Origin: a virus
Reading direction: 5' to 3' (one strand)
Virus record (IMG/VR): IMGVR_UViG_3300027709_000056
Span: 64,001 to 128,000 of that record
Length of the DNA: 64,000 nucleotides
The notes below the pieces were generated by a model. The model worked only from the letters and a program-made list of their open reading frames with translations. It ran no database searches and had not been told where the DNA came from. Shown here one piece after another: positions 1 to 64,000 of the stretch (positions within the stretch are counted from its first letter, which is position 1; each line of letters opens with the position of its first letter). Position numbers and translations under genes: made by a program.

Positions 1-2
1 TA

Positions 3-821
3 GATGGCGGAGGTATTATACTTAAAGCCAATCAAGCCAGTTTAAATGTAGATAAAGAATGGGTATGGAAAAATAATGCAGGCGACGCCGATTCACAATC
101 GTGGACTAGTTCAGAGAATATTGATTTAGCCTCAAATAAACATTATATGATTGATGGGGTGAAGGTATTAGAGCACAATGAATTAGGAGGCCAAGTATTA
201 AAGTCATCTTTAACAAGTGTTGGAACACTTGCAACACTAAATGTTGATAAATTAAGGTTTTGTGGTGATCCTGCTTCTGGTGGTGCTGGAGCAAATACTA
301 TTCAATCTATAGATATTGGATTACGAATTAAGAGTGCAGGTGCTATTGAACTTGATACTGCTCAAGAAATTACAGGGGTAGCTGAGCCCACAACTAATTC
401 ATCAGTTGCAACCAAGTATTATGTAGATGATCAAATAAATCTAGAGCCTGTTATTATGAATTTAGACGTAACTGGGTTAAGTTCTACTGAAATTGCTTCA
501 ATTATTGAAGATATATATCCAGCTAATAACAAAAGACCAGGGTCGTATGCTTATATAATTACTTCATCATTAACGGGAGCAACTGTAAGCGGAATTAATG
601 TAGATACACCAGTTTTAACTAAATCACTTATAGCAGTTGATTCAAATGGTGTACAAAATGAGAGTGTATTACAAGATATTGCATTTACGGCGGCAAGCGG
701 TACTGTAAATATAACGATTCAACGTGGTTTGAAACGGTTTCAAACAGTTGGTTCACCTGGATCACTTGTTTGGCAGTTTGAGAGTAACATTAATTCTACC
801 CATGTACCGCCATTGTGGTAG
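3..821 (+). CDS. Tail fibre/virion structural protein, C-terminal part (5'-truncated by the window)
   Basis: Frame is open from position 3 (DGGGIILKANQ...WTSSENIDLASNKHYMIDG), upstream of the ORF-track ATG at 147. G/T/S-rich beta-type composition; adjacent to other virion genes. Confidence 0.7.
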   Translation, partial: DGGGIILKANQASLNVDKEWVWKNNAGDADSQSWTSSENIDLASNKHYMIDGVKVLEHNELGGQVLKSSLTSVGTLATLNVDKLRFCGDPASGGAGANTIQSIDIGLRIKSAGAIELDTAQEITGVAEPTTNSSVATKYYVDDQINLEPVIMNLDVTGLSSTEIASIIEDIYPANNKRPGSYAYIITSSLTGATVSGINVDTPVLTKSLIAVDSNGVQNESVLQDIAFTAASGTVNITIQRGLKRFQTVGSPGSLVWQFESNINSTHVPPLW

Positions 822-827
822 GAAATG

Positions 828-834
828 ATAAATA
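828..834 (+). promoter_or_regulatory. Late-type promoter motif ATAAATA
   Basis: Resembles the T4 late promoter TATAAATA; 24 nt upstream of the structural gene at 859. Confidence 0.55.
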
Positions 835-858
835 TAGTTAATAGGGGTTAAAACTAAT

Positions 859-2364
859 ATGGCATATACAATAGATAGATATAGTGGTGTAACACTAGTA
901 GTCGTAGAAGATGGTACAGTTGATCAAACTACTGACATTAAATTAGTAGGTAAAAATTATGCTGGATACGGCGAAATTCAAAATGAAAATTTCTTACACT
1001 TACTAGAGAATTTTAGTGGTGCGGCGCAACCACCAAAAGCCATTTCAGGACAAATTTGGTTTGACGCTACGTCTAGTAAATTAAAATTTTATGATGGTTC
1101 TAAATTTAGAACTACAGGCGGTGCTGAAGTTGCCGCTACTGCTCCAGCAGGACTAGCCACTGGTGATTTATGGTGGGATTCTGCAAATGAGCAATTATAT
1201 GCTTTTAACGGATCAGGTTATATTTTAGTAGGCCCACAAGGTGTTGGTACTACTGTTTCACAAATGGTATCAAAAACTGTTCGTGATACAACTAGTGTAA
1301 ACAGAGTTATTATTGCGGCTACTGTTAATGATGAAGTAATCTTTATTATTAGCTCAGTAGCATTTACAATAGATTCAACTGATCCAACTAACGCTATTAC
1401 AGGATTCGATAGTATTAAGAAGGGTACTACCCTACGTAATACAATAAATGCAACAGGCGGTGTAACTAGTACAACAGATTATTACTGGGGAACTGCAAGT
1501 AACTCATTAAAATTAGAAGGTTATGGTGCTTCAGAATTTGCTCTTGCAGGATCAGGAGCATTTACTTCATTAGCAACGTTCTCCGACGCTGGTATTGCCA
1601 TTGGTGACTCCAATGACATGAAAGTTTACATCGAAAATGATAATGAAGGTGTAATACAAAATCAGGTTGGTACAAAAATTAAATTTAAAGTAGATGATTC
1701 CGGAGGTATTGTTAAAGAACCTCTTACAATAACAGCTGAAGGAATGTATCCACCAACAGATAATACGTTTGAGTTGGGTACAACTTCATTTAAATTTGCA
1801 AATATTCACTCAACTGCATTTACTGGATTAGCTTCACAAGCCGAAACAATGAAAGTTGGTGCTAATTTTAGATCAGCAGATACTGCCGCAACTAATAATA
1901 CTGTAGCAGTTAGAGATGGTAGTGGTAATTTAACTGCAAATTTATTTACAGGTACAGCTACACAGGCACAATATGCTGACTTGGCAGAGAAATATACAAC
2001 TGATACAGAATATGACTTTGGTACAGTGGTTGCAGTTAGCGAAGGTGCATCAAAAGAACTTACAAAATGTGATGTAACAAATGAACAACACACTTTAGGG
2101 TTTGTTGCTCCAGCACCAGTTGGTGTTGTTAGTGAAAGCCCAGCTTATTTAATGAATTCAGATGCAGACGGTCAAAATATTGCACTTAAAGGACGAGTTC
2201 CAGTAAGAGTATTAGGCCCAGTAAACAAAGGTAATGCCGTTTATGCAGGCTTGAATGGAACAGCTACTACGTCAATTGAAAATGGGGCTCTAATAGTAGG
2301 GGTTGCCCTAGAAACAAATACTTCGTCCGCTGAGAAATTAGTAGAATGTATATTAAAGGTATAG
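859..2364 (+). CDS. Tail fibre/baseplate-associated protein with C-terminal intramolecular-chaperone (peptidase G2-like) domain
   Basis: N-terminal GKNYAGYGEIQNENFLHLLENF and GQIWFD/GDLWWD repeats typical of phage tail proteins; C-terminal YADLAEKY...GTVV...GRVPVRV motif of IMC autocleavage domains. Confidence 0.7.
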   Translation: MAYTIDRYSGVTLVVVEDGTVDQTTDIKLVGKNYAGYGEIQNENFLHLLENFSGAAQPPKAISGQIWFDATSSKLKFYDGSKFRTTGGAEVAATAPAGLATGDLWWDSANEQLYAFNGSGYILVGPQGVGTTVSQMVSKTVRDTTSVNRVIIAATVNDEVIFIISSVAFTIDSTDPTNAITGFDSIKKGTTLRNTINATGGVTSTTDYYWGTASNSLKLEGYGASEFALAGSGAFTSLATFSDAGIAIGDSNDMKVYIENDNEGVIQNQVGTKIKFKVDDSGGIVKEPLTITAEGMYPPTDNTFELGTTSFKFANIHSTAFTGLASQAETMKVGANFRSADTAATNNTVAVRDGSGNLTANLFTGTATQAQYADLAEKYTTDTEYDFGTVVAVSEGASKELTKCDVTNEQHTLGFVAPAPVGVVSESPAYLMNSDADGQNIALKGRVPVRVLGPVNKGNAVYAGLNGTATTSIENGALIVGVALETNTSSAEKLVECILKV

Positions 2365-2367
2365 AAA

Positions 2368-3276
2368 ATGGCAGTTGGCGATATAATTACAGCCGCAAGG
2401 TATAATAATCTTCAAAGTAGAGTTGCAACTATTATGGGCGTCGGCTCAGCTGACGATGGCTACGGCCAGACTTTAAATAGTTCGCAAGTAGGAGTTACCG
2501 ACAAAGTAACAGCTACTCATATGGCGTTATTGTTTAATGATATTGTAGCTGGTAGAATCCACCAAACAAATATAACACCTAGCAATATTGCACTTATTTC
2601 AGGTGCAGATCTAATTGAAGATAGTAATACAGTTAATAAAAAGGGTGTTGCCCAATACGAGAACAGAACTGGTGAACTTGAAACTGAAAAAAACAATATT
2701 GATGTAAACCAAGCTAGTGCTGAATCAGGTATTCAAGGCCAATATACTACTCCTTGGAATGGTCAACTTGATCATATTGTTAATGTAACATTTACAGGTT
2801 CAGACCATGCAAGACACTTTTTCAACTCAGGTGGACAAGTCCGCTTAAATGCCAATATTGCTTATGTTGGGACAGAAGAGAAAACTGTTGATTGGATGAA
2901 TATTTTAGCAAATATGGCACAAATTCAGTTTGGGGCTTCTAGTACGTTAGCTACTGGGACAGGATCGGGTGAAGCTTTAAAAGGTTATTTCCAGCTTACT
3001 ACGTCCTACCAAACACTTTTCACTAAACAAGGTACAGGTGATTATACAGAAAACTCTTATGTTGTTGAAGTAAAAGGAAATACTGTACCCTATCCTGATA
3101 TTGTAACATTTAGACTTAATTTTAACGATGATGATCCTACAGATCCAGGTACTCCAACTGATGAAACAGTTAAAGGTACTCTTACAAGCATTGTTAGTCA
3201 ATTCCGTGCAACTGGTGTAAACGTTGAAGTTCCAACGCCTACTTATGCCAATGATGCGGGCAGTAACTTAACCTAA
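2368..3276 (+). CDS. Putative virion structural protein
   Basis: 302 aa, T/G/N-rich, co-oriented with tail genes. Confidence 0.55.
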   Translation: MAVGDIITAARYNNLQSRVATIMGVGSADDGYGQTLNSSQVGVTDKVTATHMALLFNDIVAGRIHQTNITPSNIALISGADLIEDSNTVNKKGVAQYENRTGELETEKNNIDVNQASAESGIQGQYTTPWNGQLDHIVNVTFTGSDHARHFFNSGGQVRLNANIAYVGTEEKTVDWMNILANMAQIQFGASSTLATGTGSGEALKGYFQLTTSYQTLFTKQGTGDYTENSYVVEVKGNTVPYPDIVTFRLNFNDDDPTDPGTPTDETVKGTLTSIVSQFRATGVNVEVPTPTYANDAGSNLT

Positions 3277-3303
3277 TTTAAACTCTCCAAAACATTTTTA
3301 CTG

Positions 3304-3309
3304 TAAATA
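3304..3309 (+). promoter_or_regulatory. Late-type promoter motif TAAATA heading the 3333-10738 operon
   Basis: Intergenic TAAATA followed by AGGAG SD and ATG at 3333. Confidence 0.5.
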
Positions 3310-3332
3310 TACTACTAGTATAGGAGACAGTT

Positions 3333-3692
3333 ATGGATGAACGGTTAGCCAAAGCATTAGATTTTTCTAATTATATGGTTACGCTTAATAATCAAAAGCG
3401 TATTTTAAAAGAAAAATATTATGAAAGTGCAGTTCATTACTTTAATGGTGGCCAATTTTCAGTAACTAAAGAGCTGATTACGTTTGTTAGTATGCTTATT
3501 AGCAAAGGTAATGATTCTGATGTAGTATTACTTGATGATAATGATACTCCAATTAAAATTCAAGATTTAGTTAAATTCTTTGACGATATATTGGACATAT
3601 ATTTTACAGCTACTAATGAATATCAAACTGAGTATGAAAAAATTAGAACTAAACGAACAGTTGATGGGTTAGTCCAGTATGAGCAGTCATAA
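3333..3692 (+). CDS. Hypothetical protein
   Basis: 119 aa ORF with good SD (AGGAG). Confidence 0.75.
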   Translation: MDERLAKALDFSNYMVTLNNQKRILKEKYYESAVHYFNGGQFSVTKELITFVSMLISKGNDSDVVLLDDNDTPIKIQDLVKFFDDILDIYFTATNEYQTEYEKIRTKRTVDGLVQYEQS

Positions 3693-4533
3693 GCAAGGTA
3701 TTTTAATTTTTGCTAGAAACAATGCTCAAATTGATTACATAAAACAAGCTCACTTTTTAGCAAAGCGTGTTAAGGAATATTTAAATCTTCCCACATCTAT
3801 AGTTACGGATAGCATAAAGTATCTACATGAAACCTATACAGATTATAAAACTGTATTTGACCAGATTATTGAGGTACCGTATACTAAAGCTCCCAGTAGC
3901 AAACGCTATTATGATGGTGCGAATGTATATAAACAGTTAGAATTTAGGAACGATTTAAGAACTAGTGCATACGATTTAACACCATATGAAGAAACATTAC
4001 TATTAGATAGTGATTACATTGTAAGTAATAGTTTATTTAAACATTGTTTTACACAAGACCATGATTTTTTAATTTATAAAGATGCATACGATTTATGTGA
4101 TCATAGAGATTTTCCAGAATTTGTTCATATTAGTGATACTAGTGTTGATTTTTACTGGGCAACTTGTGTATTTTTTAGAAAAACAGAAACTAATAAAATA
4201 TTTTTTGACCTAACAAAGCATATACAAGAAAACTGGCAACACTATAATAGTATTTTTCAAATTAATAAACGTACCTTTCGTAACGACTGGGTGTTTAGTA
4301 TTGCAGTACATATAATGAATGGTTATCAACGAGGAGATTTTTCACACTCATTACCTAGTAAATTATACTATACAAGCGGCCTGGATATTTGTTGGGAAAT
4401 AAAAGACGATCAGTTTTTCTTTTTAATACAAAAAGAGAAATTCTTAGGTGAATATACGCCTTTAAAAATTAGAGGTAGTAGTGTTCATGTAATAAACAAG
4501 TTTAGTCTTAATAGGGTAATAGATAATGAGTAA
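3679..4533 (+). CDS. Nucleotide-diphospho-sugar transferase-like protein (GT-A/GT8-like)
   Basis: YDLTPYEETLLLDSD (DxD) motif, WAT/FF substrate-region pattern. Confidence 0.65.
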   Translation: MSSHKQGILIFARNNAQIDYIKQAHFLAKRVKEYLNLPTSIVTDSIKYLHETYTDYKTVFDQIIEVPYTKAPSSKRYYDGANVYKQLEFRNDLRTSAYDLTPYEETLLLDSDYIVSNSLFKHCFTQDHDFLIYKDAYDLCDHRDFPEFVHISDTSVDFYWATCVFFRKTETNKIFFDLTKHIQENWQHYNSIFQINKRTFRNDWVFSIAVHIMNGYQRGDFSHSLPSKLYYTSGLDICWEIKDDQFFFLIQKEKFLGEYTPLKIRGSSVHVINKFSLNRVIDNE

Positions 4534-5362
4534 AGGGTTTGTATTTTTAGCACAAAATAGTGAAGACGATTATGTTTTACAAGCGTGTTTATTAGCCATG
4601 AGCTTAAAAGCAACTCAGGAAGATTGTAATATTTGTTTAATTACTAATGATGATGTTCCAGCAAAGTATAAAAAGCTATTTGACGTCATTAAAGAAATTC
4701 CATGGAATGATAGTGCAAAAGATAAAGAGTGGAAAGTAGATAATCGTTGGAAACTATATCATGCATCACCGTATGATGAAACAATTGTACTTGATACAGA
4801 TATGTTGGTATTACAAGACTTAACAAACTGGTGGTCATTCTTAAAAAATTATGATTTATTTTTTGTTAACCGTGTTTATACATACAGGGGAGAATTAATA
4901 ACAAGTGATTATTACCGTAAAACATTTACTGCAAATAATCTACCTAACTTATATGCAGGGTTTCATTATTTTAAAAAATCAGAGTTTGCAAAAGAGTTTT
5001 ATACTTGGTTAGAATTAGTAATGAATAATTGGGAACTGTTTTATGGCAAGTATGCTAAAGAATTGTACCAAAAAAGGGTAAGTGTTGATTTAAGTGCGGC
5101 AATAGTTGCTAAAATACTTGACTGTGATAAGAAGATTACAAATAATAAGAGTTTATTTCCTAGTTTCACACATATGAAGACTTATGTACAAGGCTGGGAA
5201 AACAGTAGTAGCAAATGGCAGAATCGTGTAGGTAGTTATTTGACTCCAGACCTAAAATTAAAAGTAGGGAACCATATGCAACAAGGAATTTTTCATTATA
5301 CTGAGAAAGATTTTGTTACACATGACAAAATTAAGAAATATAGGAAGTGGTTAGGCGTATGA
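4526..5362 (+). CDS. Nucleotide-diphospho-sugar transferase-like protein (paralog of 3679..4533)
   Basis: ASPYDETIVLDTD (DxD) motif; YAGFHYFKK. Confidence 0.65.
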   Translation: MSKGFVFLAQNSEDDYVLQACLLAMSLKATQEDCNICLITNDDVPAKYKKLFDVIKEIPWNDSAKDKEWKVDNRWKLYHASPYDETIVLDTDMLVLQDLTNWWSFLKNYDLFFVNRVYTYRGELITSDYYRKTFTANNLPNLYAGFHYFKKSEFAKEFYTWLELVMNNWELFYGKYAKELYQKRVSVDLSAAIVAKILDCDKKITNNKSLFPSFTHMKTYVQGWENSSSKWQNRVGSYLTPDLKLKVGNHMQQGIFHYTEKDFVTHDKIKKYRKWLGV

Positions 5363-6132
5363 AACCTCAAATTACGATAGCAGGATATGGATACGTAGGT
5401 AAAGCAGTTCATAGTGTTTTAACTAACGCAAAAATTGTAGATCCTAAGTATAATAAAGAGTCAATATCATCTTGGTGGAATAAACCAGGTGGAGTAATCA
5501 TATGTGTAGGTACTCCAACGTTTCAAGGTGTTTGTCAAATGAAAAATGTTATTGATGTTGTAAAGCAAGTACCTAATAGAATACCTATTTTAATAAAAAG
5601 CACAATAAGTTTACGTGGGTGGGAAACATTAATAACAATGTTTGGTAATAAGCCTATAACTTTTAGTCCTGAATTTCTTACTGCCGCAAATCCACTTGAA
5701 GATTTTCAGAAGCAAGGTATGATGTATATAGGAGGCGGCCATACAAAGTTTTGGAGAAAGGTGTTTGATCCGTATTTTACTGTAACTGTAGAAAATCCAA
5801 GAGCATTAATAATTGCAAAATTATTTAGAAATGCTTTTTTAGCCACTAAAGTAAATTTCTTTAATCAAATATATGATTATTGTAAGGAACATGAGTTGGA
5901 TTATAATACAGTTAATAGTTTAATTGCTGTTGATAAACGTATAGGACATAGTCATACAGCAGTTCCTGGTGATGATGGTGTGCAAGGGTTTGGCGGGCGT
6001 TGTTTACCGAAAGATGTTGAAGCATTACTTAATACAGATCCAGAAGCTTTAACGATATTAGCAGAAGTTTTAAAATATAATCGCGGAATTAGAAAAGATT
6101 TAAAGTTATTAAGGGAACAAGGTACAATATAA
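5347..6132 (+). CDS. UDP-glucose/GDP-mannose dehydrogenase family protein (short form)
   Basis: GYGYVG Rossmann motif, CVGTP, LIKSTI, FSPEFL, NAFLATKVNFFN, GFGGRCLPKD catalytic Cys motif. Confidence 0.85.
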   Translation: MVRRMKPQITIAGYGYVGKAVHSVLTNAKIVDPKYNKESISSWWNKPGGVIICVGTPTFQGVCQMKNVIDVVKQVPNRIPILIKSTISLRGWETLITMFGNKPITFSPEFLTAANPLEDFQKQGMMYIGGGHTKFWRKVFDPYFTVTVENPRALIIAKLFRNAFLATKVNFFNQIYDYCKEHELDYNTVNSLIAVDKRIGHSHTAVPGDDGVQGFGGRCLPKDVEALLNTDPEALTILAEVLKYNRGIRKDLKLLREQGTI

Positions 6133-6692
6133 TGGAACGTTACGCTGTTTTTAATCCTGACACAGGCGAGGTATTATCATTACCTAATTATAAACCAGAA
6201 TCTGGAAGTTATATTGCAGTAGATACCCAAGACATTAAAGGTATTTTATCAGGTCATGAACCTATGTCGTATTATTACGTGCATTTTTCTAAACTTACAA
6301 AAAAGTATGAGTTAAGACTACGATTAAACAATAATATAGATAGCTATAACGTCAATGACTTAATTTATGAAATCCCAAAGCGGAAAAAAGCTAATGCAGA
6401 TGTAACTATAACACAAAATACTAAAGACACTTGTTGGAAGATTAAAGTAGATGGAGATCTTAAAGCTAGTATTTTAGCACAAAAGGTTAGTTCAAATTAT
6501 ATAGTAAGTTTTAGTATTACTAGAGTTAATGATCCTAATATTCTTTATAAAACTCTAGAATTAAATTTTGCTAATTTAGAAAATAACAAATATGTTATTA
6601 TTCCATTTACAGAAGACTTTGAATTCAGGGGTGAGCCTGTTTCAATTTACACAATGAAAAAATTTGACAAATATTCTTTGGAGGTGATTTAA
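6132..6692 (+). CDS. Hypothetical protein
   Basis: 186 aa ORF, translationally coupled to neighbours. Confidence 0.7.
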   Translation: MERYAVFNPDTGEVLSLPNYKPESGSYIAVDTQDIKGILSGHEPMSYYYVHFSKLTKKYELRLRLNNNIDSYNVNDLIYEIPKRKKANADVTITQNTKDTCWKIKVDGDLKASILAQKVSSNYIVSFSITRVNDPNILYKTLELNFANLENNKYVIIPFTEDFEFRGEPVSIYTMKKFDKYSLEVI

Positions 6693-6964
6693 TGTTTTAT
6701 TTCTTTTTATTATTATTTTTATTAAATGACGGATTCAGTATGATGAGACATTATAGTCCTTATCTACGTGATCTTAGACAACGTATTATTGACCGAATGA
6801 CACATACAAGATTTATAGTTGTTCATAGTATTATTGATATTAGTTGTGTTATTGGTATGATTTGGGCTTATAATAGCAAGTACAATTTATATGCAATCAT
6901 AGTAGTTGCTATGATTATGATTGTTTGGTACATACCATTAGGATGGCGAAAGTATAAAAAATGA
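6692..6964 (+). CDS. Small membrane protein
   Basis: Two to three hydrophobic segments, basic C-terminus; coupled start/stop. Confidence 0.6.
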   Translation: MFYFFLLLFLLNDGFSMMRHYSPYLRDLRQRIIDRMTHTRFIVVHSIIDISCVIGMIWAYNSKYNLYAIIVVAMIMIVWYIPLGWRKYKK

Positions 6965-7860
6965 GCAATATTAAAATTGCAGAGCAAGATATTATCTTTT
7001 TAAGTTACGATGAACCTAATGCTGAAAAGAATTATGTTGATCTAGTACAAAAAGTGCCGTGGGCAAAGCGTGTTCATGGAGTAGAAGGTTCAGATGCCGC
7101 TCACAAGGCGTGTGCAGAGTTATCTGAAACTAAACATTTTGTTACTGTAGATGGTGATACAATTATTAATCAAAAGTTTTTAGATGTAGTATTAAACTTA
7201 GATGAATTAGGTGTAGATGATGACTATCAATTTAGTTGGTGCGGTAAAGTTAACATCAATGGACTAATGTATGGTAATGGTAGTTTGAAAATGTGGACTA
7301 AAGACTTTGTTAAGAATATGCGTACACATGAAAACACAGATGGTAACGATGATACTATGATTGAATTTTGTTATTTTGACAATTACTATCAGTTAAATGA
7401 CAATTATAGTGAAAGTATTATTAATTCAACTAAAGCCCAAGCCTTTAGAGCAGGGTTTAGAGAAGGTGTTAAGATGAGTCTTAACAGAGGTGCTAGAGTT
7501 ACTGATTTAGCAAAAGATATTTGGTGGCAAAATTATCATAGATTGTTAATATGGATGAATGTTGGTACAGATGTAGAGAACGGGTTATGGGCAATTTATG
7601 GTGCTAGAGAAGGATGCCATCTTGCACTTACTGATTGGGACGTTTCGCAAACAAGAGATTTTACTATTCTTAACAAAATGTGGGATGAAAAATATAGCAA
7701 AATAAAACACTCAAATGAACTGTATCATAAAATAGGTGAACTTGGTTGGCGTTTAAATGAACTAGGATTACCAATGGATCAAAAACCATTGTCAGCAGAT
7801 CAAAGTAAGTTCTTTAAAACTGTTTACATTAATACAGATAGAGTGATACGTAGAAAATGA
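6961..7860 (+). CDS. Glycosyltransferase-like protein (GT-A fold)
   Basis: DIIFLSYDEPNA N-terminus, FVTVDGD (DxD), AFRAGFREGVKM; paralog of 15177..15857. Confidence 0.6.
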   Translation: MSNIKIAEQDIIFLSYDEPNAEKNYVDLVQKVPWAKRVHGVEGSDAAHKACAELSETKHFVTVDGDTIINQKFLDVVLNLDELGVDDDYQFSWCGKVNINGLMYGNGSLKMWTKDFVKNMRTHENTDGNDDTMIEFCYFDNYYQLNDNYSESIINSTKAQAFRAGFREGVKMSLNRGARVTDLAKDIWWQNYHRLLIWMNVGTDVENGLWAIYGAREGCHLALTDWDVSQTRDFTILNKMWDEKYSKIKHSNELYHKIGELGWRLNELGLPMDQKPLSADQSKFFKTVYINTDRVIRRK

Positions 7861-8162
7861 AAAATTGTAGATACTATATAGGAACATTTCGTATGAAAGA
7901 TGATGAAAGTTCTGATATATGGCATGATACAATTATGACAGAACAAATGGGTGACATATTAAGTGATGCATTTCTTTATGGCGGGGAAGTAATGGAAGAA
8001 AGAAGTGTGCCTAGCGACTTTGATATGCTTCATTGTCATTTGTATGTAAGATTTAAAGATGAAAGAAAAGCTATATTGTTTATATTAAAATATCCGCAAG
8101 TTAGACGTTCAGAAAAAATTCAAAGAGACGATTATGCTAAAAACTTGAATTGGGTAGGCTAA
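7857..8162 (+). CDS. Hypothetical protein
   Basis: 101 aa ORF coupled to both neighbours. Confidence 0.6.
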   Translation: MKNCRYYIGTFRMKDDESSDIWHDTIMTEQMGDILSDAFLYGGEVMEERSVPSDFDMLHCHLYVRFKDERKAILFILKYPQVRRSEKIQRDDYAKNLNWVG

Positions 8163-10738
8163 TGGAAAAAGAATTAGATAAAATTAAAAGAATATTACCT
8201 ATCACTGATGCAGAAATTAGTCCTACTTTTTGTTTAGCCAAATGGCATCATACTACTATCTATCTAGCAACAGGTGAAACGCATAGTTGTTATCATCCTG
8301 CTCCACACAAAATACCTTTAGAAGAACTTAAAGACAATCCAAGTGCTTTACATAATACTATAGAAAAGAAAGACCAACGTAATAAAATGCTATGTGGCGA
8401 AAAGCCAGATGGTTGTAGTTATTGTTGGAAAATTGAAGCTATGGGTAAAGACTATGTAAGTGATAGACATATTAAAACAGCAAGTATATACACACCAGAA
8501 CGAGTTGCAGAAATAAAAGAGAAAGGAAAAGACTTTAATGTTAATCCTGAATACATAGAAATTAGTTTTTCAAATGAATGTAATTTTAAGTGTGGATATT
8601 GTCACCCTAAAGCTAGTAGTAGGTACTGGAAAGAGATAGAAGACCATGGTCCTTATAGTAAATCAAGTACACATAGACAAGATATTGATTGGTTTAAAGT
8701 TTATCAAAATGAAGAAGAGAATCCATATGTAAAAGCATGGTGGGAATGGTGGCCCGAAGTTAGTAAAACATTAAACATTTTGCGTATTACTGGTGGTGAA
8801 CCTTTAATGCACAAAAGTCTTTGGGACTTATTCGAAAAACTAGAAGCAGATCCAAAGCCACATATTCAAATTGAAGTTAATAGTAATATGGGTGTTAAGC
8901 ATTCGTTAGTTGAGAAACTAACAAAAATAGTATTAAGACTTAAAGCAAAAAATTGTATTAAAAGTTTTAAATTATACACAAGTATTGATACGTGGGGACC
9001 TAAAGCTGAATATATTCGTACAGGATTAGATTTAGAATTGTGGGAAAAGAACTTAGATTACTTTTTAAGGAATACTCCTTTCTCTGTTATTTTTATGATT
9101 ACATTTAATATCTTTAGTGTTACAAGTTTTAATTTATTATTAGAAAAAATATTAGAATGGCGTTCTAGGTATAATGGAATTGTAGCTAATCAAGTAAGAT
9201 GGCAAAAAGTACAATTTGATACGCCTCATTTAAAAGAACCTAGTATATATGATATGAATATATTACCTAAAGATGAGTTTATGCCATATATGGAAAAGAA
9301 CTTACAATCTATGATTGAACATCAAGATGATAAAGATAGGAATAAATTTAGTTCATTAGAAGTAGAAAAGTTTAGACGTGTAGTTGACTATATGCGTACA
9401 ACACATTACACACCAGTCAAACTTAAACAAGCTCATAAAGACTTTTATAATTGGTTTACAGAATTTGATAAAAGAAAAAGCACTAATTTAGTTAAAACGT
9501 TTCCTGAATTCGAAGTATTTTATGATGATTGTTTTATGGCAACCATGGAAGGTAAAACTCTTTGTATGCTTCCGTGGGTTCATATGTATGTAGGTGCAGA
9601 TGGAAACGTTTTACCTTGTTGTATAGGTGATTATAAACAGCCTTTAGGTAGTACGCATAAAAATAGCATAAAAGAGATTTGGAATAGTCCGCAATATAAA
9701 AAATTACGTCTGCAAATGCTTAATAACGAGAAACCATCAGCCTGTAATCAATGCTGGAAACACGAAGAAGCAGGAGGTGAAAGTAGTCGTTATAATAAAA
9801 ATAAAATGTTTAAAGAAGATTTACCGTTAATAGAAAAAACTAATAGTGATGGTAGTTTAGATGAAATGAAACTACGTTATATGGATGTACGTTGGAGTAA
9901 TATTTGTAATTTTAAATGTAGAACTTGTAGTGCGTCATTTAGTTCTACTTGGGCTCAAGAAGATAATGAATGCGGTGATAAGAAAGATGTCTTTATTTTT
10001 GCTGGCGGCAAAGATAACGATTCGTTATACGAACAATTTAAACCACATTTTAAAGATGTAAAAGTTTTTTATTTTGCTGGCGGTGAACCGTTAGTTACTG
10101 ATAAGCATTATGATATTTTAGAACACTTAATTGAAACTAATAATACAGATGTTTCATTACAATACAATTCAAATCTTAGTAATTTGTTTTATAAGAAAAA
10201 ATGTGTTACAGAATTATGGAATAAATTTTCTGATGTTAAAGTAGCGGCAAGTTTAGATAGTTGGGGAGACAGAGCTGAATATATTCGTGAAGGAACAGAA
10301 TGGCCTGTAATAATGGACAATTTAAATCGTGTAAAAAAAGATTCACCACACGTAAATATGACGTTCAATAGTGTTATAAGTGTTTTTAATATTTTAACAA
10401 TTACAGATTTTTTAACTTATATGGAAAATAATGGCTTTAAAACTAATCATGGTGTATTATATAATCTTGTTCATCCAGCACATTATCATATAAATGTTTT
10501 ACCTGCTAATTTAAAACAACTAGCATATCAAAAGATTGTAGCTCATGCACAAACAGTCCATAATAAAGGAATGTCTATGCAATTACAAGGTGTGTTAGAT
10601 TATATTAATGATTCAAAATTCGATCAAATGGCACAAATTAATTTTATATCAACTACACTACGTTATGATAAAATAAGAAATAGATCTTTTAGTAAAACAT
10701 TTCCTGAACTTAAAGATGCATTCGGTGATCGTTATTAG
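8162..10738 (+). CDS. Tandem fusion of two N-terminal-twitch radical SAM enzymes
   Basis: Unit 1: FCLAKW..SCYH..CSYC, then CNFKCGYC and TGGEP. Unit 2: LCMLPW..PCC..CNQC, then CNFKCRTC and AGGEP. Start probably 8162 (TAATG overlap); the ORF track gives 8150. Confidence 0.85.
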   Translation: MEKELDKIKRILPITDAEISPTFCLAKWHHTTIYLATGETHSCYHPAPHKIPLEELKDNPSALHNTIEKKDQRNKMLCGEKPDGCSYCWKIEAMGKDYVSDRHIKTASIYTPERVAEIKEKGKDFNVNPEYIEISFSNECNFKCGYCHPKASSRYWKEIEDHGPYSKSSTHRQDIDWFKVYQNEEENPYVKAWWEWWPEVSKTLNILRITGGEPLMHKSLWDLFEKLEADPKPHIQIEVNSNMGVKHSLVEKLTKIVLRLKAKNCIKSFKLYTSIDTWGPKAEYIRTGLDLELWEKNLDYFLRNTPFSVIFMITFNIFSVTSFNLLLEKILEWRSRYNGIVANQVRWQKVQFDTPHLKEPSIYDMNILPKDEFMPYMEKNLQSMIEHQDDKDRNKFSSLEVEKFRRVVDYMRTTHYTPVKLKQAHKDFYNWFTEFDKRKSTNLVKTFPEFEVFYDDCFMATMEGKTLCMLPWVHMYVGADGNVLPCCIGDYKQPLGSTHKNSIKEIWNSPQYKKLRLQMLNNEKPSACNQCWKHEEAGGESSRYNKNKMFKEDLPLIEKTNSDGSLDEMKLRYMDVRWSNICNFKCRTCSASFSSTWAQEDNECGDKKDVFIFAGGKDNDSLYEQFKPHFKDVKVFYFAGGEPLVTDKHYDILEHLIETNNTDVSLQYNSNLSNLFYKKKCVTELWNKFSDVKVAASLDSWGDRAEYIREGTEWPVIMDNLNRVKKDSPHVNMTFNSVISVFNILTITDFLTYMENNGFKTNHGVLYNLVHPAHYHINVLPANLKQLAYQKIVAHAQTVHNKGMSMQLQGVLDYINDSKFDQMAQINFISTTLRYDKIRNRSFSKTFPELKDAFGDRY

Positions 10739-11654
10739 CAGGTTTACGTGTTAGTAGATCATGTCTCATCCTATTTAACCAGTCTACAGGTTGATCGTAA
10801 ATACTAAACTTCTTTTGCCCTCTAGAGATGTCATTCATATGCTTAATCCATTTATTTTGAACTTCTCCAACTGCTTTATCAGTACGATCACTCCAATCAT
10901 GTTTAAAAGTTCTTTTTAAGTAATCATAGTGTTCTAATGGATGTGGATGTCCGTCTTGAAAAACTTTATTAATTAATCTTCGATCAGACTCAAATTTTTG
11001 CATCCAGTTATTATTAAAAAGTACATCATAAAAACTAGGTTTTAAATGAGCCGTTGTATCTAGATACATTTGTTTAAATTGATCAAGTCTCGAATTACCA
11101 AATTTTTTAGGTCTGTCATCAATTTTCTGAGTAACGTCCCATTGGTTTGCAAATTCAATTAAGTTATTCATTTGTATGAAATGCCATTGTGCTTTATGTT
11201 TAAGCATTTCATGAGCACCTTTAATAAAAGCTAAATCTCTAACAATTGCTCCGTACTCACTAAAATACTTGTCTCTCCATTCTTCATCATATATATTTTG
11301 TGTATAAATATTTCCTGGAGTTACCCAAGTACCATACTTTTTTCCGTGCTTACTGTCGTGCGTTTCGCGACCCGGTTCAAAGAATCTATCTTCTCTACTA
11401 ACATTAGTCCATTGTACTATTATTAAATCATAGTGATTAAAATTATAAGCCGCGTCAGCCTGCATTAATGAATTGTAGATATAATGATTGCCAGCACCAG
11501 ATTTACCAAAGTTATAAAACTCAGCTTCATGAAATTCAGTACCTAAAATATTAGCCCATGTAGTCCACAAGTATTGTGTAAAGCTACAACCAAAGCAAAA
11601 TATTCTATTAAGTGGATTGTTTATTAATTTTGTAGCCATTATATTTTTTTTCAC
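10710..11654 (-). CDS. SGNH/GDSL-like hydrolase or acyltransferase
   Basis: FCFGCSFT nucleophile-like motif, GKSGAGN, late DGHP motif. Confidence 0.55.
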   Translation of the reverse strand: MKKNIMATKLINNPLNRIFCFGCSFTQYLWTTWANILGTEFHEAEFYNFGKSGAGNHYIYNSLMQADAAYNFNHYDLIIVQWTNVSREDRFFEPGRETHDSKHGKKYGTWVTPGNIYTQNIYDEEWRDKYFSEYGAIVRDLAFIKGAHEMLKHKAQWHFIQMNNLIEFANQWDVTQKIDDRPKKFGNSRLDQFKQMYLDTTAHLKPSFYDVLFNNNWMQKFESDRRLINKVFQDGHPHPLEHYDYLKRTFKHDWSDRTDKAVGEVQNKWIKHMNDISRGQKKFSIYDQPVDWLNRMRHDLLTRKPANNDHRMHL

Positions 11655-11656
11655 TC

Positions 11657-11821
11657 CTAAAGTTTCCCACGCTTCAACATTTCTTTTGTTACTTTGTAGG
11701 GTATTTTTTCAATTTTGCCACCTTTAGCAAGAAATTCTTTCATCATACGATCACGTTCCTCTTGTGTTGTTCTTTTTTCAGGTTTAGTACTAGTGTATGC
11801 TCTGTTTATCTCAATGCCCAT
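11657..11821 (-). CDS. Small hypothetical protein (54 aa, absent from ORF track)
   Basis: Hand translation: MGIEINRAYTSTKPEKRTTQEERDRMMKEFLAKGGKIEKIPYKVTKEMLKRGKL*. Fills the gap exactly and overlaps the upstream stop. Confidence 0.7.
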   Translation of the reverse strand: MGIEINRAYTSTKPEKRTTQEERDRMMKEFLAKGGKIEKIPYKVTKEMLKRGKL

Positions 11822-13079
11822 TTGCTATCTTTATTATTTTTTTTGCTAGGTTTAACATAGTTTCTTCAGTGTGCTTATTATTATACATAACTTTAAAATT
11901 GTATTTAAGTATATCTCGTTGTTTAAATTTCCATTCTTGGTGTGCACCTTTACTCATATTATCTAGCTCTTTTACTTTATCTTTAATTACCTCAAATAGT
12001 TTGCACCACCGTAGATATGTATCTTCTTCGCTGTCAAAACTGTAATCAAATGTATCTTCATATAATTTATACCCAAATTTTTCTAAGTTTTTGTTAATAT
12101 TTTGTTGTCCCCAAATAATAAAAGGTTGCATATGATATATAGCCCTAAATGTTTTTTCACTCCAAAACATACTAGTTTTATTCCAGTCTTCAACATACGT
12201 TTCATTTACTACCTGAAATAATGTAGTCCAATGTAAATGCGAATGTAAACTCATAGCATGATTAGTTGTAAAGTCTTCAGTATCTGCTATTAAGGGTAAT
12301 TCTTTATAAAACTTTTCTATTTGTTCTTCAGTTATATTAAATCCAGCTGGGAAAGTCTTTTTTAAATTATGTGCTTTTAAAAGTCCACCTTCAAATGCAT
12401 TATGGCTTACTACACCCTTTTCAAATATACCACTGTGAAAAAGCTCATAAGCACTCATTGTTCTATGAGGTCTGTTTACTCTACTAAGACTTAGATAGTA
12501 TTTTTCACCATAATAAAATCTTTTACTATGTTTACGTACCTCTGTATAGCGTTCGTCTATAAGTGTATCAACGTCAGTTCTAGTAGTATCAAGTTCATAA
12601 CGATTATTAACATTTTTTAATCCAAAAAGCATTTTTTCAAAATTATTAAAACAAGCAACATTAATAGATTCTGTTTCGTTATGTTTTTTGTTATATTTTT
12701 TTATGTTTTTAGTATCTAGCATATTTGAAGAAACAAAAATTATTTTTTTAGGACTAATATTATGTTTTTTACAGTTGTTATATAATATATCAAAAAACGG
12801 TAGATCATATAGAGTACTAAAGCCTTCAGTACTTGCATCAAAAAAGAAAAATGATTTTGGATCGTTACGTAATTGTTTAAGATTCTTTTTTCGCAGATAT
12901 TGAAATATATCAACACCGGCTCTCCATTGGGGATATTTTATTAGCACATGAAAAATGGTTATTGTAGGATCGTAGATATCATTCTCTTTAAATGCGTGTA
13001 ACAACTTTACTAAAGCAAGTGAAGTTTCTACTTGGCGTACATATACGTTTGGTTTAATGTAGTAATTTGCTGGAATCAT
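11811..13079 (-). CDS. Exostosin-like/GT-B-like phage protein
   Basis: YLSLSRVNRPHR...VVNET...SEKTFRAIYHMQPFIIWG...FDYSFD pattern; paralog of 61111..62172. Confidence 0.5.
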   Translation of the reverse strand: MIPANYYIKPNVYVRQVETSLALVKLLHAFKENDIYDPTITIFHVLIKYPQWRAGVDIFQYLRKKNLKQLRNDPKSFFFFDASTEGFSTLYDLPFFDILYNNCKKHNISPKKIIFVSSNMLDTKNIKKYNKKHNETESINVACFNNFEKMLFGLKNVNNRYELDTTRTDVDTLIDERYTEVRKHSKRFYYGEKYYLSLSRVNRPHRTMSAYELFHSGIFEKGVVSHNAFEGGLLKAHNLKKTFPAGFNITEEQIEKFYKELPLIADTEDFTTNHAMSLHSHLHWTTLFQVVNETYVEDWNKTSMFWSEKTFRAIYHMQPFIIWGQQNINKNLEKFGYKLYEDTFDYSFDSEEDTYLRWCKLFEVIKDKVKELDNMSKGAHQEWKFKQRDILKYNFKVMYNNKHTEETMLNLAKKIIKIANGH

Positions 13080-13106
13080 ATATAAAAATCACTGGGTTAA
13101 AATGCC

Positions 13107-13131
13107 ATAAATATTAGCTGTAGTATTTATA
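13107..13131. promoter_or_regulatory. Face-to-face late promoter pair (ATAAATA + at 13107-13113; TATAAATA - at 13131-13124)
   Basis: Located in the 78-nt divergent gap between 13079 (-) and 13158 (+). Confidence 0.55.
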
Positions 13132-13157
13132 TACGCATATAATGATTTAAGGATAAC

Positions 13158-14333
13158 TTGATGAAGATAGGATTTATTGGTTTAGGAAAACTAGGCTTAC
13201 CATGTGCTGAAGTAGTTGCTGAAAAAGGCCATGATGTTACTGGTTATGATCCTGCAAATATAACAAGTGATTTAGTTAGTATTAAAGAAAAAATCAAAGA
13301 TGCAGTACAAGACAGGGATATTGTTTTTGTTGCTGTTCCAACGCCCCATCATCCAGATTATGACGGTAAAGCTCCTACGGCACACTTAGAACCTAAAGAT
13401 TTTAGTTACGATATTGTTGTTGATGTGTTAAGAGAAGCCAATGAGCATATGACTCAAGAACAGTTGCTAGTCCTTATTAGTACTGTTTTACCTGGTACTA
13501 CTCGCAAAGAATTTGCACCATTAGTTACAAATACTCGCTTTGTTTATAATCCATATTTTATTGCTATGGGAACAGTAGCTTGGGATATGGTAAATCCTGA
13601 AATGGTAATTGTAGGAACTGATACCGGAAAAATAAATGGTGATGCAGAACAGTTAGTAGAATTTTATAAAGGTATAATGGAAAACAAGCCACGGTATGAA
13701 GTATGCACGTGGGACGAATGTGAATGTATTAAAGTTTTTTACAATACATTTATTAGTATGAAAATTGGATTTGTAAATATGATCCAAGATGTTGCTGAAA
13801 AGCAAGGTAATATTAATGTTGATGTAGTCACTAACGCTCTTTCAAAAAGTAAAAATCGAATTATTAGTACCCGATATATGACAGCAGGAATGGGTGATGG
13901 TGGAGCCTGTCATCCAAGAGATAATATTGCATTACGGTATATGGCCAAAAAATTGGACTTGCAATATGATCTGTTTGATGCTATAATGAAAGCTAGAGAA
14001 GTACAGGCTAAAAACATGGCTAAGAAATTAGTCAGTTTAGCCATAAAAAATAACTTGCCAATATTATTAAATGGCATCAGTTATAAACCAGGAGTACCAT
14101 ATATAGATGGAAGTTATAGTTTGTTAGTTGGTCATTATTGTTCAGAAGTTGAATATCATTGTATGAGAGTTGATCCGTTAGTGTGTCCACAGAAAGGACC
14201 ATTTAGTGCAATTGTTTTATTATCACACCCTGAATTGTATTGCTTTTTAAATGACGATAGTATAGTTGTTGACCCATGGAGAAAATATAAATCTAGCAAA
14301 CATAAGGTTATCCATTATGGCAATACGAGATGA
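13158..14333 (+). CDS. ugd: UDP-glucose 6-dehydrogenase
   Basis: GFIGLGKLG, FVAVPTP, ISTVLPG, YNPYF, GDGGACHPRD, GISYKPG, DPW C-terminal motifs. Confidence 0.85.
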   Translation: MMKIGFIGLGKLGLPCAEVVAEKGHDVTGYDPANITSDLVSIKEKIKDAVQDRDIVFVAVPTPHHPDYDGKAPTAHLEPKDFSYDIVVDVLREANEHMTQEQLLVLISTVLPGTTRKEFAPLVTNTRFVYNPYFIAMGTVAWDMVNPEMVIVGTDTGKINGDAEQLVEFYKGIMENKPRYEVCTWDECECIKVFYNTFISMKIGFVNMIQDVAEKQGNINVDVVTNALSKSKNRIISTRYMTAGMGDGGACHPRDNIALRYMAKKLDLQYDLFDAIMKAREVQAKNMAKKLVSLAIKNNLPILLNGISYKPGVPYIDGSYSLLVGHYCSEVEYHCMRVDPLVCPQKGPFSAIVLLSHPELYCFLNDDSIVVDPWRKYKSSKHKVIHYGNTR

Positions 14334-15184
14334 AAAAAATATTAATAATTGGAGACAGTAACGGATTAGGTGAATGGGGACAAGTTACTCCTGGACCAGG
14401 CGTTGCTAATAACAATAATAATACTATTTTTCGACCGTATAACCAAGACAAATATTTAGAAGGCAAACATCCTAAACCTTTTCAGTTAGTTCATCCAGGG
14501 TTTGGTTACTTTTTAGATTTAAAAGGTCATGCTACTTGTAATCATAGTTTTGGTGGCGCAGGTAATTTTGAATCAATTTTTAAAGCCGAAGAAGCATTAG
14601 GGTTGGCACCGCCTTTTACATCTCCTACTTTTTATACTCCTGATGTTATTATATGGATGTTAACAGAACCTTGTAGAAATTATACTTTAGAATCAAAATA
14701 TATTTGTCAAAATTCTGGACAAGCAGGGTTATGGGATTTAGATAAGCATTATTATAAATTGTACCAACCTAACATTGTTGATAAGATACCAACAATAGCC
14801 GAATTAAATCGTGTGCTTATGAAAACTGCATTTGATGGCGCACAAGACATTTATAATGAATTAAAAATTCCTTTTATTATAATAGAAGGTTGGGGCGAAA
14901 CATATGGTTTAGAAAAAGATTATACTTTTATTAAACATATTCATAAAGGTTGGTTACAAAAAATATTAGGCAAACAAATACCATTGCTTACATCATGGAG
15001 TGCAATTAATAATCTTAAACAGTCAAGACATGATTTAGCTGAAACTGAAGAATTTAAAACAGAAGTTAATAGATATGAAGACGTGATCGATTACATGAAA
15101 CAATCAGATGATTTTCCGGATAACGGACATCCAGGTAGAGAACTTCATAAAAAATTAGCAGATGAGCTAGAACCTTATGTATGA
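14330..15184 (+). CDS. SGNH/GDSL-like protein
   Basis: IIGDSNG, GGAGN and DNGHPG motifs. Confidence 0.55.
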   Translation: MKKILIIGDSNGLGEWGQVTPGPGVANNNNNTIFRPYNQDKYLEGKHPKPFQLVHPGFGYFLDLKGHATCNHSFGGAGNFESIFKAEEALGLAPPFTSPTFYTPDVIIWMLTEPCRNYTLESKYICQNSGQAGLWDLDKHYYKLYQPNIVDKIPTIAELNRVLMKTAFDGAQDIYNELKIPFIIIEGWGETYGLEKDYTFIKHIHKGWLQKILGKQIPLLTSWSAINNLKQSRHDLAETEEFKTEVNRYEDVIDYMKQSDDFPDNGHPGRELHKKLADELEPYV

Positions 15185-15857
15185 TATAGTCTTTATAAGT
15201 TATGAAGAACCTAATGCAGATAAAGTTTACGAAGACTTAAAAGCTAGGTTTCCCATGGCTAAACGTGTTCATGGAGTAAAAGGAATACACCAGGCACATA
15301 TAGCCGCGGCAAAAAAGTGTTTTACAAAAATGTTTTGGGTAGTAGACGGAGATGCTCAGTTAAAAGAAGATTGGAAGTTTGATTATATTGCAAGTGAATG
15401 GGATCTTGATGCTGTTCATGTATGGCGTTGTCAGAATCCTATTAATTTTTTAGAATATGGACACGGTGGTGTAAAGTTATTGCCAAGGCAACTTACAATA
15501 GATATGGATGTTAGTCATCCTGATATGACAACTAGTATTAGTAATAAATTTTTTGCCCATCAAGAGATTAGTAATACTACAGCATTTAGTACAGATCCTT
15601 TTAATACGTGGAAAAGTGCATTCCGAGAATGTGTTAAATTATCAAGTAAACTTATTAGAGGACAAGTAGACGAAGAAACTGAAATGCGATTAATGGTGTG
15701 GTGTAATGAAGGTAAAGGAAAACCTAATGGCGACTATGCTATAATGGGTGCAAGAGCAGGTAAGAAGTACGGAGAAGAAAATATAGGTAATAAGGAAGCA
15801 CTATTTAAAATTAATGATTTTAAGTGGCTTAAAGAAATGTATGATAGAGAAAATTAA
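15177..15857 (+). CDS. Glycosyltransferase-like protein (paralog of 6961..7860)
   Basis: DIVFISYEEPNA, WVVDGD, WKSAFRECVKL. Confidence 0.6.
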   Translation: MYDIVFISYEEPNADKVYEDLKARFPMAKRVHGVKGIHQAHIAAAKKCFTKMFWVVDGDAQLKEDWKFDYIASEWDLDAVHVWRCQNPINFLEYGHGGVKLLPRQLTIDMDVSHPDMTTSISNKFFAHQEISNTTAFSTDPFNTWKSAFRECVKLSSKLIRGQVDEETEMRLMVWCNEGKGKPNGDYAIMGARAGKKYGEENIGNKEALFKINDFKWLKEMYDREN

Positions 15858-16803
15858 AGAAAACATAACCAAAGTTGGATTAAAAACTTTAATTGAAAAT
15901 AAAGATCTTTTTACTGTTAGTTGGATTCTTGGACGATTTTGTAATTACGATTGTAGTTATTGTTGGCCGTATGCTAAAAGTAAAACTGTAGATCATAGAC
16001 CTCTTTTACAATATATCGGAACAATGGATGAAATTAAAAGTCAGGCTAGAGTAAATGGCTTTACAAAGTTTCATTTTAGTTTTAGTGGAGGCGAACCTAC
16101 AGCATATAAAGGTCTAATAGATTTACTTAAAGCATATAAAGAACCTGTTAGTAATTATCTTAGTGTGCATATGACTACTAATGCTAGTCCAGGATTTAAT
16201 TGGTGGAATAAATGGTTAACAGCAACAGACGGATTAGATCGTAAAAGTTTAACGGCAAGTTATCATGCAGAGTTTTCTAATGAAAAAGAGTTTGCAGGTA
16301 AACTTAAATTTTTACAGGAGCACGGAGTATTAGTTACAATTAATCAAGTTATGGTTCCAGATCGTTGGGATGAATACTATGGGAGAGCGTTACGTTTTAA
16401 AGATGAAGGATTGCACGTAACCCTTAAACCACAAAGTAATCCAACTGCAAGTTCTGTTGTAGAAGGATATACATTTGAGCAATGGGAAATATTACAAAAC
16501 GAAATGCAGATGGATATAAATCAGATGTTATTATTTGATACTGATGGAAAACAGTACGAATTAGATCAAGCAGAACGACTTAATGCTTATGAGTTTAATA
16601 AATTTAAAGGTTGGACTTGTAATGCTGGCTACCAAAGTTGTATTATCCGTGAACCAGGTGGCGAAATTAAAAGAGGCTATAGTTGTCATGACGAGCCGTT
16701 AGGTACTATTGATGAAGGATTTACTTTATTTAAAGAACCACGTGAGTGTATTACACCAACGTGTGTAAGTAGTGCAGATAGTAAGATACCAAAATGGAAA
16801 TAA
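15814..16803 (+). CDS. Radical SAM protein with C-terminal Cys-rich (SPASM/twitch-like) tail
   Basis: CNYDCSYC, SGGEPT, CNAG..SC..C..C. Confidence 0.85.
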   Translation: MILSGLKKCMIEKIKENITKVGLKTLIENKDLFTVSWILGRFCNYDCSYCWPYAKSKTVDHRPLLQYIGTMDEIKSQARVNGFTKFHFSFSGGEPTAYKGLIDLLKAYKEPVSNYLSVHMTTNASPGFNWWNKWLTATDGLDRKSLTASYHAEFSNEKEFAGKLKFLQEHGVLVTINQVMVPDRWDEYYGRALRFKDEGLHVTLKPQSNPTASSVVEGYTFEQWEILQNEMQMDINQMLLFDTDGKQYELDQAERLNAYEFNKFKGWTCNAGYQSCIIREPGGEIKRGYSCHDEPLGTIDEGFTLFKEPRECITPTCVSSADSKIPKWK

Positions 16804-17798
16804 TTGAAGTAAAAAATGATGGTTGGTCAAATGACTTGTTAAGAGTCGATGTTGCAATCGGAAATATCTGTAATTATAAGTGTTGGTATTGTTGGCCAGA
16901 ATCTCATGCTGGAAATATTAAATGGCCCGATTTTGATTCTTATGTTAAAAATCTTTCACATTTATTAGATTATTATTTAGAGAATAGTGAAAAGAAACGA
17001 TTTGATATTACTCTTATGGGTGGCGAAGTTACTCATTGGAAAAGATTTACAGATCTTATAAAATATTTTAAAGAAAGATATGATTGTATCTTTACATTAA
17101 CAACTAATGCTTCTAAAAAAATATCTTGGTGGCAAGATGCTTACAAATATTTAGATTATGTTAATATAAGTGTTCACCACGAATTTTCAGACCCTAATCA
17201 TCTTAAAGACGTTGCAGATTTTTTATATGAGAAAAATGTTTATCTTGTAACACTTGTTCTAATGGATCCGTTAGCTTGGGATAAGTGTACAGATATAGTT
17301 GATACTTTAAAAACTAGTAAACATAGATGGACAATAAAACAAATGCCAATAGTTGAACATGGTGATATAAAAATTGTATATACAGATGAGCAAAAGAATG
17401 TTCTTAATACATTAAGAGCACGTAAACCTAATATTTGGTATTATTGGAGGTCTAATAAAAGTTATAAAAGTAAAGTAAAAGTAATAGACACTAATAATAA
17501 GAAACACTCTTTTGAAGACAACGAAATACTACGAAGAGTTTTTACTGAAGAATCTTCACGTAAACTTAATAATTTTAAAGGTTGGGAATGTGATGTAGGA
17601 GTTCATTGGATAGCAATTAAGTCCAATGGACAAATATCAGGTATTTGTAATAATGGATTATATGATGAAGGAAAAACATATAATTTAAATGATGTCGATT
17701 TTAAAACAACCTTTAGACCGAAAATTACACCTACAATATGTGAGCAGGCCGCTTGTTGGTGTGGGTTTGAAACTGATATGCCTAAAAGAAAATTATGA
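16794..17798 (+). CDS. Radical SAM protein with C-terminal Cys-rich tail
   Basis: CNYKCWYC, MGGEVT, CDVG..GIC..CEQAACWC. Confidence 0.85.
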   Translation: MEIIEVKNDGWSNDLLRVDVAIGNICNYKCWYCWPESHAGNIKWPDFDSYVKNLSHLLDYYLENSEKKRFDITLMGGEVTHWKRFTDLIKYFKERYDCIFTLTTNASKKISWWQDAYKYLDYVNISVHHEFSDPNHLKDVADFLYEKNVYLVTLVLMDPLAWDKCTDIVDTLKTSKHRWTIKQMPIVEHGDIKIVYTDEQKNVLNTLRARKPNIWYYWRSNKSYKSKVKVIDTNNKKHSFEDNEILRRVFTEESSRKLNNFKGWECDVGVHWIAIKSNGQISGICNNGLYDEGKTYNLNDVDFKTTFRPKITPTICEQAACWCGFETDMPKRKL

Positions 17799-18412
17799 AG
17801 ATAGATATTAATGATATAGCTTATTGGATGGATGCAATCCGTGATGAAGAAAATCATCAACGTTATCATATGCTAGAAAGCTTCTGGCACGGACAACTTA
17901 AAAGTAAAGTTTGGTTATGTGAAGAACTTCCTAAAGTTACTCATGCAACAACAAATAAAATAGTTATTTTTGGCGGTTGGTATGGAGTATTATCAACAAT
18001 GCTTTTTAATAGTGAGCTTGGTGTTAGACATATTACGAGTGTTGATATTGATCCTAAATGTGAAGAGATAGCAGTAAAGATGAATAAAAAATATGAAATG
18101 GCTGAACCGTCTACTTTTAAGGCAGTTACAGCAGATATGTGTGATTACGAATATACAGAACATCCGCAGATTGTTATTAATTTAAGTTGTGAACATATTA
18201 CGCAAAAACAATATGAGGCTTGGCTAGAAAAAATAGATCCTGATACATGGATAGTTGTACAAAGTAATAATTTTGCATCACATAAAGAACATATTAATTG
18301 TTCTGATAGTCTTGATGATTTTAAATGGAAATCTAAAATTAGTAAACCTTTTTATACAGGAACATTAGAATTACCTAAATATGATAGGTATATGATAATT
18401 GGAAGAAAATGA
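17795..18412 (+). CDS. Class I SAM-dependent methyltransferase
   Basis: VIFGGWYG motif I, VDIDP motif II, INLSCEH. Confidence 0.75.
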   Translation: MKIDINDIAYWMDAIRDEENHQRYHMLESFWHGQLKSKVWLCEELPKVTHATTNKIVIFGGWYGVLSTMLFNSELGVRHITSVDIDPKCEEIAVKMNKKYEMAEPSTFKAVTADMCDYEYTEHPQIVINLSCEHITQKQYEAWLEKIDPDTWIVVQSNNFASHKEHINCSDSLDDFKWKSKISKPFYTGTLELPKYDRYMIIGRK

Positions 18413-19218
18413 CAGACCTAAACGAAATGATTAATCTTATTGAGCGAAAAGTAATTAAGAATCTTGCCCCTAGTATGCCAAAGTATATTACTTCTGGAAA
18501 GATTTTACCACCAGATGGTCATAACGATATAGTTAATGGTTTTACTGTAAGTGGTACAGATACTGCGGATCACTTTGAGTATAATAGTACGGCATTCGGA
18601 GATGATTGGGAGTATCAAACAAAGCAAGTCAATTACACACTTAATAAACATTCTTATCGAACAAAAGAATTTGCAGATGTTGATTGGAAAGAATCAGTAG
18701 TTATATTTGGTTGTAGTAATGTATTTGGTGTCGGCGTTGATGATGCTGACACTATTAGTAATCAACTATCTATTATACTTAATCGTCCTGTAATAAATCT
18801 AGGTGTTGGCGGAAGTTCTATTGACTTTAACTTACATAATTCAGTAATTTTAAATGCTAATTACCCAACACCAAAAGCAGTAGTTCATATTTGGACAGGG
18901 TCTGATAGAACAGTATATTATCAACGTAAGAAATTAATTTTTCATGGTGGGTGGACTCTTGAACCTAACAACTATTTTGACCACTGGGCAAAACATAAAG
19001 AACACGGACAGATTCAAGCCTTGTTTGCTAGTTTAATTAGTAAACAATTATGGAAAGATACTGGTTATTACGAAGCAAGTTTCTTTACAGAAACTGCTGA
19101 TCTTTTAGACTGTGATGATTTAAGTGTAACAGATAAAGCAAGAGATAATTTGCATCCCGGTAAGAAAACTACAAAACTTACCGCAGAAAGAATAGCTAAG
19201 AATTTATGTATAAGTTAG
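18409..19218 (+). CDS. SGNH/GDSL-like protein
   Basis: IFGCSNVFG, NLGVGGSS, DNLHPG. Confidence 0.6.
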   Translation: MTDLNEMINLIERKVIKNLAPSMPKYITSGKILPPDGHNDIVNGFTVSGTDTADHFEYNSTAFGDDWEYQTKQVNYTLNKHSYRTKEFADVDWKESVVIFGCSNVFGVGVDDADTISNQLSIILNRPVINLGVGGSSIDFNLHNSVILNANYPTPKAVVHIWTGSDRTVYYQRKKLIFHGGWTLEPNNYFDHWAKHKEHGQIQALFASLISKQLWKDTGYYEASFFTETADLLDCDDLSVTDKARDNLHPGKKTTKLTAERIAKNLCIS

Positions 19219-20198
19219 ACGACATAAAATCAATCCACTTTGAAGTAACAAGTAAATGTCAAGCTCGTTGTCCTATGTGTCCACGACGTACTCGAGGGGG
19301 ACCTTTAAATATAACTCTTGATGAAATTACCTTTAATACATTTATTAAATGGTTCCCAATAGACTTTATTAAACAATTAGTTGATTTTAATATGTGTGGT
19401 AATTTAGGTGATCCAATTATAGCAGAAGACACTCTTGAAATTTTTAATTATTTGCGTGAGCATAATTCAACCATGACATTACAAATGCATACTAATGGCA
19501 GTGGTAGAAGTAAGGAATGGTGGCAGGCTCTTGCAGGTATTAATGTTAAAGTTATATTTGGTATTGATGGATTAAAAGATACACATTCTTTGTACAGAAT
19601 TAGCACAGATTGGCAAAGGATTATAGATAATGCACAAACGTTTATTAATGCAGGTGGAGATGCACGTTGGGATATGTTAGTCTTTAAACATAATGAACAC
19701 CAAGTTGATACTTGTGAACAGATGAGTAAAGATTTAGGGTTTAAAGGATTTAGTATTAAACATACTACAAGATTTAGAGATGGTAAATTAGATGTTATTG
19801 ATGATGACTATAATGTTACCCATACGCTTTATCCTACAAAGAAAAGCGAAGAAGCAATTGCAAAAGTCAAAACAGCTCAAAGCGAGTTATTACCAACTAT
19901 TACTTGTAAAGCAAAAAAAGATAGTCAGTTATACGTAAGTGCTAGGGGAAATGTTTCACCTTGTTGTTGGTTAGATTTAGAATGGGTACCAGAAGTATCA
20001 ATATCACGTATTGATTATATGTCCAAAATAAACCAATTTCCAAATTTGCATAATACAAGTTTACGTGAAATATTTGATAGTGGATTTTTTAGTGCTATTA
20101 GTGGATGTTGGTCGACAACAGGATTAAAAGAATGCTCAAAACAATGTGGTAGTTTTGATAAACTTAATGCACAATTTGAACAATTAGAGCATGAATAA
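19206..20198 (+). CDS. Radical SAM/SPASM protein
   Basis: CQARCPMC, CGNLGDP, C..GNVSPCCW..CSKQC. Confidence 0.85.
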   Translation: MYKLDDIKSIHFEVTSKCQARCPMCPRRTRGGPLNITLDEITFNTFIKWFPIDFIKQLVDFNMCGNLGDPIIAEDTLEIFNYLREHNSTMTLQMHTNGSGRSKEWWQALAGINVKVIFGIDGLKDTHSLYRISTDWQRIIDNAQTFINAGGDARWDMLVFKHNEHQVDTCEQMSKDLGFKGFSIKHTTRFRDGKLDVIDDDYNVTHTLYPTKKSEEAIAKVKTAQSELLPTITCKAKKDSQLYVSARGNVSPCCWLDLEWVPEVSISRIDYMSKINQFPNLHNTSLREIFDSGFFSAISGCWSTTGLKECSKQCGSFDKLNAQFEQLEHE

Positions 20199-20260
20199 TA
20201 CGTTATATACGTCTAAAAATACGCTGGTATACTTGCACACGTCTATAATACTTAACCACG

Positions 20261-20287
20261 CTTAAACGACGTTATACGCTGTTTAAG
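20261..20287. terminator. Hairpin between convergent genes (possible bidirectional terminator)
   Basis: CTTAAAC(20261-20267)...GTTTAAG(20281-20287) inverted repeat with an imperfect inner stem; no clean poly-T tail. Confidence 0.35.
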
Positions 20288-20313
20288 ACGCCTTTTTAAA
20301 CGCACTTAATACC

Positions 20314-20568
20314 CTATTTTACTACTGTTTGATATGTAAATTCTTCAGGACTTGATATGTCTATTGTCTTATCTTTATAGTAGAATCTTAAAGTATTTGG
20401 AGAGTTTTCAAAGTCAAGATACATATCACATAGACTGTTCATCCAGGCTGTATGTGTCTTACCGGTATGGACTACTTTACCATTTTCTATAACTTCGTAA
20501 TCAATAATTACTAGGTCATATTTGGTATCAAAATTCTTTGCCAAAGCATTTGTTATTTCTATTTCCAT
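20314..20568 (-). CDS. Hypothetical protein
   Basis: 84 aa, overlaps upstream gene end. Confidence 0.6.
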   Translation of the reverse strand: MEIEITNALAKNFDTKYDLVIIDYEVIENGKVVHTGKTHTAWMNSLCDMYLDFENSPNTLRFYYKDKTIDISSPEEFTYQTVVK

Positions 20569-21284
20569 TGTTTCTCCGCATACTGTTTTACAGTATCTGT
20601 GAAATCCAATTTTCCTAAATTATATTCAAGATAAAAAAGCATACTGTTTAAATCGTTTTTCATTCTATCCCTAAATCCTAATTCGGACGTATTCCATTTT
20701 TTAAAGTCTGCCCAAAAGTAGCCTTCTTCATCTTTAAGTCTTTTTGTTGGTGGTATGCCTACTTCTGGAAATCCGCAATTAGGAATACTGTCAACTACTG
20801 TTTTTAGATTCTTAAACAATATAACAGCCTGATCGATATATTCAATAAAGTATTTTTCATCTATATTACCTTCAAATATATCATATTGAAAATCTAAACC
20901 TACTTGGTGGCATGGTCTTTGAACAACACTAAAGAAAAAAGCATCATCAGTAATTTCATTTTCAATTGGAATTTCTGTTCTGAAGTCTTTGCTATTTTGA
21001 GATAGTTTATATAATTGTAAAAATGCTGGCCAATCGTGTTCTGTGAATTGCCATTGCTTTGTAAGTTTATAAACTGTTCCTGTCAGGTTTATATGAATTG
21101 CTGTAACATCTCTATGTATTGTTACACCTCTATGTCTGGAGAAGGCATTTTTATTATAGGTCCAAATATATTTGCCTTCGGTTTCATCTCTAGTACAGTT
21201 TGAATGGAATGCGTCAGCTTTTTCTTGATTCCATGTTGATAATAGCTTTTCTAAATATTCTTTAATTTCAGTATTCTCAAGCAT
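20559..21284 (-). CDS. Hypothetical protein
   Basis: 241 aa ORF; ATAAGTA motif 5 nt before the ATG. Confidence 0.7.
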   Translation of the reverse strand: MLENTEIKEYLEKLLSTWNQEKADAFHSNCTRDETEGKYIWTYNKNAFSRHRGVTIHRDVTAIHINLTGTVYKLTKQWQFTEHDWPAFLQLYKLSQNSKDFRTEIPIENEITDDAFFFSVVQRPCHQVGLDFQYDIFEGNIDEKYFIEYIDQAVILFKNLKTVVDSIPNCGFPEVGIPPTKRLKDEEGYFWADFKKWNTSELGFRDRMKNDLNSMLFYLEYNLGKLDFTDTVKQYAEKQWK

Positions 21285-21289
21285 AGTAG

Positions 21290-21305
21290 TACTTATTATT
21301 AAATA
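21290..21305. promoter_or_regulatory. Back-to-back late promoters, each 5 nt from an ATG
   Basis: ATAAGTA-CTACT-ATG (minus) and TTAAATA-CAGTA-ATG (plus) in a 26-nt divergent gap. Confidence 0.6.
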
Positions 21306-21310
21306 CAGTA

Positions 21311-22414
21311 ATGCTCATCTATAATGAAATGATTGGTCAGTGGGTTAATCAAAACTCTAAACGATCTATTGATAAAACTGAAGGATATTATACCTATAGT
21401 AACGGTAACAAATATCTTGATACCCAAATGGGTAATAGCAGTTTTATATTTGGATATAATGATAAGCGAATACTAGATGCTATTTCAAATAGTAGTGTAG
21501 ATTTTTTACACTCATCAAAAACTAGTGATACGTTAAATTCAGTTACAAAGAAATTATTAGAACTATCTAAGATGAGTACTGTTCTTTGGAGCCACAGTGG
21601 TAGTGATGCTGTCGAGTCAGCAGTTGCATTAAATGATCGATATTGGGATATTGTAGATCCAACAAAAAAGAAAATTATTACAATTGAAAATAATTATCAC
21701 GGTGCAACATATCTTACTAAAGCTATGCGAGGTGAAGTTCCCTTAGATCGATTTATTATAACAAAAGACTTTGGAATACAAGCGGCAATTGATGAAACTG
21801 TTGGAGCAGTTATTGTTGAAAGTATACCTTGGCTACACGGAGTGAATCCACGAAGTAAGCAATGGTGGATAAATTTAAGAGATTTATGTACAAATAGAAA
21901 TATTAATTTAATAGTTGATGATGTCGCTGGAAGTTTTGGTAAATTAGGTTATGCATTTAGCACGGATAGATATAATATATCTGCTGACATAATTGCTACA
22001 AGCAAAGCTATAACGGCAGGGTATGTTCCATTTGGAGCCACGTTTGCAAATAAGAAAATTGTTGATGTATTAAAAGATAGTAACTGGGATCATAGTCATA
22101 CCTATAATCCTTCCGCTTATGCCATAGAAGCGTGTAATTGTGTTTTAGAAAGACTTGATGAATTTAACAATATACCACGACTAGAACAAAATCTATCTGA
22201 CATATTCTTTCATACAGGATTAGAATCTTGTAATATAGGATTAGTAGGAGAATTAAAATTACCTACAACTAAAAGTCCAGAGCAATATTGGAAAGCAGGA
22301 CTTGAACTTAATATATACGTTCCTGACAGATTTATAATAGTAATGCCTGTAATTGCTAACGAAGAATACTTTTTCCGTTTAGCAACTTCAATTAGGACTT
22401 TACTTTCGTTATAA
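21311..22414 (+). CDS. Class III PLP-dependent aminotransferase
   Basis: SGSDAVE, YHGAT, LIVDDVAGSFGKLG, ATSKAITAGYVPFGA (PLP Lys), HSHTY. Confidence 0.85.
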   Translation: MLIYNEMIGQWVNQNSKRSIDKTEGYYTYSNGNKYLDTQMGNSSFIFGYNDKRILDAISNSSVDFLHSSKTSDTLNSVTKKLLELSKMSTVLWSHSGSDAVESAVALNDRYWDIVDPTKKKIITIENNYHGATYLTKAMRGEVPLDRFIITKDFGIQAAIDETVGAVIVESIPWLHGVNPRSKQWWINLRDLCTNRNINLIVDDVAGSFGKLGYAFSTDRYNISADIIATSKAITAGYVPFGATFANKKIVDVLKDSNWDHSHTYNPSAYAIEACNCVLERLDEFNNIPRLEQNLSDIFFHTGLESCNIGLVGELKLPTTKSPEQYWKAGLELNIYVPDRFIIVMPVIANEEYFFRLATSIRTLLSL

Positions 22415-23294
22415 AAATATCTGCCGCACAAGTACACCAATTTCTATTACATATAACAGACTGTGTTGGATGTGCAAATGTTCCTTGATATATGTTTCCT
22501 AAACTACCACCTACTCTACAAGTAGCACGATGAACTTCTCCGTCCCAGTTTATCATAAGACTTTCTAAACCTATATTACATTTCCAATCAGTAAATTTAT
22601 TTCTATGCTGTTTAATAATATCATTAGCATGAACAATTTCTTCGTCATCAACCAAACAGTTAGCATCAGCAGTAGCATTAAGTTCTAATAACCAACCTAG
22701 ATCATCTTTTATATATTTGTTATCGTCAAATTTGTCATGATCTTCATCACCCCAGCGTATTCTTCGTACTGCATATTTTACGTTGTTAGTATCAAATAGC
22801 TCTACAGTTTTACGTACTGCATCCATATAATCATGATGGGCCATTACATTTACAAAGAAATTCTTCTTTCCTTGTTTTTTATATTCAAGTATTGTATCAA
22901 TGACTCTTTGATAATCTGCTTCAAAGTGTAGGCTAAACAATATGTGGTTCCAATATTCTTCATTTTCTAAATGCCAAGCGTGTGTTCTAGTTCCATTAGT
23001 CGTAAGACTTACCCATGATACGTTTTTAGCTTTTAAATAATGTAGAAGCTCTTCAAATTTAGGATGAACTGTTGGTTCCCCTCCTGTAAAAGTAATTCTT
23101 ACAGGTTTATCTGTTTCACAAATCTTATCTACAGTATCTTTTAGTATTTGTATGTCCGTGTGTTTGCTAAAATTATCGTGTATACTAGCTGGACAATAAG
23201 AGCAATCGTAATTACATCTTTTGCCAAGATTCCATTGTACGCTAAGACTATCTTGATGTCCCCATCTACTAGTAACCTTATACATACTCTGCAA
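22392..23294 (-). CDS. Radical SAM protein with C-terminal Cys-rich tail
   Basis: CNYDCSYC, TGGEPT, CNIG..ATC..CNRNWCTC. Confidence 0.85.
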   Translation of the reverse strand: MQSMYKVTSRWGHQDSLSVQWNLGKRCNYDCSYCPASIHDNFSKHTDIQILKDTVDKICETDKPVRITFTGGEPTVHPKFEELLHYLKAKNVSWVSLTTNGTRTHAWHLENEEYWNHILFSLHFEADYQRVIDTILEYKKQGKKNFFVNVMAHHDYMDAVRKTVELFDTNNVKYAVRRIRWGDEDHDKFDDNKYIKDDLGWLLELNATADANCLVDDEEIVHANDIIKQHRNKFTDWKCNIGLESLMINWDGEVHRATCRVGGSLGNIYQGTFAHPTQSVICNRNWCTCAADIFITKVKS

Positions 23295-24990
23295 ACTCCG
23301 GAGTTATAACTTCAAATGGTCCTTGATTACGACTTTTATCTAAGTTATGATTAAATTTAATACAGTCTTGCCATAACTCGTCGTGTAGATTATCAGCTTT
23401 TAAGAAGTTAATATTATCCTGAATTTGTGTCAGTGTAAAATGTTTCATGCGTTCGTCATCTTTTACAAGTTTATAATTAACCACTTGAGATTTTAATGCT
23501 TCTAGTTTATCAATTACTTCTATTTTTAGTTTAGGTGGTATTACTTGTGCCGATAAAGCTCGTGGATACTGTACGTGATGACTGTAAAAAATAATCCCCA
23601 TCGTTTCTAAGAAGTATTCAATTACCTTATCAATTTGCATTATGTTATTTGCCTGTACAGTAAATGCTCCACCAATTCTTCTAACTGTAGGAATAGTTTT
23701 CATAATTTTAACGTTTTCTTCAACATCACTAAACTTACCATTACCTCTAATGTAATCATATACATCATGCAATCCGTCAATTGAAACATTAACTGCAACA
23801 CTTTTAAATTTAGGCCAATAGTCATGTATACTACGACCACCTTTAATTCCTAATACAGTTCCATTTGTAGCATACTTAATTTCCATATTTTTTCCGTATG
23901 GTGCTAACAGATCTAAAATTTTATAATGTTGTGGATCCATTAACGGTTCGCCACCAGCAAATTCTACTCGTCTAAAGAATGGTAGTAATTTTTTAAAACT
24001 TGACCACCAATTCTCTGAATCGTCAAACACATCGATATATTGTCCGGGTGTTTTAACTAGTCCCTCAACTGCTGGAATAAGAAAGTTGTTTTCTTTTTTA
24101 TAAAACTCTGTAACTTGATCCCAGTCTTTCCATTGTGTACTATCTAATGGGTTACACATACGACATCTAAGATTACATAAATTGTTTAGTTTGATTTCCA
24201 TAGTAGGAAATTCAAACGGCATTGAATAATCGTCTTCTAGTGTGTCTAATGCATCAGGGTATAAGTTGATCCTTGCTTCAGGTATTACTCCTGCTATATG
24301 ACGCTGTCGTAAGCTCTGTACACCCTGATCTTCTTTTCTAAAGCAAGGCTCACATACATCAGGACGTTCATTATTCAATACTTGTCGGCGAACTTCTTTC
24401 ATTTTATCGCCATTCCATACTTCTTCTAAAGTTTCATCTTTAATATTACCAATAGGAAGACTTCTGCAACATACTTTAATTGCACCATCTTCTCTTGTTG
24501 CTAATCCTGTAAAAGGGTGCATACAAAATGTTTTACTTTGCATACAAAATCTTTTACTTACATCTATAAAAATTTCTCTTAGATAATCTAATGCTCCAAT
24601 AGTTTCATTATATCTTAAACCAAGATCTATACATAATATTTTAACGTTAGGACTAACAATAGCACTATGAACAACACTAGTATCTAAAATAAAAGGAAAA
24701 TTTATAACGTATTCTTTATCTTTTACAGTAAGTTTAAATTCTTCTTTAGTAAGAGGAACAATTAAACAGCTATCACGACCGTCATCAGTGTGTTCTGGAA
24801 CGTTATTATCTGTAAATTCTGTTACTATTGTTGAGGATAGATCTATATTACTTTTAAATAATGCAGGTTCTACTTTATATTCTTTTACTATTCCGTCAGC
24901 ATATTCAAAAATAGGGTCATTCTTAAATGATGCTAAGATTACTTCTAATGCATTATCTGTTATTGTAACATTATTAAAGGGCTGAAGCAT
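23278..24990 (-). CDS. N-terminal-twitch radical SAM protein with extra ~145 aa N-terminal domain
   Basis: FCMHPF..VCC..CEPC, CNLRCRMC, AGGEP. Confidence 0.85.
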   Translation of the reverse strand: MLQPFNNVTITDNALEVILASFKNDPIFEYADGIVKEYKVEPALFKSNIDLSSTIVTEFTDNNVPEHTDDGRDSCLIVPLTKEEFKLTVKDKEYVINFPFILDTSVVHSAIVSPNVKILCIDLGLRYNETIGALDYLREIFIDVSKRFCMQSKTFCMHPFTGLATREDGAIKVCCRSLPIGNIKDETLEEVWNGDKMKEVRRQVLNNERPDVCEPCFRKEDQGVQSLRQRHIAGVIPEARINLYPDALDTLEDDYSMPFEFPTMEIKLNNLCNLRCRMCNPLDSTQWKDWDQVTEFYKKENNFLIPAVEGLVKTPGQYIDVFDDSENWWSSFKKLLPFFRRVEFAGGEPLMDPQHYKILDLLAPYGKNMEIKYATNGTVLGIKGGRSIHDYWPKFKSVAVNVSIDGLHDVYDYIRGNGKFSDVEENVKIMKTIPTVRRIGGAFTVQANNIMQIDKVIEYFLETMGIIFYSHHVQYPRALSAQVIPPKLKIEVIDKLEALKSQVVNYKLVKDDERMKHFTLTQIQDNINFLKADNLHDELWQDCIKFNHNLDKSRNQGPFEVITPEFAEYV

Positions 24991-25741
24991 TTTTCATTCC
25001 CCATTCTCGTTCTTGACACCAAAAACACTTGCCACAAGTAGGAACGTACTGTCCTTTTTTGTAATTTTTATAATCTAGGTCACCGAATATATCTGGGTAA
25101 TCAGTAGCATCACCCTCGCAACTTCTTGTTATATTAAGTAAGTCAGTAAGGTAATTTTTTTTAAATTGTTTAATAACCCAATCTTTTTTAGTTGCTATTA
25201 ATGGGTGACAAATTTTTGTCCCCATATGATCTTTTATAGCTTCAAGTGTAGGTTCTTTTCTATCAGCTAATGCCCCTTCAAGTTCTACATCTGGATTTTG
25301 ATTAACACCGGCAAACCAAGCATCTAGTTTATATTTGTGTACCAAATATTCGTTAAATGCACGTAAAATAATTTGATTACCAGATTTCATTTTCCCATCA
25401 ATCTCAATCGTTGGTCCTTTGCTACCCCATTCTAGTTCAGGTGGTATAAAATTTAAATGTCTTCGAAATTCAATCTTAGGGAAGCGTACGACAAACCAAT
25501 TAAACACTTCTTCAGCAATATGCTCTTGCCAAGGTCTTGTTTGCCAACAACGTATCTGTGTACTAATGTGTACTTTACAATTATCGTGTAAATTAGTACA
25601 AATTAAGTAGGCCATTAAGGCACTATCTGCACCGCCACTAAGACTGATTCCAATGTTTCGCCATTCAGTATTAATTGGAAAATACACGTTATCTATATGT
25701 ACGCCTGGTGTATCCGAGGTCTTATAAATATCATTATGCAT
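24974..25741 (-). CDS. QueC-like PP-loop ATPase
   Basis: ISLSGGADS PP-loop; TRSC...CGKCFWCQER Zn motif as in QueC. Substrate uncertain given its location. Confidence 0.65.
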   Translation of the reverse strand: MHNDIYKTSDTPGVHIDNVYFPINTEWRNIGISLSGGADSALMAYLICTNLHDNCKVHISTQIRCWQTRPWQEHIAEEVFNWFVVRFPKIEFRRHLNFIPPELEWGSKGPTIEIDGKMKSGNQIILRAFNEYLVHKYKLDAWFAGVNQNPDVELEGALADRKEPTLEAIKDHMGTKICHPLIATKKDWVIKQFKKNYLTDLLNITRSCEGDATDYPDIFGDLDYKNYKKGQYVPTCGKCFWCQEREWGMKNASAL

Positions 25742-25783
25742 AATAACAGTATTTATTGATGCCTAACTTGGTAAGATTTTAAT

Positions 25784-27199
25784 ATGACAAACCACAATTT
25801 CTGGAAAAATCACAATAACAAACAACTATCAGAATGGCAAAAGGACATTGAAGATAAATCAAATAGTCCTACTTTCTGTGTGTTACCTTGGATACACATG
25901 GCAACTAGACCAAATGGTGATATGCGATTGTGTTGTGGAGCGAATGCCAGCGGAGCAGGAGTAGACCCAACCATTGGTATAGTTAAAGATTCTACAGGAC
26001 AACACGCTAATTTTGGAAATCAAACACCAATGGAAGCGTGGAATAGTCAATATATGAAAGATGTAAGGAAAAATATGTTGGCTGGTAAAATATCTGCGAG
26101 TTGTCAAAAGTGTTTTCAAGAGGAAGCTAGAGGGATATCAAGCAAGAGAATATGGGAACATAATTACTGGCAAGACGAAAATATTAATATACAGGATTTA
26201 ATTAATGAGACTTTAGAAGACGGAACCGCTCCTGAAAGAATACATTATCTAGACCTAAGGCTAGGACATACTTGTAATTTAAAATGTATAATGTGTAGTC
26301 CGCATGATTCGAGTCAATGGGTTGGAGATTATTATAAGTTAAAAAAACTTACTACAGATAAAAATATACAAAGCCAATTACATTGGGTAAGAAAAGAGTT
26401 CAATAATCAATGGCATGAGAATCCTGAGTTTTGGGAAGAAATGTATAAGCAAATTCCTAACATTAAGCAAGTTTATTTTGCAGGGGGTGAGCCATTAATG
26501 ATTAGAGAACATAAAGAATTTATTAAGGAAATTATTAAGCAGGGTTACGAAAAGAATATTGTGTTGCGATATAATACAAATGGATTATTAATAGATGAAG
26601 AATTTATAAAATTATGGAGTCCCTTTAAAAGAGTACAAGTAGGTTTCAGTTTAGATGGAAACTTTCAAAGAAATCATTTCATTCGTTATCCTAGCGACTG
26701 GGAAATTGTTGATAATAATTTAGATTTACTTGATAATACGTCTGATAATATAGATGTAACTATTGCTACTTGTCTTAGCATTTTAAATATTAAACATCTT
26801 CCTGATTTTGTAAAGTGGAAAATTAATAAAAAATATAAAAAGATTAATACTAGAAAGAACAAGGAAGGATTAATTATAGGTGGAGGACTTGTTAATATCC
26901 ATTTAGTGTATATGCCTACATTCCTTGATATGAGAATATTACCTAAGGAACACAAAGAAGATGTAACAAAACGCTTTGAAGAACTTAAAACTTGGTTATG
27001 GGAAAACTATACACAAGATGATGCTTTTTGGAAATTAAATCCTTATGGTTGGAGAAGATACGAAGGTGTATTAGATTTTATGAATAGTGAAGATAAAACT
27101 GCGATGCTTCCTAGCTTTAAAGATTATATTAATAAGATGGATATAATTAGAGAAACTAATTTTAAAGAAGTTTTTCCTGAACTTGCTGATTTAGTCTAG
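25784..27199 (+). CDS. N-terminal-twitch radical SAM protein
   Basis: FCVLPW..LCC..CQKC, CNLKCIMC, AGGEP. Confidence 0.85.
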   Translation: MTNHNFWKNHNNKQLSEWQKDIEDKSNSPTFCVLPWIHMATRPNGDMRLCCGANASGAGVDPTIGIVKDSTGQHANFGNQTPMEAWNSQYMKDVRKNMLAGKISASCQKCFQEEARGISSKRIWEHNYWQDENINIQDLINETLEDGTAPERIHYLDLRLGHTCNLKCIMCSPHDSSQWVGDYYKLKKLTTDKNIQSQLHWVRKEFNNQWHENPEFWEEMYKQIPNIKQVYFAGGEPLMIREHKEFIKEIIKQGYEKNIVLRYNTNGLLIDEEFIKLWSPFKRVQVGFSLDGNFQRNHFIRYPSDWEIVDNNLDLLDNTSDNIDVTIATCLSILNIKHLPDFVKWKINKKYKKINTRKNKEGLIIGGGLVNIHLVYMPTFLDMRILPKEHKEDVTKRFEELKTWLWENYTQDDAFWKLNPYGWRRYEGVLDFMNSEDKTAMLPSFKDYINKMDIIRETNFKEVFPELADLV

Positions 27200-27757
27200 G
27201 TCTTCAAAAGTATTATTATCTTTATGGTATTTCTTAAAGTCTCTAGCCCAAATTTCTTTGTCTAATAACCAAACATTTTGTTGAGTATAAAGGTATTCAA
27301 AATCTTCTTTTAATAATGAAATGCCCTCAACTCCTCTACGCATAAGTTTATCAACTGCATGACTTCTACCTGCGCCATCTATGCTTTCTGGTCTATTTGT
27401 TGTGTGAATAAAATTACTAGGACCATGAAGTTTATCGATATACTTCATTTGTAGATAATAGTTTATTCCAGCGTTAAGTGAATTAAGTCTTAGATTACGA
27501 CTAGTTTTTTGATTAGCGTCAATTGTTGCACCCCTAAACCCACAACGCCAGTATGTTTTATTATCCATATAAAATTCATGAACACCACTAAACACTTTGA
27601 TACGATTATCTTCAATACCTCCAAAGAACTGTATATGTTCAAAGTAATCAAATTTTAATTTTTTAATTGATGTATTATTATCAAATCCTTTTTTTGCACA
27701 TTCTTCCATAAAAGAAGGTAGTAAAGGATCATCTTTATTAATTTGTTTCCAATGCAT
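27191..27757 (-). CDS. Hypothetical protein (weak GNAT-like appearance)
   Basis: 188 aa ORF coupled to the upstream adenylate-forming enzyme; fold guess is weak. Confidence 0.55.
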   Translation of the reverse strand: MHWKQINKDDPLLPSFMEECAKKGFDNNTSIKKLKFDYFEHIQFFGGIEDNRIKVFSGVHEFYMDNKTYWRCGFRGATIDANQKTSRNLRLNSLNAGINYYLQMKYIDKLHGPSNFIHTTNRPESIDGAGRSHAVDKLMRRGVEGISLLKEDFEYLYTQQNVWLLDKEIWARDFKKYHKDNNTFEDLD

Positions 27758-28868
27758 TTCTAATCTTTTTATTCAGCGAGTTTCTTGGCACACTATCAAT
27801 CTTGCTATATTTAAGTGGAATGTTACACGGTGGTAGGTAGGGAACAAGCATTTCTTTAATTGCGTCTTTATCTGGATTACCTTTAGTATGCATTAATTCA
27901 ATATAGTCGCTTCCTGCTTTATTTTTAGGGACAGCCAGGCAATCTCCATAACCCATTTCCTCTAAATAATTTTCAATTAGTAATAGACTACATTGATAGC
28001 CATTTACTTTAACTACATCGTTTGATCTGCCTTTAAACTGTATTAAGCCATTCCCAACATATTGCTTTATTTCAAATAGATCAGCAGTAGCAACACCATT
28101 GTAGATTAATTCATCATTTCTAATTTTGCAATTTTTGTCAAGTTCTAAATAACAAGATGTTTCATCTAATTCAGTAGTTCTATGTCCTAGTACAGGACTA
28201 CCAATTTCTGTTGATCCATATATGTGATTAAAAACGTTGCACCCATTATCAAAAATGTATTTTGCGTGTCTTGGCAATAATTGACTAGCACCAGATGCCA
28301 CGATATCAAATTTGTCAAGTGGTAATTTAAGTTCAGCTATTCTAAATTGATCTATTAATCCAGGGATGAATATTGTAGCATTAACATCAGTTTGGAAATC
28401 ATCTTTAAGTGTTTGTCTATTTGATAATACAATTTTACAATCGTGTTTAACTATTGCTGGCAAAACAATATGCCAGAACCCACTAGTAAATGGTGGAATA
28501 AAATTTAACCAACTTGTATTACTGTTCCAATCAAGATGTTGTTCTGATTTTTTAATTATTTGTTTAAAGGCATTCTGATCAAACGAAACTAATTTAGGAG
28601 AACCTGTGGTTCCACTAGTGTGTAGAAAAACACAATCGTTTGCTGGTTGTTCCGCTAACTGTTTATCTAGTTCTTCCTTTTGCTTGGATGGAAGCATAGG
28701 TGCTCTAACTAATATGCGGCCGCCAACTTCCATCCAAGCAATATAAAGAGCTATGTGATCAAGATGATCAACAGATTCTATTATTACTATTTCATTTTTT
28801 AATTGCTGTTTGTATTTAGAAACAGTGACAGCATAATCTAAATAACTGCCATTGCGGAATATTTTCAC
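27738..28868 (-). CDS. Adenylate-forming (ANL/acyl-CoA synthetase-like) enzyme, compact
   Basis: FLHTSGTTGSPK (A3), YGSTE (A5), TADLF (A7), GRSNDVVKVNG (A8). Confidence 0.85.
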   Translation of the reverse strand: MKIFRNGSYLDYAVTVSKYKQQLKNEIVIIESVDHLDHIALYIAWMEVGGRILVRAPMLPSKQKEELDKQLAEQPANDCVFLHTSGTTGSPKLVSFDQNAFKQIIKKSEQHLDWNSNTSWLNFIPPFTSGFWHIVLPAIVKHDCKIVLSNRQTLKDDFQTDVNATIFIPGLIDQFRIAELKLPLDKFDIVASGASQLLPRHAKYIFDNGCNVFNHIYGSTEIGSPVLGHRTTELDETSCYLELDKNCKIRNDELIYNGVATADLFEIKQYVGNGLIQFKGRSNDVVKVNGYQCSLLLIENYLEEMGYGDCLAVPKNKAGSDYIELMHTKGNPDKDAIKEMLVPYLPPCNIPLKYSKIDSVPRNSLNKKIRNALETN

Positions 28869-29509
28869 TAGAACCTCGTTATAAAGGCTACTGCTGTAAT
28901 TTCAGAATCATAATCACCTCGTTGCCATCCTCTGGTTACCATCATGCTTACCTTTGGTGTAATTTTATAACCAAGTCCGGCGGTAACTGTTTCTGTTTCC
29001 CAAACAATATCATCAGAATCTCTAAATCTATAATTTAGATCAGTAAAAAGTCTGTCAGTAAGTTTATACTGTGTTCCAACTTTTATTGTAAAATAATCAT
29101 CTGTGTTTTTGTCTGAGTTTTCATACTTTCTCCAACCCAAGCTATAGAATGCATACGGGGAAAAGTCTTTAATCCTCGTTGTATATCCAATACCAGCCAT
29201 CCACCTTGTTTCGTCATTAACAGCTGAAAGGTTCGGATAACCTTTCTGGTACATACCAGTTAATGTAAACCCGCTATCAAATCTATAAAATCCTTGGACT
29301 TGAAATAGGTCAACGCTTAATGTTTCGGAAATTGTTTCAACACCATAACCTGAACCTACAACTAACTTCTTTAAATTAAAAAGCGGTTCTTTTTTTACTG
29401 TTTCAGTATCAGTAGGTGGTGTTTGAGCATGGGCGGCAGTTAATCCAATAGGACCGGCTACCGCTGTCAATGATAGTATCATTGCTCCGATTAAGATAAT
29501 TTTTTTCAT
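28868..29509 (-). CDS. Outer-membrane beta-barrel protein
   Basis: Signal peptide MKKIILIGAMILSLTAVA..AHA, alternating aromatic strands (GIGYT, VGTQYK, GLGYK), terminal Phe. Start 29509 by ATGA overlap; the track gives 29539. Confidence 0.75.
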   Translation of the reverse strand: MKKIILIGAMILSLTAVAGPIGLTAAHAQTPPTDTETVKKEPLFNLKKLVVGSGYGVETISETLSVDLFQVQGFYRFDSGFTLTGMYQKGYPNLSAVNDETRWMAGIGYTTRIKDFSPYAFYSLGWRKYENSDKNTDDYFTIKVGTQYKLTDRLFTDLNYRFRDSDDIVWETETVTAGLGYKITPKVSMMVTRGWQRGDYDSEITAVAFITRF

Positions 29510-29913
29510 GTGGTCTTTCCCCAATTTATTAAGTTCCAAATTCTTTCATGTGTGTAATGTACAACGATGAACAGGATATTTGTTACAATAGTCCACTCTA
29601 ACGCATGAGCAGAACTAAGACCCATCATCATACCAATTACAAATAAAACAAACATGGACCATAGTCGCCAAGTAACCGTCTTAGCCGTTGTTCTAAAGTG
29701 TGTATCCTTGTTGTCTATTCTTTGCCATTTAACTCTATTCCATATTTTTTCTTGTACCCAGAACGATGCAAACCCAACAGTATATGATAGAATAACAAAT
29801 GTAATTCCAAATCCTGCTGAATAGTTCATTGCCAGTGCCGCGAGAAAAATGCTCACTGCAACGACTGTTCTGTATGAAAGAGTTTTTACTACTGTCCTAA
29901 GATTATTATCCAT
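29506..29913 (-). CDS. Duplicated DUF2061-like membrane protein
   Basis: Two RTxxKTxxxR...ERIWN repeats with TM segments; GGAGG SD before ATG at 29913. Confidence 0.7.
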   Translation of the reverse strand: MDNNLRTVVKTLSYRTVVAVSIFLAALAMNYSAGFGITFVILSYTVGFASFWVQEKIWNRVKWQRIDNKDTHFRTTAKTVTWRLWSMFVLFVIGMMMGLSSAHALEWTIVTNILFIVVHYTHERIWNLINWGKTT

Positions 29914-29960
29914 TATGTCCTCCAATTAAGATCTATGAGTTTCATAGTACAGTTACTATA

Positions 29961-29967
29961 TACTTAT
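29961..29967 (-). promoter_or_regulatory. Late-type promoter motif ATAAGTA
   Basis: Intergenic, upstream of the DUF2061-OMP-adenylating enzyme genes. Confidence 0.45.
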
Positions 29968-29989
29968 TGTTCTGCAAAACCGGGGGGTA

Positions 29990-30466
29990 TTATTGTGGCA
30001 TTCCAGGCGGAGTGAATTTATCCCCAAATGATGATTTTAAATCACTATGTAATTTTTCTATTATTTCTTGGGGACTGTATATGCCTACATTATCCCAATC
30101 TACGATCTGTATATTATTTCCATCAATAAGAATATTGCTTAATTGCCAATCACCGTGGGCGTAAGGAGATGTATGATTAATATGATTAATACAGAAATTA
30201 TAAATTTTATCTATAAATTGTTCAGTAATCGGAAATGTATTTGCTGGTATTCCCGGTATAATTTTATAATCTATATATAAGCTCTCTGTAGTAACACCGT
30301 GAGTAATAACAAATCCAGGCATAAGTTTTTCTAAAATATCTAAATGTTCTTCAAGAGCCGCTTCATCTGGGTTATGTTCTGGTTTACATTGCCAAGTCTT
30401 TCTATAGAAATCTGGGAATTTCCAGACTTGCCGTGAGTTCTCTTTGTTATCTTTGATTAAGTCCAT
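29990..30466 (-). CDS. Small APH/protein-kinase-like phosphotransferase
   Basis: HGDWQLSNI catalytic loop and IVDWD Mg-binding motif. Confidence 0.7.
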   Translation of the reverse strand: MDLIKDNKENSRQVWKFPDFYRKTWQCKPEHNPDEAALEEHLDILEKLMPGFVITHGVTTESLYIDYKIIPGIPANTFPITEQFIDKIYNFCINHINHTSPYAHGDWQLSNILIDGNNIQIVDWDNVGIYSPQEIIEKLHSDLKSSFGDKFTPPGMPQ

Positions 30467-31263
30467 ACGTCAAAACTCTCTTCCCCATAAACGCAACCGT
30501 TAATGTTGCAGTTTTTACAAGGAGATTTTCCAGACCTTAGTCCACTTGCTAATTTATTTCTATAGTCCATTATTTCATCACCAAGCCATATCTCCTTTAT
30601 CGAAGTTTTATGTATGTTACCAAGTATCCCTTTTCTAGCCCAATCCTCAGAGCATACTAACGCATCACCATTCCAGTCAATAAACATTTTGTAAAAGGGC
30701 AAGTAACAAGGCTTTGTAATATTTTCTAATTTTTTTCCAAGTATATTATTTGTTCTATCAACCAATGTTAATTCAAATCTTTCAGGATAACAATGCCTAG
30801 GCATTATTTCAATATTTGTATCTCCACGCATTTCTAATAGTTCTTTTGTTATATCTTTATCATACATACTAACCATTATGTGTGTACATCCTGCATCAGC
30901 AAAATTCTTTATCTTATTAGCAGTAAGAAAGTCACCGTTAGTGTTTATGTCAATCCACTTGGCATCAGTTTGAGCGATAATTTCTATTTGTCTTGCTAGT
31001 TTTTTATGTAACAACGGTTCGCCAAATCCTACAAAGCCAACCCTACCATTAAATTTAATATCCTTAAGATCATCAGCAAGTTTTTGTGTAGTGCTTTCTG
31101 ATATAACCCAGTTCTTATTTGTATATATGTCTGGATTGCTTCTTGGACAGAAGTCACAAAATCTGTTGCATATATCAACAGGATTAATCTGTATGCTTCT
31201 TAAAGAAGAAAGTTTATCAGTTGCACCGGATGATTGCTGGGTTCGTAAGTTATGTAGGTTCAT
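30457..31263 (-). CDS. Radical SAM/SPASM protein
   Basis: CNRFCDFC, GFGEPL, CYLPF..DWNGDALVC..CKNC. Confidence 0.85.
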   Translation of the reverse strand: MNLHNLRTQQSSGATDKLSSLRSIQINPVDICNRFCDFCPRSNPDIYTNKNWVISESTTQKLADDLKDIKFNGRVGFVGFGEPLLHKKLARQIEIIAQTDAKWIDINTNGDFLTANKIKNFADAGCTHIMVSMYDKDITKELLEMRGDTNIEIMPRHCYPERFELTLVDRTNNILGKKLENITKPCYLPFYKMFIDWNGDALVCSEDWARKGILGNIHKTSIKEIWLGDEIMDYRNKLASGLRSGKSPCKNCNINGCVYGEESFDVWT

Positions 31264-31265
31264 AG

Positions 31266-32051
31266 CTAACTCCAGTCATGCTTAGAATATTTGTTATATT
31301 CTGCTAGAGTGTCCATATCTATTAATGACATTCTATAAAGACCGTTAACTTGTTTATAGCCAAGTTTCTCTGTGTATTGATTAGGTTTCTTAAAAAGAAC
31401 GTAATTGCTATTTGAAGGAACGCAATCAAAGTTTGTTTCTAAGTAGTTTCTAGTTTTAATCATTCTTTTTATATGATTTGGAATATCATTTAATATGTAT
31501 TTTAATGTGTCGCTTGGTATTGTAGCACATATAGGTCTATATTTTTTTAGTTCTTCTATTACAGTTTTATTTGCTATGCACCAACCAAACCTTGCACCAG
31601 GCATAGCATAACTCTTAGATAATGTTTTTAATACTATAATGTTTTCTACGTGTTCATATATTACGCTTTCGTTAGCAAAGTCACCGTATGCTTCATCAAC
31701 AATTAGGTATTTGTAATCTTTTGCCATTTCAATAACACGTTCTTTAGAAATTACTGTACCATCATTACCGTTTGGGTTGATAAGATAGTATACATCATCT
31801 CCTAATGGAACATTAAATTGTGTAGCACCATACCAAGGATACTGACAAACTGTCATTGATAAATTATTATCTTGTAAAAAGCGTTCTAATCGAACTGCAA
31901 GTTCACTGATGCCATATCCAACTTCGATGTGCTTATAGTTGTAGTGGTGCGTTAAAACAGAAAGTTCATCAGCATGAGTAACATATCTTCTTACATCTAA
32001 TTTTAAATTAATATTTTTGTCATAGCATACATTTTGAGCCAAACTAATCAT
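31266..32051 (-). CDS. Class I/II PLP aminotransferase (HisC-like, compact)
   Basis: NPNGNDG, IVDEAY, KTLSKSYAMPGARFG, SNYVLF. Confidence 0.8.
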   Translation of the reverse strand: MISLAQNVCYDKNINLKLDVRRYVTHADELSVLTHHYNYKHIEVGYGISELAVRLERFLQDNNLSMTVCQYPWYGATQFNVPLGDDVYYLINPNGNDGTVISKERVIEMAKDYKYLIVDEAYGDFANESVIYEHVENIIVLKTLSKSYAMPGARFGWCIANKTVIEELKKYRPICATIPSDTLKYILNDIPNHIKRMIKTRNYLETNFDCVPSNSNYVLFKKPNQYTEKLGYKQVNGLYRMSLIDMDTLAEYNKYSKHDWS

Positions 32052-32647
32052 TAATATGATCCTCTCATTATAGGCCCTTTGCCTTCATTTATTCTATGCA
32101 TACCAGGTTGCTTACTTTGAATATTTAGAACTTTAATGTAAGGATTTTCAACTATTGTTTTAATGTGTGCTACAATGTCATCAACAGTAATACCATTAAG
32201 GTGTGGATATTGTTCTAGTTCTCCATTTCCATCTATATGACTTATGTTAATAATTTTTGAATCTAAATAACTATTAAAGAATGCTTTGGCAAAATTAATT
32301 TTTTTGTTAGTTAAATTTAATAATTGTTTTTCTAAATCAGCTGTTCCTTCAGGATTATGTAATACAGCTAATCCTAAATAACTTCCTATATTAAGAACTG
32401 TATGTTTTATTTTTTTAGTATTACAATATTGATATAAGTCAACTAAAAGTTTGCTGGCTCTAAAACCGTACCCTGGACAAAAATTAATTGTTAGATCATA
32501 CTCTTCTGTTTTATCTAAGAATAATTTAATATCAACATCAAAGTTTATATCCCAGCCAGACTCTCTGCTGTAAAAACTAGTAGTATATAGTTTTGCTATT
32601 TCTTTTCCTAGCCAATGATTTGGATTACTGGTTATTCTAGCTCTCAT
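32051..32647 (-). CDS. Degenerate short-chain dehydrogenase-like protein
   Basis: SRESGWDI, TINF, VLNIGS patterns; glycine-rich loop eroded. Confidence 0.4.
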   Translation of the reverse strand: MRARITSNPNHWLGKEIAKLYTTSFYSRESGWDINFDVDIKLFLDKTEEYDLTINFCPGYGFRASKLLVDLYQYCNTKKIKHTVLNIGSYLGLAVLHNPEGTADLEKQLLNLTNKKINFAKAFFNSYLDSKIINISHIDGNGELEQYPHLNGITVDDIVAHIKTIVENPYIKVLNIQSKQPGMHRINEGKGPIMRGSY

Positions 32648-33524
32648 AATTTGCTCTCGTATATGGTAGTATAACAGCAGACGACGAATCTAATATTTTA
32701 AATAAAGGTTCTTTATTAGTATTAAGGCTACCAACGTAATAATAAACATTACTTAACCACACGGCTGTTCTTTCATTGCAATTGTATAATAATCTTTCCA
32801 GGTCATCTTCACGCCTAATATCACAAAGTCCATACTCTACATTACAATCCTTTAAAAAATTATAGTATTTTTGAACAGTTTCAATGTCTATTTGTTTAAT
32901 ATCTTCAACGGTTGCTGAACGTTTTCCTGTATGTAGTACAGGAAGAAACCTATCGTAAACTTCGTTTATATCGTCAGCTTGTATTAGTTCCCTTTGAAAT
33001 TTTAAACTTACAGGACTATAATCATAAAATTCAATATCTTTTATATTATTTTCGTATGCCCATCTAGCCATCATTGTTCCACTAGCTAGGCCAACTAGTC
33101 TGTCATAGTCACCTTCAAGTTTAAAGTACTTTTCAGTATTTTTATAATAGACTCTTTCTTTAACAAGTGGTTCAAATTCTTGTAGTTTCTCTTTTAGCGT
33201 TTCTCTATTATTAGCATTATATAGATCTAAGTAGTCTATAGGATTATCAATGTGAGTAACTGGGTAATCATTAGATAGTCTTTGTTCAAAAACTACTTTT
33301 CCATTTACAGATACAAATACATTCCAACCAAGAGGGCGATCAAGAATAGTATATAGTGTTTTGTCTGTAAACAAACATCCTTCTTGTATTTTTATATAAG
33401 GGAATTTAGGTTCTTTAGCATTACCTACAACAGTAAATGGAGCGTTCATAGGATTTATTATACCACAGAAGGTAAGTGTTTCCTCTAGATACTTGTCTTC
33501 AATGTTGTCAATATATACATTCAT
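32637..33524 (-). CDS. Hypothetical protein
   Basis: 295 aa, first gene of the minus-strand cassette. Confidence 0.7.
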   Translation of the reverse strand: MNVYIDNIEDKYLEETLTFCGIINPMNAPFTVVGNAKEPKFPYIKIQEGCLFTDKTLYTILDRPLGWNVFVSVNGKVVFEQRLSNDYPVTHIDNPIDYLDLYNANNRETLKEKLQEFEPLVKERVYYKNTEKYFKLEGDYDRLVGLASGTMMARWAYENNIKDIEFYDYSPVSLKFQRELIQADDINEVYDRFLPVLHTGKRSATVEDIKQIDIETVQKYYNFLKDCNVEYGLCDIRREDDLERLLYNCNERTAVWLSNVYYYVGSLNTNKEPLFKILDSSSAVILPYTRANYES

Positions 33525-33537
33525 CCGTTTTTGTCTT

Positions 33538-33559
33538 TATAAATATTACACATATTTAA
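33538..33559. promoter_or_regulatory. Face-to-face late promoters (TATAAATA + at 33538-33545; TTAAATA - at 33559-33553)
   Basis: Exact T4 late consensus in the divergent gap 33524/33568. Confidence 0.6.
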
Positions 33560-33567
33560 GGTAAAAC

Positions 33568-34056
33568 ATGGAATTTTTTAGCAGAACTGATATAAAGGTA
33601 GATCTTAATAGGATTACTAATGACTATTTGGACAACAAGGATACGTGGCCTTGGTCACACAATAAGGTTGCTATTAATAATCATACTGGTTCACCCGACG
33701 AAACTGATACAAAATATAAACTTGTCTATACAGAATATAAATTTATAAATCCAATATTCAAAAATTCTATCTGGGAAGAAACAATTAATCAATTACCGAT
33801 TAAAAAAGGTAGAGCAAGACTACAAATTATGAAACCGTTTAGCATTTTAACTGCACATAGAGACTTTGAACAAAGATATCACCTTGCTATTAAAACAGAC
33901 CCAGCTTGTCTATTTGTTGATGTTAATGAAAATAAAACTTACCATATTCCTGCTGATGGATATTTTTATAAAGTTAATACTATGAAACTCCATACAGTAT
34001 TCAATGCCAGTAATAATTGTGACAGGCTTCATTTAGTTGTGAGCGAATATGTATAA
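33568..34056 (+). CDS. Aspartyl/asparaginyl beta-hydroxylase-like Fe(II)/2OG dioxygenase
   Basis: RARL..L.AHRD..RYHL, HTVFN..RLHLV (HxD...H...R). Confidence 0.7.
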   Translation: MEFFSRTDIKVDLNRITNDYLDNKDTWPWSHNKVAINNHTGSPDETDTKYKLVYTEYKFINPIFKNSIWEETINQLPIKKGRARLQIMKPFSILTAHRDFEQRYHLAIKTDPACLFVDVNENKTYHIPADGYFYKVNTMKLHTVFNASNNCDRLHLVVSEYV

Positions 34057-34324
34057 TACATTTTTGAATATAGAGCTTTCTAAGGAGTTTGATCTTGATG
34101 CCACTGATGAAAGTATATCTTGGTCTAAAAAAGCAGATCTAGTGTCTATAGTTAATCAATATATTACTAATAAGCAACTAGTAGAAATATTAAAGGTAAA
34201 CGAGGATTATGTATTTACTTGGGATAATCAAGATAGTTATAAAAAATTTATAACCGAAAACCTATTTGTAGAAATGTTCTTTTTGTTAAAGAATTCAGGG
34301 GTGTTTATTTCATGGAAGGAATAG
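34049..34324 (+). CDS. Hypothetical protein
   Basis: 91 aa coupled ORF. Confidence 0.55.
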   Translation: MYNTFLNIELSKEFDLDATDESISWSKKADLVSIVNQYITNKQLVEILKVNEDYVFTWDNQDSYKKFITENLFVEMFFLLKNSGVFISWKE

Positions 34325-34637
34325 CAGTACTTCTATATTGAGCTTCAACTTCGTTAGGCCAGAACCAAACAGTATCAACAATATTCTTAATATCTAAGTT
34401 TTCAATGTAGTTCTCTATTGATCGTTTCATGTCATCAGTAGGACTTACAGCATATATCGTTGTAATAGTTCCGCCCCAGTCAGTAAAGCCACTTCTTAAC
34501 ATCTGTTTCCAACCAAAGACAGTTGCATCAAGTTCAGCAAAAGTATCATCAATAGATATGACTACTACGTTGTGTATTTTATTTGATAATTGTGATTCGT
34601 CTGGAATAGACCAAAATACTGTTATGTCATTACGCAT
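34305..34637 (-). CDS. Hypothetical protein
   Basis: 110 aa; ATAAATA 5 nt before the ATG. Confidence 0.6.
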   Translation of the reverse strand: MRNDITVFWSIPDESQLSNKIHNVVVISIDDTFAELDATVFGWKQMLRSGFTDWGGTITTIYAVSPTDDMKRSIENYIENLDIKNIVDTVWFWPNEVEAQYRSTAIPSMK

Positions 34638-34680
34638 AAAAATATTTATGTTTGATATATTTTGGATTTAGTGATTATGA

Positions 34681-36054
34681 TTAAGTGTGTAAGTCTACCC
34701 AAGCTACGCCTGTACGTCCTTGGAATTTATTATCGGTAGTATTATAAATTATCATACCAGCCGCCGGAGTTAATGCATCTCTTTCAACAGTTGTTAGGTT
34801 ACCAAATTTTGTATAACCGCTTACTATTGCATCACCATTTACATCGAGGTTAGCACTTGCTTCTTCTTGGTTAACAGCCATTCGACCCCTGGAATCAAAA
34901 TTAAATTTCTTAATTGCATCACCATCAACACCAGACGCTACAAGAATATGAATCTTTTGATCAAGTCTATCAACTGCAATAGTTCCGTTTGGATCAACCT
35001 GTGCAAGTATAGTACTTATTTGTCTATTATTATTTCCTGGACTATCTTGTCCTGAAAAAGCATAACCGCCTAGAATGTCACCAGCAACGAGCTGTGTTGG
35101 AGTTTCAATAGATCCTTTATAACCTTCTAACTCCATTCTTCGAAGATCAGGTAATCCAGTTTTAACATCTGCAACATTTGAAGGTGTTGCTGTTAGTGTA
35201 GCAACAATCAGCGGTGCTTTATCTAAGCTACCTGGCCAAATTGTAAGTCCACCAAAATCGCCTGCCGCCGGTCTAGCATCAAGCATCGTATGTCCACTAA
35301 GGTTAGTAGCACCAAAAACGGCTCCACTATTCATTACCATAGTGTTGTTAATAGCATCTATAACTATTGATGAATCGTCATTAAAGACTGATCCTAAAAC
35401 ATCACCTGTTAAACTTCCAGTAATTTGATTTGCTTGTATATTACCTGCAAACGTTCCATCATTTGCTGTAACATTTTTTGTTGTAGCATTATAAAAATTT
35501 GAATTGTCAGCGGCATCTACATCACCTGTAAGTTTACCACTAGCATTTAAGGCTCCAGTTGCTTTATTAAGTAAGACAGTACTATCGTCTCCAACAACAT
35601 TAGCATTAATAACTGCGGCACTAATATCGTCGTTAACGTGTACAGTTTTAAACCAACCTTGATTAAATCTTGATGTTCCAGCACCAATGTTTCTTGCACC
35701 ATCTACGTCTGGAATAATATGACTTTCTACTTTCGCAGTAAAGGCAACAGTATCAGTTGAAGCGTCACCTATATTAAGGTTTCCACCAAGTGTAAGATTA
35801 CCATCTGCTGTAATGTTACCTGTTATAGTAATGTTACCAGTAGTATTAATGTTACCAGTACCTACTAAATCAAAGTTATTTAAATCAACATTGGAACCAT
35901 AAGCCGTTCCAGCTGTGTCAACTGGGTTCCCACCAACAGTTAAACCATCGCCTATATATAGTCTTTTGGTGTCTGTAGTGTAGACTAATTCACCATCTGC
36001 TGGTGTAATTAACCCTCGTTCGCTGTCTGTTCCTCTGCGTAATCTTAAAGCCAT
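34681..36054 (-). CDS. Tail fibre-like protein with Mtd-N-type head
   Basis: MALRLRRGT..GELVYTTDTKRLYIGDG N-terminus, G/N/D/T-rich shaft, C-terminal ERDALTPAAGMIIYNTTDNKFQG motif; ATAAATA at 36090-36084 and AGGAG SD. Confidence 0.75.
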   Translation of the reverse strand: MALRLRRGTDSERGLITPADGELVYTTDTKRLYIGDGLTVGGNPVDTAGTAYGSNVDLNNFDLVGTGNINTTGNITITGNITADGNLTLGGNLNIGDASTDTVAFTAKVESHIIPDVDGARNIGAGTSRFNQGWFKTVHVNDDISAAVINANVVGDDSTVLLNKATGALNASGKLTGDVDAADNSNFYNATTKNVTANDGTFAGNIQANQITGSLTGDVLGSVFNDDSSIVIDAINNTMVMNSGAVFGATNLSGHTMLDARPAAGDFGGLTIWPGSLDKAPLIVATLTATPSNVADVKTGLPDLRRMELEGYKGSIETPTQLVAGDILGGYAFSGQDSPGNNNRQISTILAQVDPNGTIAVDRLDQKIHILVASGVDGDAIKKFNFDSRGRMAVNQEEASANLDVNGDAIVSGYTKFGNLTTVERDALTPAAGMIIYNTTDNKFQGRTGVAWVDLHT

Positions 36055-36104
36055 TTAATATTCACTCCTGGATATCTTACTAGTATTTATGCCGTTAAAC
36101 ATAT

Positions 36105-36425
36105 TTATTTGTTCTTCTTCAAGAAGCCTTTGGTACGCTTTTGCACATCCTTTTTCACACGATCTGTATCTACCCTGAAATCGATGTGCTTGATGCTATT
36201 ATCATAGCCAGTAAATAGCTCGTGTAGAGTACGTTCAAGCTTCTGTAAAGGGTTATTTTTTGAGTTCCCGTCTTTTACAAGTATATCCCAGATTTTGCCA
36301 TTCCCGAATTCAACCCTTACAGAGTGTAAGTATTGGAGAGGAATGGCTTTAATATCTATATCTTTAAATACTTCTGGCCACTTGTTAATGACATCTTGCG
36401 GTAGCCTCTTCTTAGGCTTTGCCAC
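36105..36425 (-). CDS. Hypothetical protein
   Basis: 106 aa coupled ORF. Confidence 0.65.
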   Translation of the reverse strand: MAKPKKRLPQDVINKWPEVFKDIDIKAIPLQYLHSVRVEFGNGKIWDILVKDGNSKNNPLQKLERTLHELFTGYDNSIKHIDFRVDTDRVKKDVQKRTKGFLKKNK

Positions 36426-37011
36426 TGGCTTTAGCTTTAGTGCTAGGGCTCAGCTTTTCAGCATCTTTACGAAGCTGTTCCGCTTCTTTAAACAATGCGT
36501 CAGCATCTTTACGCATATTAGTAGCTAAATCTTCGTCTGATAAAGCCTTTTCTTTAGTGGTTACAACATCATCTACCGTTGCAGATGGTACAGACTGAAC
36601 TGTGCCTACTTCTTCTACACTAGATTGGTTAACCGCTAAATCTTTAACTTGTACGCCTTTTTGTTCAGCAATTTGACGATTGATTTCATCAAGGCCTATT
36701 GCTACTTGCGTATTAGGTGTCATTTCAATGTCAGCGGTACTAACCTTAACTAGGTTTCCTGCTGTATGAAAACGTGCTAACATAATACTACCATCGGTTA
36801 ATGGTGTACGTTGCATCGCATCTGCTAACTCATGTGCCGTTTGACCAGCATTACTTTCGATTAAATTCATCAAAGTATCATGGTCTTCGTCTTTTAAGTT
36901 TTCAGTTTGACAAACTAATGCACTATCAGGGTCGTCTGGTAAAGTACGAAATACAACCGCACATTTACGTTTGCTTTTTTTGTACCGACCAATGTGTTTT
37001 AAATCAGCCAT
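36412..37011 (-). CDS. Hypothetical protein with C-terminal coiled coil
   Basis: 199 aa coupled ORF. Confidence 0.7.
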   Translation of the reverse strand: MADLKHIGRYKKSKRKCAVVFRTLPDDPDSALVCQTENLKDEDHDTLMNLIESNAGQTAHELADAMQRTPLTDGSIMLARFHTAGNLVKVSTADIEMTPNTQVAIGLDEINRQIAEQKGVQVKDLAVNQSSVEEVGTVQSVPSATVDDVVTTKEKALSDEDLATNMRKDADALFKEAEQLRKDAEKLSPSTKAKASGKA

Positions 37012-37367
37012 TATTTGTCTCCTGTTGGAGTAGCTGGCTTGGCTGGTGTTGCCGGAGCATTACCTTGTGCCGCTACTTGTTGATTTTGTATACTAGTTAG
37101 AAATGTTTCTAACTTGGTATACGTTTTGCCAATTGCTTCTAGTTCGTTGGCTTTAAAGGCCCCACGACTTTGAGCAACTTCGATAATTGTTTTCAGTACT
37201 CCTAAATCTTGAACAGTGAGTTCAGGATTGCCTGCTGGGGGAGCCCCGTCGGGCCCTGGAGTAGCTGAAGGATTTGTAACGCCTGGAGCCGTAGGTGCTA
37301 CTGGTGCCGCCTGAGGCGGAGTTGCACTAGTACCTTCTGGTGCCATCGCTTGTTTTCCATCTGACAT
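37011..37367 (-). CDS. Hypothetical protein, Pro/Ala-rich termini around a helical core
   Basis: AAGGAG SD; ATAAATA at 37417-37411. Confidence 0.7.
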   Translation of the reverse strand: MSDGKQAMAPEGTSATPPQAAPVAPTAPGVTNPSATPGPDGAPPAGNPELTVQDLGVLKTIIEVAQSRGAFKANELEAIGKTYTKLETFLTSIQNQQVAAQGNAPATPAKPATPTGDK

Positions 37368-37416
37368 ATATGTTCTCCTTTAATAGTCTTGTATAGTTAT
37401 ATACGTATATTATTTA

Positions 37417-37755
37417 TTAATACTTTAAATGTGGACACGCCAACATGAAATATGAAAGCTCTTTTGGGTCTTCAAAACCGAGATTAATCATGGTGTTTAT
37501 TGTGTTGTCATTATCTATAGCTACCTTTTTGCCTATAAAAAATCTGCTCTTTAAGTTCTTTAGTATCCATTTTGCCATAGCCTCTTCCAAATTGTAATTT
37601 TGTTTGAGTGTAATATATTCAAAATGAGGTGGAGCCACAGACAGTTGTCTTAGCTCAAAAAAGTTTAAGGCATTTGGTTGCCCTGTTTTATGTAGCATTA
37701 TATCTTGCATTCCTTTAAATGTATTTGGTTGTTTCTTTTTTTGCCCACCCTTCAC
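37417..37755 (-). CDS. Hypothetical protein
   Basis: 112 aa; true start may be downstream. Confidence 0.6.
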   Translation of the reverse strand: MKGGQKKKQPNTFKGMQDIMLHKTGQPNALNFFELRQLSVAPPHFEYITLKQNYNLEEAMAKWILKNLKSRFFIGKKVAIDNDNTINTMINLGFEDPKELSYFMLACPHLKY

Positions 37756-37921
37756 CAGACAGATCTGCTAATGGATCTTTTATTTCTTTAATGTTAGTAA
37801 CTAGGTTAGGCGCAAATCGTTGTTCTATATCTGTTCCTGTATCGCTATAAACAAAGGATTTAATAGTCCTAACTTTAGATGGATGCATATATTTTAGTTT
37901 AAAACTCCAAGCCTTTGTCAT
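37715..37921 (-). CDS. Hypothetical protein
   Basis: 68 aa, ATGA-coupled. Confidence 0.55.
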   Translation of the reverse strand: MTKAWSFKLKYMHPSKVRTIKSFVYSDTGTDIEQRFAPNLVTNIKEIKDPLADLSGEGWAKKETTKYI

Positions 37922-39219
37922 TTTGAGTCTTCGTAGTGTGCCGTAACTCCGAATGGTGCCTTTAAGTTCTTGTCATGATGTCCGTGAATGATGAATACTG
38001 TTTCACAGTAGTTTTCATCACCCCAGCTATCCCAAGGATAACCATCTGTAAACATTATGAAACGTTTTGGATTAATACCGTTCTCTTCCATATATTTCCA
38101 ATTCGCCATAAAGTCTGTTCCGCCACCGCCTTTAATTTCGTAGTGTTCAAGTTCACTACCATTATCAGCAGTAAAGTCTGCTTCGTTATATACTTTAGTA
38201 TCAAAGCACCATAGCTTAATTCTGTAGTCCTGGTACTCTTGCATAATGCCTTGTACTTCACTTAGAAACACTTTAGCTTGATCGTTTCCAATTGATCCAC
38301 TCATATCAATTCCAATACAAATATCAATAGTTGTATCAAAAGTCATACCTGGAAGAATTGCTCCCGTGTGCCATCCTTTACGTGAAGGACGTTGGAAAGA
38401 ATAATCATTTTTAATAGTGCTTTGGATCTGTTGACGTAACAGTTCACGCCAGTTCATTTTAGGTTCAGTAAGTTCTTTAATAAAACGATCAACTTCACCA
38501 GGAACATTACCAGCACCTGCGGCCTGTGCCGCCCCTAGCATACTTTCCTTAACTTCATCACGGATTTTACGAAGTTCGTCTTTAGAATATTTTGGCGGTC
38601 CTTTTTTGTCTTTCTTCTTGTTCTTTTTATCTTTAGAATTAGATGGGCTTTTATTTTCGTTATCTTTATCCCAATCAATATGATCATCAAGCAACTCGCC
38701 TAATTGCTCAAGTTCTTCTTCATCATATTTCTTATAAAGCTCATCGTAAACTTTCTCACTAGTCCAACCTTCATATTTGAAGTCTTGGAAAATTTGTATA
38801 TCTTTTGGTTTTGTTCCGATTGAATCACGCACCAAAGTATTATTAACAATATAATCTGATGCAATATTATGAACCTGTGGATCTCTATCTTCACGTCTTG
38901 TCATATGATCAAAAACGCAATGAAGAATTTCGTGGGCTATAACAAACTCAATTTCTTTGTTTGTCATTTTAGCGAAAAACTGTGAATTATAAAATAAGTG
39001 TCTACCGTCAGTTGCGGCAGTTCCACACCAGTCATCACATTCTTTTATAATAAGCCTTGTAGCCATATTACCAAAAAATGGGTGGCGTAAAAGTAATCCA
39101 ACTCGTGCTACGATAATTTTGTCCAAAACTTCAGCTCGAAGATCTTTCAATTCTTCTGGTGAAAGTTTAACTTCTTCTGTTTTTGGTTTGTCTAAAGTAA
39201 TTGTAGTCATCTGTGCCAT
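37918..39219 (-). CDS. HExxH metallopeptidase-like + VWA domain protein (DUF2201-like)
   Basis: TAATDG, HEILH, C-terminal IDMSGS MIDAS, GGGGTDF, MFTDG. Confidence 0.8.
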   Translation of the reverse strand: MAQMTTITLDKPKTEEVKLSPEELKDLRAEVLDKIIVARVGLLLRHPFFGNMATRLIIKECDDWCGTAATDGRHLFYNSQFFAKMTNKEIEFVIAHEILHCVFDHMTRREDRDPQVHNIASDYIVNNTLVRDSIGTKPKDIQIFQDFKYEGWTSEKVYDELYKKYDEEELEQLGELLDDHIDWDKDNENKSPSNSKDKKNKKKDKKGPPKYSKDELRKIRDEVKESMLGAAQAAGAGNVPGEVDRFIKELTEPKMNWRELLRQQIQSTIKNDYSFQRPSRKGWHTGAILPGMTFDTTIDICIGIDMSGSIGNDQAKVFLSEVQGIMQEYQDYRIKLWCFDTKVYNEADFTADNGSELEHYEIKGGGGTDFMANWKYMEENGINPKRFIMFTDGYPWDSWGDENYCETVFIIHGHHDKNLKAPFGVTAHYEDSK

Positions 39220-39243
39220 TCCTCAATTTCTTATTATATGTAT

Positions 39244-39272
39244 ATTATACTATATTTAATGTTCATTGTCAA
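39244..39272 (-). promoter_or_regulatory. sigma70 promoter TTGACA-N17-TATAAT
   Basis: Perfect consensus read directly from the sequence. Confidence 0.85.
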
Positions 39273-39275
39273 CCG

Positions 39276-39310
39276 AAAAATGGAAGGGGATTAATTAAAA
39301 TCCCCCTCCA
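39276..39310 (-). terminator. Rho-independent terminator after the MoxR ATPase
   Basis: TGGAGGGGGATT-TTAATT-AATCCCCTTCCA stem (one G.U pair) followed by TTTTT. Confidence 0.8.
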
Positions 39311-39321
39311 AATGACGCCTG

Positions 39322-40416
39322 TTAGGCCGACGCCTCGCCTTGTGCGGCTTTAATATACTTGCCAAAACGTTCATGGAACTCATCAAAACATTCAACTTCG
39401 TCTGGATCGATTGGAAGTTGATATTGTGTAAGAGCTAATTTGATACCCATAACTACTAGTTCAGTATCAAAGTTGTCCATTGCGAACCTTAAGAAGTTAT
39501 TAACTTTGTCATCAAACTTCTTATCGTTCTTATCACAAGCTTCTTTAAGCTCGTAGCATAAAGAGACTGTTAAGGAATACATGGCACTGATTTCTTTAGT
39601 CTCTAGCTTCTTAACCTTCGCAGTAAGAATGTCGCTTGGGTTAGGAAGATCTGCGGCTACTTTTCTGTGAGCCATGAATTTTACAGCAAGTCCTTCGCCT
39701 ACTGCACCACTAACTAAATCTGTAGTGGTGTTCTCATCGTCGTCATCTTCCAAAAGTTCGGAAACAAACGACCAAGAACGGGGTGTAGCAAATGAACGAC
39801 TCGGTGATTTTGGATCAAAATCATATAAGTCCTTCTTGCTAAATGTTAGGTAACCAACTACATCCTGGTGTTGGTTGTTTTTTACTGCCCACTCAAACCA
39901 GTCATCAAAATCAACTTTAAGTTCTAAGTGAACAAAACGGTTAGCCAACGGAGCAGGCATTCTATATGTAACGCCTTTATCAGCTTCTCTATTACCCGCC
40001 GCAACGATCAAAACGTTGTCAGGTAATACATAAGTGCCAACCCTACGATTTAGGATTAACTGATAAGCCGCCGCCTGTACTGCTGGTGCCGCCGAATTCA
40101 TTTCATCCAAAAACACAATAATATATTTGTGCTTTTTAGCCATCTTAGCATCTGGCAATTCGCTTGGGGGTGCCCAAACCATTGTACCTTGCTTTGAATC
40201 GAAATAAGGGATACCTTTAATGTCTGTTGGTTCCCATAAGCTCAAACGTATATCGATAACGTGAGCTTCCATATTATCGCCGATCTGTTTAACGATGTCT
40301 GATTTTCCAATACCTGGGGGACCCCAGATAAAGATTGGACGTTTCTTTTTAAATGCTCTGACAACACTTGCCTTTGCATTATTTGGACTTACTTGCCTTA
40401 CTGCTAGATTTTCCAT
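39322..40416 (-). CDS. MoxR-family AAA+ ATPase
   Basis: GPPGIGKS Walker A, FLDE Walker B, AAGN, LANRF. Confidence 0.85.
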   Translation of the reverse strand: MENLAVRQVSPNNAKASVVRAFKKKRPIFIWGPPGIGKSDIVKQIGDNMEAHVIDIRLSLWEPTDIKGIPYFDSKQGTMVWAPPSELPDAKMAKKHKYIIVFLDEMNSAAPAVQAAAYQLILNRRVGTYVLPDNVLIVAAGNREADKGVTYRMPAPLANRFVHLELKVDFDDWFEWAVKNNQHQDVVGYLTFSKKDLYDFDPKSPSRSFATPRSWSFVSELLEDDDDENTTTDLVSGAVGEGLAVKFMAHRKVAADLPNPSDILTAKVKKLETKEISAMYSLTVSLCYELKEACDKNDKKFDDKVNNFLRFAMDNFDTELVVMGIKLALTQYQLPIDPDEVECFDEFHERFGKYIKAAQGEASA

Positions 40417-40471
40417 TTATTTGTACTCCTTCTTTTGCCTTTGTTATGTTCAGTGCCTTATTGTTATATAC

Positions 40472-40500
40472 ATTATACGTTCATTATCGTCAAAGGTCAA
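40472..40500 (-). promoter_or_regulatory. sigma70 promoter TTGACC-N17-TATAAT
   Basis: Read directly; upstream of the MoxR gene (AAGGAG SD). Confidence 0.8.
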
Positions 40501-40551
40501 CCAGAATCTGCGAAAAAAGTGTGGTTTTTTAAGAAAAAATATGTAATAAAA

Positions 40552-40947
40552 TCAAGAGTTTACAGTTTCATTTGTCCGTTTTAGAGCTTTATTCAATCCA
40601 TATTTTCGGACATCTCCTGAAAATAGATGTAATTCGAGTGCTTTTTTCTCGTTTAAAACTGTAACACTTCTATTAGTAAGGTAATATGGACAATCTATAA
40701 ACTTATCCAAAAAAATTACAATTTGGGTAGTCACTTTAAAGTTCTCTGGAAATGGAACTTCGTAATTTGTTAACTCTAACTTATTCACAGTAAAGTCTAA
40801 TCCGTCTTCAGTTAATCGTAATCCTCCAACTTTTTTTGCTCTAGTATTCTGCCACCACATAGGCATATATTCTTTTAATGTACTTTCATTAATTGAGATG
40901 CCTGCTTGTTTTAAGAATACCTTGGTATAGGTTTCTTTTAAGTTCAT
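40552..40947 (-). CDS. Hypothetical protein
   Basis: 131 aa coupled ORF. Confidence 0.7.
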   Translation of the reverse strand: MNLKETYTKVFLKQAGISINESTLKEYMPMWWQNTRAKKVGGLRLTEDGLDFTVNKLELTNYEVPFPENFKVTTQIVIFLDKFIDCPYYLTNRSVTVLNEKKALELHLFSGDVRKYGLNKALKRTNETVNS

Positions 40948-41234
40948 TTTTCTACTACTGTTTCACCAGATACTAGTTTGACTACTGTAAAATCTTCAGA
41001 GTTAAAAAGATCATTAAGTTTCTTTGCAAGGTTGTGAGCATGACCAGGATTACTAAAACTAACCTTCTTATATTTTGGCCCTGGATAATTTGTTAATACA
41101 TTTGACGATTTTAAATTGAATGGTTTGTTTTTGTGGAAAACCGCCCATATGGCTTCTGCATCCAAAACTTGTTCTGAACGATAAGTTTTCTTATTAACGT
41201 GCTCTAATATTATCTCTGGCTTTGGCCTACTCAT
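40944..41234 (-). CDS. Hypothetical protein
   Basis: 96 aa; ATAAATA at 41267-41261. Confidence 0.7.
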   Translation of the reverse strand: MSRPKPEIILEHVNKKTYRSEQVLDAEAIWAVFHKNKPFNLKSSNVLTNYPGPKYKKVSFSNPGHAHNLAKKLNDLFNSEDFTVVKLVSGETVVEK

Positions 41235-41326
41235 AATTTATTCCTGTTATCTACTACTATTATTTATCTCAATATAGCAGTTATATACGCAGTTTACTTT
41301 ACGAGTAAAACTATGTTATAGAGGGG

Positions 41327-41569
41327 TTATTTCCAGTCTCCGCCGCCATCCATTGTAACGTTAACGACATCTTCTGTTTTATTAGCTTGATCTATTAGCT
41401 TTTCTAAATCACCGTGTAATCTAGACATTACACTAGCTATTGTGAATGCGAGGTTTTTAGCTTCTTTTAATTCTATTTTAACTTCAACTTGCTTAGAGTT
41501 ATCGGCAACCTTTACTTTATCAATAAATTGTTGTAAAGGAATAGTGTTTAAAGGTTTAACGGTTTGCAC
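41327..41569 (-). CDS. Hypothetical protein
   Basis: 80 aa coupled ORF. Confidence 0.6.
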   Translation of the reverse strand: MQTVKPLNTIPLQQFIDKVKVADNSKQVEVKIELKEAKNLAFTIASVMSRLHGDLEKLIDQANKTEDVVNVTMDGGGDWK

Positions 41570-42068
41570 GACTTAACTCCTGACGCATTTCTAATTCAGT
41601 TTTAAAAGGTCCTTTGTGTTCATATTTTTCTAAAGTGACTTCTTTCGGACAAAAACTTTTAACCCAACCCTTGTCAAAATGGATTATAAAGTATCCTGCA
41701 CAATATAAACTTTTAGATTTTTTGCTTTTAGTAAATAATGCTCGTTTCTTTTTAAGATCATACATAGCATTGTAAGGTACTGTACTAGTTGCTAAATGAT
41801 AAATTTCTTTTGAAACTGTTTTATTAGCATCACTTATTGTAGCAGAACTCCAAAGAATTTCACCGCCGATTCCTTCTTTAAGATCTGGTAAGCAATTATA
41901 ATATTCAGTTCTTGACCTGCAACCTACTGGTTCACATGGTCGCTGACAACAATACATATAATGATTGTTTTCGTCTTTAGATAATGTGCCTAGTTTTTTT
42001 CCGTGAACAGCATCTTCAATTATCCAGAATTTATTTTTTAAAATTTCCTTTGCTTTTACATCTGTCAT
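41556..42068 (-). CDS. Hypothetical protein
   Basis: 170 aa coupled ORF. Confidence 0.7.
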   Translation of the reverse strand: MTDVKAKEILKNKFWIIEDAVHGKKLGTLSKDENNHYMYCCQRPCEPVGCRSRTEYYNCLPDLKEGIGGEILWSSATISDANKTVSKEIYHLATSTVPYNAMYDLKKKRALFTKSKKSKSLYCAGYFIIHFDKGWVKSFCPKEVTLEKYEHKGPFKTELEMRQELSRANR

Positions 42069-43051
42069 AATACAGGGTACCTCGCTTGTAATGGCTCAGC
42101 ATACGCCTGAGCATTATCAGTTATTCTTTGCATATCATAAATTGCACAGAATTTCATTAATCGCAAACCTACTTGCGGTATGTTTTTAGGTTGTGCGTTT
42201 TCAATTATTGTATTCTTAATTTTTTCTTTAATATATTCAGGTTGTGCAGTTAAGTCACATAGTTCTACATTTCTATTATAATCATCTAATACTCTATGCT
42301 CTTTGCCTTCATGATCAACCCAACGTTGTAACATCAAATTATTCCAACTGTAACCTTTTGTAGTCATATCATTAAATGCTTCTTCTAAGCCTACCTTGTT
42401 TCTTGTGCCTGATTTTCTTACACCAGGATATGCAGAAAAGACATTATCACTAGTATCACCTCGTACACATTTTTCAAATAATAGCCATTCTGGATTAGGT
42501 GCTGGTTTATCTTTTCCTGTCTTTTTATCGATTACTCGTTTTCCTTTTTCGTCAAAATATCCTTCGTGTGTAATAGTTACATTTGACACACCGTTATATT
42601 GACACACCTTAGGTGAAATTAATTGTGCAAAATCACCATCTGTTGATATAATTGCGTGTTCGTCATTAGGATGATGGTCAATCCAACCTGCAATTAAATC
42701 ATCAGCTTCTAATTCGTCATGCTGTAAAACAGTACAATTTGTTTTATTTGTTATAAAGTCTCTAAAGTTATCAAACGTTTCCCAAAAGACTTGTTCTTCT
42801 TCTTGTTCTTTTTCTGTTAGAGCATCACGTGCCGCTTGCCTATTTCTTTTATATGGTTCATAAACATCTTTACGCCAACTACGTCCTTCTAAACAAAATA
42901 CAATATGATCTGCATCAAAGTCGTTCCAGGCTTTCTTTAAACTATTAAAAGTAATATGGAAAGCCATACCTACCTTCATATCAGTTTCACCACGTACTAC
43001 ATGACGAGCTCTAAAGAACGTATTTGCTGTATCAACTAAAACATATTTCAT
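42065..43051 (-). CDS. rnh: T4-type RNase H / 5'-3' exonuclease (FEN family)
   Basis: LVDTANTFFR, EADDLI, STDGDF, GDTSDNV acidic motifs. Confidence 0.85.
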   Translation of the reverse strand: MKYVLVDTANTFFRARHVVRGETDMKVGMAFHITFNSLKKAWNDFDADHIVFCLEGRSWRKDVYEPYKRNRQAARDALTEKEQEEEQVFWETFDNFRDFITNKTNCTVLQHDELEADDLIAGWIDHHPNDEHAIISTDGDFAQLISPKVCQYNGVSNVTITHEGYFDEKGKRVIDKKTGKDKPAPNPEWLLFEKCVRGDTSDNVFSAYPGVRKSGTRNKVGLEEAFNDMTTKGYSWNNLMLQRWVDHEGKEHRVLDDYNRNVELCDLTAQPEYIKEKIKNTIIENAQPKNIPQVGLRLMKFCAIYDMQRITDNAQAYAEPLQARYPVL

Positions 43052-43428
43052 TATGAAATCTCACTTTTACCATCCTTATTAGGCGAGCCTACATTAATAT
43101 AACCTGCACCTCTTGATGGATCTAATCCTTGTTCACTTAAAATATTTCGTGCAACGTCTTTAAACCAACCATCAACTATTTGCTCATTAGTTTCGCCTTT
43201 ATAGCCAGCATCTAATAATTGTTCAATAAATTCGTTGTTCCAATCAAGTTCAAAGAATCCGTTTTTAATGTCTTTTGGATTTACGTGAGTTTCTAAAACT
43301 GCTACCCAAGGCTTTTTAGCCTTTTCAGCCGCTTTCTTTTCTTCCATTAGTAAAGTAAGACGATCCTTTTCCTTTGGATTCTTTTTTACTTTTGGAAGGT
43401 TAAGTAATTCTTTAATTTTATCTAACAT
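43051..43428 (-). CDS. Hypothetical protein
   Basis: 125 aa coupled ORF. Confidence 0.7.
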   Translation of the reverse strand: MLDKIKELLNLPKVKKNPKEKDRLTLLMEEKKAAEKAKKPWVAVLETHVNPKDIKNGFFELDWNNEFIEQLLDAGYKGETNEQIVDGWFKDVARNILSEQGLDPSRGAGYINVGSPNKDGKSEIS

Positions 43429-43461
43429 AATTATATTCCCGAATGTCTAATTTTTTCCATA

Positions 43462-44328
43462 TCAAGTTCCCCAGGAGTTTCCGAAGATATCGACGTGTAG
43501 TCTGGGTGTGTATCTCCATCCTCTTCCCATTGCAAGTTTGGCGACTGTTTTTGCGTTTTCTTGGTATTCTTCGTAACACCCACCCACGGCCATACAGTAA
43601 ACTGGACACTCAACCCCGGCAGATTTGTACTCGTCCACAGCTTTAGTAACTTCGTCCACATCCACTTCGTCAGCCACGACAAACTTAAGATACAAGTGAG
43701 TCCCAGGGACAGTAAAATATGAATCAGCAACTTTAGGCTTGATAGCATCACTCCATAACTCACCACTGACAGTAAGTTTCGGAGAGCACGACCAAGTAGT
43801 ATGAAATCTTGCTTTAGTTGAGATGTAGTCTCTGAAATCATCTCTAAGCTCTTGTGTAGTGTTTGTTTCAAACGTAACATTCTTTAAATCTCCCATTTTT
43901 GGATGTTCAAACAGGTCTACATACATCCGTTGCCATCCAAGCAAAGGTTCACCCCCTGTTATTACAAGGTGAATATCTTGTCCATTATTACAAGTCCATT
44001 TGCCTTCTGGTGTAAGAGAAAGTAATTCATCAACTAGATCGTCTAATTGGTAATCCGTAGTAAACTTTTTAAATCTTGGATCCCATGATGCATAAGAATC
44101 ACAACCCCTATGCACTAATGGCAAATCTTTCAATACTTTGTACTTATCCGGGTTTTCCTGGTGGTCTTTAGCAATCAGGTTGTAGTCATTAGCCAATTCA
44201 CCTCTTGGCATACCAAAACCACGGCATTTAAAGTTGCACCCATACATACGCAGGAAAACCGAAGGTACACCAACAAAGCGACCTTCTCCTTGCACACTAT
44301 AGAATGATTCGCACACTCTAGCCTTCAT
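43462..44328 (-). CDS. queE: 7-carboxy-7-deazaguanine synthase (radical SAM)
   Basis: FYSVQGEG..GVPSVFLR..GCNFKC...GCDS, ITGGEP, FETN, SPKL, PRLH. Confidence 0.85.
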   Translation of the reverse strand: MKARVCESFYSVQGEGRFVGVPSVFLRMYGCNFKCRGFGMPRGELANDYNLIAKDHQENPDKYKVLKDLPLVHRGCDSYASWDPRFKKFTTDYQLDDLVDELLSLTPEGKWTCNNGQDIHLVITGGEPLLGWQRMYVDLFEHPKMGDLKNVTFETNTTQELRDDFRDYISTKARFHTTWSCSPKLTVSGELWSDAIKPKVADSYFTVPGTHLYLKFVVADEVDVDEVTKAVDEYKSAGVECPVYCMAVGGCYEEYQENAKTVAKLAMGRGWRYTPRLHVDIFGNSWGT

Positions 44329-44476
44329 ATATCTTCTCCCTTATAACAGCCTTATCATAGCCTAATCTGGACATTTCGTCCAAAAACTTTTCTTCTGTCC
44401 AAGCACCATACTCAAACATTTGTATTGCTTTATTCACTTTACGATTCCAAAACTCTCTTACAGACGAAACACTCAT
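44318..44476 (-). CDS. Small hypothetical protein (52 aa, absent from ORF track)
   Basis: MSVSSVREFWNRKVNKAIQMFEYGAWTEEKFLDEMSRLGYDKAVIREKIYEG*; ATGA overlap with the folE stop and overlap with the queE start. Confidence 0.7.
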   Translation of the reverse strand: MSVSSVREFWNRKVNKAIQMFEYGAWTEEKFLDEMSRLGYDKAVIREKIYEG

Positions 44477-45159
44477 TTTGAATGTCCTTTCATGCTTAAA
44501 CAGATATCATAAAATTCTTGTTTTAGTGCTGGGTCTTCACTAAATGCACCTAGCATAATTGCAGTAGTCATATCTGATTCGTGTTCTTTTACACCACGTT
44601 GTGTCATACAATGGTGTTCTGCTTTAACTACAACCGCTACGTGTTTTGTTTTTGCAAACGTTGAAAGTTCATTTGCAATTTCTGTAGTCATTTCTTCTTG
44701 TATTTGTGGGCGTTCGGCGATGTGATGTACTAGTCTATTAAACTTACTCAGACCAATAACTTCTTCTTCAGGTATAATGCCAACCCAAGCATTACCTACA
44801 ATATTTTGAAAGTGATGGGCACAAGTGGACCGAACACTTATTGGTCCACTCGTATACAAAGATTTGTAACCCATATTGGGAAAACTTGTTACCGCAGGTC
44901 GCGGATTAAACCGACCTCCGAAGATTTCGCGAACATACATTTTTGCAACACGTTTTGCTGTATTGCGAGTATTATGATCGTTTTCAGTATCTATTACGAG
45001 AGAATCAAGAACTACTTGAAACGCTTCCTGAACTTCCGTTTCAAGTTGTTCTTTCTCATATTCATAGATATGTTCGCTGATATTATCATTCGCATGAAAT
45101 CTTATGCCTGCGTCTATCAGCCTTTGTCGAATTTGTGTACTTACTTTTCCCAATGTCAT
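44473..45159 (-). CDS. folE: GTP cyclohydrolase I
   Basis: STCAHHF, GLSKFNR, RPQIQEEMT, HHCMTQRGV. SD spacing favours a TTG start at 45153. Confidence 0.92.
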   Translation of the reverse strand: MTLGKVSTQIRQRLIDAGIRFHANDNISEHIYEYEKEQLETEVQEAFQVVLDSLVIDTENDHNTRNTAKRVAKMYVREIFGGRFNPRPAVTSFPNMGYKSLYTSGPISVRSTCAHHFQNIVGNAWVGIIPEEEVIGLSKFNRLVHHIAERPQIQEEMTTEIANELSTFAKTKHVAVVVKAEHHCMTQRGVKEHESDMTTAIMLGAFSEDPALKQEFYDICLSMKGHSK

Positions 45160-45201
45160 TCTCCGATGTTAAGGCAGTGGATTGCCATAATCTAATATAC
45201 T

Positions 45202-45230
45202 ATTGTATAGTATATTTAGGTTTTTGTCAA
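45202..45230 (-). promoter_or_regulatory. sigma70 promoter TTGACA-N17-TACAAT for folE
   Basis: Read directly from the sequence. Confidence 0.75.
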
Positions 45231-45235
45231 GCATT

Positions 45236-45433
45236 TTAGAAATGTTTGTTAGCCATTTCAAGCATATCATTATACTTGGCAATTAATTCAATTTCAGTAC
45301 TGATCGTACTGATCATGTCAGGATGGTCTGCTACGCCGGTAGTATTATTGAGTAGTACCTCAACATTAGCTACTGACTTTGCAATTTGGCCTGCCATGTG
45401 TGCCTTAAAAGCTTCTAAGAGTTTCTCTCTCAT
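45236..45433 (-). CDS. Hypothetical protein
   Basis: 65 aa with GGAG SD. Confidence 0.7.
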   Translation of the reverse strand: MREKLLEAFKAHMAGQIAKSVANVEVLLNNTTGVADHPDMISTISTEIELIAKYNDMLEMANKHF

Positions 45434-45435
45434 AG

Positions 45436-46317
45436 TTATTCTCCTTTCAAAGGGTTAAATTGTGATGGTAGATATTCTAAAGCAATTTGTTGATGAATTT
45501 CTTCATCAAAGTGTTCGCCATCTTTAGTGTGCTTTAGTATGTCTACTTGTTTATTCTGCAAGAACCAATCTTCTACAGAATCTGGTGCTACTTGAATACT
45601 ATCAAAATTATAAAAATCATTCATCATAGGTGGTATCCAAGTCCATTTATTTAAACCAAAAAGTTTCAGTTCGGCTCCGTATTCTTTACAAAGTGTTTGT
45701 AAAATATATATTTCTTTAAACCAATCTCGCTGATTCTTTAGGCTCATAATCTCCATCCAAGTTTTAACTTGCATATATGGGGTATCTCTTAAGTCAGGAG
45801 TTTTCCAATGAAATGCTGGTTTCATTTCTATTTCTAACTCTGGTTTCTTTTTCATATCAACTGCATGAACTTGTAATGGCATATCAAATGCTCTAAATAA
45901 AGATAGATTACGTTCATTAAGTGCTATATGTTTACTCCAACAATCGATATTTCCTTTTGTTGTTTCTTTAAAAAATAAGTCTTCGTATTGAATAACATTT
46001 TCATAGTCTGGTGGTTCTACCCAAGTTACTCTAAAACGATTCCAATATGTATTTTGTATTACAACTTCTTTAATGTCATCATATTTTCTAAAAAGAAAAC
46101 TTAACCATTCGCTATATTCCCACCAACCATTAGATGGGTTTGCAAATATAACACCATCAGCACCTTTACTATTAATATAAAACTCAGCCCAATTATTATC
46201 ATTCCATCTACCTGAGAATGGCCAAGTTTCAAAATTTAATGGTGTATTGTCATCAGCAGGCATATCAGCTATATGATATCCACAAGTATGACTACAACCT
46301 AGTGCCGCAATTCTCAT
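45436..46317 (-). CDS. SGNH/GDSL-like protein
   Basis: ALGCSHTCG and DGEHF motifs. Confidence 0.5.
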   Translation of the reverse strand: MRIAALGCSHTCGYHIADMPADDNTPLNFETWPFSGRWNDNNWAEFYINSKGADGVIFANPSNGWWEYSEWLSFLFRKYDDIKEVVIQNTYWNRFRVTWVEPPDYENVIQYEDLFFKETTKGNIDCWSKHIALNERNLSLFRAFDMPLQVHAVDMKKKPELEIEMKPAFHWKTPDLRDTPYMQVKTWMEIMSLKNQRDWFKEIYILQTLCKEYGAELKLFGLNKWTWIPPMMNDFYNFDSIQVAPDSVEDWFLQNKQVDILKHTKDGEHFDEEIHQQIALEYLPSQFNPLKGE

Positions 46318-46724
46318 TCAAACAGCCTCATTTGTTTTTCGTCGTCGTCTTCAGCAAACTCATTCCAGTCTTTTTTATAGTTCCCTTTATCAGGAATAGC
46401 ATGACGCACTCCTCCAGTCGGATCAGATACATCAGCTTTACGTCTAGGAATTAAATGTACGTGAGCATACATTATAGATTGTCCTGCTTCACGCCCAACG
46501 TTTTGTCCAATGTTATAAGCATCACAATATCCTTTTTGCACCCAATCATAACCCCATTGGTAAGCGGCCTTATAACATTTTGCTAAATGTTCCCAGTCTT
46601 CTATTTTAGGAACAAATAATAAATGTCCTTCAGTTACCGGATACTTGTCTTTCCATACATAAAAGTCTTTAGTTTTAATTAAAGGTTCATTATTTAAATA
46701 CCAAACGGTTTCTTCAAGTTTCAT
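46314..46724 (-). CDS. HIT-family nucleotide hydrolase
   Basis: DKYPVTEGHLLFVPK, YNIGQNVG..AGQ, YAHVHLIPRR (first His of the triad replaced by Tyr). Confidence 0.85.
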   Translation of the reverse strand: MKLEETVWYLNNEPLIKTKDFYVWKDKYPVTEGHLLFVPKIEDWEHLAKCYKAAYQWGYDWVQKGYCDAYNIGQNVGREAGQSIMYAHVHLIPRRKADVSDPTGGVRHAIPDKGNYKKDWNEFAEDDDEKQMRLFE

Positions 46725-46966
46725 TTGTCATGCTCCTCAACCCATTCAAGTACATTCATCATTGTATGCAATCGTTTACGGGCTTCATTAAGATTAAGTG
46801 CAGGTACCCAAGCAGTACCTTTATTTTGTTGCATCTCTAACATAATGTCCTTATGCTTATCTCCTTTTGTAAATTTAATAACGTCTGATGTTTTAAATTT
46901 TAAAACGAAGACTTCTTTTTTCTTTTTAAATGGTATAACATTAGTCATCTTTATAACTTCCAACAT
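46721..46966 (-). CDS. Hypothetical protein
   Basis: 81 aa coupled ORF. Confidence 0.55.
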   Translation of the reverse strand: MLEVIKMTNVIPFKKKKEVFVLKFKTSDVIKFTKGDKHKDIMLEMQQNKGTAWVPALNLNEARKRLHTMMNVLEWVEEHDK

Positions 46967-47423
46967 TTTCCCAAGGGTATACTAACCATACATCATCTTC
47001 GGCTTTGTTTACTTCGTGAGCCCAATACTTAACATCTTGGAATTCACTTGATAAATTTTCAGTTAAAACTGCAAAGCGGACATTGTTCATACTAGAATTA
47101 ATACACCAATCGTGTCTAATCCAATTAAAAGTAGCACCTGTATCATTAATGTCATCTATTACTAAAATATTTTTTCTTTTTGATACAGCGTCTTCGGCCA
47201 TCCATGTATTAGATTCATTTTTTCTAGCATGATCACGTAAAGCAACCTTTAATGATTCACATCTAATATCTAGCATATTACTTAATATAGCCGCAGGTAT
47301 ATTGCCCCCTCTTGTGATTCCTACAATGTATTCAGGTATCCATTTATCTTTGTACATACCAAGTACAATTTGTTTACACATATTTTCTATGTTAGTCCAA
47401 CTGTAATAATGTTTTTTAACCAT
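46941..47423 (-). CDS. Purine phosphoribosyltransferase (Gpt-like)
   Basis: IVGITRGG, LVIDDINDTGAT PRPP loop, WLVYPWE. Confidence 0.85.
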   Translation of the reverse strand: MVKKHYYSWTNIENMCKQIVLGMYKDKWIPEYIVGITRGGNIPAAILSNMLDIRCESLKVALRDHARKNESNTWMAEDAVSKRKNILVIDDINDTGATFNWIRHDWCINSSMNNVRFAVLTENLSSEFQDVKYWAHEVNKAEDDVWLVYPWENVGSYKDD

Positions 47424-48048
47424 TTATAATCCTTATATTGTCTTCCGGCGTACGACCTTCTATTCCATTACCTGGATATTTTAAAGGCGTCTCAAGCCAA
47501 GCTGTTCTTCGCTTGTTCATCACCTCTTGTGACACAAACTTTAATGCAGGTGTAAAACGTTGTCTACCTCGTAACCCTGTTGCTGTATGCGACATTGTAC
47601 TTGGGAACGTCATAATACGTCCTGGAATCGGTGCTACACTATGAATAATCTGTTTAGGATCTATTAAAATTTTAGTTTCACCTCCTTCATTAATATCCCA
47701 AAAAGTTTGTGGATAAAATAATAGTGTCATTGCTTTAGGGTCTGCATCATCAGTATGATAATAAGCATTTTCTCCCGGAGCAAAAAAATTACAAGAAGAT
47801 TTAAAAAGAACTAGTCCGTTAAGTTCTGGACAATGTTCTTCACAAAATTTCCATAACAATTTAAAAGTTTCTGTATGTGTTATTCCTTCACAAGCCAGTC
47901 CTGTTGGAACAGGATTTTCTTTATTATCATATGCTCCAAAACTAAAAAGTAAACTTGAATTTTCTACTTCTAGTTCTCTAATTTTTTCAATTGGAAAAAC
48001 ATCGTCGTATATTTTAAGTCTACCATCAATGTGACTACCTATTATCAT
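47416..48048 (-). CDS. Fe(II)/2OG oxygenase (prolyl-4-hydroxylase-like)
   Basis: YHTDD, GGET, PGRIMTFPS...HTA...R. Confidence 0.8.
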   Translation of the reverse strand: MIIGSHIDGRLKIYDDVFPIEKIRELEVENSSLLFSFGAYDNKENPVPTGLACEGITHTETFKLLWKFCEEHCPELNGLVLFKSSCNFFAPGENAYYHTDDADPKAMTLLFYPQTFWDINEGGETKILIDPKQIIHSVAPIPGRIMTFPSTMSHTATGLRGRQRFTPALKFVSQEVMNKRRTAWLETPLKYPGNGIEGRTPEDNIRIING

Positions 48049-48473
48049 ATTCCGTATTTTTCCTTTAAATACTGTTCATTATTAATCCATTCACCGTTTC
48101 TTATAAATCCCCAGTCTTGTTGTTTTTGTCCCATAAAGAACAAACTCCAACACGGTATTTCGTTACCGTCTGTATCTTTTTTAAGTTCTAGTCTATGTAA
48201 AGATTGTGCTTTACAAAAACGAAAATGTCCTGGACCACGCCAAAATTTACCTTCAGGTGTGTGTTCGTAATATCCACCTTTTAAAATAATTGTAACATAA
48301 TCCCATGGATGATCATGTAAGTCATCTAAGTCGCTAACTAAAATTTTATGTAATGTGAGGTTAAACGGAAACCTTTTTCTATCTTTTAAAAACAAATAAT
48401 ACCTAACCAAATACGGAATTTTATTATACCGATCATATATAACTCGTTTTCTATTTTTAAACAGACCCATCAT
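48045..48473 (-). CDS. Cupin-fold protein
   Basis: LHDHPW..IILKGGYYE...HRLEL...WSLF. Confidence 0.65.
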   Translation of the reverse strand: MMGLFKNRKRVIYDRYNKIPYLVRYYLFLKDRKRFPFNLTLHKILVSDLDDLHDHPWDYVTIILKGGYYEHTPEGKFWRGPGHFRFCKAQSLHRLELKKDTDGNEIPCWSLFFMGQKQQDWGFIRNGEWINNEQYLKEKYGI

Positions 48474-48810
48474 TTACAGGTTCCTCGTATGTATAATCAT
48501 CTTTAACTAGATCATAGACAGTTTTAAATTTTTCATATTGCAATTTAAGTCCAGGATATTTTTTAATCATATCCTCAATAACTACTTCTGATGGCCAATT
48601 GTCAAATGTCTGTCTCTGCCATTCAGTTCCTAAAGCATTATTATCTATGTTTATACTGATAGGTGTACTAGGTGCTGTTACAGTACCATAGTTTGTACTA
48701 GCATCAAATGATACAGTAAGACTAGAATCAGAGTCTCCTGCTATAGATGGAGTAGTATCATATGATATTTTATACTCAGGTTTTGGAAGTGTTGATGTAT
48801 CAACTGTCAT
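48457..48810 (-). CDS. Hypothetical protein
   Basis: 117 aa coupled ORF. Confidence 0.6.
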   Translation of the reverse strand: MTVDTSTLPKPEYKISYDTTPSIAGDSDSSLTVSFDASTNYGTVTAPSTPISINIDNNALGTEWQRQTFDNWPSEVVIEDMIKKYPGLKLQYEKFKTVYDLVKDDYTYEEPVNDGSV

Positions 48811-49882
48811 AGTTTATTCCTTCATAAAGTTTTTTACCGCTAAAATAATCTGCTTTTAATTTAGCGACTTGCTTTTGTATTAAAGGAAGGTAACTATCAT
48901 AATTTTCTATATAATTCGTAATTCTTTCTCTAATATCTGCTTTGTGATGCGTGTATGCTTTAAATGTCGTTGTCCATTCTGACGGATATTTAAATTCTTC
49001 TAATCCCATTTCTTTATAACTTAAACGATCTGGGACCATCGGGATTGCATTAACTAACGCACCTTCATACCAACTAATACCTAATGTTTCTTGTAAGTTA
49101 GCACTAAACACAATTTTAGCACGACCTAATAGGTTATGATATTCATTCTTTGTTAAAGTTTGATCTTGACATACAACAAATTCATAATCTGGTAATTGTG
49201 TTCTTAAATCTCTAAATATATCTGGTTGTTTTTCTGGAGCAATTCTATGTGGGAAAAGAATTAAATTTTCTTTGTCCATATGTTTGTAACTATCTAAACT
49301 TTTTGCTAGATACTCCATAGGCCATCCAGTACGTATAACTTTCTTTTTACTAGCTTGTGGAGTTAATCCAATATGGCTTTCTACATTATCAAATGTACTA
49401 GCAAACATATCAATATGGAAATTGGTTGCAAAGTAATTATGATCATATACTTCAAACATAGATTGTTCTGCATATCTGCACCAAGGTGCATCGCCAATTA
49501 ATCTACCTAAAAAGTCTGCTGGATCATAACTACCGGCGTGCCACATACCACCTATTTTAATCTTAACGCCTAATAGTTCTGCCATATATTTTAATTGTAT
49601 AACAGTAGGATTCCATGCATCTGTATATAAGAAATAATCACCATGATGTATTCGTCCTTTACAGAACATTTCGCCTATTTGTTCTAACTGATTACTTTTG
49701 TAAACGTTAGTTCCGCCAAAGTTAAGAAAAGCCCCCGGCGTTGTAGCCTGCGGGGCCTCTCCTCCACTTATAACTACGACATCTTTACCTGTAGCTTTCC
49801 GTAGTTGTACTGGCAGGTACTCTTTCCACTGTTTAGTGTACCTTGTATCAACTGCTTCTATGTCTACAATATAAATTGTCAT
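48800..49882 (-). CDS. GT-B (GT4-like) glycosyltransferase
   Basis: WHAGSYD, FPHRIAPEKQ, QETLGISWYE (EX7E). Start 49882 by ATGA overlap; the track gives 49963. Confidence 0.75.
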   Translation of the reverse strand: MTIYIVDIEAVDTRYTKQWKEYLPVQLRKATGKDVVVISGGEAPQATTPGAFLNFGGTNVYKSNQLEQIGEMFCKGRIHHGDYFLYTDAWNPTVIQLKYMAELLGVKIKIGGMWHAGSYDPADFLGRLIGDAPWCRYAEQSMFEVYDHNYFATNFHIDMFASTFDNVESHIGLTPQASKKKVIRTGWPMEYLAKSLDSYKHMDKENLILFPHRIAPEKQPDIFRDLRTQLPDYEFVVCQDQTLTKNEYHNLLGRAKIVFSANLQETLGISWYEGALVNAIPMVPDRLSYKEMGLEEFKYPSEWTTTFKAYTHHKADIRERITNYIENYDSYLPLIQKQVAKLKADYFSGKKLYEGINYDS

Positions 49883-50091
49883 TGTCTTCGTTTGTTCCTT
49901 CTTTGTCGGCTTCGTTGTTGTCGTTCTCTTCGAGCCTTTTCGGGGTCTAAGAACGCCTGCCAAACTTTTGACTTTTTATTATATAAATCTCTTTCATCAA
50001 ATTTATATCCTTCAAAACGACAAAAGTCTCTTAGTTTATCTAGATCATCAAAGATCTGTACTACGTCGGGTCGAGTTGCAAAATAGCCCAC
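49879..50091 (-). CDS. Hypothetical protein with Arg-rich tail
   Basis: 70 aa, GTG start, GAAGGAG SD. Confidence 0.65.
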   Translation of the reverse strand: MGYFATRPDVVQIFDDLDKLRDFCRFEGYKFDERDLYNKKSKVWQAFLDPEKARRERQQRSRQRRNKRRQ

Positions 50092-50108
50092 AATGTGTTC
50101 TCCTTCAT

Positions 50109-50549
50109 TTAGCTACGTGCATATTGAATATGGCAACCATTTTCGCCATCTTCAGAAATGTCAATGTTTACTGCTCGTGATTGATAACGTTCTGATATTT
50201 TATTATATAAATCATCAGCCATCATTTCACAAGATTTAAAGTCTACATTTAGTTCCCCTTCATATAGTTCCTCCAACCATCTTTTAAATTGTATAAACTC
50301 AATATCCCTATCATCGTGGAATACTTCGATCGCTACTTTAAAGTGGAAAATATGTCTGTGTAAATATCCTAAGAAAGATACATCAAACTTATCTCCAGTA
50401 GCTAGTTTTGGATCATCAAGTGCCGCAGGATACTTATGCATCCCTTCTTTGCGGAAGGTAACCCAAATCATTCTTGACGCAGATTGCATAATCTTTTTAT
50501 GTCTATCTTCGTCCATTTTTTCTAATACCATAGTGTCCATAGTACTCAT
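50109..50549 (-). CDS. QueD-like T-fold protein (6-carboxy-tetrahydropterin synthase-like)
   Basis: HKYP, HRHIFH, DRDIEF..K, SCEMMA, SEDGENG; same region as folE/queE. Confidence 0.6.
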   Translation of the reverse strand: MSTMDTMVLEKMDEDRHKKIMQSASRMIWVTFRKEGMHKYPAALDDPKLATGDKFDVSFLGYLHRHIFHFKVAIEVFHDDRDIEFIQFKRWLEELYEGELNVDFKSCEMMADDLYNKISERYQSRAVNIDISEDGENGCHIQYARS

Positions 50550-50578
50550 ATTATACTGCTTTCATTGTTATTTGTCAA
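50550..50578 (-). promoter_or_regulatory. sigma70 promoter TTGACA-N17-TATAAT
   Basis: Perfect consensus directly abutting the QueD-like ORF, so the real start is a later ATG. Confidence 0.8.
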
Positions 50579-51107
50579 CCTCTAGTTTTTCATCTTTAGA
50601 GTATTGATCCCAGTTTGTAAATTTTTTTCGATCCATCAAGTCGTGTATTTGGTGTATCCAAACCCCAGGATTAGTTGCGTCAAAATTCTCATCATCAATT
50701 TTAATACAAGCATTATAGTTTAACTGATCAATGTTTGGTAATTTAACACTAATCTGTGAAATAAATCTTTCATAATCATTATACTCTTGTTGTACTACCC
50801 AATTGTGATATTTAATATCATAATCAAGAGTTACCCAAAATCCTTTGTCGAGCAATCCTAATATGCTCTCAGACCATAATTTAATTTCACCTGAATGATT
50901 TTGTATTAAGTCTACGTGAAAACTGTGATTAGCACCAAGATAGATATGTTCGTTACCTTGATGTTCTGCGTGTTTAAGAATATCATCTAAAGACTGTGGT
51001 CCAACAACAAATAATGTGTCCATATCAAATGCAGGAGTTTTTTCTACTTCAAATCCAGTAAAAAATTTTACATCGGATTCTGTACCACTGCTATAAACAC
51101 GTTTCAT
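50568..51107 (-). CDS. Hypothetical protein
   Basis: 179 aa ORF between the TGT-like and QueD-like genes. Confidence 0.7.
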   Translation of the reverse strand: MKRVYSSGTESDVKFFTGFEVEKTPAFDMDTLFVVGPQSLDDILKHAEHQGNEHIYLGANHSFHVDLIQNHSGEIKLWSESILGLLDKGFWVTLDYDIKYHNWVVQQEYNDYERFISQISVKLPNIDQLNYNACIKIDDENFDATNPGVWIHQIHDLMDRKKFTNWDQYSKDEKLEVDK

Positions 51108-51424
51108 TATTTGTCATTCCCAGGATCTGTTTCGTCGCCATCAATTTGATCAATTGGTGCTTCACCTGTACCTTCATTCAGGACTTCCAAATTAGGTTTT
51201 TCTGTACAACCAACATGGACTAGTTCAACGTCCCATCCTTCTTTTAACATATCCCGGACAGCATCTAAGCCTCTTGATCGGATAGTATTTCCCCAATCTT
51301 CTACAAATTCAACACATTCGGGTTTAGTATCAAAATGTCTAGAAAGAACATTTACTATTTCGTCCCTTTCTACTCCACTTGGCTCTGTTAATGTAAATGC
51401 CAAAAGTAGCATAAAAGTTTTCAT
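51107..51424 (-). CDS. Putative exported protein
   Basis: MKTFMLLLAFTL signal-like N-terminus; GAGG SD. Confidence 0.6.
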   Translation of the reverse strand: MKTFMLLLAFTLTEPSGVERDEIVNVLSRHFDTKPECVEFVEDWGNTIRSRGLDAVRDMLKEGWDVELVHVGCTEKPNLEVLNEGTGEAPIDQIDGDETDPGNDK

Positions 51425-51467
51425 TGTTTTACCTCTTGTTTGCCTAAAAAAATACGATTACAATAAT

Positions 51468-51495
51468 AGTATAACACAATATACTTAAATGTCAA
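51468..51495 (-). promoter_or_regulatory. sigma70 promoter TTGACA-N16-TATACT with extended -10 TG
   Basis: Read directly from the sequence. Confidence 0.6.
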
Positions 51496-51686
51496 GCATC
51501 ATTGTTTTCTAATTGTGCCAATTCGTCTTTGACCTTAAGTTTCATTTTTTTGTGTCTCTTTATTATTGCCTTTGTTTCCCAATTTCTATTGCCTTTTTCA
51601 TCTCGTTCTTCTTCCATTTGTTCAACTTTTCTATGTAAGTAGTCGAACTCTTTTTTAAGTCGTACCGCTTTTTTACTTTTGCTCAT
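51492..51686 (-). CDS. Small coiled-coil protein (DUF465-like)
   Basis: 64 aa; KK.KLKVKDEL motif. Confidence 0.55.
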   Translation of the reverse strand: MSKSKKAVRLKKEFDYLHRKVEQMEEERDEKGNRNWETKAIIKRHKKMKLKVKDELAQLENNDA

Positions 51687-53214
51687 ACTCCAGTTCCTCT
51701 AGTTTGTGCTCTTGTTCTTCAGTGAACTCGTCATCTTCAACTAGTGGCGTTGTACCATCGGATACATCAAATAGTGAATTAAACTGAGCACTTGCATTCA
51801 CAGTTCGTTTGCCTGTCATACCTCTAGTTCCTATCACTGAAATCCAAAATTTATTAAATTCTTCTATTACTGCCATTGCAGTATCTTTACTATCTGTTGC
51901 AAATATAGCCTCTATAATATCTCTAAAGTAAACTCTATCAAAACGTTCATCAACTAGCATTTTTGGAATAACATTATTATCATATTGTCTGTTTGCTTCT
52001 TGTACTGCATTAATATGATGCCAAACATTATGTCCCATTTGAATTGCATAACTAAATGAATCCCAACTAGTTCTACCTTCTTTACCTATCTTATTTAGGT
52101 CACCTGGCTTATAACAACATACATCTGAAACTTTTAATCCATCCGTTATAGGTGAATTTTCAAAGTTTTTAAATACACCATCTTGTAATACTGCATCTTT
52201 AAATGAACGAGTATCTGTAGCATACTTTTTATCATCTATACTCGGTACCATTCGGTACACCCATTTAGATCTATCTTCTGTTTCTGTTTGAATATAAACT
52301 TGTCCATTTGCAGTTGCTAAGAAAGGACTTGCACAATCAAATGTAACTGTAAAGTTTGGATTATGATATTTACGAACTGCTCGTTGTACGTCAGTTAGTA
52401 AGGCCGCCCATTCAAGTTTAGATGTACCTAAGAAGTGCATGAAGTCATGTTTACCTGTTTCTAATAGTCCATCAAAACGTAATGCTACAAGTCTTTTTAA
52501 TACTAGGTGTATGTCACACATATTTTGACCACCCATTGACCAACCTTTAAAATGATCGCTATATTTTTTAGGATCACAATAGTCTTTCATTTGCTGATAC
52601 CAATCTTCTGCATCAGCATGGTTTTCGCCTTGTAAAACATTTAAGAATTTACAATTACCATTTTGTTCTTTCATAAAGTAATCGTTATTAATGCGTGTAG
52701 CATTAACGGCATCTTGATAATTGTCAATTCCTGTTGCTTTTGCTCCTGCTGGAGAACGTGATACCCAAGCTGGAATATCTAAAATCATTCCATAGTCCAT
52801 ATACTCATCCATCCAAGCAAGAACTTGTTCACGTTTCTTTTTAGCTTTAGGACAGTTAGGATCTTTCCAATCGCCTTCCCAAACACCTTTACCAATTTGG
52901 AAACCACCTGAGTCACCAAGTAGCCAACTATTCTTACGATCCCTGTTTCGAATCATATCTTCTTTAGGTGAATGTTTGTTTATATCTAGTTCGGCGTGTC
53001 CCGCACTATATAGACTCCAATGATATTTGAATAAACCCTTTTGTGGGTTTAACCAGTTCATACTTTCTACATCGTTCGGGAAGTTTGATGGTACTCTAGT
53101 TTTTTCAACATACTCTGCGTGTCGTTGCTTTCCTATATAAGTTGCAAAGAAGCCACTTATTGCTGGAAGGAATATTGCATAATCCTTTTGTGCAGTTGTT
53201 AAGTCTGTATTCAT
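51673..53214 (-). CDS. tRNA-guanine transglycosylase-fold protein (candidate DNA deazaguanine insertase, DpdA-like)
   Basis: All TGT core motifs in order: DSGGFQ, MILDIP, NVLQG, SMGG, HFLG, FDCASP, GHN. Confidence 0.75.
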   Translation of the reverse strand: MNTDLTTAQKDYAIFLPAISGFFATYIGKQRHAEYVEKTRVPSNFPNDVESMNWLNPQKGLFKYHWSLYSAGHAELDINKHSPKEDMIRNRDRKNSWLLGDSGGFQIGKGVWEGDWKDPNCPKAKKKREQVLAWMDEYMDYGMILDIPAWVSRSPAGAKATGIDNYQDAVNATRINNDYFMKEQNGNCKFLNVLQGENHADAEDWYQQMKDYCDPKKYSDHFKGWSMGGQNMCDIHLVLKRLVALRFDGLLETGKHDFMHFLGTSKLEWAALLTDVQRAVRKYHNPNFTVTFDCASPFLATANGQVYIQTETEDRSKWVYRMVPSIDDKKYATDTRSFKDAVLQDGVFKNFENSPITDGLKVSDVCCYKPGDLNKIGKEGRTSWDSFSYAIQMGHNVWHHINAVQEANRQYDNNVIPKMLVDERFDRVYFRDIIEAIFATDSKDTAMAVIEEFNKFWISVIGTRGMTGKRTVNASAQFNSLFDVSDGTTPLVEDDEFTEEQEHKLEELEYEQK

Positions 53215-53217
53215 TTG

Positions 53218-53760
53218 TTACCCCAAATGTTCAATTGCCTCATAGCCAAACCATAAAGCAAATATAAGAAACGTATATCTTGTAATTGAAAATAGTGTTT
53301 GTGTTTTAATGTGTTTTCTTATTAACGGAAAAGCACCAAATACTAATGCAATGGCAAGTCCTGCCCCTAACCATCCATCGCTTGTATTGTTTACTGATTG
53401 AAACATAAAAATAAATATTTCCATAAATTCTCTAGCAAAAATAAAGAATATTGTAAACATTCCTACAAGCAAACCTGTTTGTCCACTTTTAATATAGCTG
53501 ACGTGTTGTTTAATATGCGCCGCCATATTCTTACTATTAAAGAACAAATAAAACATTAATAAAGAAAGTAATGCATACATACCTACTTCGTATGCCTCTA
53601 ATGCTTCACCTAAAAAGATTCCAGATGCTAATCCTGTTAGTAATCCTATAAAAGCTGGTACATATACTTTCCAATTTAAACCTATAGCTGTAGAAACCAT
53701 GACAGTTAAAAACATCATTTCTAAAGCCTCACGCCCTACATAAACAAAACTTGCTAACAT
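53218..53760 (-). CDS. FTR1/EfeU-like iron permease
   Basis: Multi-TM protein with two RExxE motifs (REALE, REFME). Confidence 0.75.
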   Translation of the reverse strand: MLASFVYVGREALEMMFLTVMVSTAIGLNWKVYVPAFIGLLTGLASGIFLGEALEAYEVGMYALLSLLMFYLFFNSKNMAAHIKQHVSYIKSGQTGLLVGMFTIFFIFAREFMEIFIFMFQSVNNTSDGWLGAGLAIALVFGAFPLIRKHIKTQTLFSITRYTFLIFALWFGYEAIEHLG

Positions 53761-54494
53761 TATTTGCTCTGTGCAGGTAAAATATAATTGTAATCAGTTA
53801 GTCCTGAATCTACACTGATTTGCATAGCCCCTTGATCTGAAATCTTCATAGTTAGTTTTCCATCAAGACTTAATATAGCTTGGACTTGTGCTACAGGCCA
53901 ACTCCACGAATGTTTTAATTCGGTTTCAATTCCTGTATGTTGAAATACAAATGATCCTGCGTGTGTTGAATGATCACCAAAGTAAAATACTAATGTATTG
54001 TTTTCTGTTTTAACTGTAAAAACAGTTTCTTCGGCGTGTGCGGCACTTTGTAATTTCATTCTGTTAATTGATGCCATTGTTGGTTCAAATTCAACTTCCC
54101 AAGTTGCACCTTTAAATTTAACAGACTTTAATTTTTCATTAATAATTTCGCTATTCATAAAACGATAATCATTTTGGAAATCTCCTGCTTCATTTTCAAA
54201 GTGAATATGTGTTGGAATAGTTACTCCGTTTCTATCTGCTTTTTCTACAGATAGTTTTGCATTTTTCTGATATTCAGGATTTTTTAAATGCAAAGCTAAC
54301 TTATCTAAGTTTGGCATACCAAATGTTTCTTTAAATTCTGAAACAGGATTTTTTGCTGTTGCTGTAAGAATTACAGAACGATCCTCAGCCATACTCTCAA
54401 TAGTAGTACTTTGATCGTCACCTGTAACCTTAACTAGATTTAAAAAGCCTAGCGAATGTGTATGGGCAACGATATCTTGTAAGATGTCTTTCAT
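53760..54494 (-). CDS. DNA polymerase sliding clamp (gp45-like)
   Basis: 244 aa two-domain beta-rich protein ending YILPAQ; replication context; own early promoter. Confidence 0.65.
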   Translation of the reverse strand: MKDILQDIVAHTHSLGFLNLVKVTGDDQSTTIESMAEDRSVILTATAKNPVSEFKETFGMPNLDKLALHLKNPEYQKNAKLSVEKADRNGVTIPTHIHFENEAGDFQNDYRFMNSEIINEKLKSVKFKGATWEVEFEPTMASINRMKLQSAAHAEETVFTVKTENNTLVFYFGDHSTHAGSFVFQHTGIETELKHSWSWPVAQVQAILSLDGKLTMKISDQGAMQISVDSGLTDYNYILPAQSK

Positions 54495-54517
54495 ACGATT
54501 TTCTCCATTAAGTGTTT

Positions 54518-54546
54518 ATTATACGTGTCTTTTATTATAAAGTCAA
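54518..54546 (-). promoter_or_regulatory. sigma70 promoter TTGACT-N17-TATAAT
   Basis: Read directly; GGAG SD follows. Confidence 0.8.
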
Positions 54547-55313
54547 GCATTTTTTTGTAGTCCTCGCTCATTAAAATACTCAAATATATCGAGCGTAGGT
54601 TTCCAGCCAGACTTTTTTAATATTGAAATGTCTGCTTGATTATCAGTTCGTTCGTGTTTATCTCCGATTTTTAATTTAGGATATAAACCCAAATGGTCTG
54701 TAATATCTTTTAGTTTGTGTGATTTTCCTGTGCCCAAATCGATTACACCTGTTAATCGTTTGTCCATTAAATGAATTAGTGCGTCACAAATATCGCTAAC
54801 GTGGATAAAATCTCGTTTATGGTTGTTGTTTATAAAATCAATTTCTCGTCTTAGAAGTTTTGGTATAAACATATCTGGCCTAGGTTCTTGGTCTCCATTG
54901 TATATAGTCGTAAATCGCAGGCCTAAAGCTCTTCGTGGCGCAACACGTTCAATTGTATGTTTTGATAACGCATATGGATTTCTCCAAGGTTCTTTTGCAG
55001 TACTTGAACTTGCATATATAATTCTTGCTTTTGGAAATGCTTTAAATAATCTCTTTGATGCTAGTACATTATGTTCCCAATATTCTTTTGGGTGTGTAAG
55101 ACTTCTTCTGACACCGCTCTTTCCTGCTAAATGAAATATTACATCTACATCATAATCTAAATCACAATCTCTAAGATCTTGACCATCTAAAATATCAAGC
55201 GTATGAATTTCATGATCATATAACAATCTTATTCTTAATTCTGAGCCAACCATTCCTTGGCTACCAGTTATTAATATTTTTTTTGAATGACGATCACGCA
55301 CCATATTCTTCAT
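54543..55313 (-). CDS. NAD-dependent sugar epimerase/dehydratase
   Basis: ITGSQGMVG, FHLAG, YASSS, YALSK, RDFIHVSD. Confidence 0.85.
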   Translation of the reverse strand: MKNMVRDRHSKKILITGSQGMVGSELRIRLLYDHEIHTLDILDGQDLRDCDLDYDVDVIFHLAGKSGVRRSLTHPKEYWEHNVLASKRLFKAFPKARIIYASSSTAKEPWRNPYALSKHTIERVAPRRALGLRFTTIYNGDQEPRPDMFIPKLLRREIDFINNNHKRDFIHVSDICDALIHLMDKRLTGVIDLGTGKSHKLKDITDHLGLYPKLKIGDKHERTDNQADISILKKSGWKPTLDIFEYFNERGLQKNA

Positions 55314-56250
55314 CTAATTTCGAAATGTCAAATGAGTTTTCAATATGACCTTTAGCTTTCCAATAGTCGCCGGCTCTTTCCCATTCAGCTTTAAAGTCAT
55401 TTACTACATCTAGATCTGATACGTCTTGACAATTTTTTTTATTAAGTAAACTTGTTTTAATATAAAGTTCTATTTGTGTATGTTTTAATAGCTTTATTAC
55501 ACCAAGTCTACGTTTATGTATACATTCGCCCCAATCTAATCCAGTAATAAGCCACTTACCATAATTTAATCCTTTATCATTAAATTCTTCTAACGTTGTT
55601 ATATGGTGTGTGTGTTCAACTGTGTTTATACTGTATAGTATAGGATGTAACGGTCTATCTTCACCGTGTCCGTCATATGTTGCAAAAACAATATGCGTTG
55701 GTGGACGTTTTGTAAAAAATTGTTGTAAACGATTATAAAGATTTACAGAGTTTGGACTATGCTTATTGGTCCAGTCGCCACCCCAACAATCTATTACAAT
55801 TGCACCATCAAATGCAATAGTTATACTTTTATTAAGAACATTGTTAGTAAGAACTCTTTGTCTTAAATCTGTACTAGAAAATCTATGATTACGTTTATTA
55901 TAATAATGTTCTATGCCTAAACGTTCGCCTACTTCTTTACCACTAAAGTTTTTACCTTCATATTCAACACCTAGTATACGTACATGAATACCATTCCTTA
56001 AATTAAGGATATCATCTATATCCCTTTCTTTAACATAAGGAATAATTTCATCAACATAACGTACACCTTTTAATTGCGTGTATCGTTCAACTATAGTTTG
56101 AACAGGTTTATTTTTTTCTGGTCTATCAATTGTTGGATCAACTTGTATTCCAGCAATAAGATAATCACATTGTTCTTTTGCTTCACGCAACATAGCAATA
56201 TGTCCTGCGTGTAGTAAATCAAATGTACTAAATGTTATACCAACTCTCAT
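55294..56250 (-). CDS. Glycerol-3-phosphate-type cytidylyltransferase fused to an isochorismatase-like domain
   Basis: FDLLHAGH, ER..L..VRYVDEI, SSTDLR; C-terminal IVIDCW domain (fold tentative). Confidence 0.75.
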   Translation of the reverse strand: MRVGITFSTFDLLHAGHIAMLREAKEQCDYLIAGIQVDPTIDRPEKNKPVQTIVERYTQLKGVRYVDEIIPYVKERDIDDILNLRNGIHVRILGVEYEGKNFSGKEVGERLGIEHYYNKRNHRFSSTDLRQRVLTNNVLNKSITIAFDGAIVIDCWGGDWTNKHSPNSVNLYNRLQQFFTKRPPTHIVFATYDGHGEDRPLHPILYSINTVEHTHHITTLEEFNDKGLNYGKWLITGLDWGECIHKRRLGVIKLLKHTQIELYIKTSLLNKKNCQDVSDLDVVNDFKAEWERAGDYWKAKGHIENSFDISKLDEEYGA

Positions 56251-57128
56251 TCTATAAACCTATTTGTTAGTTCTGTTACTAATTCATATTTGTTTGCAAC
56301 ATTAGATAAATCTTCGCCATCTCTAAAAGATTGTTTGTCTAATTGTTTGTTAGGATCACCATCTGGCCAAATACGCCAGCTATCATTGTCAACAACATCA
56401 GATAGTACTAAAAGATTGTCTTTAGTTCTCCATCCTAATTCAAATTTTATATCTACAAGATGTATATCAGAAATATTTCTCCAACTTCTTTCTATAGCTT
56501 CAAAGGCAGGAAGAACAATTTTAAAAATTGCACTATCTAATTCTCGATCGTTAAGTAAAATTCCAGTATTCATTAGAGGTTGACCCTGAATAGGATCTTT
56601 TGCAGAATACAATTCCCATCCGTTTCCAATTTTAATATATGGATCTGTATATACACCGTCGGCCCATTTACCTTCTACTAAATATTTTTCTCTAGCTTCA
56701 TTTTCATCCATCTGCATAGGTTCATGTACATTAGGTGGCATTACAACAGAATGTTTATGAAATATTTCCCATACAGGTTCTGCAAAGTTCCAAGGGCCAC
56801 CTGGTCTCGTTGCAAATCCTGGGTTGCGTTTTAAGTAACTGCCATAAGCATAACGTCTAACAACAAACTCAAGTGGCAACATATCGCATTCGTTGTGTAG
56901 CATTGTACTTGGGTCTGTTTGTTTAATAAAAGATGTAGGCACATCATTTTCTTCAAGCATTTTAAATACATTTGATGCTTGTTTTGTTTTTTGTATTCCT
57001 ATATCAGTAAGTTCTTCTTTTTGAGCGGCATCACCGCCTGTCAAAAAATCTTTTGCTATCATATTAACTGTAAAGGGTTCATCACCCTTTTGAATTAATT
57101 TTGTTTTACCTTCAATTAAGGTAGTCAT
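56247..57128 (-). CDS. purC: SAICAR synthetase
   Basis: EGKTK, PLEFVVRRYAYGS, LVDIKFELG, DVVDNDSWRIW, DKQSFR. Confidence 0.88.
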   Translation of the reverse strand: MTTLIEGKTKLIQKGDEPFTVNMIAKDFLTGGDAAQKEELTDIGIQKTKQASNVFKMLEENDVPTSFIKQTDPSTMLHNECDMLPLEFVVRRYAYGSYLKRNPGFATRPGGPWNFAEPVWEIFHKHSVVMPPNVHEPMQMDENEAREKYLVEGKWADGVYTDPYIKIGNGWELYSAKDPIQGQPLMNTGILLNDRELDSAIFKIVLPAFEAIERSWRNISDIHLVDIKFELGWRTKDNLLVLSDVVDNDSWRIWPDGDPNKQLDKQSFRDGEDLSNVANKYELVTELTNRFIE

Positions 57129-57912
57129 TTAATTTTCTCGCTCCATAAGATATCATATAATCCGCACCAGCTCTTTTAAACACATGGTACGTTTCTACTA
57201 ATTGTTCAGGTGTATCTATACCTAAGTATTCACCTGAGGTTTGGAATGCACCACAGGCTTTTCCTGTGATTTGTTTTATAGGTTCTATTAAATCTATACT
57301 AGTCATACCTGGTTTAACCATTAATTCATTTGCACCATCATCTGCATATTTTGTTGAACGTATTATAGCACCAGTTCTATCAGAAACATCTAATTGATAA
57401 GGTCTTACTATACCTTTTTTTATTCCCATTACATTACGCCAACCACTATAAAAACTAGATCTAAATTTTGTACTATAACTCATTACAGGAATATCTGGGT
57501 TTTTATTTTTAATATTTTTAACAGTATTTGGTTGACAATCACTAGGAGCAATTGTGGCCCCAGAAGCATTGTATATTTCTACTGCTTGTTCTAATAATAG
57601 TTCGTCTGTTTTATCTTGATCACCTGTAACGCAACAATGTCCATCATATGTATATGCACATAAGCATATATCTACATTTAGTTTAATATCAAGTTTAGCA
57701 AGAGCTCGTGCGGTCTGTGATACTAAAACAAAGTTATCTTCTTCCTTTAATTTATAATCTGGAATATAAAATAGTAAAAATTCTTTAACTCCTAAATCAA
57801 TATCTTTCTTAACTCGTTCAATAGTATCTATATGACCAAAAACTTTGTTATCTTCACCTAGTCCTGACTCATGTGTAGTAGGACTAGAAAATAGTGTTTG
57901 TATTACTCTCAT
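57112..57912 (-). CDS. hemB: Porphobilinogen synthase (ALA dehydratase)
   Basis: DICLCAYTYDGHC (CxCx7C Zn site), APSD, MSYSTKF and MVKPG (two Schiff-base Lys), QTSGEY, RAGAD. Confidence 0.9.
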   Translation of the reverse strand: MRVIQTLFSSPTTHESGLGEDNKVFGHIDTIERVKKDIDLGVKEFLLFYIPDYKLKEEDNFVLVSQTARALAKLDIKLNVDICLCAYTYDGHCCVTGDQDKTDELLLEQAVEIYNASGATIAPSDCQPNTVKNIKNKNPDIPVMSYSTKFRSSFYSGWRNVMGIKKGIVRPYQLDVSDRTGAIIRSTKYADDGANELMVKPGMTSIDLIEPIKQITGKACGAFQTSGEYLGIDTPEQLVETYHVFKRAGADYMISYGARKLNDYLN

Positions 57913-58439
57913 CGTGTTATTCCGAAGTGTTTATACGTTTGCTGTACGCATTTAGCTTGATAGTAAGAGTCTGCTAAGGCGTTGTGTGCGTCGCTCTGTA
58001 TAGCTTTACGAGGGTCTTTAGGCATCATACTAAACAATGTACGGCTATCACGTATTTGCCAGAAGTTCCAAGGTACTGGTTTACCCAGTTGTTCATATAA
58101 GTGTTCTAACATACCAAAATCAAATAAAGGACCTTGACACCATAAGTAATCTAAACCAACACACCATTTATTTAGGCGTTTGGTTAATTCATTCAGGCCA
58201 ACTCTGTCTTCATCACCTAGAGCTTCATCTCTAATACTTGCTTTTTGTTTGCCCCACCAGTTTAATGTATCTTGATCGATTGTACGACCTAGTTCCGTTT
58301 GGTCGTCTACATTAATACGTAGGTATAATCCATCATGTGGATCAACGTCTGTATATGGATCAAACTTAATTGCTCCGAGTGTTAGTATAGCGGAATTAGG
58401 TTTAACTCCTAATGTTTCTAAGTCTATCATTCCGTGCAT
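57909..58439 (-). CDS. DEDDh 3'-5' exonuclease
   Basis: MIDLETLG, FDFGML, HNALADS. Confidence 0.85.
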   Translation of the reverse strand: MHGMIDLETLGVKPNSAILTLGAIKFDPYTDVDPHDGLYLRINVDDQTELGRTIDQDTLNWWGKQKASIRDEALGDEDRVGLNELTKRLNKWCVGLDYLWCQGPLFDFGMLEHLYEQLGKPVPWNFWQIRDSRTLFSMMPKDPRKAIQSDAHNALADSYYQAKCVQQTYKHFGITR

Positions 58440-61114
58440 TATTCTTCTCCTCCTCCAAAATCAAATAGTGATTGAAATGTATTATGTTGGAGTGTACTTG
58501 CTATATCCCAGTTTAATACGCCAATTAAGTTGCCTAGTTTATTATCAATAATAGTTTCTTCCATAGCTTCGTTATCAAATGGAAGTTCTTTAAACCAATC
58601 AGGTAAACGTAATTCATCTGTTGGATATGCAACACTTGTATACCCTAATGGATTTTGTTTTAGTTTACAAACAATAACTTTCATACCATCTACAATTGTT
58701 TGACTATACTTGTCGCCATTCATACGTTTTAATGTATTCCAGTTAATACTTGCTCGAACGTGTCCGGGCATATTTGCCTTACCTGCTTTTTCTTCTTTTT
58801 TTCTATATTCTGTAACTTTATTAGCACGTTTAGGAGATCCTTTTTCATATCCAGGACGTAACTTAAAGTCTTTTCTAAATGCTGTAATACGTTCTAATAC
58901 TTCAGCTTCTGGTTTGTCAGTTAATACCATAAGCAATAACTCACTTAAAAAGTTTTGCATAAACTCTGGTGTATCAGAACGTTTTAAATCAAGACCCATA
59001 GCTTTTACTTTACCTGGGCCATCAATATCTTTGCGTGTACCTTCGTCATCATATATTAATGTCGCATAACGTTTCTTTGTAATATACAATCCGTTTTCTG
59101 CAACCATTTCTCTACCTGCTTGAATTACATCTGCACGAGATTTCGGACAATGAAATGCTTTACCCATAAAGTCAATAAATGTTTTATTAACTTCTTCTGC
59201 TACTTGGTCATATAATTTAATAACACTTTCTTTAGTCCAAGGTATTGCTCCAGATTCTATTTCTTTTTTCAAAATTGGAAATGCTGAAAAGTATACAGAG
59301 TCTGTATCACCATAAATTACAGAGTCACCAACATGATCATATGTGCCTGTAATAACTTTATTAGATTCTGCCGCCATATGTTTTGCAATTTGTCTACCTG
59401 TTAATGTAGTTGATTGTCCAAGACGTTTATCAAAGAATCTGCAACCAGGATTTAAAAGTGCTCCATATAAACTGTTTAAATTAATTTTTTTAACAAGTTG
59501 TCGTTTATCCCAATATTCGATTTCAATTTTATTGCTGGCATCAATTGCTTTTTGTTTCATTTCTTGCAGTTCTTTACGTTCTGCATACCAACGTTTTAAT
59601 AATCCTGGAATAACACCATCAAACTCAGTTGTTAAAATTGTTCCATTAGCTGTTAACATCCAAGGCTTACGACTATCAAATATTATTTTATAAACTTCTG
59701 CCGCACTCATTATTTCTGGATCTCCACCTTCCCAATCAATTGTAATGTCAAAATCTTTACGTTTTTCCATTACAGCTTCATATTCAAGTGTTCCAAAATG
59801 ACCTTCCCAAGCACCTGCAAAAGATTTTTTCTGTAAAGTCATTGCTTCATTAACCATTGCATCTGTGTCAACTGGTCTTAGTTGTCCTACAATAGTTGCT
59901 GGGTCCATATTCAATGCTCTAATAACAGATGGATACAGAGAATTTAAGTCCATTGACCCAATCCACTTGTGTAATCCTTTTTTAGGAAATGCAACATAGG
60001 CTCCTGCCGCAGTTGCAGTTTCACGATCGTGTTTAACTCTATTAGGTACTTGTAATCCTCTACCGTGTGCTTCATTAATAATTGCTTGTTCTGTAACTGC
60101 TACTGCACCCATTGTAGTTTGCAGTAATACAGTATTTGCGTGTGCTAGTTCATTACTAAGATCAATAAACTTTAATTTCTTATCTAGTTTATCTAATAAT
60201 GCAACGTCTTGTCTATTATATTCAATAAAGGTTTTAAAATCGTTTTTATAAAGTTCATCTAATGTACCTTCATAAACAGTTTTCTTTTCACCTATCTCAG
60301 CTTCACCAATTGCATCTAATCTATAAGAATGTGTTTCTGAATATGTATATTTTCTATACAACTCTAAACTATCTAAATGTACACGACCTACTAAATCGTA
60401 TGTTTCAAGTTTACGACCATACTTTTCATATTCACGTTTCTTTGGAAGTTGTTTCCAAAGACAAAATCGTCTTGTATCGTCTTTGCTTAATATTTTAGAT
60501 ACTCTATTAATTGTATAAGGAATATCATAACCTTCTGAGTTCCAACCACTTAAAATGTCAGCATCTTCAATTAAATCAAGAAATGTTTTTAACATCTCTT
60601 CTTCTTTTTCAAATAAATGTGTATTCGGAAAGTCTTTAGTTTGCTCTTTTGCTTCTTCCATTGTAATTGTTTTCGGCGGAACTGCTAAAGTAACAAGTGT
60701 ATCCAGCCATTGTAAATGTACACTAATTGCAGTTATTGGCATAAATGGATCTGATGGATCAGCAAAACCACGTTCAGGATCAAAGTCTGTTTCAATATCC
60801 CAAAATGCTACGTTAAGTTTCGGAGCATCATGATTAAGATAATGTTCGCTTAAACATTGAAAGATAGGATTAACATCACTTTCAAATAATTGCTTTGTAT
60901 TATTGATAGCGAGTTCTTTACGGAAGTCTTTAGTTGACTTAGATACTATTCTATTTAAAGGATCACCATAAATGCTTTTATGTTTACCGCGAGGGTCTTT
61001 ATAATAAAATGTATATTTTATAGGATATTCTGTAAAATGGCGTTTGCCTTCTTTACGTTCAACAACACGAATTATATCTGCTGTTCTATCAAATAAAGCA
61101 TCTACGTAACTCAT
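58439..61114 (-). CDS. gp43: Family B DNA polymerase (T4 gp43-like)
   Basis: WDIETD, GWNSEGYD, DLNSLYPS, KKINLNSLYG, YGDTDS, KKRY. Confidence 0.95.
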   Translation of the reverse strand: MSYVDALFDRTADIIRVVERKEGKRHFTEYPIKYTFYYKDPRGKHKSIYGDPLNRIVSKSTKDFRKELAINNTKQLFESDVNPIFQCLSEHYLNHDAPKLNVAFWDIETDFDPERGFADPSDPFMPITAISVHLQWLDTLVTLAVPPKTITMEEAKEQTKDFPNTHLFEKEEEMLKTFLDLIEDADILSGWNSEGYDIPYTINRVSKILSKDDTRRFCLWKQLPKKREYEKYGRKLETYDLVGRVHLDSLELYRKYTYSETHSYRLDAIGEAEIGEKKTVYEGTLDELYKNDFKTFIEYNRQDVALLDKLDKKLKFIDLSNELAHANTVLLQTTMGAVAVTEQAIINEAHGRGLQVPNRVKHDRETATAAGAYVAFPKKGLHKWIGSMDLNSLYPSVIRALNMDPATIVGQLRPVDTDAMVNEAMTLQKKSFAGAWEGHFGTLEYEAVMEKRKDFDITIDWEGGDPEIMSAAEVYKIIFDSRKPWMLTANGTILTTEFDGVIPGLLKRWYAERKELQEMKQKAIDASNKIEIEYWDKRQLVKKINLNSLYGALLNPGCRFFDKRLGQSTTLTGRQIAKHMAAESNKVITGTYDHVGDSVIYGDTDSVYFSAFPILKKEIESGAIPWTKESVIKLYDQVAEEVNKTFIDFMGKAFHCPKSRADVIQAGREMVAENGLYITKKRYATLIYDDEGTRKDIDGPGKVKAMGLDLKRSDTPEFMQNFLSELLLMVLTDKPEAEVLERITAFRKDFKLRPGYEKGSPKRANKVTEYRKKEEKAGKANMPGHVRASINWNTLKRMNGDKYSQTIVDGMKVIVCKLKQNPLGYTSVAYPTDELRLPDWFKELPFDNEAMEETIIDNKLGNLIGVLNWDIASTLQHNTFQSLFDFGGGEE

Positions 61115-62172
61115 TGTGGTACTCCGAACTTATTGTAAATTTCTGGAAAAACATCTGCATATATTATTTTGTCTTTATTGTATCGCCAAAATTCTTCTGG
61201 AATTGATTTTTGATCATTAACAATTTCTTGTAGTCTATTATAATTATAATTAACAGTTGCTTTTGCTGACTGATAAAGAGTTTTATAATCTTCATGGGCT
61301 AGAGATTTAATTTGATCACATATTGATGTAATACGTCCTTTTAAATTCATATCTCTATCAAAACTATAATCAAATAATTCGTTATATAATTTAAACCCAA
61401 GGTTTTCTAATCTTGTATGAATTCCTTGTTCGCCTAAAATTATAAACGGCTTCTTAGCCAATACAGCTGAATAAGTTTTTTCAGTTAGGAACGGACTTGT
61501 ATGAGTTGACTCTAATATAAGATTAAAAACTGTTTTAAAATAATGCTCTGGCAACATTTCTTGACAAGCACCTCGTGTTAAATCCATATCATAATCATCT
61601 AAAACCATTTTTTGATTTTTAAATGCTTGGAACTTATAAGGCTGTAACATTTCTTTTTTGTGCCAAGATATATGTCCGTATCGTAATAAATCTCTTTTAG
61701 CTAATTCATCCATCATCGCACATCTATGATAGTGGGCACGATTGTTAAGTGATATATAAAGTTTATTAATATTTCTAACTTTCTTGATAGTGTCTTTGTG
61801 TGTTCTATACCAAGTATGATGTATCCAATACGTAGGCCAGGTTTTTATAGATACATTTGGCATATCATTAAGATAAGCTATTTTATTTGATAGCCTGCCA
61901 AGCATAAATTCTAAATGAATATTATTTTGTTCAAGAATAGTTTGAGCATCGTGTCTTAGTTGTTCATCGCGAGCCCAATAGTTATCACAGAAGGGTGAAT
62001 GTTCTTCAGGATTCCAAATTATTAATCTGGTATCATTATACTGCCCTAACCAGTTTAAAAGTTTCTGGTGAGTTTTAAAAACCCGCTTGTCAGGAATCGG
62101 GCAGAAATAGTTAATGTTCATTCCTTTATTTGCGGAGGCCTTTAGGGCCGTACCAAAAGTATTCTCTATCAT
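61111..62172 (-). CDS. Exostosin-like/GT-B-like phage protein (paralog of 11811..13079)
   Basis: YISLNNRAHYHR, LILES, LTEKT..KKPFIILG, FDYSFD. Confidence 0.5.
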   Translation of the reverse strand: MIENTFGTALKASANKGMNINYFCPIPDKRVFKTHQKLLNWLGQYNDTRLIIWNPEEHSPFCDNYWARDEQLRHDAQTILEQNNIHLEFMLGRLSNKIAYLNDMPNVSIKTWPTYWIHHTWYRTHKDTIKKVRNINKLYISLNNRAHYHRCAMMDELAKRDLLRYGHISWHKKEMLQPYKFQAFKNQKMVLDDYDMDLTRGACQEMLPEHYFKTVFNLILESTHTSPFLTEKTYSAVLAKKPFIILGEQGIHTRLENLGFKLYNELFDYSFDRDMNLKGRITSICDQIKSLAHEDYKTLYQSAKATVNYNYNRLQEIVNDQKSIPEEFWRYNKDKIIYADVFPEIYNKFGVPQ

Positions 62173-62443
62173 TTATAGCCTTGTCATCTATCCATACATC
62201 ATAATGGGGTTTGCCTACTTTAATTGATGTTGCTTTAACTCCCCAGCCTTCTAATTGTGCCTTAGTAAACTCTATATAATCTTTACCGGACCTTGCACCT
62301 CTGGCTGTCCAATAATGTACCTCGTTACCTTCATCAAAGAGTTTATTTAAAATTTCTATTCTTGCCTTAATTGGTTTGCTTTCTTTATAATTACTACCGT
62401 CAGTATAACATATTGTTCCGTCTATGTCTACCACATATATCAT
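62126..62443 (-). CDS. HAD-family (capsule-biosynthesis-type) phosphatase
   Basis: VVDIDGT, YWTARG, GKP..DVWIDDK. Start 62443 by ATGA overlap. Confidence 0.8.
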   Translation of the reverse strand: MIYVVDIDGTICYTDGSNYKESKPIKARIEILNKLFDEGNEVHYWTARGARSGKDYIEFTKAQLEGWGVKATSIKVGKPHYDVWIDDKAINDREYFWYGPKGLRK

Positions 62444-62724
62444 AAAAATAATCGCCAAATCGCAATACCGTTCATTATTGAAAACCACGAACATAAGAGT
62501 ATTACAAATGCCGCCTTTCGAATAACTGCACTAACTACACCCAACATAGATCCAACAAAATACATCGGAATAAAAAGTTTGGTTGCAGGATCAAGTACAG
62601 TATAGGTTAATATTGCACTAGCTGAAATCAAAAAAGTTGCTTCAACCATTTCACAATAAAATGCCGTAGGACTTAACCGGTGACTTTCTTTTAGGAAATT
62701 TGTTACTTTACTTAAAATTATCAC
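62440..62724 (-). CDS. Small membrane protein
   Basis: Three hydrophobic helices. Confidence 0.65.
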   Translation of the reverse strand: MIILSKVTNFLKESHRLSPTAFYCEMVEATFLISASAILTYTVLDPATKLFIPMYFVGSMLGVVSAVIRKAAFVILLCSWFSIMNGIAIWRLFL

Positions 62725-62981
62725 TTATCTTTGCCGAGGGTAACAACTAATGTCTCCAAGTCATCAAATGCTTCTGCGTGGGCTGTCCAATCTCTTTTAT
62801 GGGCAACTTTAATTGCTTTATTAATCAAAGCAGGTTTCATATCCAATTCTTCAGCTACTGCTTTCACAGTATCTTTAAGTCCAGCTTGAAGATCTTCAAC
62901 TTCTTGAAGAACGTTACTACCTTCGTTCACTAGTCTTGTTAATTTGTCCTTTTCATCTGGACCGTATACTCGATCACTCAT
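62721..62981 (-). CDS. dsbA: T4 DsbA-like dsDNA-binding protein
   Basis: KLTRLVNEG...LKDTVKAVAEELDMKPALINKAIKVAHK pattern; GGAGG SD. Confidence 0.65.
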   Translation of the reverse strand: MSDRVYGPDEKDKLTRLVNEGSNVLQEVEDLQAGLKDTVKAVAEELDMKPALINKAIKVAHKRDWTAHAEAFDDLETLVVTLGKDK

Positions 62982-63004
62982 GTGATTCCTCCATTTAATT
63001 GTTT

Positions 63005-63033
63005 ATTATACTACCTCATAGCCTCATTGTCAA
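63005..63033 (-). promoter_or_regulatory. sigma70 promoter TTGACA-N17-TATAAT
   Basis: Perfect consensus overlapping the end of the upstream gene. Confidence 0.85.
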
Positions 63034-63592
63034 GTACTATTTTTGAATTAGCTTGTTCAACTTTTTGGCAAAGATTTCCAGATATACAAACTCTATTATG
63101 CTCACATTCTTGTTTTGGTACCATATGTGATACCCCACCTGGAAAAATTATTACTAAACCTGTATTTGGTTTAATAGCTTTTTGAGCCCCAGGGAAAACT
63201 AATGGTGCACAATTTGGACAAGCATCTACATAATACGTAAATGAATATGTTGCTGGCCAATGTGCGTGTTGGTTAGTTGTATCTCCCTGTTTGTAATTAA
63301 TACCCCAACAATCGATACAATAAAGTTCTGATGTCTTTAATGGTGAAGAAGGAGTATCACCTTCTTTTAGAGTTTCAATAACCCAATCAATTATAGGTAC
63401 AAAGTGTTCATTTGAAAACATATCCCAAGCCGTCATATTTGCTTGGACATTGGTTCTTCTGTATTGCTGATCGCCAGAACTCTTAATAATTTGTGTGAGA
63501 GTTTCTTTTACTTCTTCAGCTTTAGGATATACGTTAGTATAAACATCGTGCGGTTCAGTAAATAAAAGGTTTTCTATTCTTAAATCTTGCAT
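63011..63592 (-). CDS. Putative Fe(II)/2OG oxygenase
   Basis: WGINY..G...HAH, FTYYV, IIFPG...HMV, RVCISGN. Confidence 0.75.
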   Translation of the reverse strand: MQDLRIENLLFTEPHDVYTNVYPKAEEVKETLTQIIKSSGDQQYRRTNVQANMTAWDMFSNEHFVPIIDWVIETLKEGDTPSSPLKTSELYCIDCWGINYKQGDTTNQHAHWPATYSFTYYVDACPNCAPLVFPGAQKAIKPNTGLVIIFPGGVSHMVPKQECEHNRVCISGNLCQKVEQANSKIVLDNEAMR

Positions 63593-63601
63593 TAACAGTA
63601 C

Positions 63602-64000
63602 TTATGTACTGCTATTGTCCTTGGATTCGTCTTCCGACTTGTATGCCCAATCGTCAGTATGTCCTACTGTCCATTTATCTGTATTTTCAACTTTATAGTT
63701 TTGACTACAAACTTTAAAATCACAAGGAAGAGTTTTTTCTGGAATTAAACTAGCATCCGTCCATATTATTCTATTATTCGGTTGTGCCGCAAATTGTCCA
63801 TTGTCTAGTCTAATAATATTAAATGATTTATGTTCCGGATCGTATTCAGCAAATCCTAAATTTACATGGTTCATATCTGCATGACAATTATCTATCGTAA
63901 ACATATACTCGCCTTTATGCATTTTACGATCCTTGCCATAAAATTGACAAGTGCCAAGCATTTGTTTTTCAATAACTGTAAAGTCGTAGTCAAAACAATC
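63602..64000 (-). CDS. Hypothetical protein (5'-truncated by the window)
   Basis: Frame is open to the window end (DCFDYDFTVIEKQMLGTC...); HKSFNII.LDNGQFAAQPNNR motif. Confidence 0.7.
   Translation of the reverse strand, partial: DCFDYDFTVIEKQMLGTCQFYGKDRKMHKGEYMFTIDNCHADMNHVNLGFAEYDPEHKSFNIIRLDNGQFAAQPNNRIIWTDASLIPEKTLPCDFKVCSQNYKVENTDKWTVGHTDDWAYKSEDESKDNSST

Follow-up and report, generated by a model that had tools for sequence, protein, structure and literature searches.

What does a giant phage gain from a dense set of radical SAM enzymes lodged between its tail-fibre genes? The question is raised by the window analysed here, a stretch of 64,000 nucleotides from a 199.8-kb IMG/VR contig that represents ~56% of the jumbo myovirus genome of an uncultured marine giant phage and of which only ~5% is non-coding. 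Positions 3333-34637 of the window form a 31-kb radical SAM and putative glycan-tailoring island. Eight radical SAM genes are joined there by five glycosyltransferase (GT)-like genes, three SGNH-like genes, a pair of UDP-sugar dehydrogenases, a pair of aminotransferases and a PP-loop ATPase. An earlier note on this DNA had placed tail-fibre genes on both flanks, an assignment borne out by family matches:

859-2364, + strand: tail-fibre-like structural protein, left flank (phrog_19602 tail fiber protein, E=8.3e-15; kept in 53 related loci)
2368-3276, + strand: conserved 302-aa ORF of the fibre module, without a family match
34681-36054, - strand: tail-fibre protein with an Mtd_N domain, right flank (PF18454, E=4.2e-10)

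The position between fibre genes also holds in relatives.

The radical SAM content is exactly as first described, eight genes and nine CxxxCxxC domains with extra cysteines. A Pfam search placed PF04055 above the cut-off in eight genes, and when the complete 199.8-kb record was searched in six frames, nine domains were found, all within the island and none outside it. There are nine Cx3Cx2C motifs, each of the eight genes encodes at least four additional cysteines, and SPASM (PF13186) exceeds its cut-off in five of them.

8150-10738, + strand: fusion of two N-terminal-twitch radical SAM units, 862 aa (NF033640, 700.6 bits over two stretches)
15814-16803, + strand: radical SAM enzyme with a C-terminal Cys cluster (PF04055)
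16794-17798, + strand: radical SAM enzyme, Fer4_12 type (Pfam)
19206-20198, + strand: radical SAM/SPASM enzyme (Pfam; 36-38% homologues in Bdellovibrionota)
22392-23294, - strand: radical SAM enzyme, Fer4_12 type (Pfam)
23278-24990, - strand: N-terminal-twitch radical SAM enzyme with an extra 150-aa N-terminal extension (NF033640, 321.7 bits, residues 152-569)
25784-27199, + strand: N-terminal-twitch radical SAM enzyme (NF033640, 398.1 bits; AF2 pLDDT 90.4)
30457-31263, - strand: compact radical SAM/SPASM enzyme (Pfam; 31% homologue in a Bacteriovoracales genome)

Four domains of the island, deeply diverged copies, belong to the N-terminal-twitch family NF033640 (cut-off, 170 bits), which to our knowledge has no characterised member. 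The fusion corresponds to two separate genes in most relatives, and the alignment of 23278-24990 to its relatives is confined to residues 151-570. Homologues of 25784-27199 (47-50%) occur in Pseudobdellovibrionaceae and those of 15814-16803 (50-52%) in Bdellovibrionota; the latter gene has no homologue among 50,697 phage records. Gene 22392-23294 is the top QueE match of the record, though far below threshold. The radical SAM fold search gave similar Z-scores for anSME (13.3), CteB (12.7), BlsE (12.7), viperin (11.9) and DesII (11.8), and such model-based comparison cannot separate sugar-acting from protein-acting enzymes.

Comparison with 160 related loci, taken from two sets of matching viral contigs (234 and 175), revealed that the island is not one unit, as had been assumed, but a clade-wide core (3333-20198 and 22392-27199) and two genome-specific cassettes. 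Synteny blocks of the core recur in >200 viral contigs, and most of the 160 loci contain it. The core genes are under purifying selection (dN/dS 0.08-0.24), and no stops were seen in them; gene order is partly rearranged among relatives, but the set itself is retained. Five large related records hold 8-15 radical SAM domains each, and in a complete relative of 357.6 kb all 13 fall within one 22-kb stretch. Part of the core is carried by Ralstonia phage RsoM2USA. Bdellovibrionota chromosomes also encode members of NF033640 and of five or more further island families, with up to 16 copies per genome; the bacterial neighbours of NF033640 genes encode GT2 enzymes, a sugar-type carbamoyltransferase and an AsnB-type amidotransferase. 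The island is genuinely a coherent module of many enzymes, not a set of genes brought together by chance. The earlier note knew of no assigned function for such a density of radical SAM genes in a phage. The density has a published precedent, likewise with no assigned function: Campylobacter phages CP220 and CPt10 carry 11-12 radical SAM genes (PMC2853527).

The carbohydrate-related genes of the core are the following:

3679-4533, + strand: GT8-like (glycogenin-like) candidate, DSD motif (PDB profile: glycogenin only, E=0.25)
4526-5362, + strand: GT8-like glycosyltransferase, DTD motif (glycogenin-1 profile match, E=1.5e-5)
5347-6132, + strand: compact UDP-glucose/GDP-mannose dehydrogenase, 261 aa (PF00984, E=1.4e-16; GYGYVG and GGRCLPKD motifs)
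6961-7860, + strand: GT-A-fold, GT2-like transferase of an undescribed family, DGD motif (hhalign to 15177-15857)
11811-13079, - strand: GT10-like (fucosyltransferase-like) candidate (conserved NE...SEK block; Atlas lead to PF00852 at only 0.78-0.79)
13158-14333, + strand: UDP-glucose/GDP-mannose dehydrogenase (PF03721, E=1.3e-20; PF00984, E=1.3e-18; GGACHPRD motif)
15177-15857, + strand: GT-A-fold transferase (AF2 pLDDT 90.6)

Both dehydrogenases combine Pfam matches with the GxGxxG and GGxCxx(K/R)D motifs, in line with their original description; the compact one was found in only 29 loci, and the island has no other gene for NDP-sugar synthesis. About five GT-like genes had been counted, and they are present, but their assignment is remote: none of the five passes a Pfam GT model, and four assignments draw on weak profile, fold or motif evidence. 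Genes 6961-7860 and 15177-15857 are paralogues (hhalign probability 100%, E=1.5e-38), the former with homologues of 39-45% in Pseudobdellovibrionaceae and Haliscomenobacter and of 44% in RsoM2USA. The model of 15177-15857 resembles B4GALNT1 (Z 11.4, rmsd 2.8 over 135 residues) and the fucosyltransferase WrtF (Z 10.4), and its Foldseek list includes the PBCV-1 capsid glycosyltransferase; the predicted GT-A fold is common to nucleotidyltransferases at equal Z (~10.5). A PDB profile search with 11811-13079 returned nothing.

The other genes outside the cassettes, up to the small ORFs before the right fibre, are listed here:

3333-3692, + strand: first island gene, highly conserved 119-aa acidic protein (62 loci; dN/dS 0.10; nothing in Pfam, NCBIfam or PHROGs)
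6132-6692, + strand: conserved 186-aa protein (68 loci; no family match)
6692-6964, + strand: poorly conserved 90-aa ORF with two hydrophobic segments (5 loci)
7857-8162, + strand: 101-aa ORF of close relatives only (12 loci)
10710-11654, - strand: SGNH-like protein (invariant GCS, GKSGAGN and DGHP blocks in the alignment; no Pfam match)
11657-11821, - strand: small ORF missing from the program-made ORF list (last 29 codons conserved at the same place in six close relatives)
14330-15184, + strand: SGNH hydrolase-like protein (GDS ... DNGH motifs)
17795-18412, + strand: class I methyltransferase/spermidine-synthase-like protein (weak PF01564, Spermine_synth; GGWNG and DIDP blocks)
18409-19218, + strand: weak, variable SGNH-like protein (NF047474, E=0.0018; GCS ... 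DNLH; 25 loci)
24974-25741, - strand: PP-loop ATP pyrophosphatase (SGGADS) with a C-terminal CxxCxxC, remotely QueC-like
33568-34056, + strand: Asp/Arg beta-hydroxylase-like oxygenase (PF05118, 29.4 bits; ATAAATA at 33539)

Motifs sustain the three SGNH-like genes noted before, with family support from one weak match (NF047474) only. Likewise, 17795-18412 is methyltransferase-like at a remote level, its PDB profile search being empty, and the supposed QueC-like ATPase is a PP-loop protein whose likeness to QueC is distant; PF06508 was not found in the 199.8-kb record. The proposed dioxygenase is matched by PF05118, and in relatives its homologue adjoins the radical SAM block.

Cassette 1 (20314-22414), cassette 2 (27191-33524) and the small ORFs at 34049-34637 have no counterpart in relatives. 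The compact radical SAM enzyme at 30457-31263 lies in cassette 2, together with the genes listed here:

20314-21284, - strand: two ORFs, cassette 1 (0 of 160 loci)
21311-22414, + strand: class III PLP aminotransferase, cassette 1 (PF00202, E=1.1e-44; only 7 distant matches in the loci)
27191-27757, - strand: 188-aa ORF, cassette 2 (0 loci)
27738-28868, - strand: adenylate-forming (AMP-binding) enzyme, cassette 2 (PF00501; no relative in a pattern scan of IMG/VR)
28868-29539, - strand: outer-membrane beta-barrel protein, cassette 2 (PF13505, E=4.9e-9)
29506-29925, - strand: DUF2061 membrane protein, cassette 2 (Pfam; three hydrophobic segments)
29990-30466, - strand: short APH-like kinase fragment, cassette 2 (PF01636, 22 bits, under the cut-off)
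31266-32051, - strand: short class I/II PLP aminotransferase, cassette 2 (PF00155, E=1.7e-16)
32051-33524, - strand: two ORFs, cassette 2 (0 viral loci; no family match)
34049-34324, + strand, and 34305-34637, - strand: two small ORFs (0 loci; ATAAATA at 34643)

The cassettes thus contain both aminotransferases, the adenylating enzyme and the outer-membrane protein, all four recovered by Pfam as expected, and a kinase-like gene whose APH match stays below the cut-off. A hydrophobic-segment scan found no polytopic membrane protein outside cassette 2, hence no flippase, polymerase or initiating transferase.

The timing of expression was approached through promoter motifs. ATAAATA occurs 45 times in the record, 33 of these 8-70 nt upstream of a same-strand start, and marks operon heads of the island, of both flanking fibre genes and of baseplate or fibre genes elsewhere:

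828-834, + strand: ATAAATA late-type motif upstream of 859 (before 50 of 50 homologues in relatives)
3303-3309, + strand: GTAAATA variant at the island head (TAAATA before 50 of 60 homologues, against a 4.6% background)
13107-13130, divergent: ATAAATA pair for 13158 (+) and 11811-13079 (-) (motif scan)
25724-25756, divergent: ATAAATA motifs for 25784 (+) and 24974-25741 (-) (motif scan)

The motif is retained by all 35 homologues of 11811-13079 and, at 36084 and 36102 ahead of the right-flank fibre, by 6 of 6 homologues; internal genes lack it. Matches to sigma70 of at least 11/12 number 0 in 3000-22900 and 6 in 44000-63900, which agrees with the described contrast between late motifs here and sigma70 promoters in the right arm. 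Because ATAAATA is common to the tail-fibre and baseplate genes and is conserved in relatives, the island is assigned in silico to the late class.

Judged from these sequences, a carbohydrate-directed function is in keeping with the GT-like genes, both dehydrogenases, the SGNH-like genes and the bacterial sugar-tailoring neighbours. We tentatively favour, at somewhat less than even probability, a pathway in which a glycan is assembled in the cytoplasm, edited by radical chemistry and attached to virion proteins, probably those of the tail fibre. In such a late-expressed, wholly cytoplasmic pathway, host UDP-glucose would be converted to UDP-uronic acid by the dehydrogenase(s), and the two GT8-like, two new GT-A family and one GT10-like enzymes would put sugars on a cytoplasmic acceptor, most likely a virion protein of the adjoining tail-fibre module, to build a short glycan. 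Editing would proceed by oxygen-independent radical chemistry: each radical SAM enzyme, with a putative auxiliary Fe-S cluster, may abstract hydrogen from a different sugar position and so oxidise, epimerise, deoxygenate, decarboxylate or cross-link the sugar. BtrN, DesII and BlsE are characterised relatives with such chemistry. The PP-loop ATPase could activate a carboxylate, such as that of the uronate ahead of amidation, and the SGNH-like and methyltransferase-like proteins may add or remove small groups. Lineage-specific finishing beside the receptor-binding fibre would fall to the cassettes, with their aminotransferases, adenylating enzyme, kinase-like gene and extra radical SAM enzyme.

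Other targets are conceivable. Glycosylated DNA is known from T4-like phages, and enzymes of the radical SAM, PLP and kinase types take part in pathways for thymidine or deazaguanine hypermodification; with these precedents, and with FolE (44503-45030) near the island, one can envisage a modified base, sugar-bearing or elaborated in another way, that counters host restriction. It is very improbable, given that the island carries the late structural-gene motif and not the strong sigma70-type promoters of the replication arm, that Pfam detected no DNA-binding, base-exchange or nucleotide-kinase family in the core, and that TGT (PF01702) was not found in the record. Glycan-free radical modification of a virion protein or ribosomal peptide (cross-links, epimerisation, formylglycine-type oxidation) would suit the protein- or peptide-modifying SPASM/twitch enzymes among the leading fold and family neighbours (anSME, CteB, SkfB, SuiB, EpeE) and the conserved micro-ORF at 11657-11821. 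We regard it as improbable: none of the eight enzymes, whose cores begin 13-43 residues from the N-terminus or follow a twitch domain, showed a peptide-binding domain of the RRE/PqqD type, no small ORF is conserved clade-wide, protease and transporter are both absent, and this reading leaves both the five GT-like genes and the pair of sugar dehydrogenases unaccounted for. A soluble sugar-derived small molecule (aminoglycoside-, aminocyclitol- or nucleoside-like), serving as a cofactor or in warfare with host, phages or grazers, has rather more to recommend it, but is still unlikely. The biosynthesis of 2-deoxystreptamine pairs the radical SAM dehydrogenase BtrN with the aminotransferase BtrS, a logic echoed by the two aminotransferases and the adenylating enzyme of the window, and the fold matches with tied scores include BlsE and DesII. 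The PP-loop enzyme could also serve deazapurine chemistry, because FolE and a PTPS/QueD gene are present elsewhere in the record and canonical QueC is absent. Radical SAM genes are paired with amidinotransferases in CP220 (PMC2853527) and in phage S-SCSM2R (PMC12801897). However, the aminotransferases and the adenylating enzyme lie outside the conserved core, an acceptor-bound oligomer is suggested by the five transferase-like genes, no exporter is encoded, and it is not obvious why genes for a metabolite would be expressed late and next to fibre genes.

The main rival of a virion glycan is remodelling of the host envelope, in which the soluble enzymes would act on lipid-linked host glycans at the inner membrane face (LPS or lipo-oligosaccharide core, capsule precursors); we consider it doubtful, with perhaps one chance in a few. 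GT8 is the family of glycogenin, the only PDB match of 3679-4533 and 4526-5362, and also that of LPS core transferases, and the family PF05118, to which the oxygenase 33568-34056 belongs, includes lipid A hydroxylases. Cassette 2 encodes outer-membrane beta-barrel and DUF2061 membrane proteins, and the variable cassettes adjoin the receptor-binding fibre. Many GT and LPS genes are found in large marine T4-like cyanophages, where they have been interpreted as serving envelope remodelling (PMC12801897). On the other hand, with a late-type promoter common to virion genes, little time would remain before lysis for the surface to change, the envelope genes are confined to a genome-specific cassette and absent from the conserved core, and the island has no lipid-carrier transferase, flippase or ligase.

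Against a glycan edited on the virion stand the role of GT8 in LPS core synthesis and the outer-membrane protein of cassette 2, both of which make an envelope target conceivable, as well as the remote GT assignments, the fold matches shared with nucleotidyltransferases and protein-acting enzymes, and the lack of NDP-sugar synthesis genes other than the dehydrogenases. Were the envelope the target, the surface of the infected cell would be altered, for example blocking the adsorption of progeny or rival phages to infected cells and debris.

The island is a putative glycan biosynthesis and tailoring cluster, in itself a known kind of gene cluster, and its dominant enzyme family has no characterised member in the literature searched. 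The eight radical SAM genes and nine domains counted in the earlier note were recovered by profile search, with PF04055 scores of 31-61 bits (cut-off 29.5), and the radical SAM domains detected by a six-frame search covering the full record are nine, every one of them within the island. The CxxxCxxC count is likewise nine, with one Cx3Cx2C per gene and two in the 862-aa protein, and the auxiliary Cys clusters correspond to at least four further cysteines in each radical SAM gene. SPASM (PF13186) exceeds its cut-off in 8150-10738, 19206-20198, 23278-24990, 25784-27199 and 30457-31263. The Cys clusters of 15814-16803, 16794-17798 and 22392-23294 are C-terminal and have no SPASM match.

The NCBI family NF033640 (N_Twi_rSAM) takes in four of the island domains, scoring 700.6 bits in two stretches for 8150-10738, 321.7 for 23278-24990 and 398.1 for 25784-27199 (curated cut-off 170). 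All four retain four N-terminal cysteines and a CNxKCxxC motif. The twitch lies N-terminal to the core, with C32, C50, C107 and C110 ahead of C164/C168/C171, an arrangement that is invariant in 35 phage and bacterial sequences, and the Pfam order in 23278-24990 and 25784-27199 is SPASM and then Radical_SAM. The predicted structure of an N-terminal-twitch enzyme (pLDDT 90.4) displays the usual radical SAM core, and its fold matches are anSME (Z 13.3), CteB (12.7), BlsE (12.7), SkfB (12.2), viperin (11.9) and DesII (11.8). Because enzymes acting on sugars, peptides, proteins and nucleotides tie within about 1.5 Z in this search, the substrate class is not readable from the fold. In the literature the family is catalogued only; we found neither a characterised member nor a study of the family or of an island of this type.

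In a tree of 35 N-terminal-twitch sequences each of the four window copies belongs to a different subfamily, and the subfamilies are deeply separated. The copies are old and distinct, which argues that they would catalyse different reactions rather than being redundant. Each subfamily mixes bacterial and phage members; the starred branches of the tree force at least five phage/bacterium changes, and the most parsimonious count is six.

The architecture of these genes varies among the relatives. The 862-aa product of 8150-10738 is a fusion of two N-terminal-twitch genes in the window phage and its closest relatives, and most relatives instead have the two as separate genes, which overlap and encode about 457 and 395 aa; one subgroup has an unrelated 306-aa gene between the two. 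The 570-aa radical SAM ORF (23278-24990) has an in-frame N-terminal extension of 150 residues that matches no family and that most relatives lack, so that they match residues 151-570 only. A second group of five radical SAM domains occurs at about 115-122 kb in G158, the record of related locus L141, about 90 kb from its main island.

Loci and segments of N-terminal-twitch genes
L027:9995-12545, twitch gene pair in a relative, counterpart of window 8150-10738
L015:9995-13447, twitch gene pair in a relative, counterpart of window 8150-10738
24541-24990 (-), N-terminal extension of the 570-aa ORF
L207 (G002:C1:792852-803016), bacterial N-terminal-twitch locus

A search of a species-representative genome collection revealed that the cellular homologues of the N-terminal-twitch enzymes are concentrated in Bdellovibrionota, at up to 50% identity. 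Mis-binned phage DNA was ruled out as their source, because the loci adjoin rpoD, dnaG, a tRNA synthetase, glutamate dehydrogenase and further housekeeping genes on contigs of 0.56-3.0 Mb, which are genuine chromosomes. The family was found in 31 of 151 sampled Bdellovibrionota genomes and in none of 14 control genomes. Each of five genomes (G001-G005; Bdellovibrionota and one Haliscomenobacter) has 12-16 matches, of which 11-16 exceed the family cut-off, and some of the bacterial genes stand as seven tandem copies. The bacterial loci also contain homologues of the radical SAM genes 15814-16803 (52%), 19206-20198 (38%) and 16794-17798/22392-23294, and of 6961-7860 (39-45%), 15177-15857 (43%) and 17795-18412 (32%). 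Two pairs of adjacent genes, 15177-15857 with 15814-16803 and 6961-7860 with 8150-10738, are conserved in phage and bacteria alike. Their neighbours include two GT2 genes, a NodU/TobZ-type carbamoyltransferase and an AsnB-type amidotransferase, which are typical partners in sugar tailoring.

The five genes described earlier as glycosyltransferase-like were tested with profiles built from relatives, and they retain that description on remote profile, fold and motif evidence, and none passed a Pfam GT model. For 4526-5362 glycogenin (GT8) was the sole match (E=1.5e-5) and for 3679-4533 the match to glycogenin was weak (E=0.25); both keep the DxD motif, and Pfam did not find PF01501 (GT8) in either. 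An hhalign comparison (probability 100%, E=1.5e-38) makes 6961-7860 a paralogue of 15177-15857, and a DGD motif is nearly invariant in them. The AF2 model of 15177-15857 (pLDDT 90.6) has a GT-A fold, with matches to B4GALNT1 (Z 11.4, rmsd 2.8 over 135 residues) and the fucosyltransferase WrtF (Z 10.4). Since nucleotidyltransferases tie at a Z of about 10.5, the predicted fold supports no specific activity, and the pair are putative transferases. Pfam was blank for PF00535 (GT2) in both, and the GT2 lead from the Atlas (0.88) comes from a family present on just 13% of the cluster members. The fifth gene, 11811-13079, has a conserved NE...SEK block, which is a GT10-like motif, and a weak Atlas lead (0.78-0.79); Pfam found no PF00852 (GT10) in it. 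Profile searches of the PDB returned nothing, or spurious matches, for 6961-7860, 11811-13079, 15177-15857, 17795-18412 and 24974-25741. In one relative a 649-aa protein (L129:17091-19040 (-)) is made up of multiple degenerate repeats, each from the N-terminal half of a GT-A domain of the 15177 type, and one intact copy after them.

Among the remaining genes, both UDP-sugar dehydrogenases exceed the Pfam cut-off and contain GxGxxG and GGxCxx(K/R)D, their UDP-binding C-terminal domain being below detection at that cut-off. The two PLP aminotransferases, the adenylating enzyme, the outer-membrane barrel and the Asp/Arg-hydroxylase-like oxygenase are also backed by Pfam. The three SGNH-like genes possess blocks of the SGNH type but no Pfam match: 14330-15184 has GDS, GGAGN and DNGH blocks, and 10710-11654 and 18409-19218 have GCS variants, with a weak NF047474 match (E=0.0018) for 18409-19218. 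The gene 24974-25741, previously called a QueC-like ATPase, has the PP-loop SGGADS, but its likeness to QueC is remote (weak PHROG match, E=2.8e-4), and a true QueC was ruled out because PF06508 has no match in the whole record. A class I methyltransferase or spermidine synthase is suggested for 17795-18412. For ten unknown ORFs NCBIfam and PHROGs yielded two or three weak matches at most. The gap between 10710-11654 and 11811-13079 is occupied by a previously unlisted small ORF, 11657-11821 (-), whose last 29 codons show 76-80% conservation in six close relatives, where they occupy the corresponding position; this conserved end corresponds to a basic peptide beginning at an internal Met-Met.

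The window is positions 64001-128000 of a single linear IMG/VR viral record of 199,810 bp. CheckV rates the record 56% complete, which makes the source a jumbo phage with a genome of about 350 kb; the record of one relative, of 357,559 bp, is rated 100% complete. The baseplate wedge protein shares 34-36% identity with those of Agrobacterium phage Atu_ph07, Salicola phage SCTP-2, Sinorhizobium phage Phosso, Serratia phage BF and similar jumbo myoviruses. At the DNA level no deposited phage matched when 20 kb were compared by megablast with 50,697 phage records. A protein search with the 862-aa enzyme returned distant Vibrio phage matches and RsoM2USA at 30%, and nothing else. All genes in the matching region of RsoM2USA are annotated as hypothetical, and the RsoM2USA paper does not mention them. 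Among deposited isolates RsoM2USA was the sole one in which N-terminal-twitch and 6961-like genes were found. The 15814-16803-type radical SAM protein was unmatched in deposited phages. No RNA family was found by an Rfam search of the window, and the convergent gap 20199-20313 folds no better than its shuffles (z -1.0 to -1.4).

Relatives of the 862-aa enzyme at 62-90% identity occur on 234 IMG/VR contigs, and those of the 570-aa enzyme on 175. A tblastn comparison of every window ORF with 160 fetched loci divides the island into a core (3333-20198 and 22392-27199), which together with the oxygenase gene 33568-34056 is present in most loci reaching that far, and two cassettes (20314-22414 and 27191-33524) that, like the small ORFs in 34049-34637, have no counterpart in the 160 loci. 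The cassettes contain both aminotransferases, the adenylating enzyme, a kinase-like fragment, the outer-membrane and DUF2061 proteins and one compact radical SAM/SPASM gene; a pattern scan of IMG/VR confirmed no relative of the adenylating enzyme of cassette 2. At the same place the relatives carry other, unrelated genes, flanked by the oxygenase gene and the gene for the Mtd_N fibre. The earlier note had named random shuffling with pseudogenisation as evidence against its proposal. Core gene order is indeed partly rearranged among relatives, but the gene set is retained, no stops were seen, and dN/dS for the closest pairs is 0.08-0.24. Five large related records have 8-15 radical SAM domains each, and in the complete 357.6-kb relative all 13 lie within one 22-kb stretch.

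The position of the island between fibre genes is upheld by a tail-fibre PHROG match for 859-2364 and by the Mtd_N domain of 34681-36054, a domain of receptor-binding fibres. In promoters of the T4 late type a phage late sigma factor reads a TATAAATA-like element, which lies some 10 nt before the start of the late transcript. As proposed earlier, all operon heads of the island have a late-type motif in front of them, either ATAAATA or a variant that differs in one base, and the same holds for both flanking fibre genes.

Island operon heads with the late-type motif
3333, operon head
11811-13079, operon head
13158, operon head
20559-21284, operon head
24974-25741, operon head
25784, operon head
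29506-29925, operon head
32637-33524, operon head
33568, operon head
34305-34637, operon head

ATAAATA occurs 45 times in the record, and 33 of these copies sit 8-70 nt upstream of a start on the same strand, in a record with about 5% non-coding DNA. In other parts of the record it stands ahead of genes for the baseplate wedge, the baseplate hub, a tail spike or fibre and virion structural proteins. Among the relatives ATAAATA is found upstream of the homologues of 859 (50/50), 11811-13079 (35/35) and 34681-36054 (6/6), and TAAATA upstream of 50 of 60 homologues of 3333, against backgrounds of 0.7% and 4.6%, respectively; it is missing upstream of the internal island genes in relatives. Near-perfect sigma70 promoters occur in the right arm as the earlier note had described, with six sites of 11-12/12 matches in 44000-63900 and none in 3000-22900. 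Because the motif is common to fibre and baseplate genes and conserved in relatives, and sigma70 sites of that quality are missing from 3000-22900, the island is, by its promoter motifs, in the class of the virion genes, and late timing is predicted.

Sigma70 sites (12/12 and 11/12) of the right arm, coding strand
63005-63033 (-), sigma70 site
50550-50578 (-), sigma70 site
54518-54546, sigma70 site
51468-51495, sigma70 site
45202-45230 (-), sigma70 site

With somewhat less than even confidence, we favour a cytoplasmic pathway that would place a short, radical-edited glycan on a virion protein, probably one of the fibre module. Three features suggest this reading: there are five transferase-like genes, the dehydrogenases would form uronic acids, and the conserved late motif also marks the fibre genes. 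The individual steps, taken from family chemistry, would comprise uronate formation by the UDP-sugar dehydrogenases, sugar transfer by the transferase-like enzymes, a radical SAM step (oxidation, epimerisation, deoxygenation or decarboxylation), activation of a carboxylate by the PP-loop enzyme and, as a further step, small-group tailoring. Nearly all island proteins are predicted to be soluble; a hydrophobicity scan found more than one hydrophobic segment only in the 90-aa ORF and the DUF2061 protein of cassette 2, and 0-1 in the rest of the core. Pfam searches of the island found no initiating transferase, flippase/transporter or polymerase/ligase family, and a Wzx/Wzy- or ABC-dependent polysaccharide cluster was rejected because this membrane machinery is missing. 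Remodelling of the host envelope is the main alternative, if rather an unlikely one, to which the role of GT8 enzymes in LPS and the envelope proteins encoded by cassette 2 lend weight.

A soluble sugar-derived metabolite is improbable as the product, and direct modification of a protein or peptide still more so. A RiPP cluster was rejected because an RRE/PqqD-like domain occurs in none of the eight radical SAM enzymes and a small ORF conserved across the clade, as a candidate precursor peptide, was not found. DNA hypermodification is the least probable reading and scarcely to be expected; no DNA-modification family was detected in the island core. The record does encode FolE (44503-45030 (-)) and a PTPS/QueD-type enzyme (G000:C1:180544-180915 (-), in the coordinates of the full record) and has no Pfam-detectable QueC or TGT, so the PP-loop gene and the QueE-like 22392-23294 could touch deazapurine chemistry, at scores far below the family cut-offs. 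This island gene and 43462-44328 are the best QueE-like matches in the record, both far sub-threshold.

The N-terminal-twitch enzymes share with BtrN, DesII, BlsE and anSME a partial TIM-barrel radical SAM core and an auxiliary Fe-S cluster, and the substrate of BlsE is a glucuronate, uronic acids being also what the island is predicted to make. They differ in that their auxiliary domain is N-terminal rather than C-terminal, and sequence identity is just 15-20%. NF033640 is elsewhere a catalogued family; here four deeply diverged subfamilies occur in one phage island, two of them fused in the 862-aa protein.

Virus-encoded glycosylation of virions is established for the capsid glycans of chlorovirus PBCV-1 and the fibril glycans of mimivirus. 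Mycobacteriophage virion glycosylation is cited in PMC12801897 (Freeman et al. 2023, PMC10527164). Like the island with its putative transferases, these systems have soluble virus-encoded glycosyltransferases beside or among structural genes, and the Foldseek matches of 15177-15857 include the PBCV-1 capsid glycosyltransferase. We know of no radical SAM enzyme in any of the three. In the island radical SAM enzymes outnumber transferases, and virion glycosylation is a prediction. The T4-related Campylobacter phages CP220 and CPt10 carry 11-12 radical SAM genes in exchangeable modules with no assigned function; these clusters include amidinotransferases, and no link to glycosyltransferases or fibres was described (PMC2853527). 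They are distant in sequence, and Campylobacter phages are missing among the matches of the 862-aa protein. A large cyanophage has a radical SAM gene among glycosyltransferases, which was interpreted as antibiotic synthesis (PMC12801897). Bacterial O-antigen, LOS and capsule clusters resemble the predicted gene content of the island in their UDP-sugar dehydrogenase, GT8/GT2/GT10-type transferases, O-acyl esterase-like proteins and amidating or aminating enzymes, but the island lacks their initiating phosphoglycosyl transferase, flippase, polymerase and ligase. SDR-type dehydratases/epimerases were not found by Pfam in the island, and its radical SAM enzymes may stand in for them.

A wider proposal, which we regard as doubtful, is that the N-terminal-twitch paralogues and their partner radical SAM families form a new carbohydrate-editing class. 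Each would catalyse a different oxygen-independent C-H functionalisation of sugars already on a virion (tail-fibre) protein and so give a radically edited glycan coat; the lineage-specific finishing cassettes would co-vary with the receptor-binding fibre, and jumbo phages and predatory Bdellovibrionota would repeatedly have exchanged the toolkit with each other. If so, hundreds of abundant aquatic jumbo phages would devote a noticeable share of their genomes to radical, oxygen-independent sugar editing, which to our knowledge has not been described for any virus. Were a small molecule or the host envelope the target instead, the product would still be likely to be new. The proposal, if true, would provide enzymology and glycoengineering with new carbohydrate-tailoring reactions, add a layer to phage host recognition and evasion, and link these phages to predatory bacteria that hold many copies of the same toolkit.
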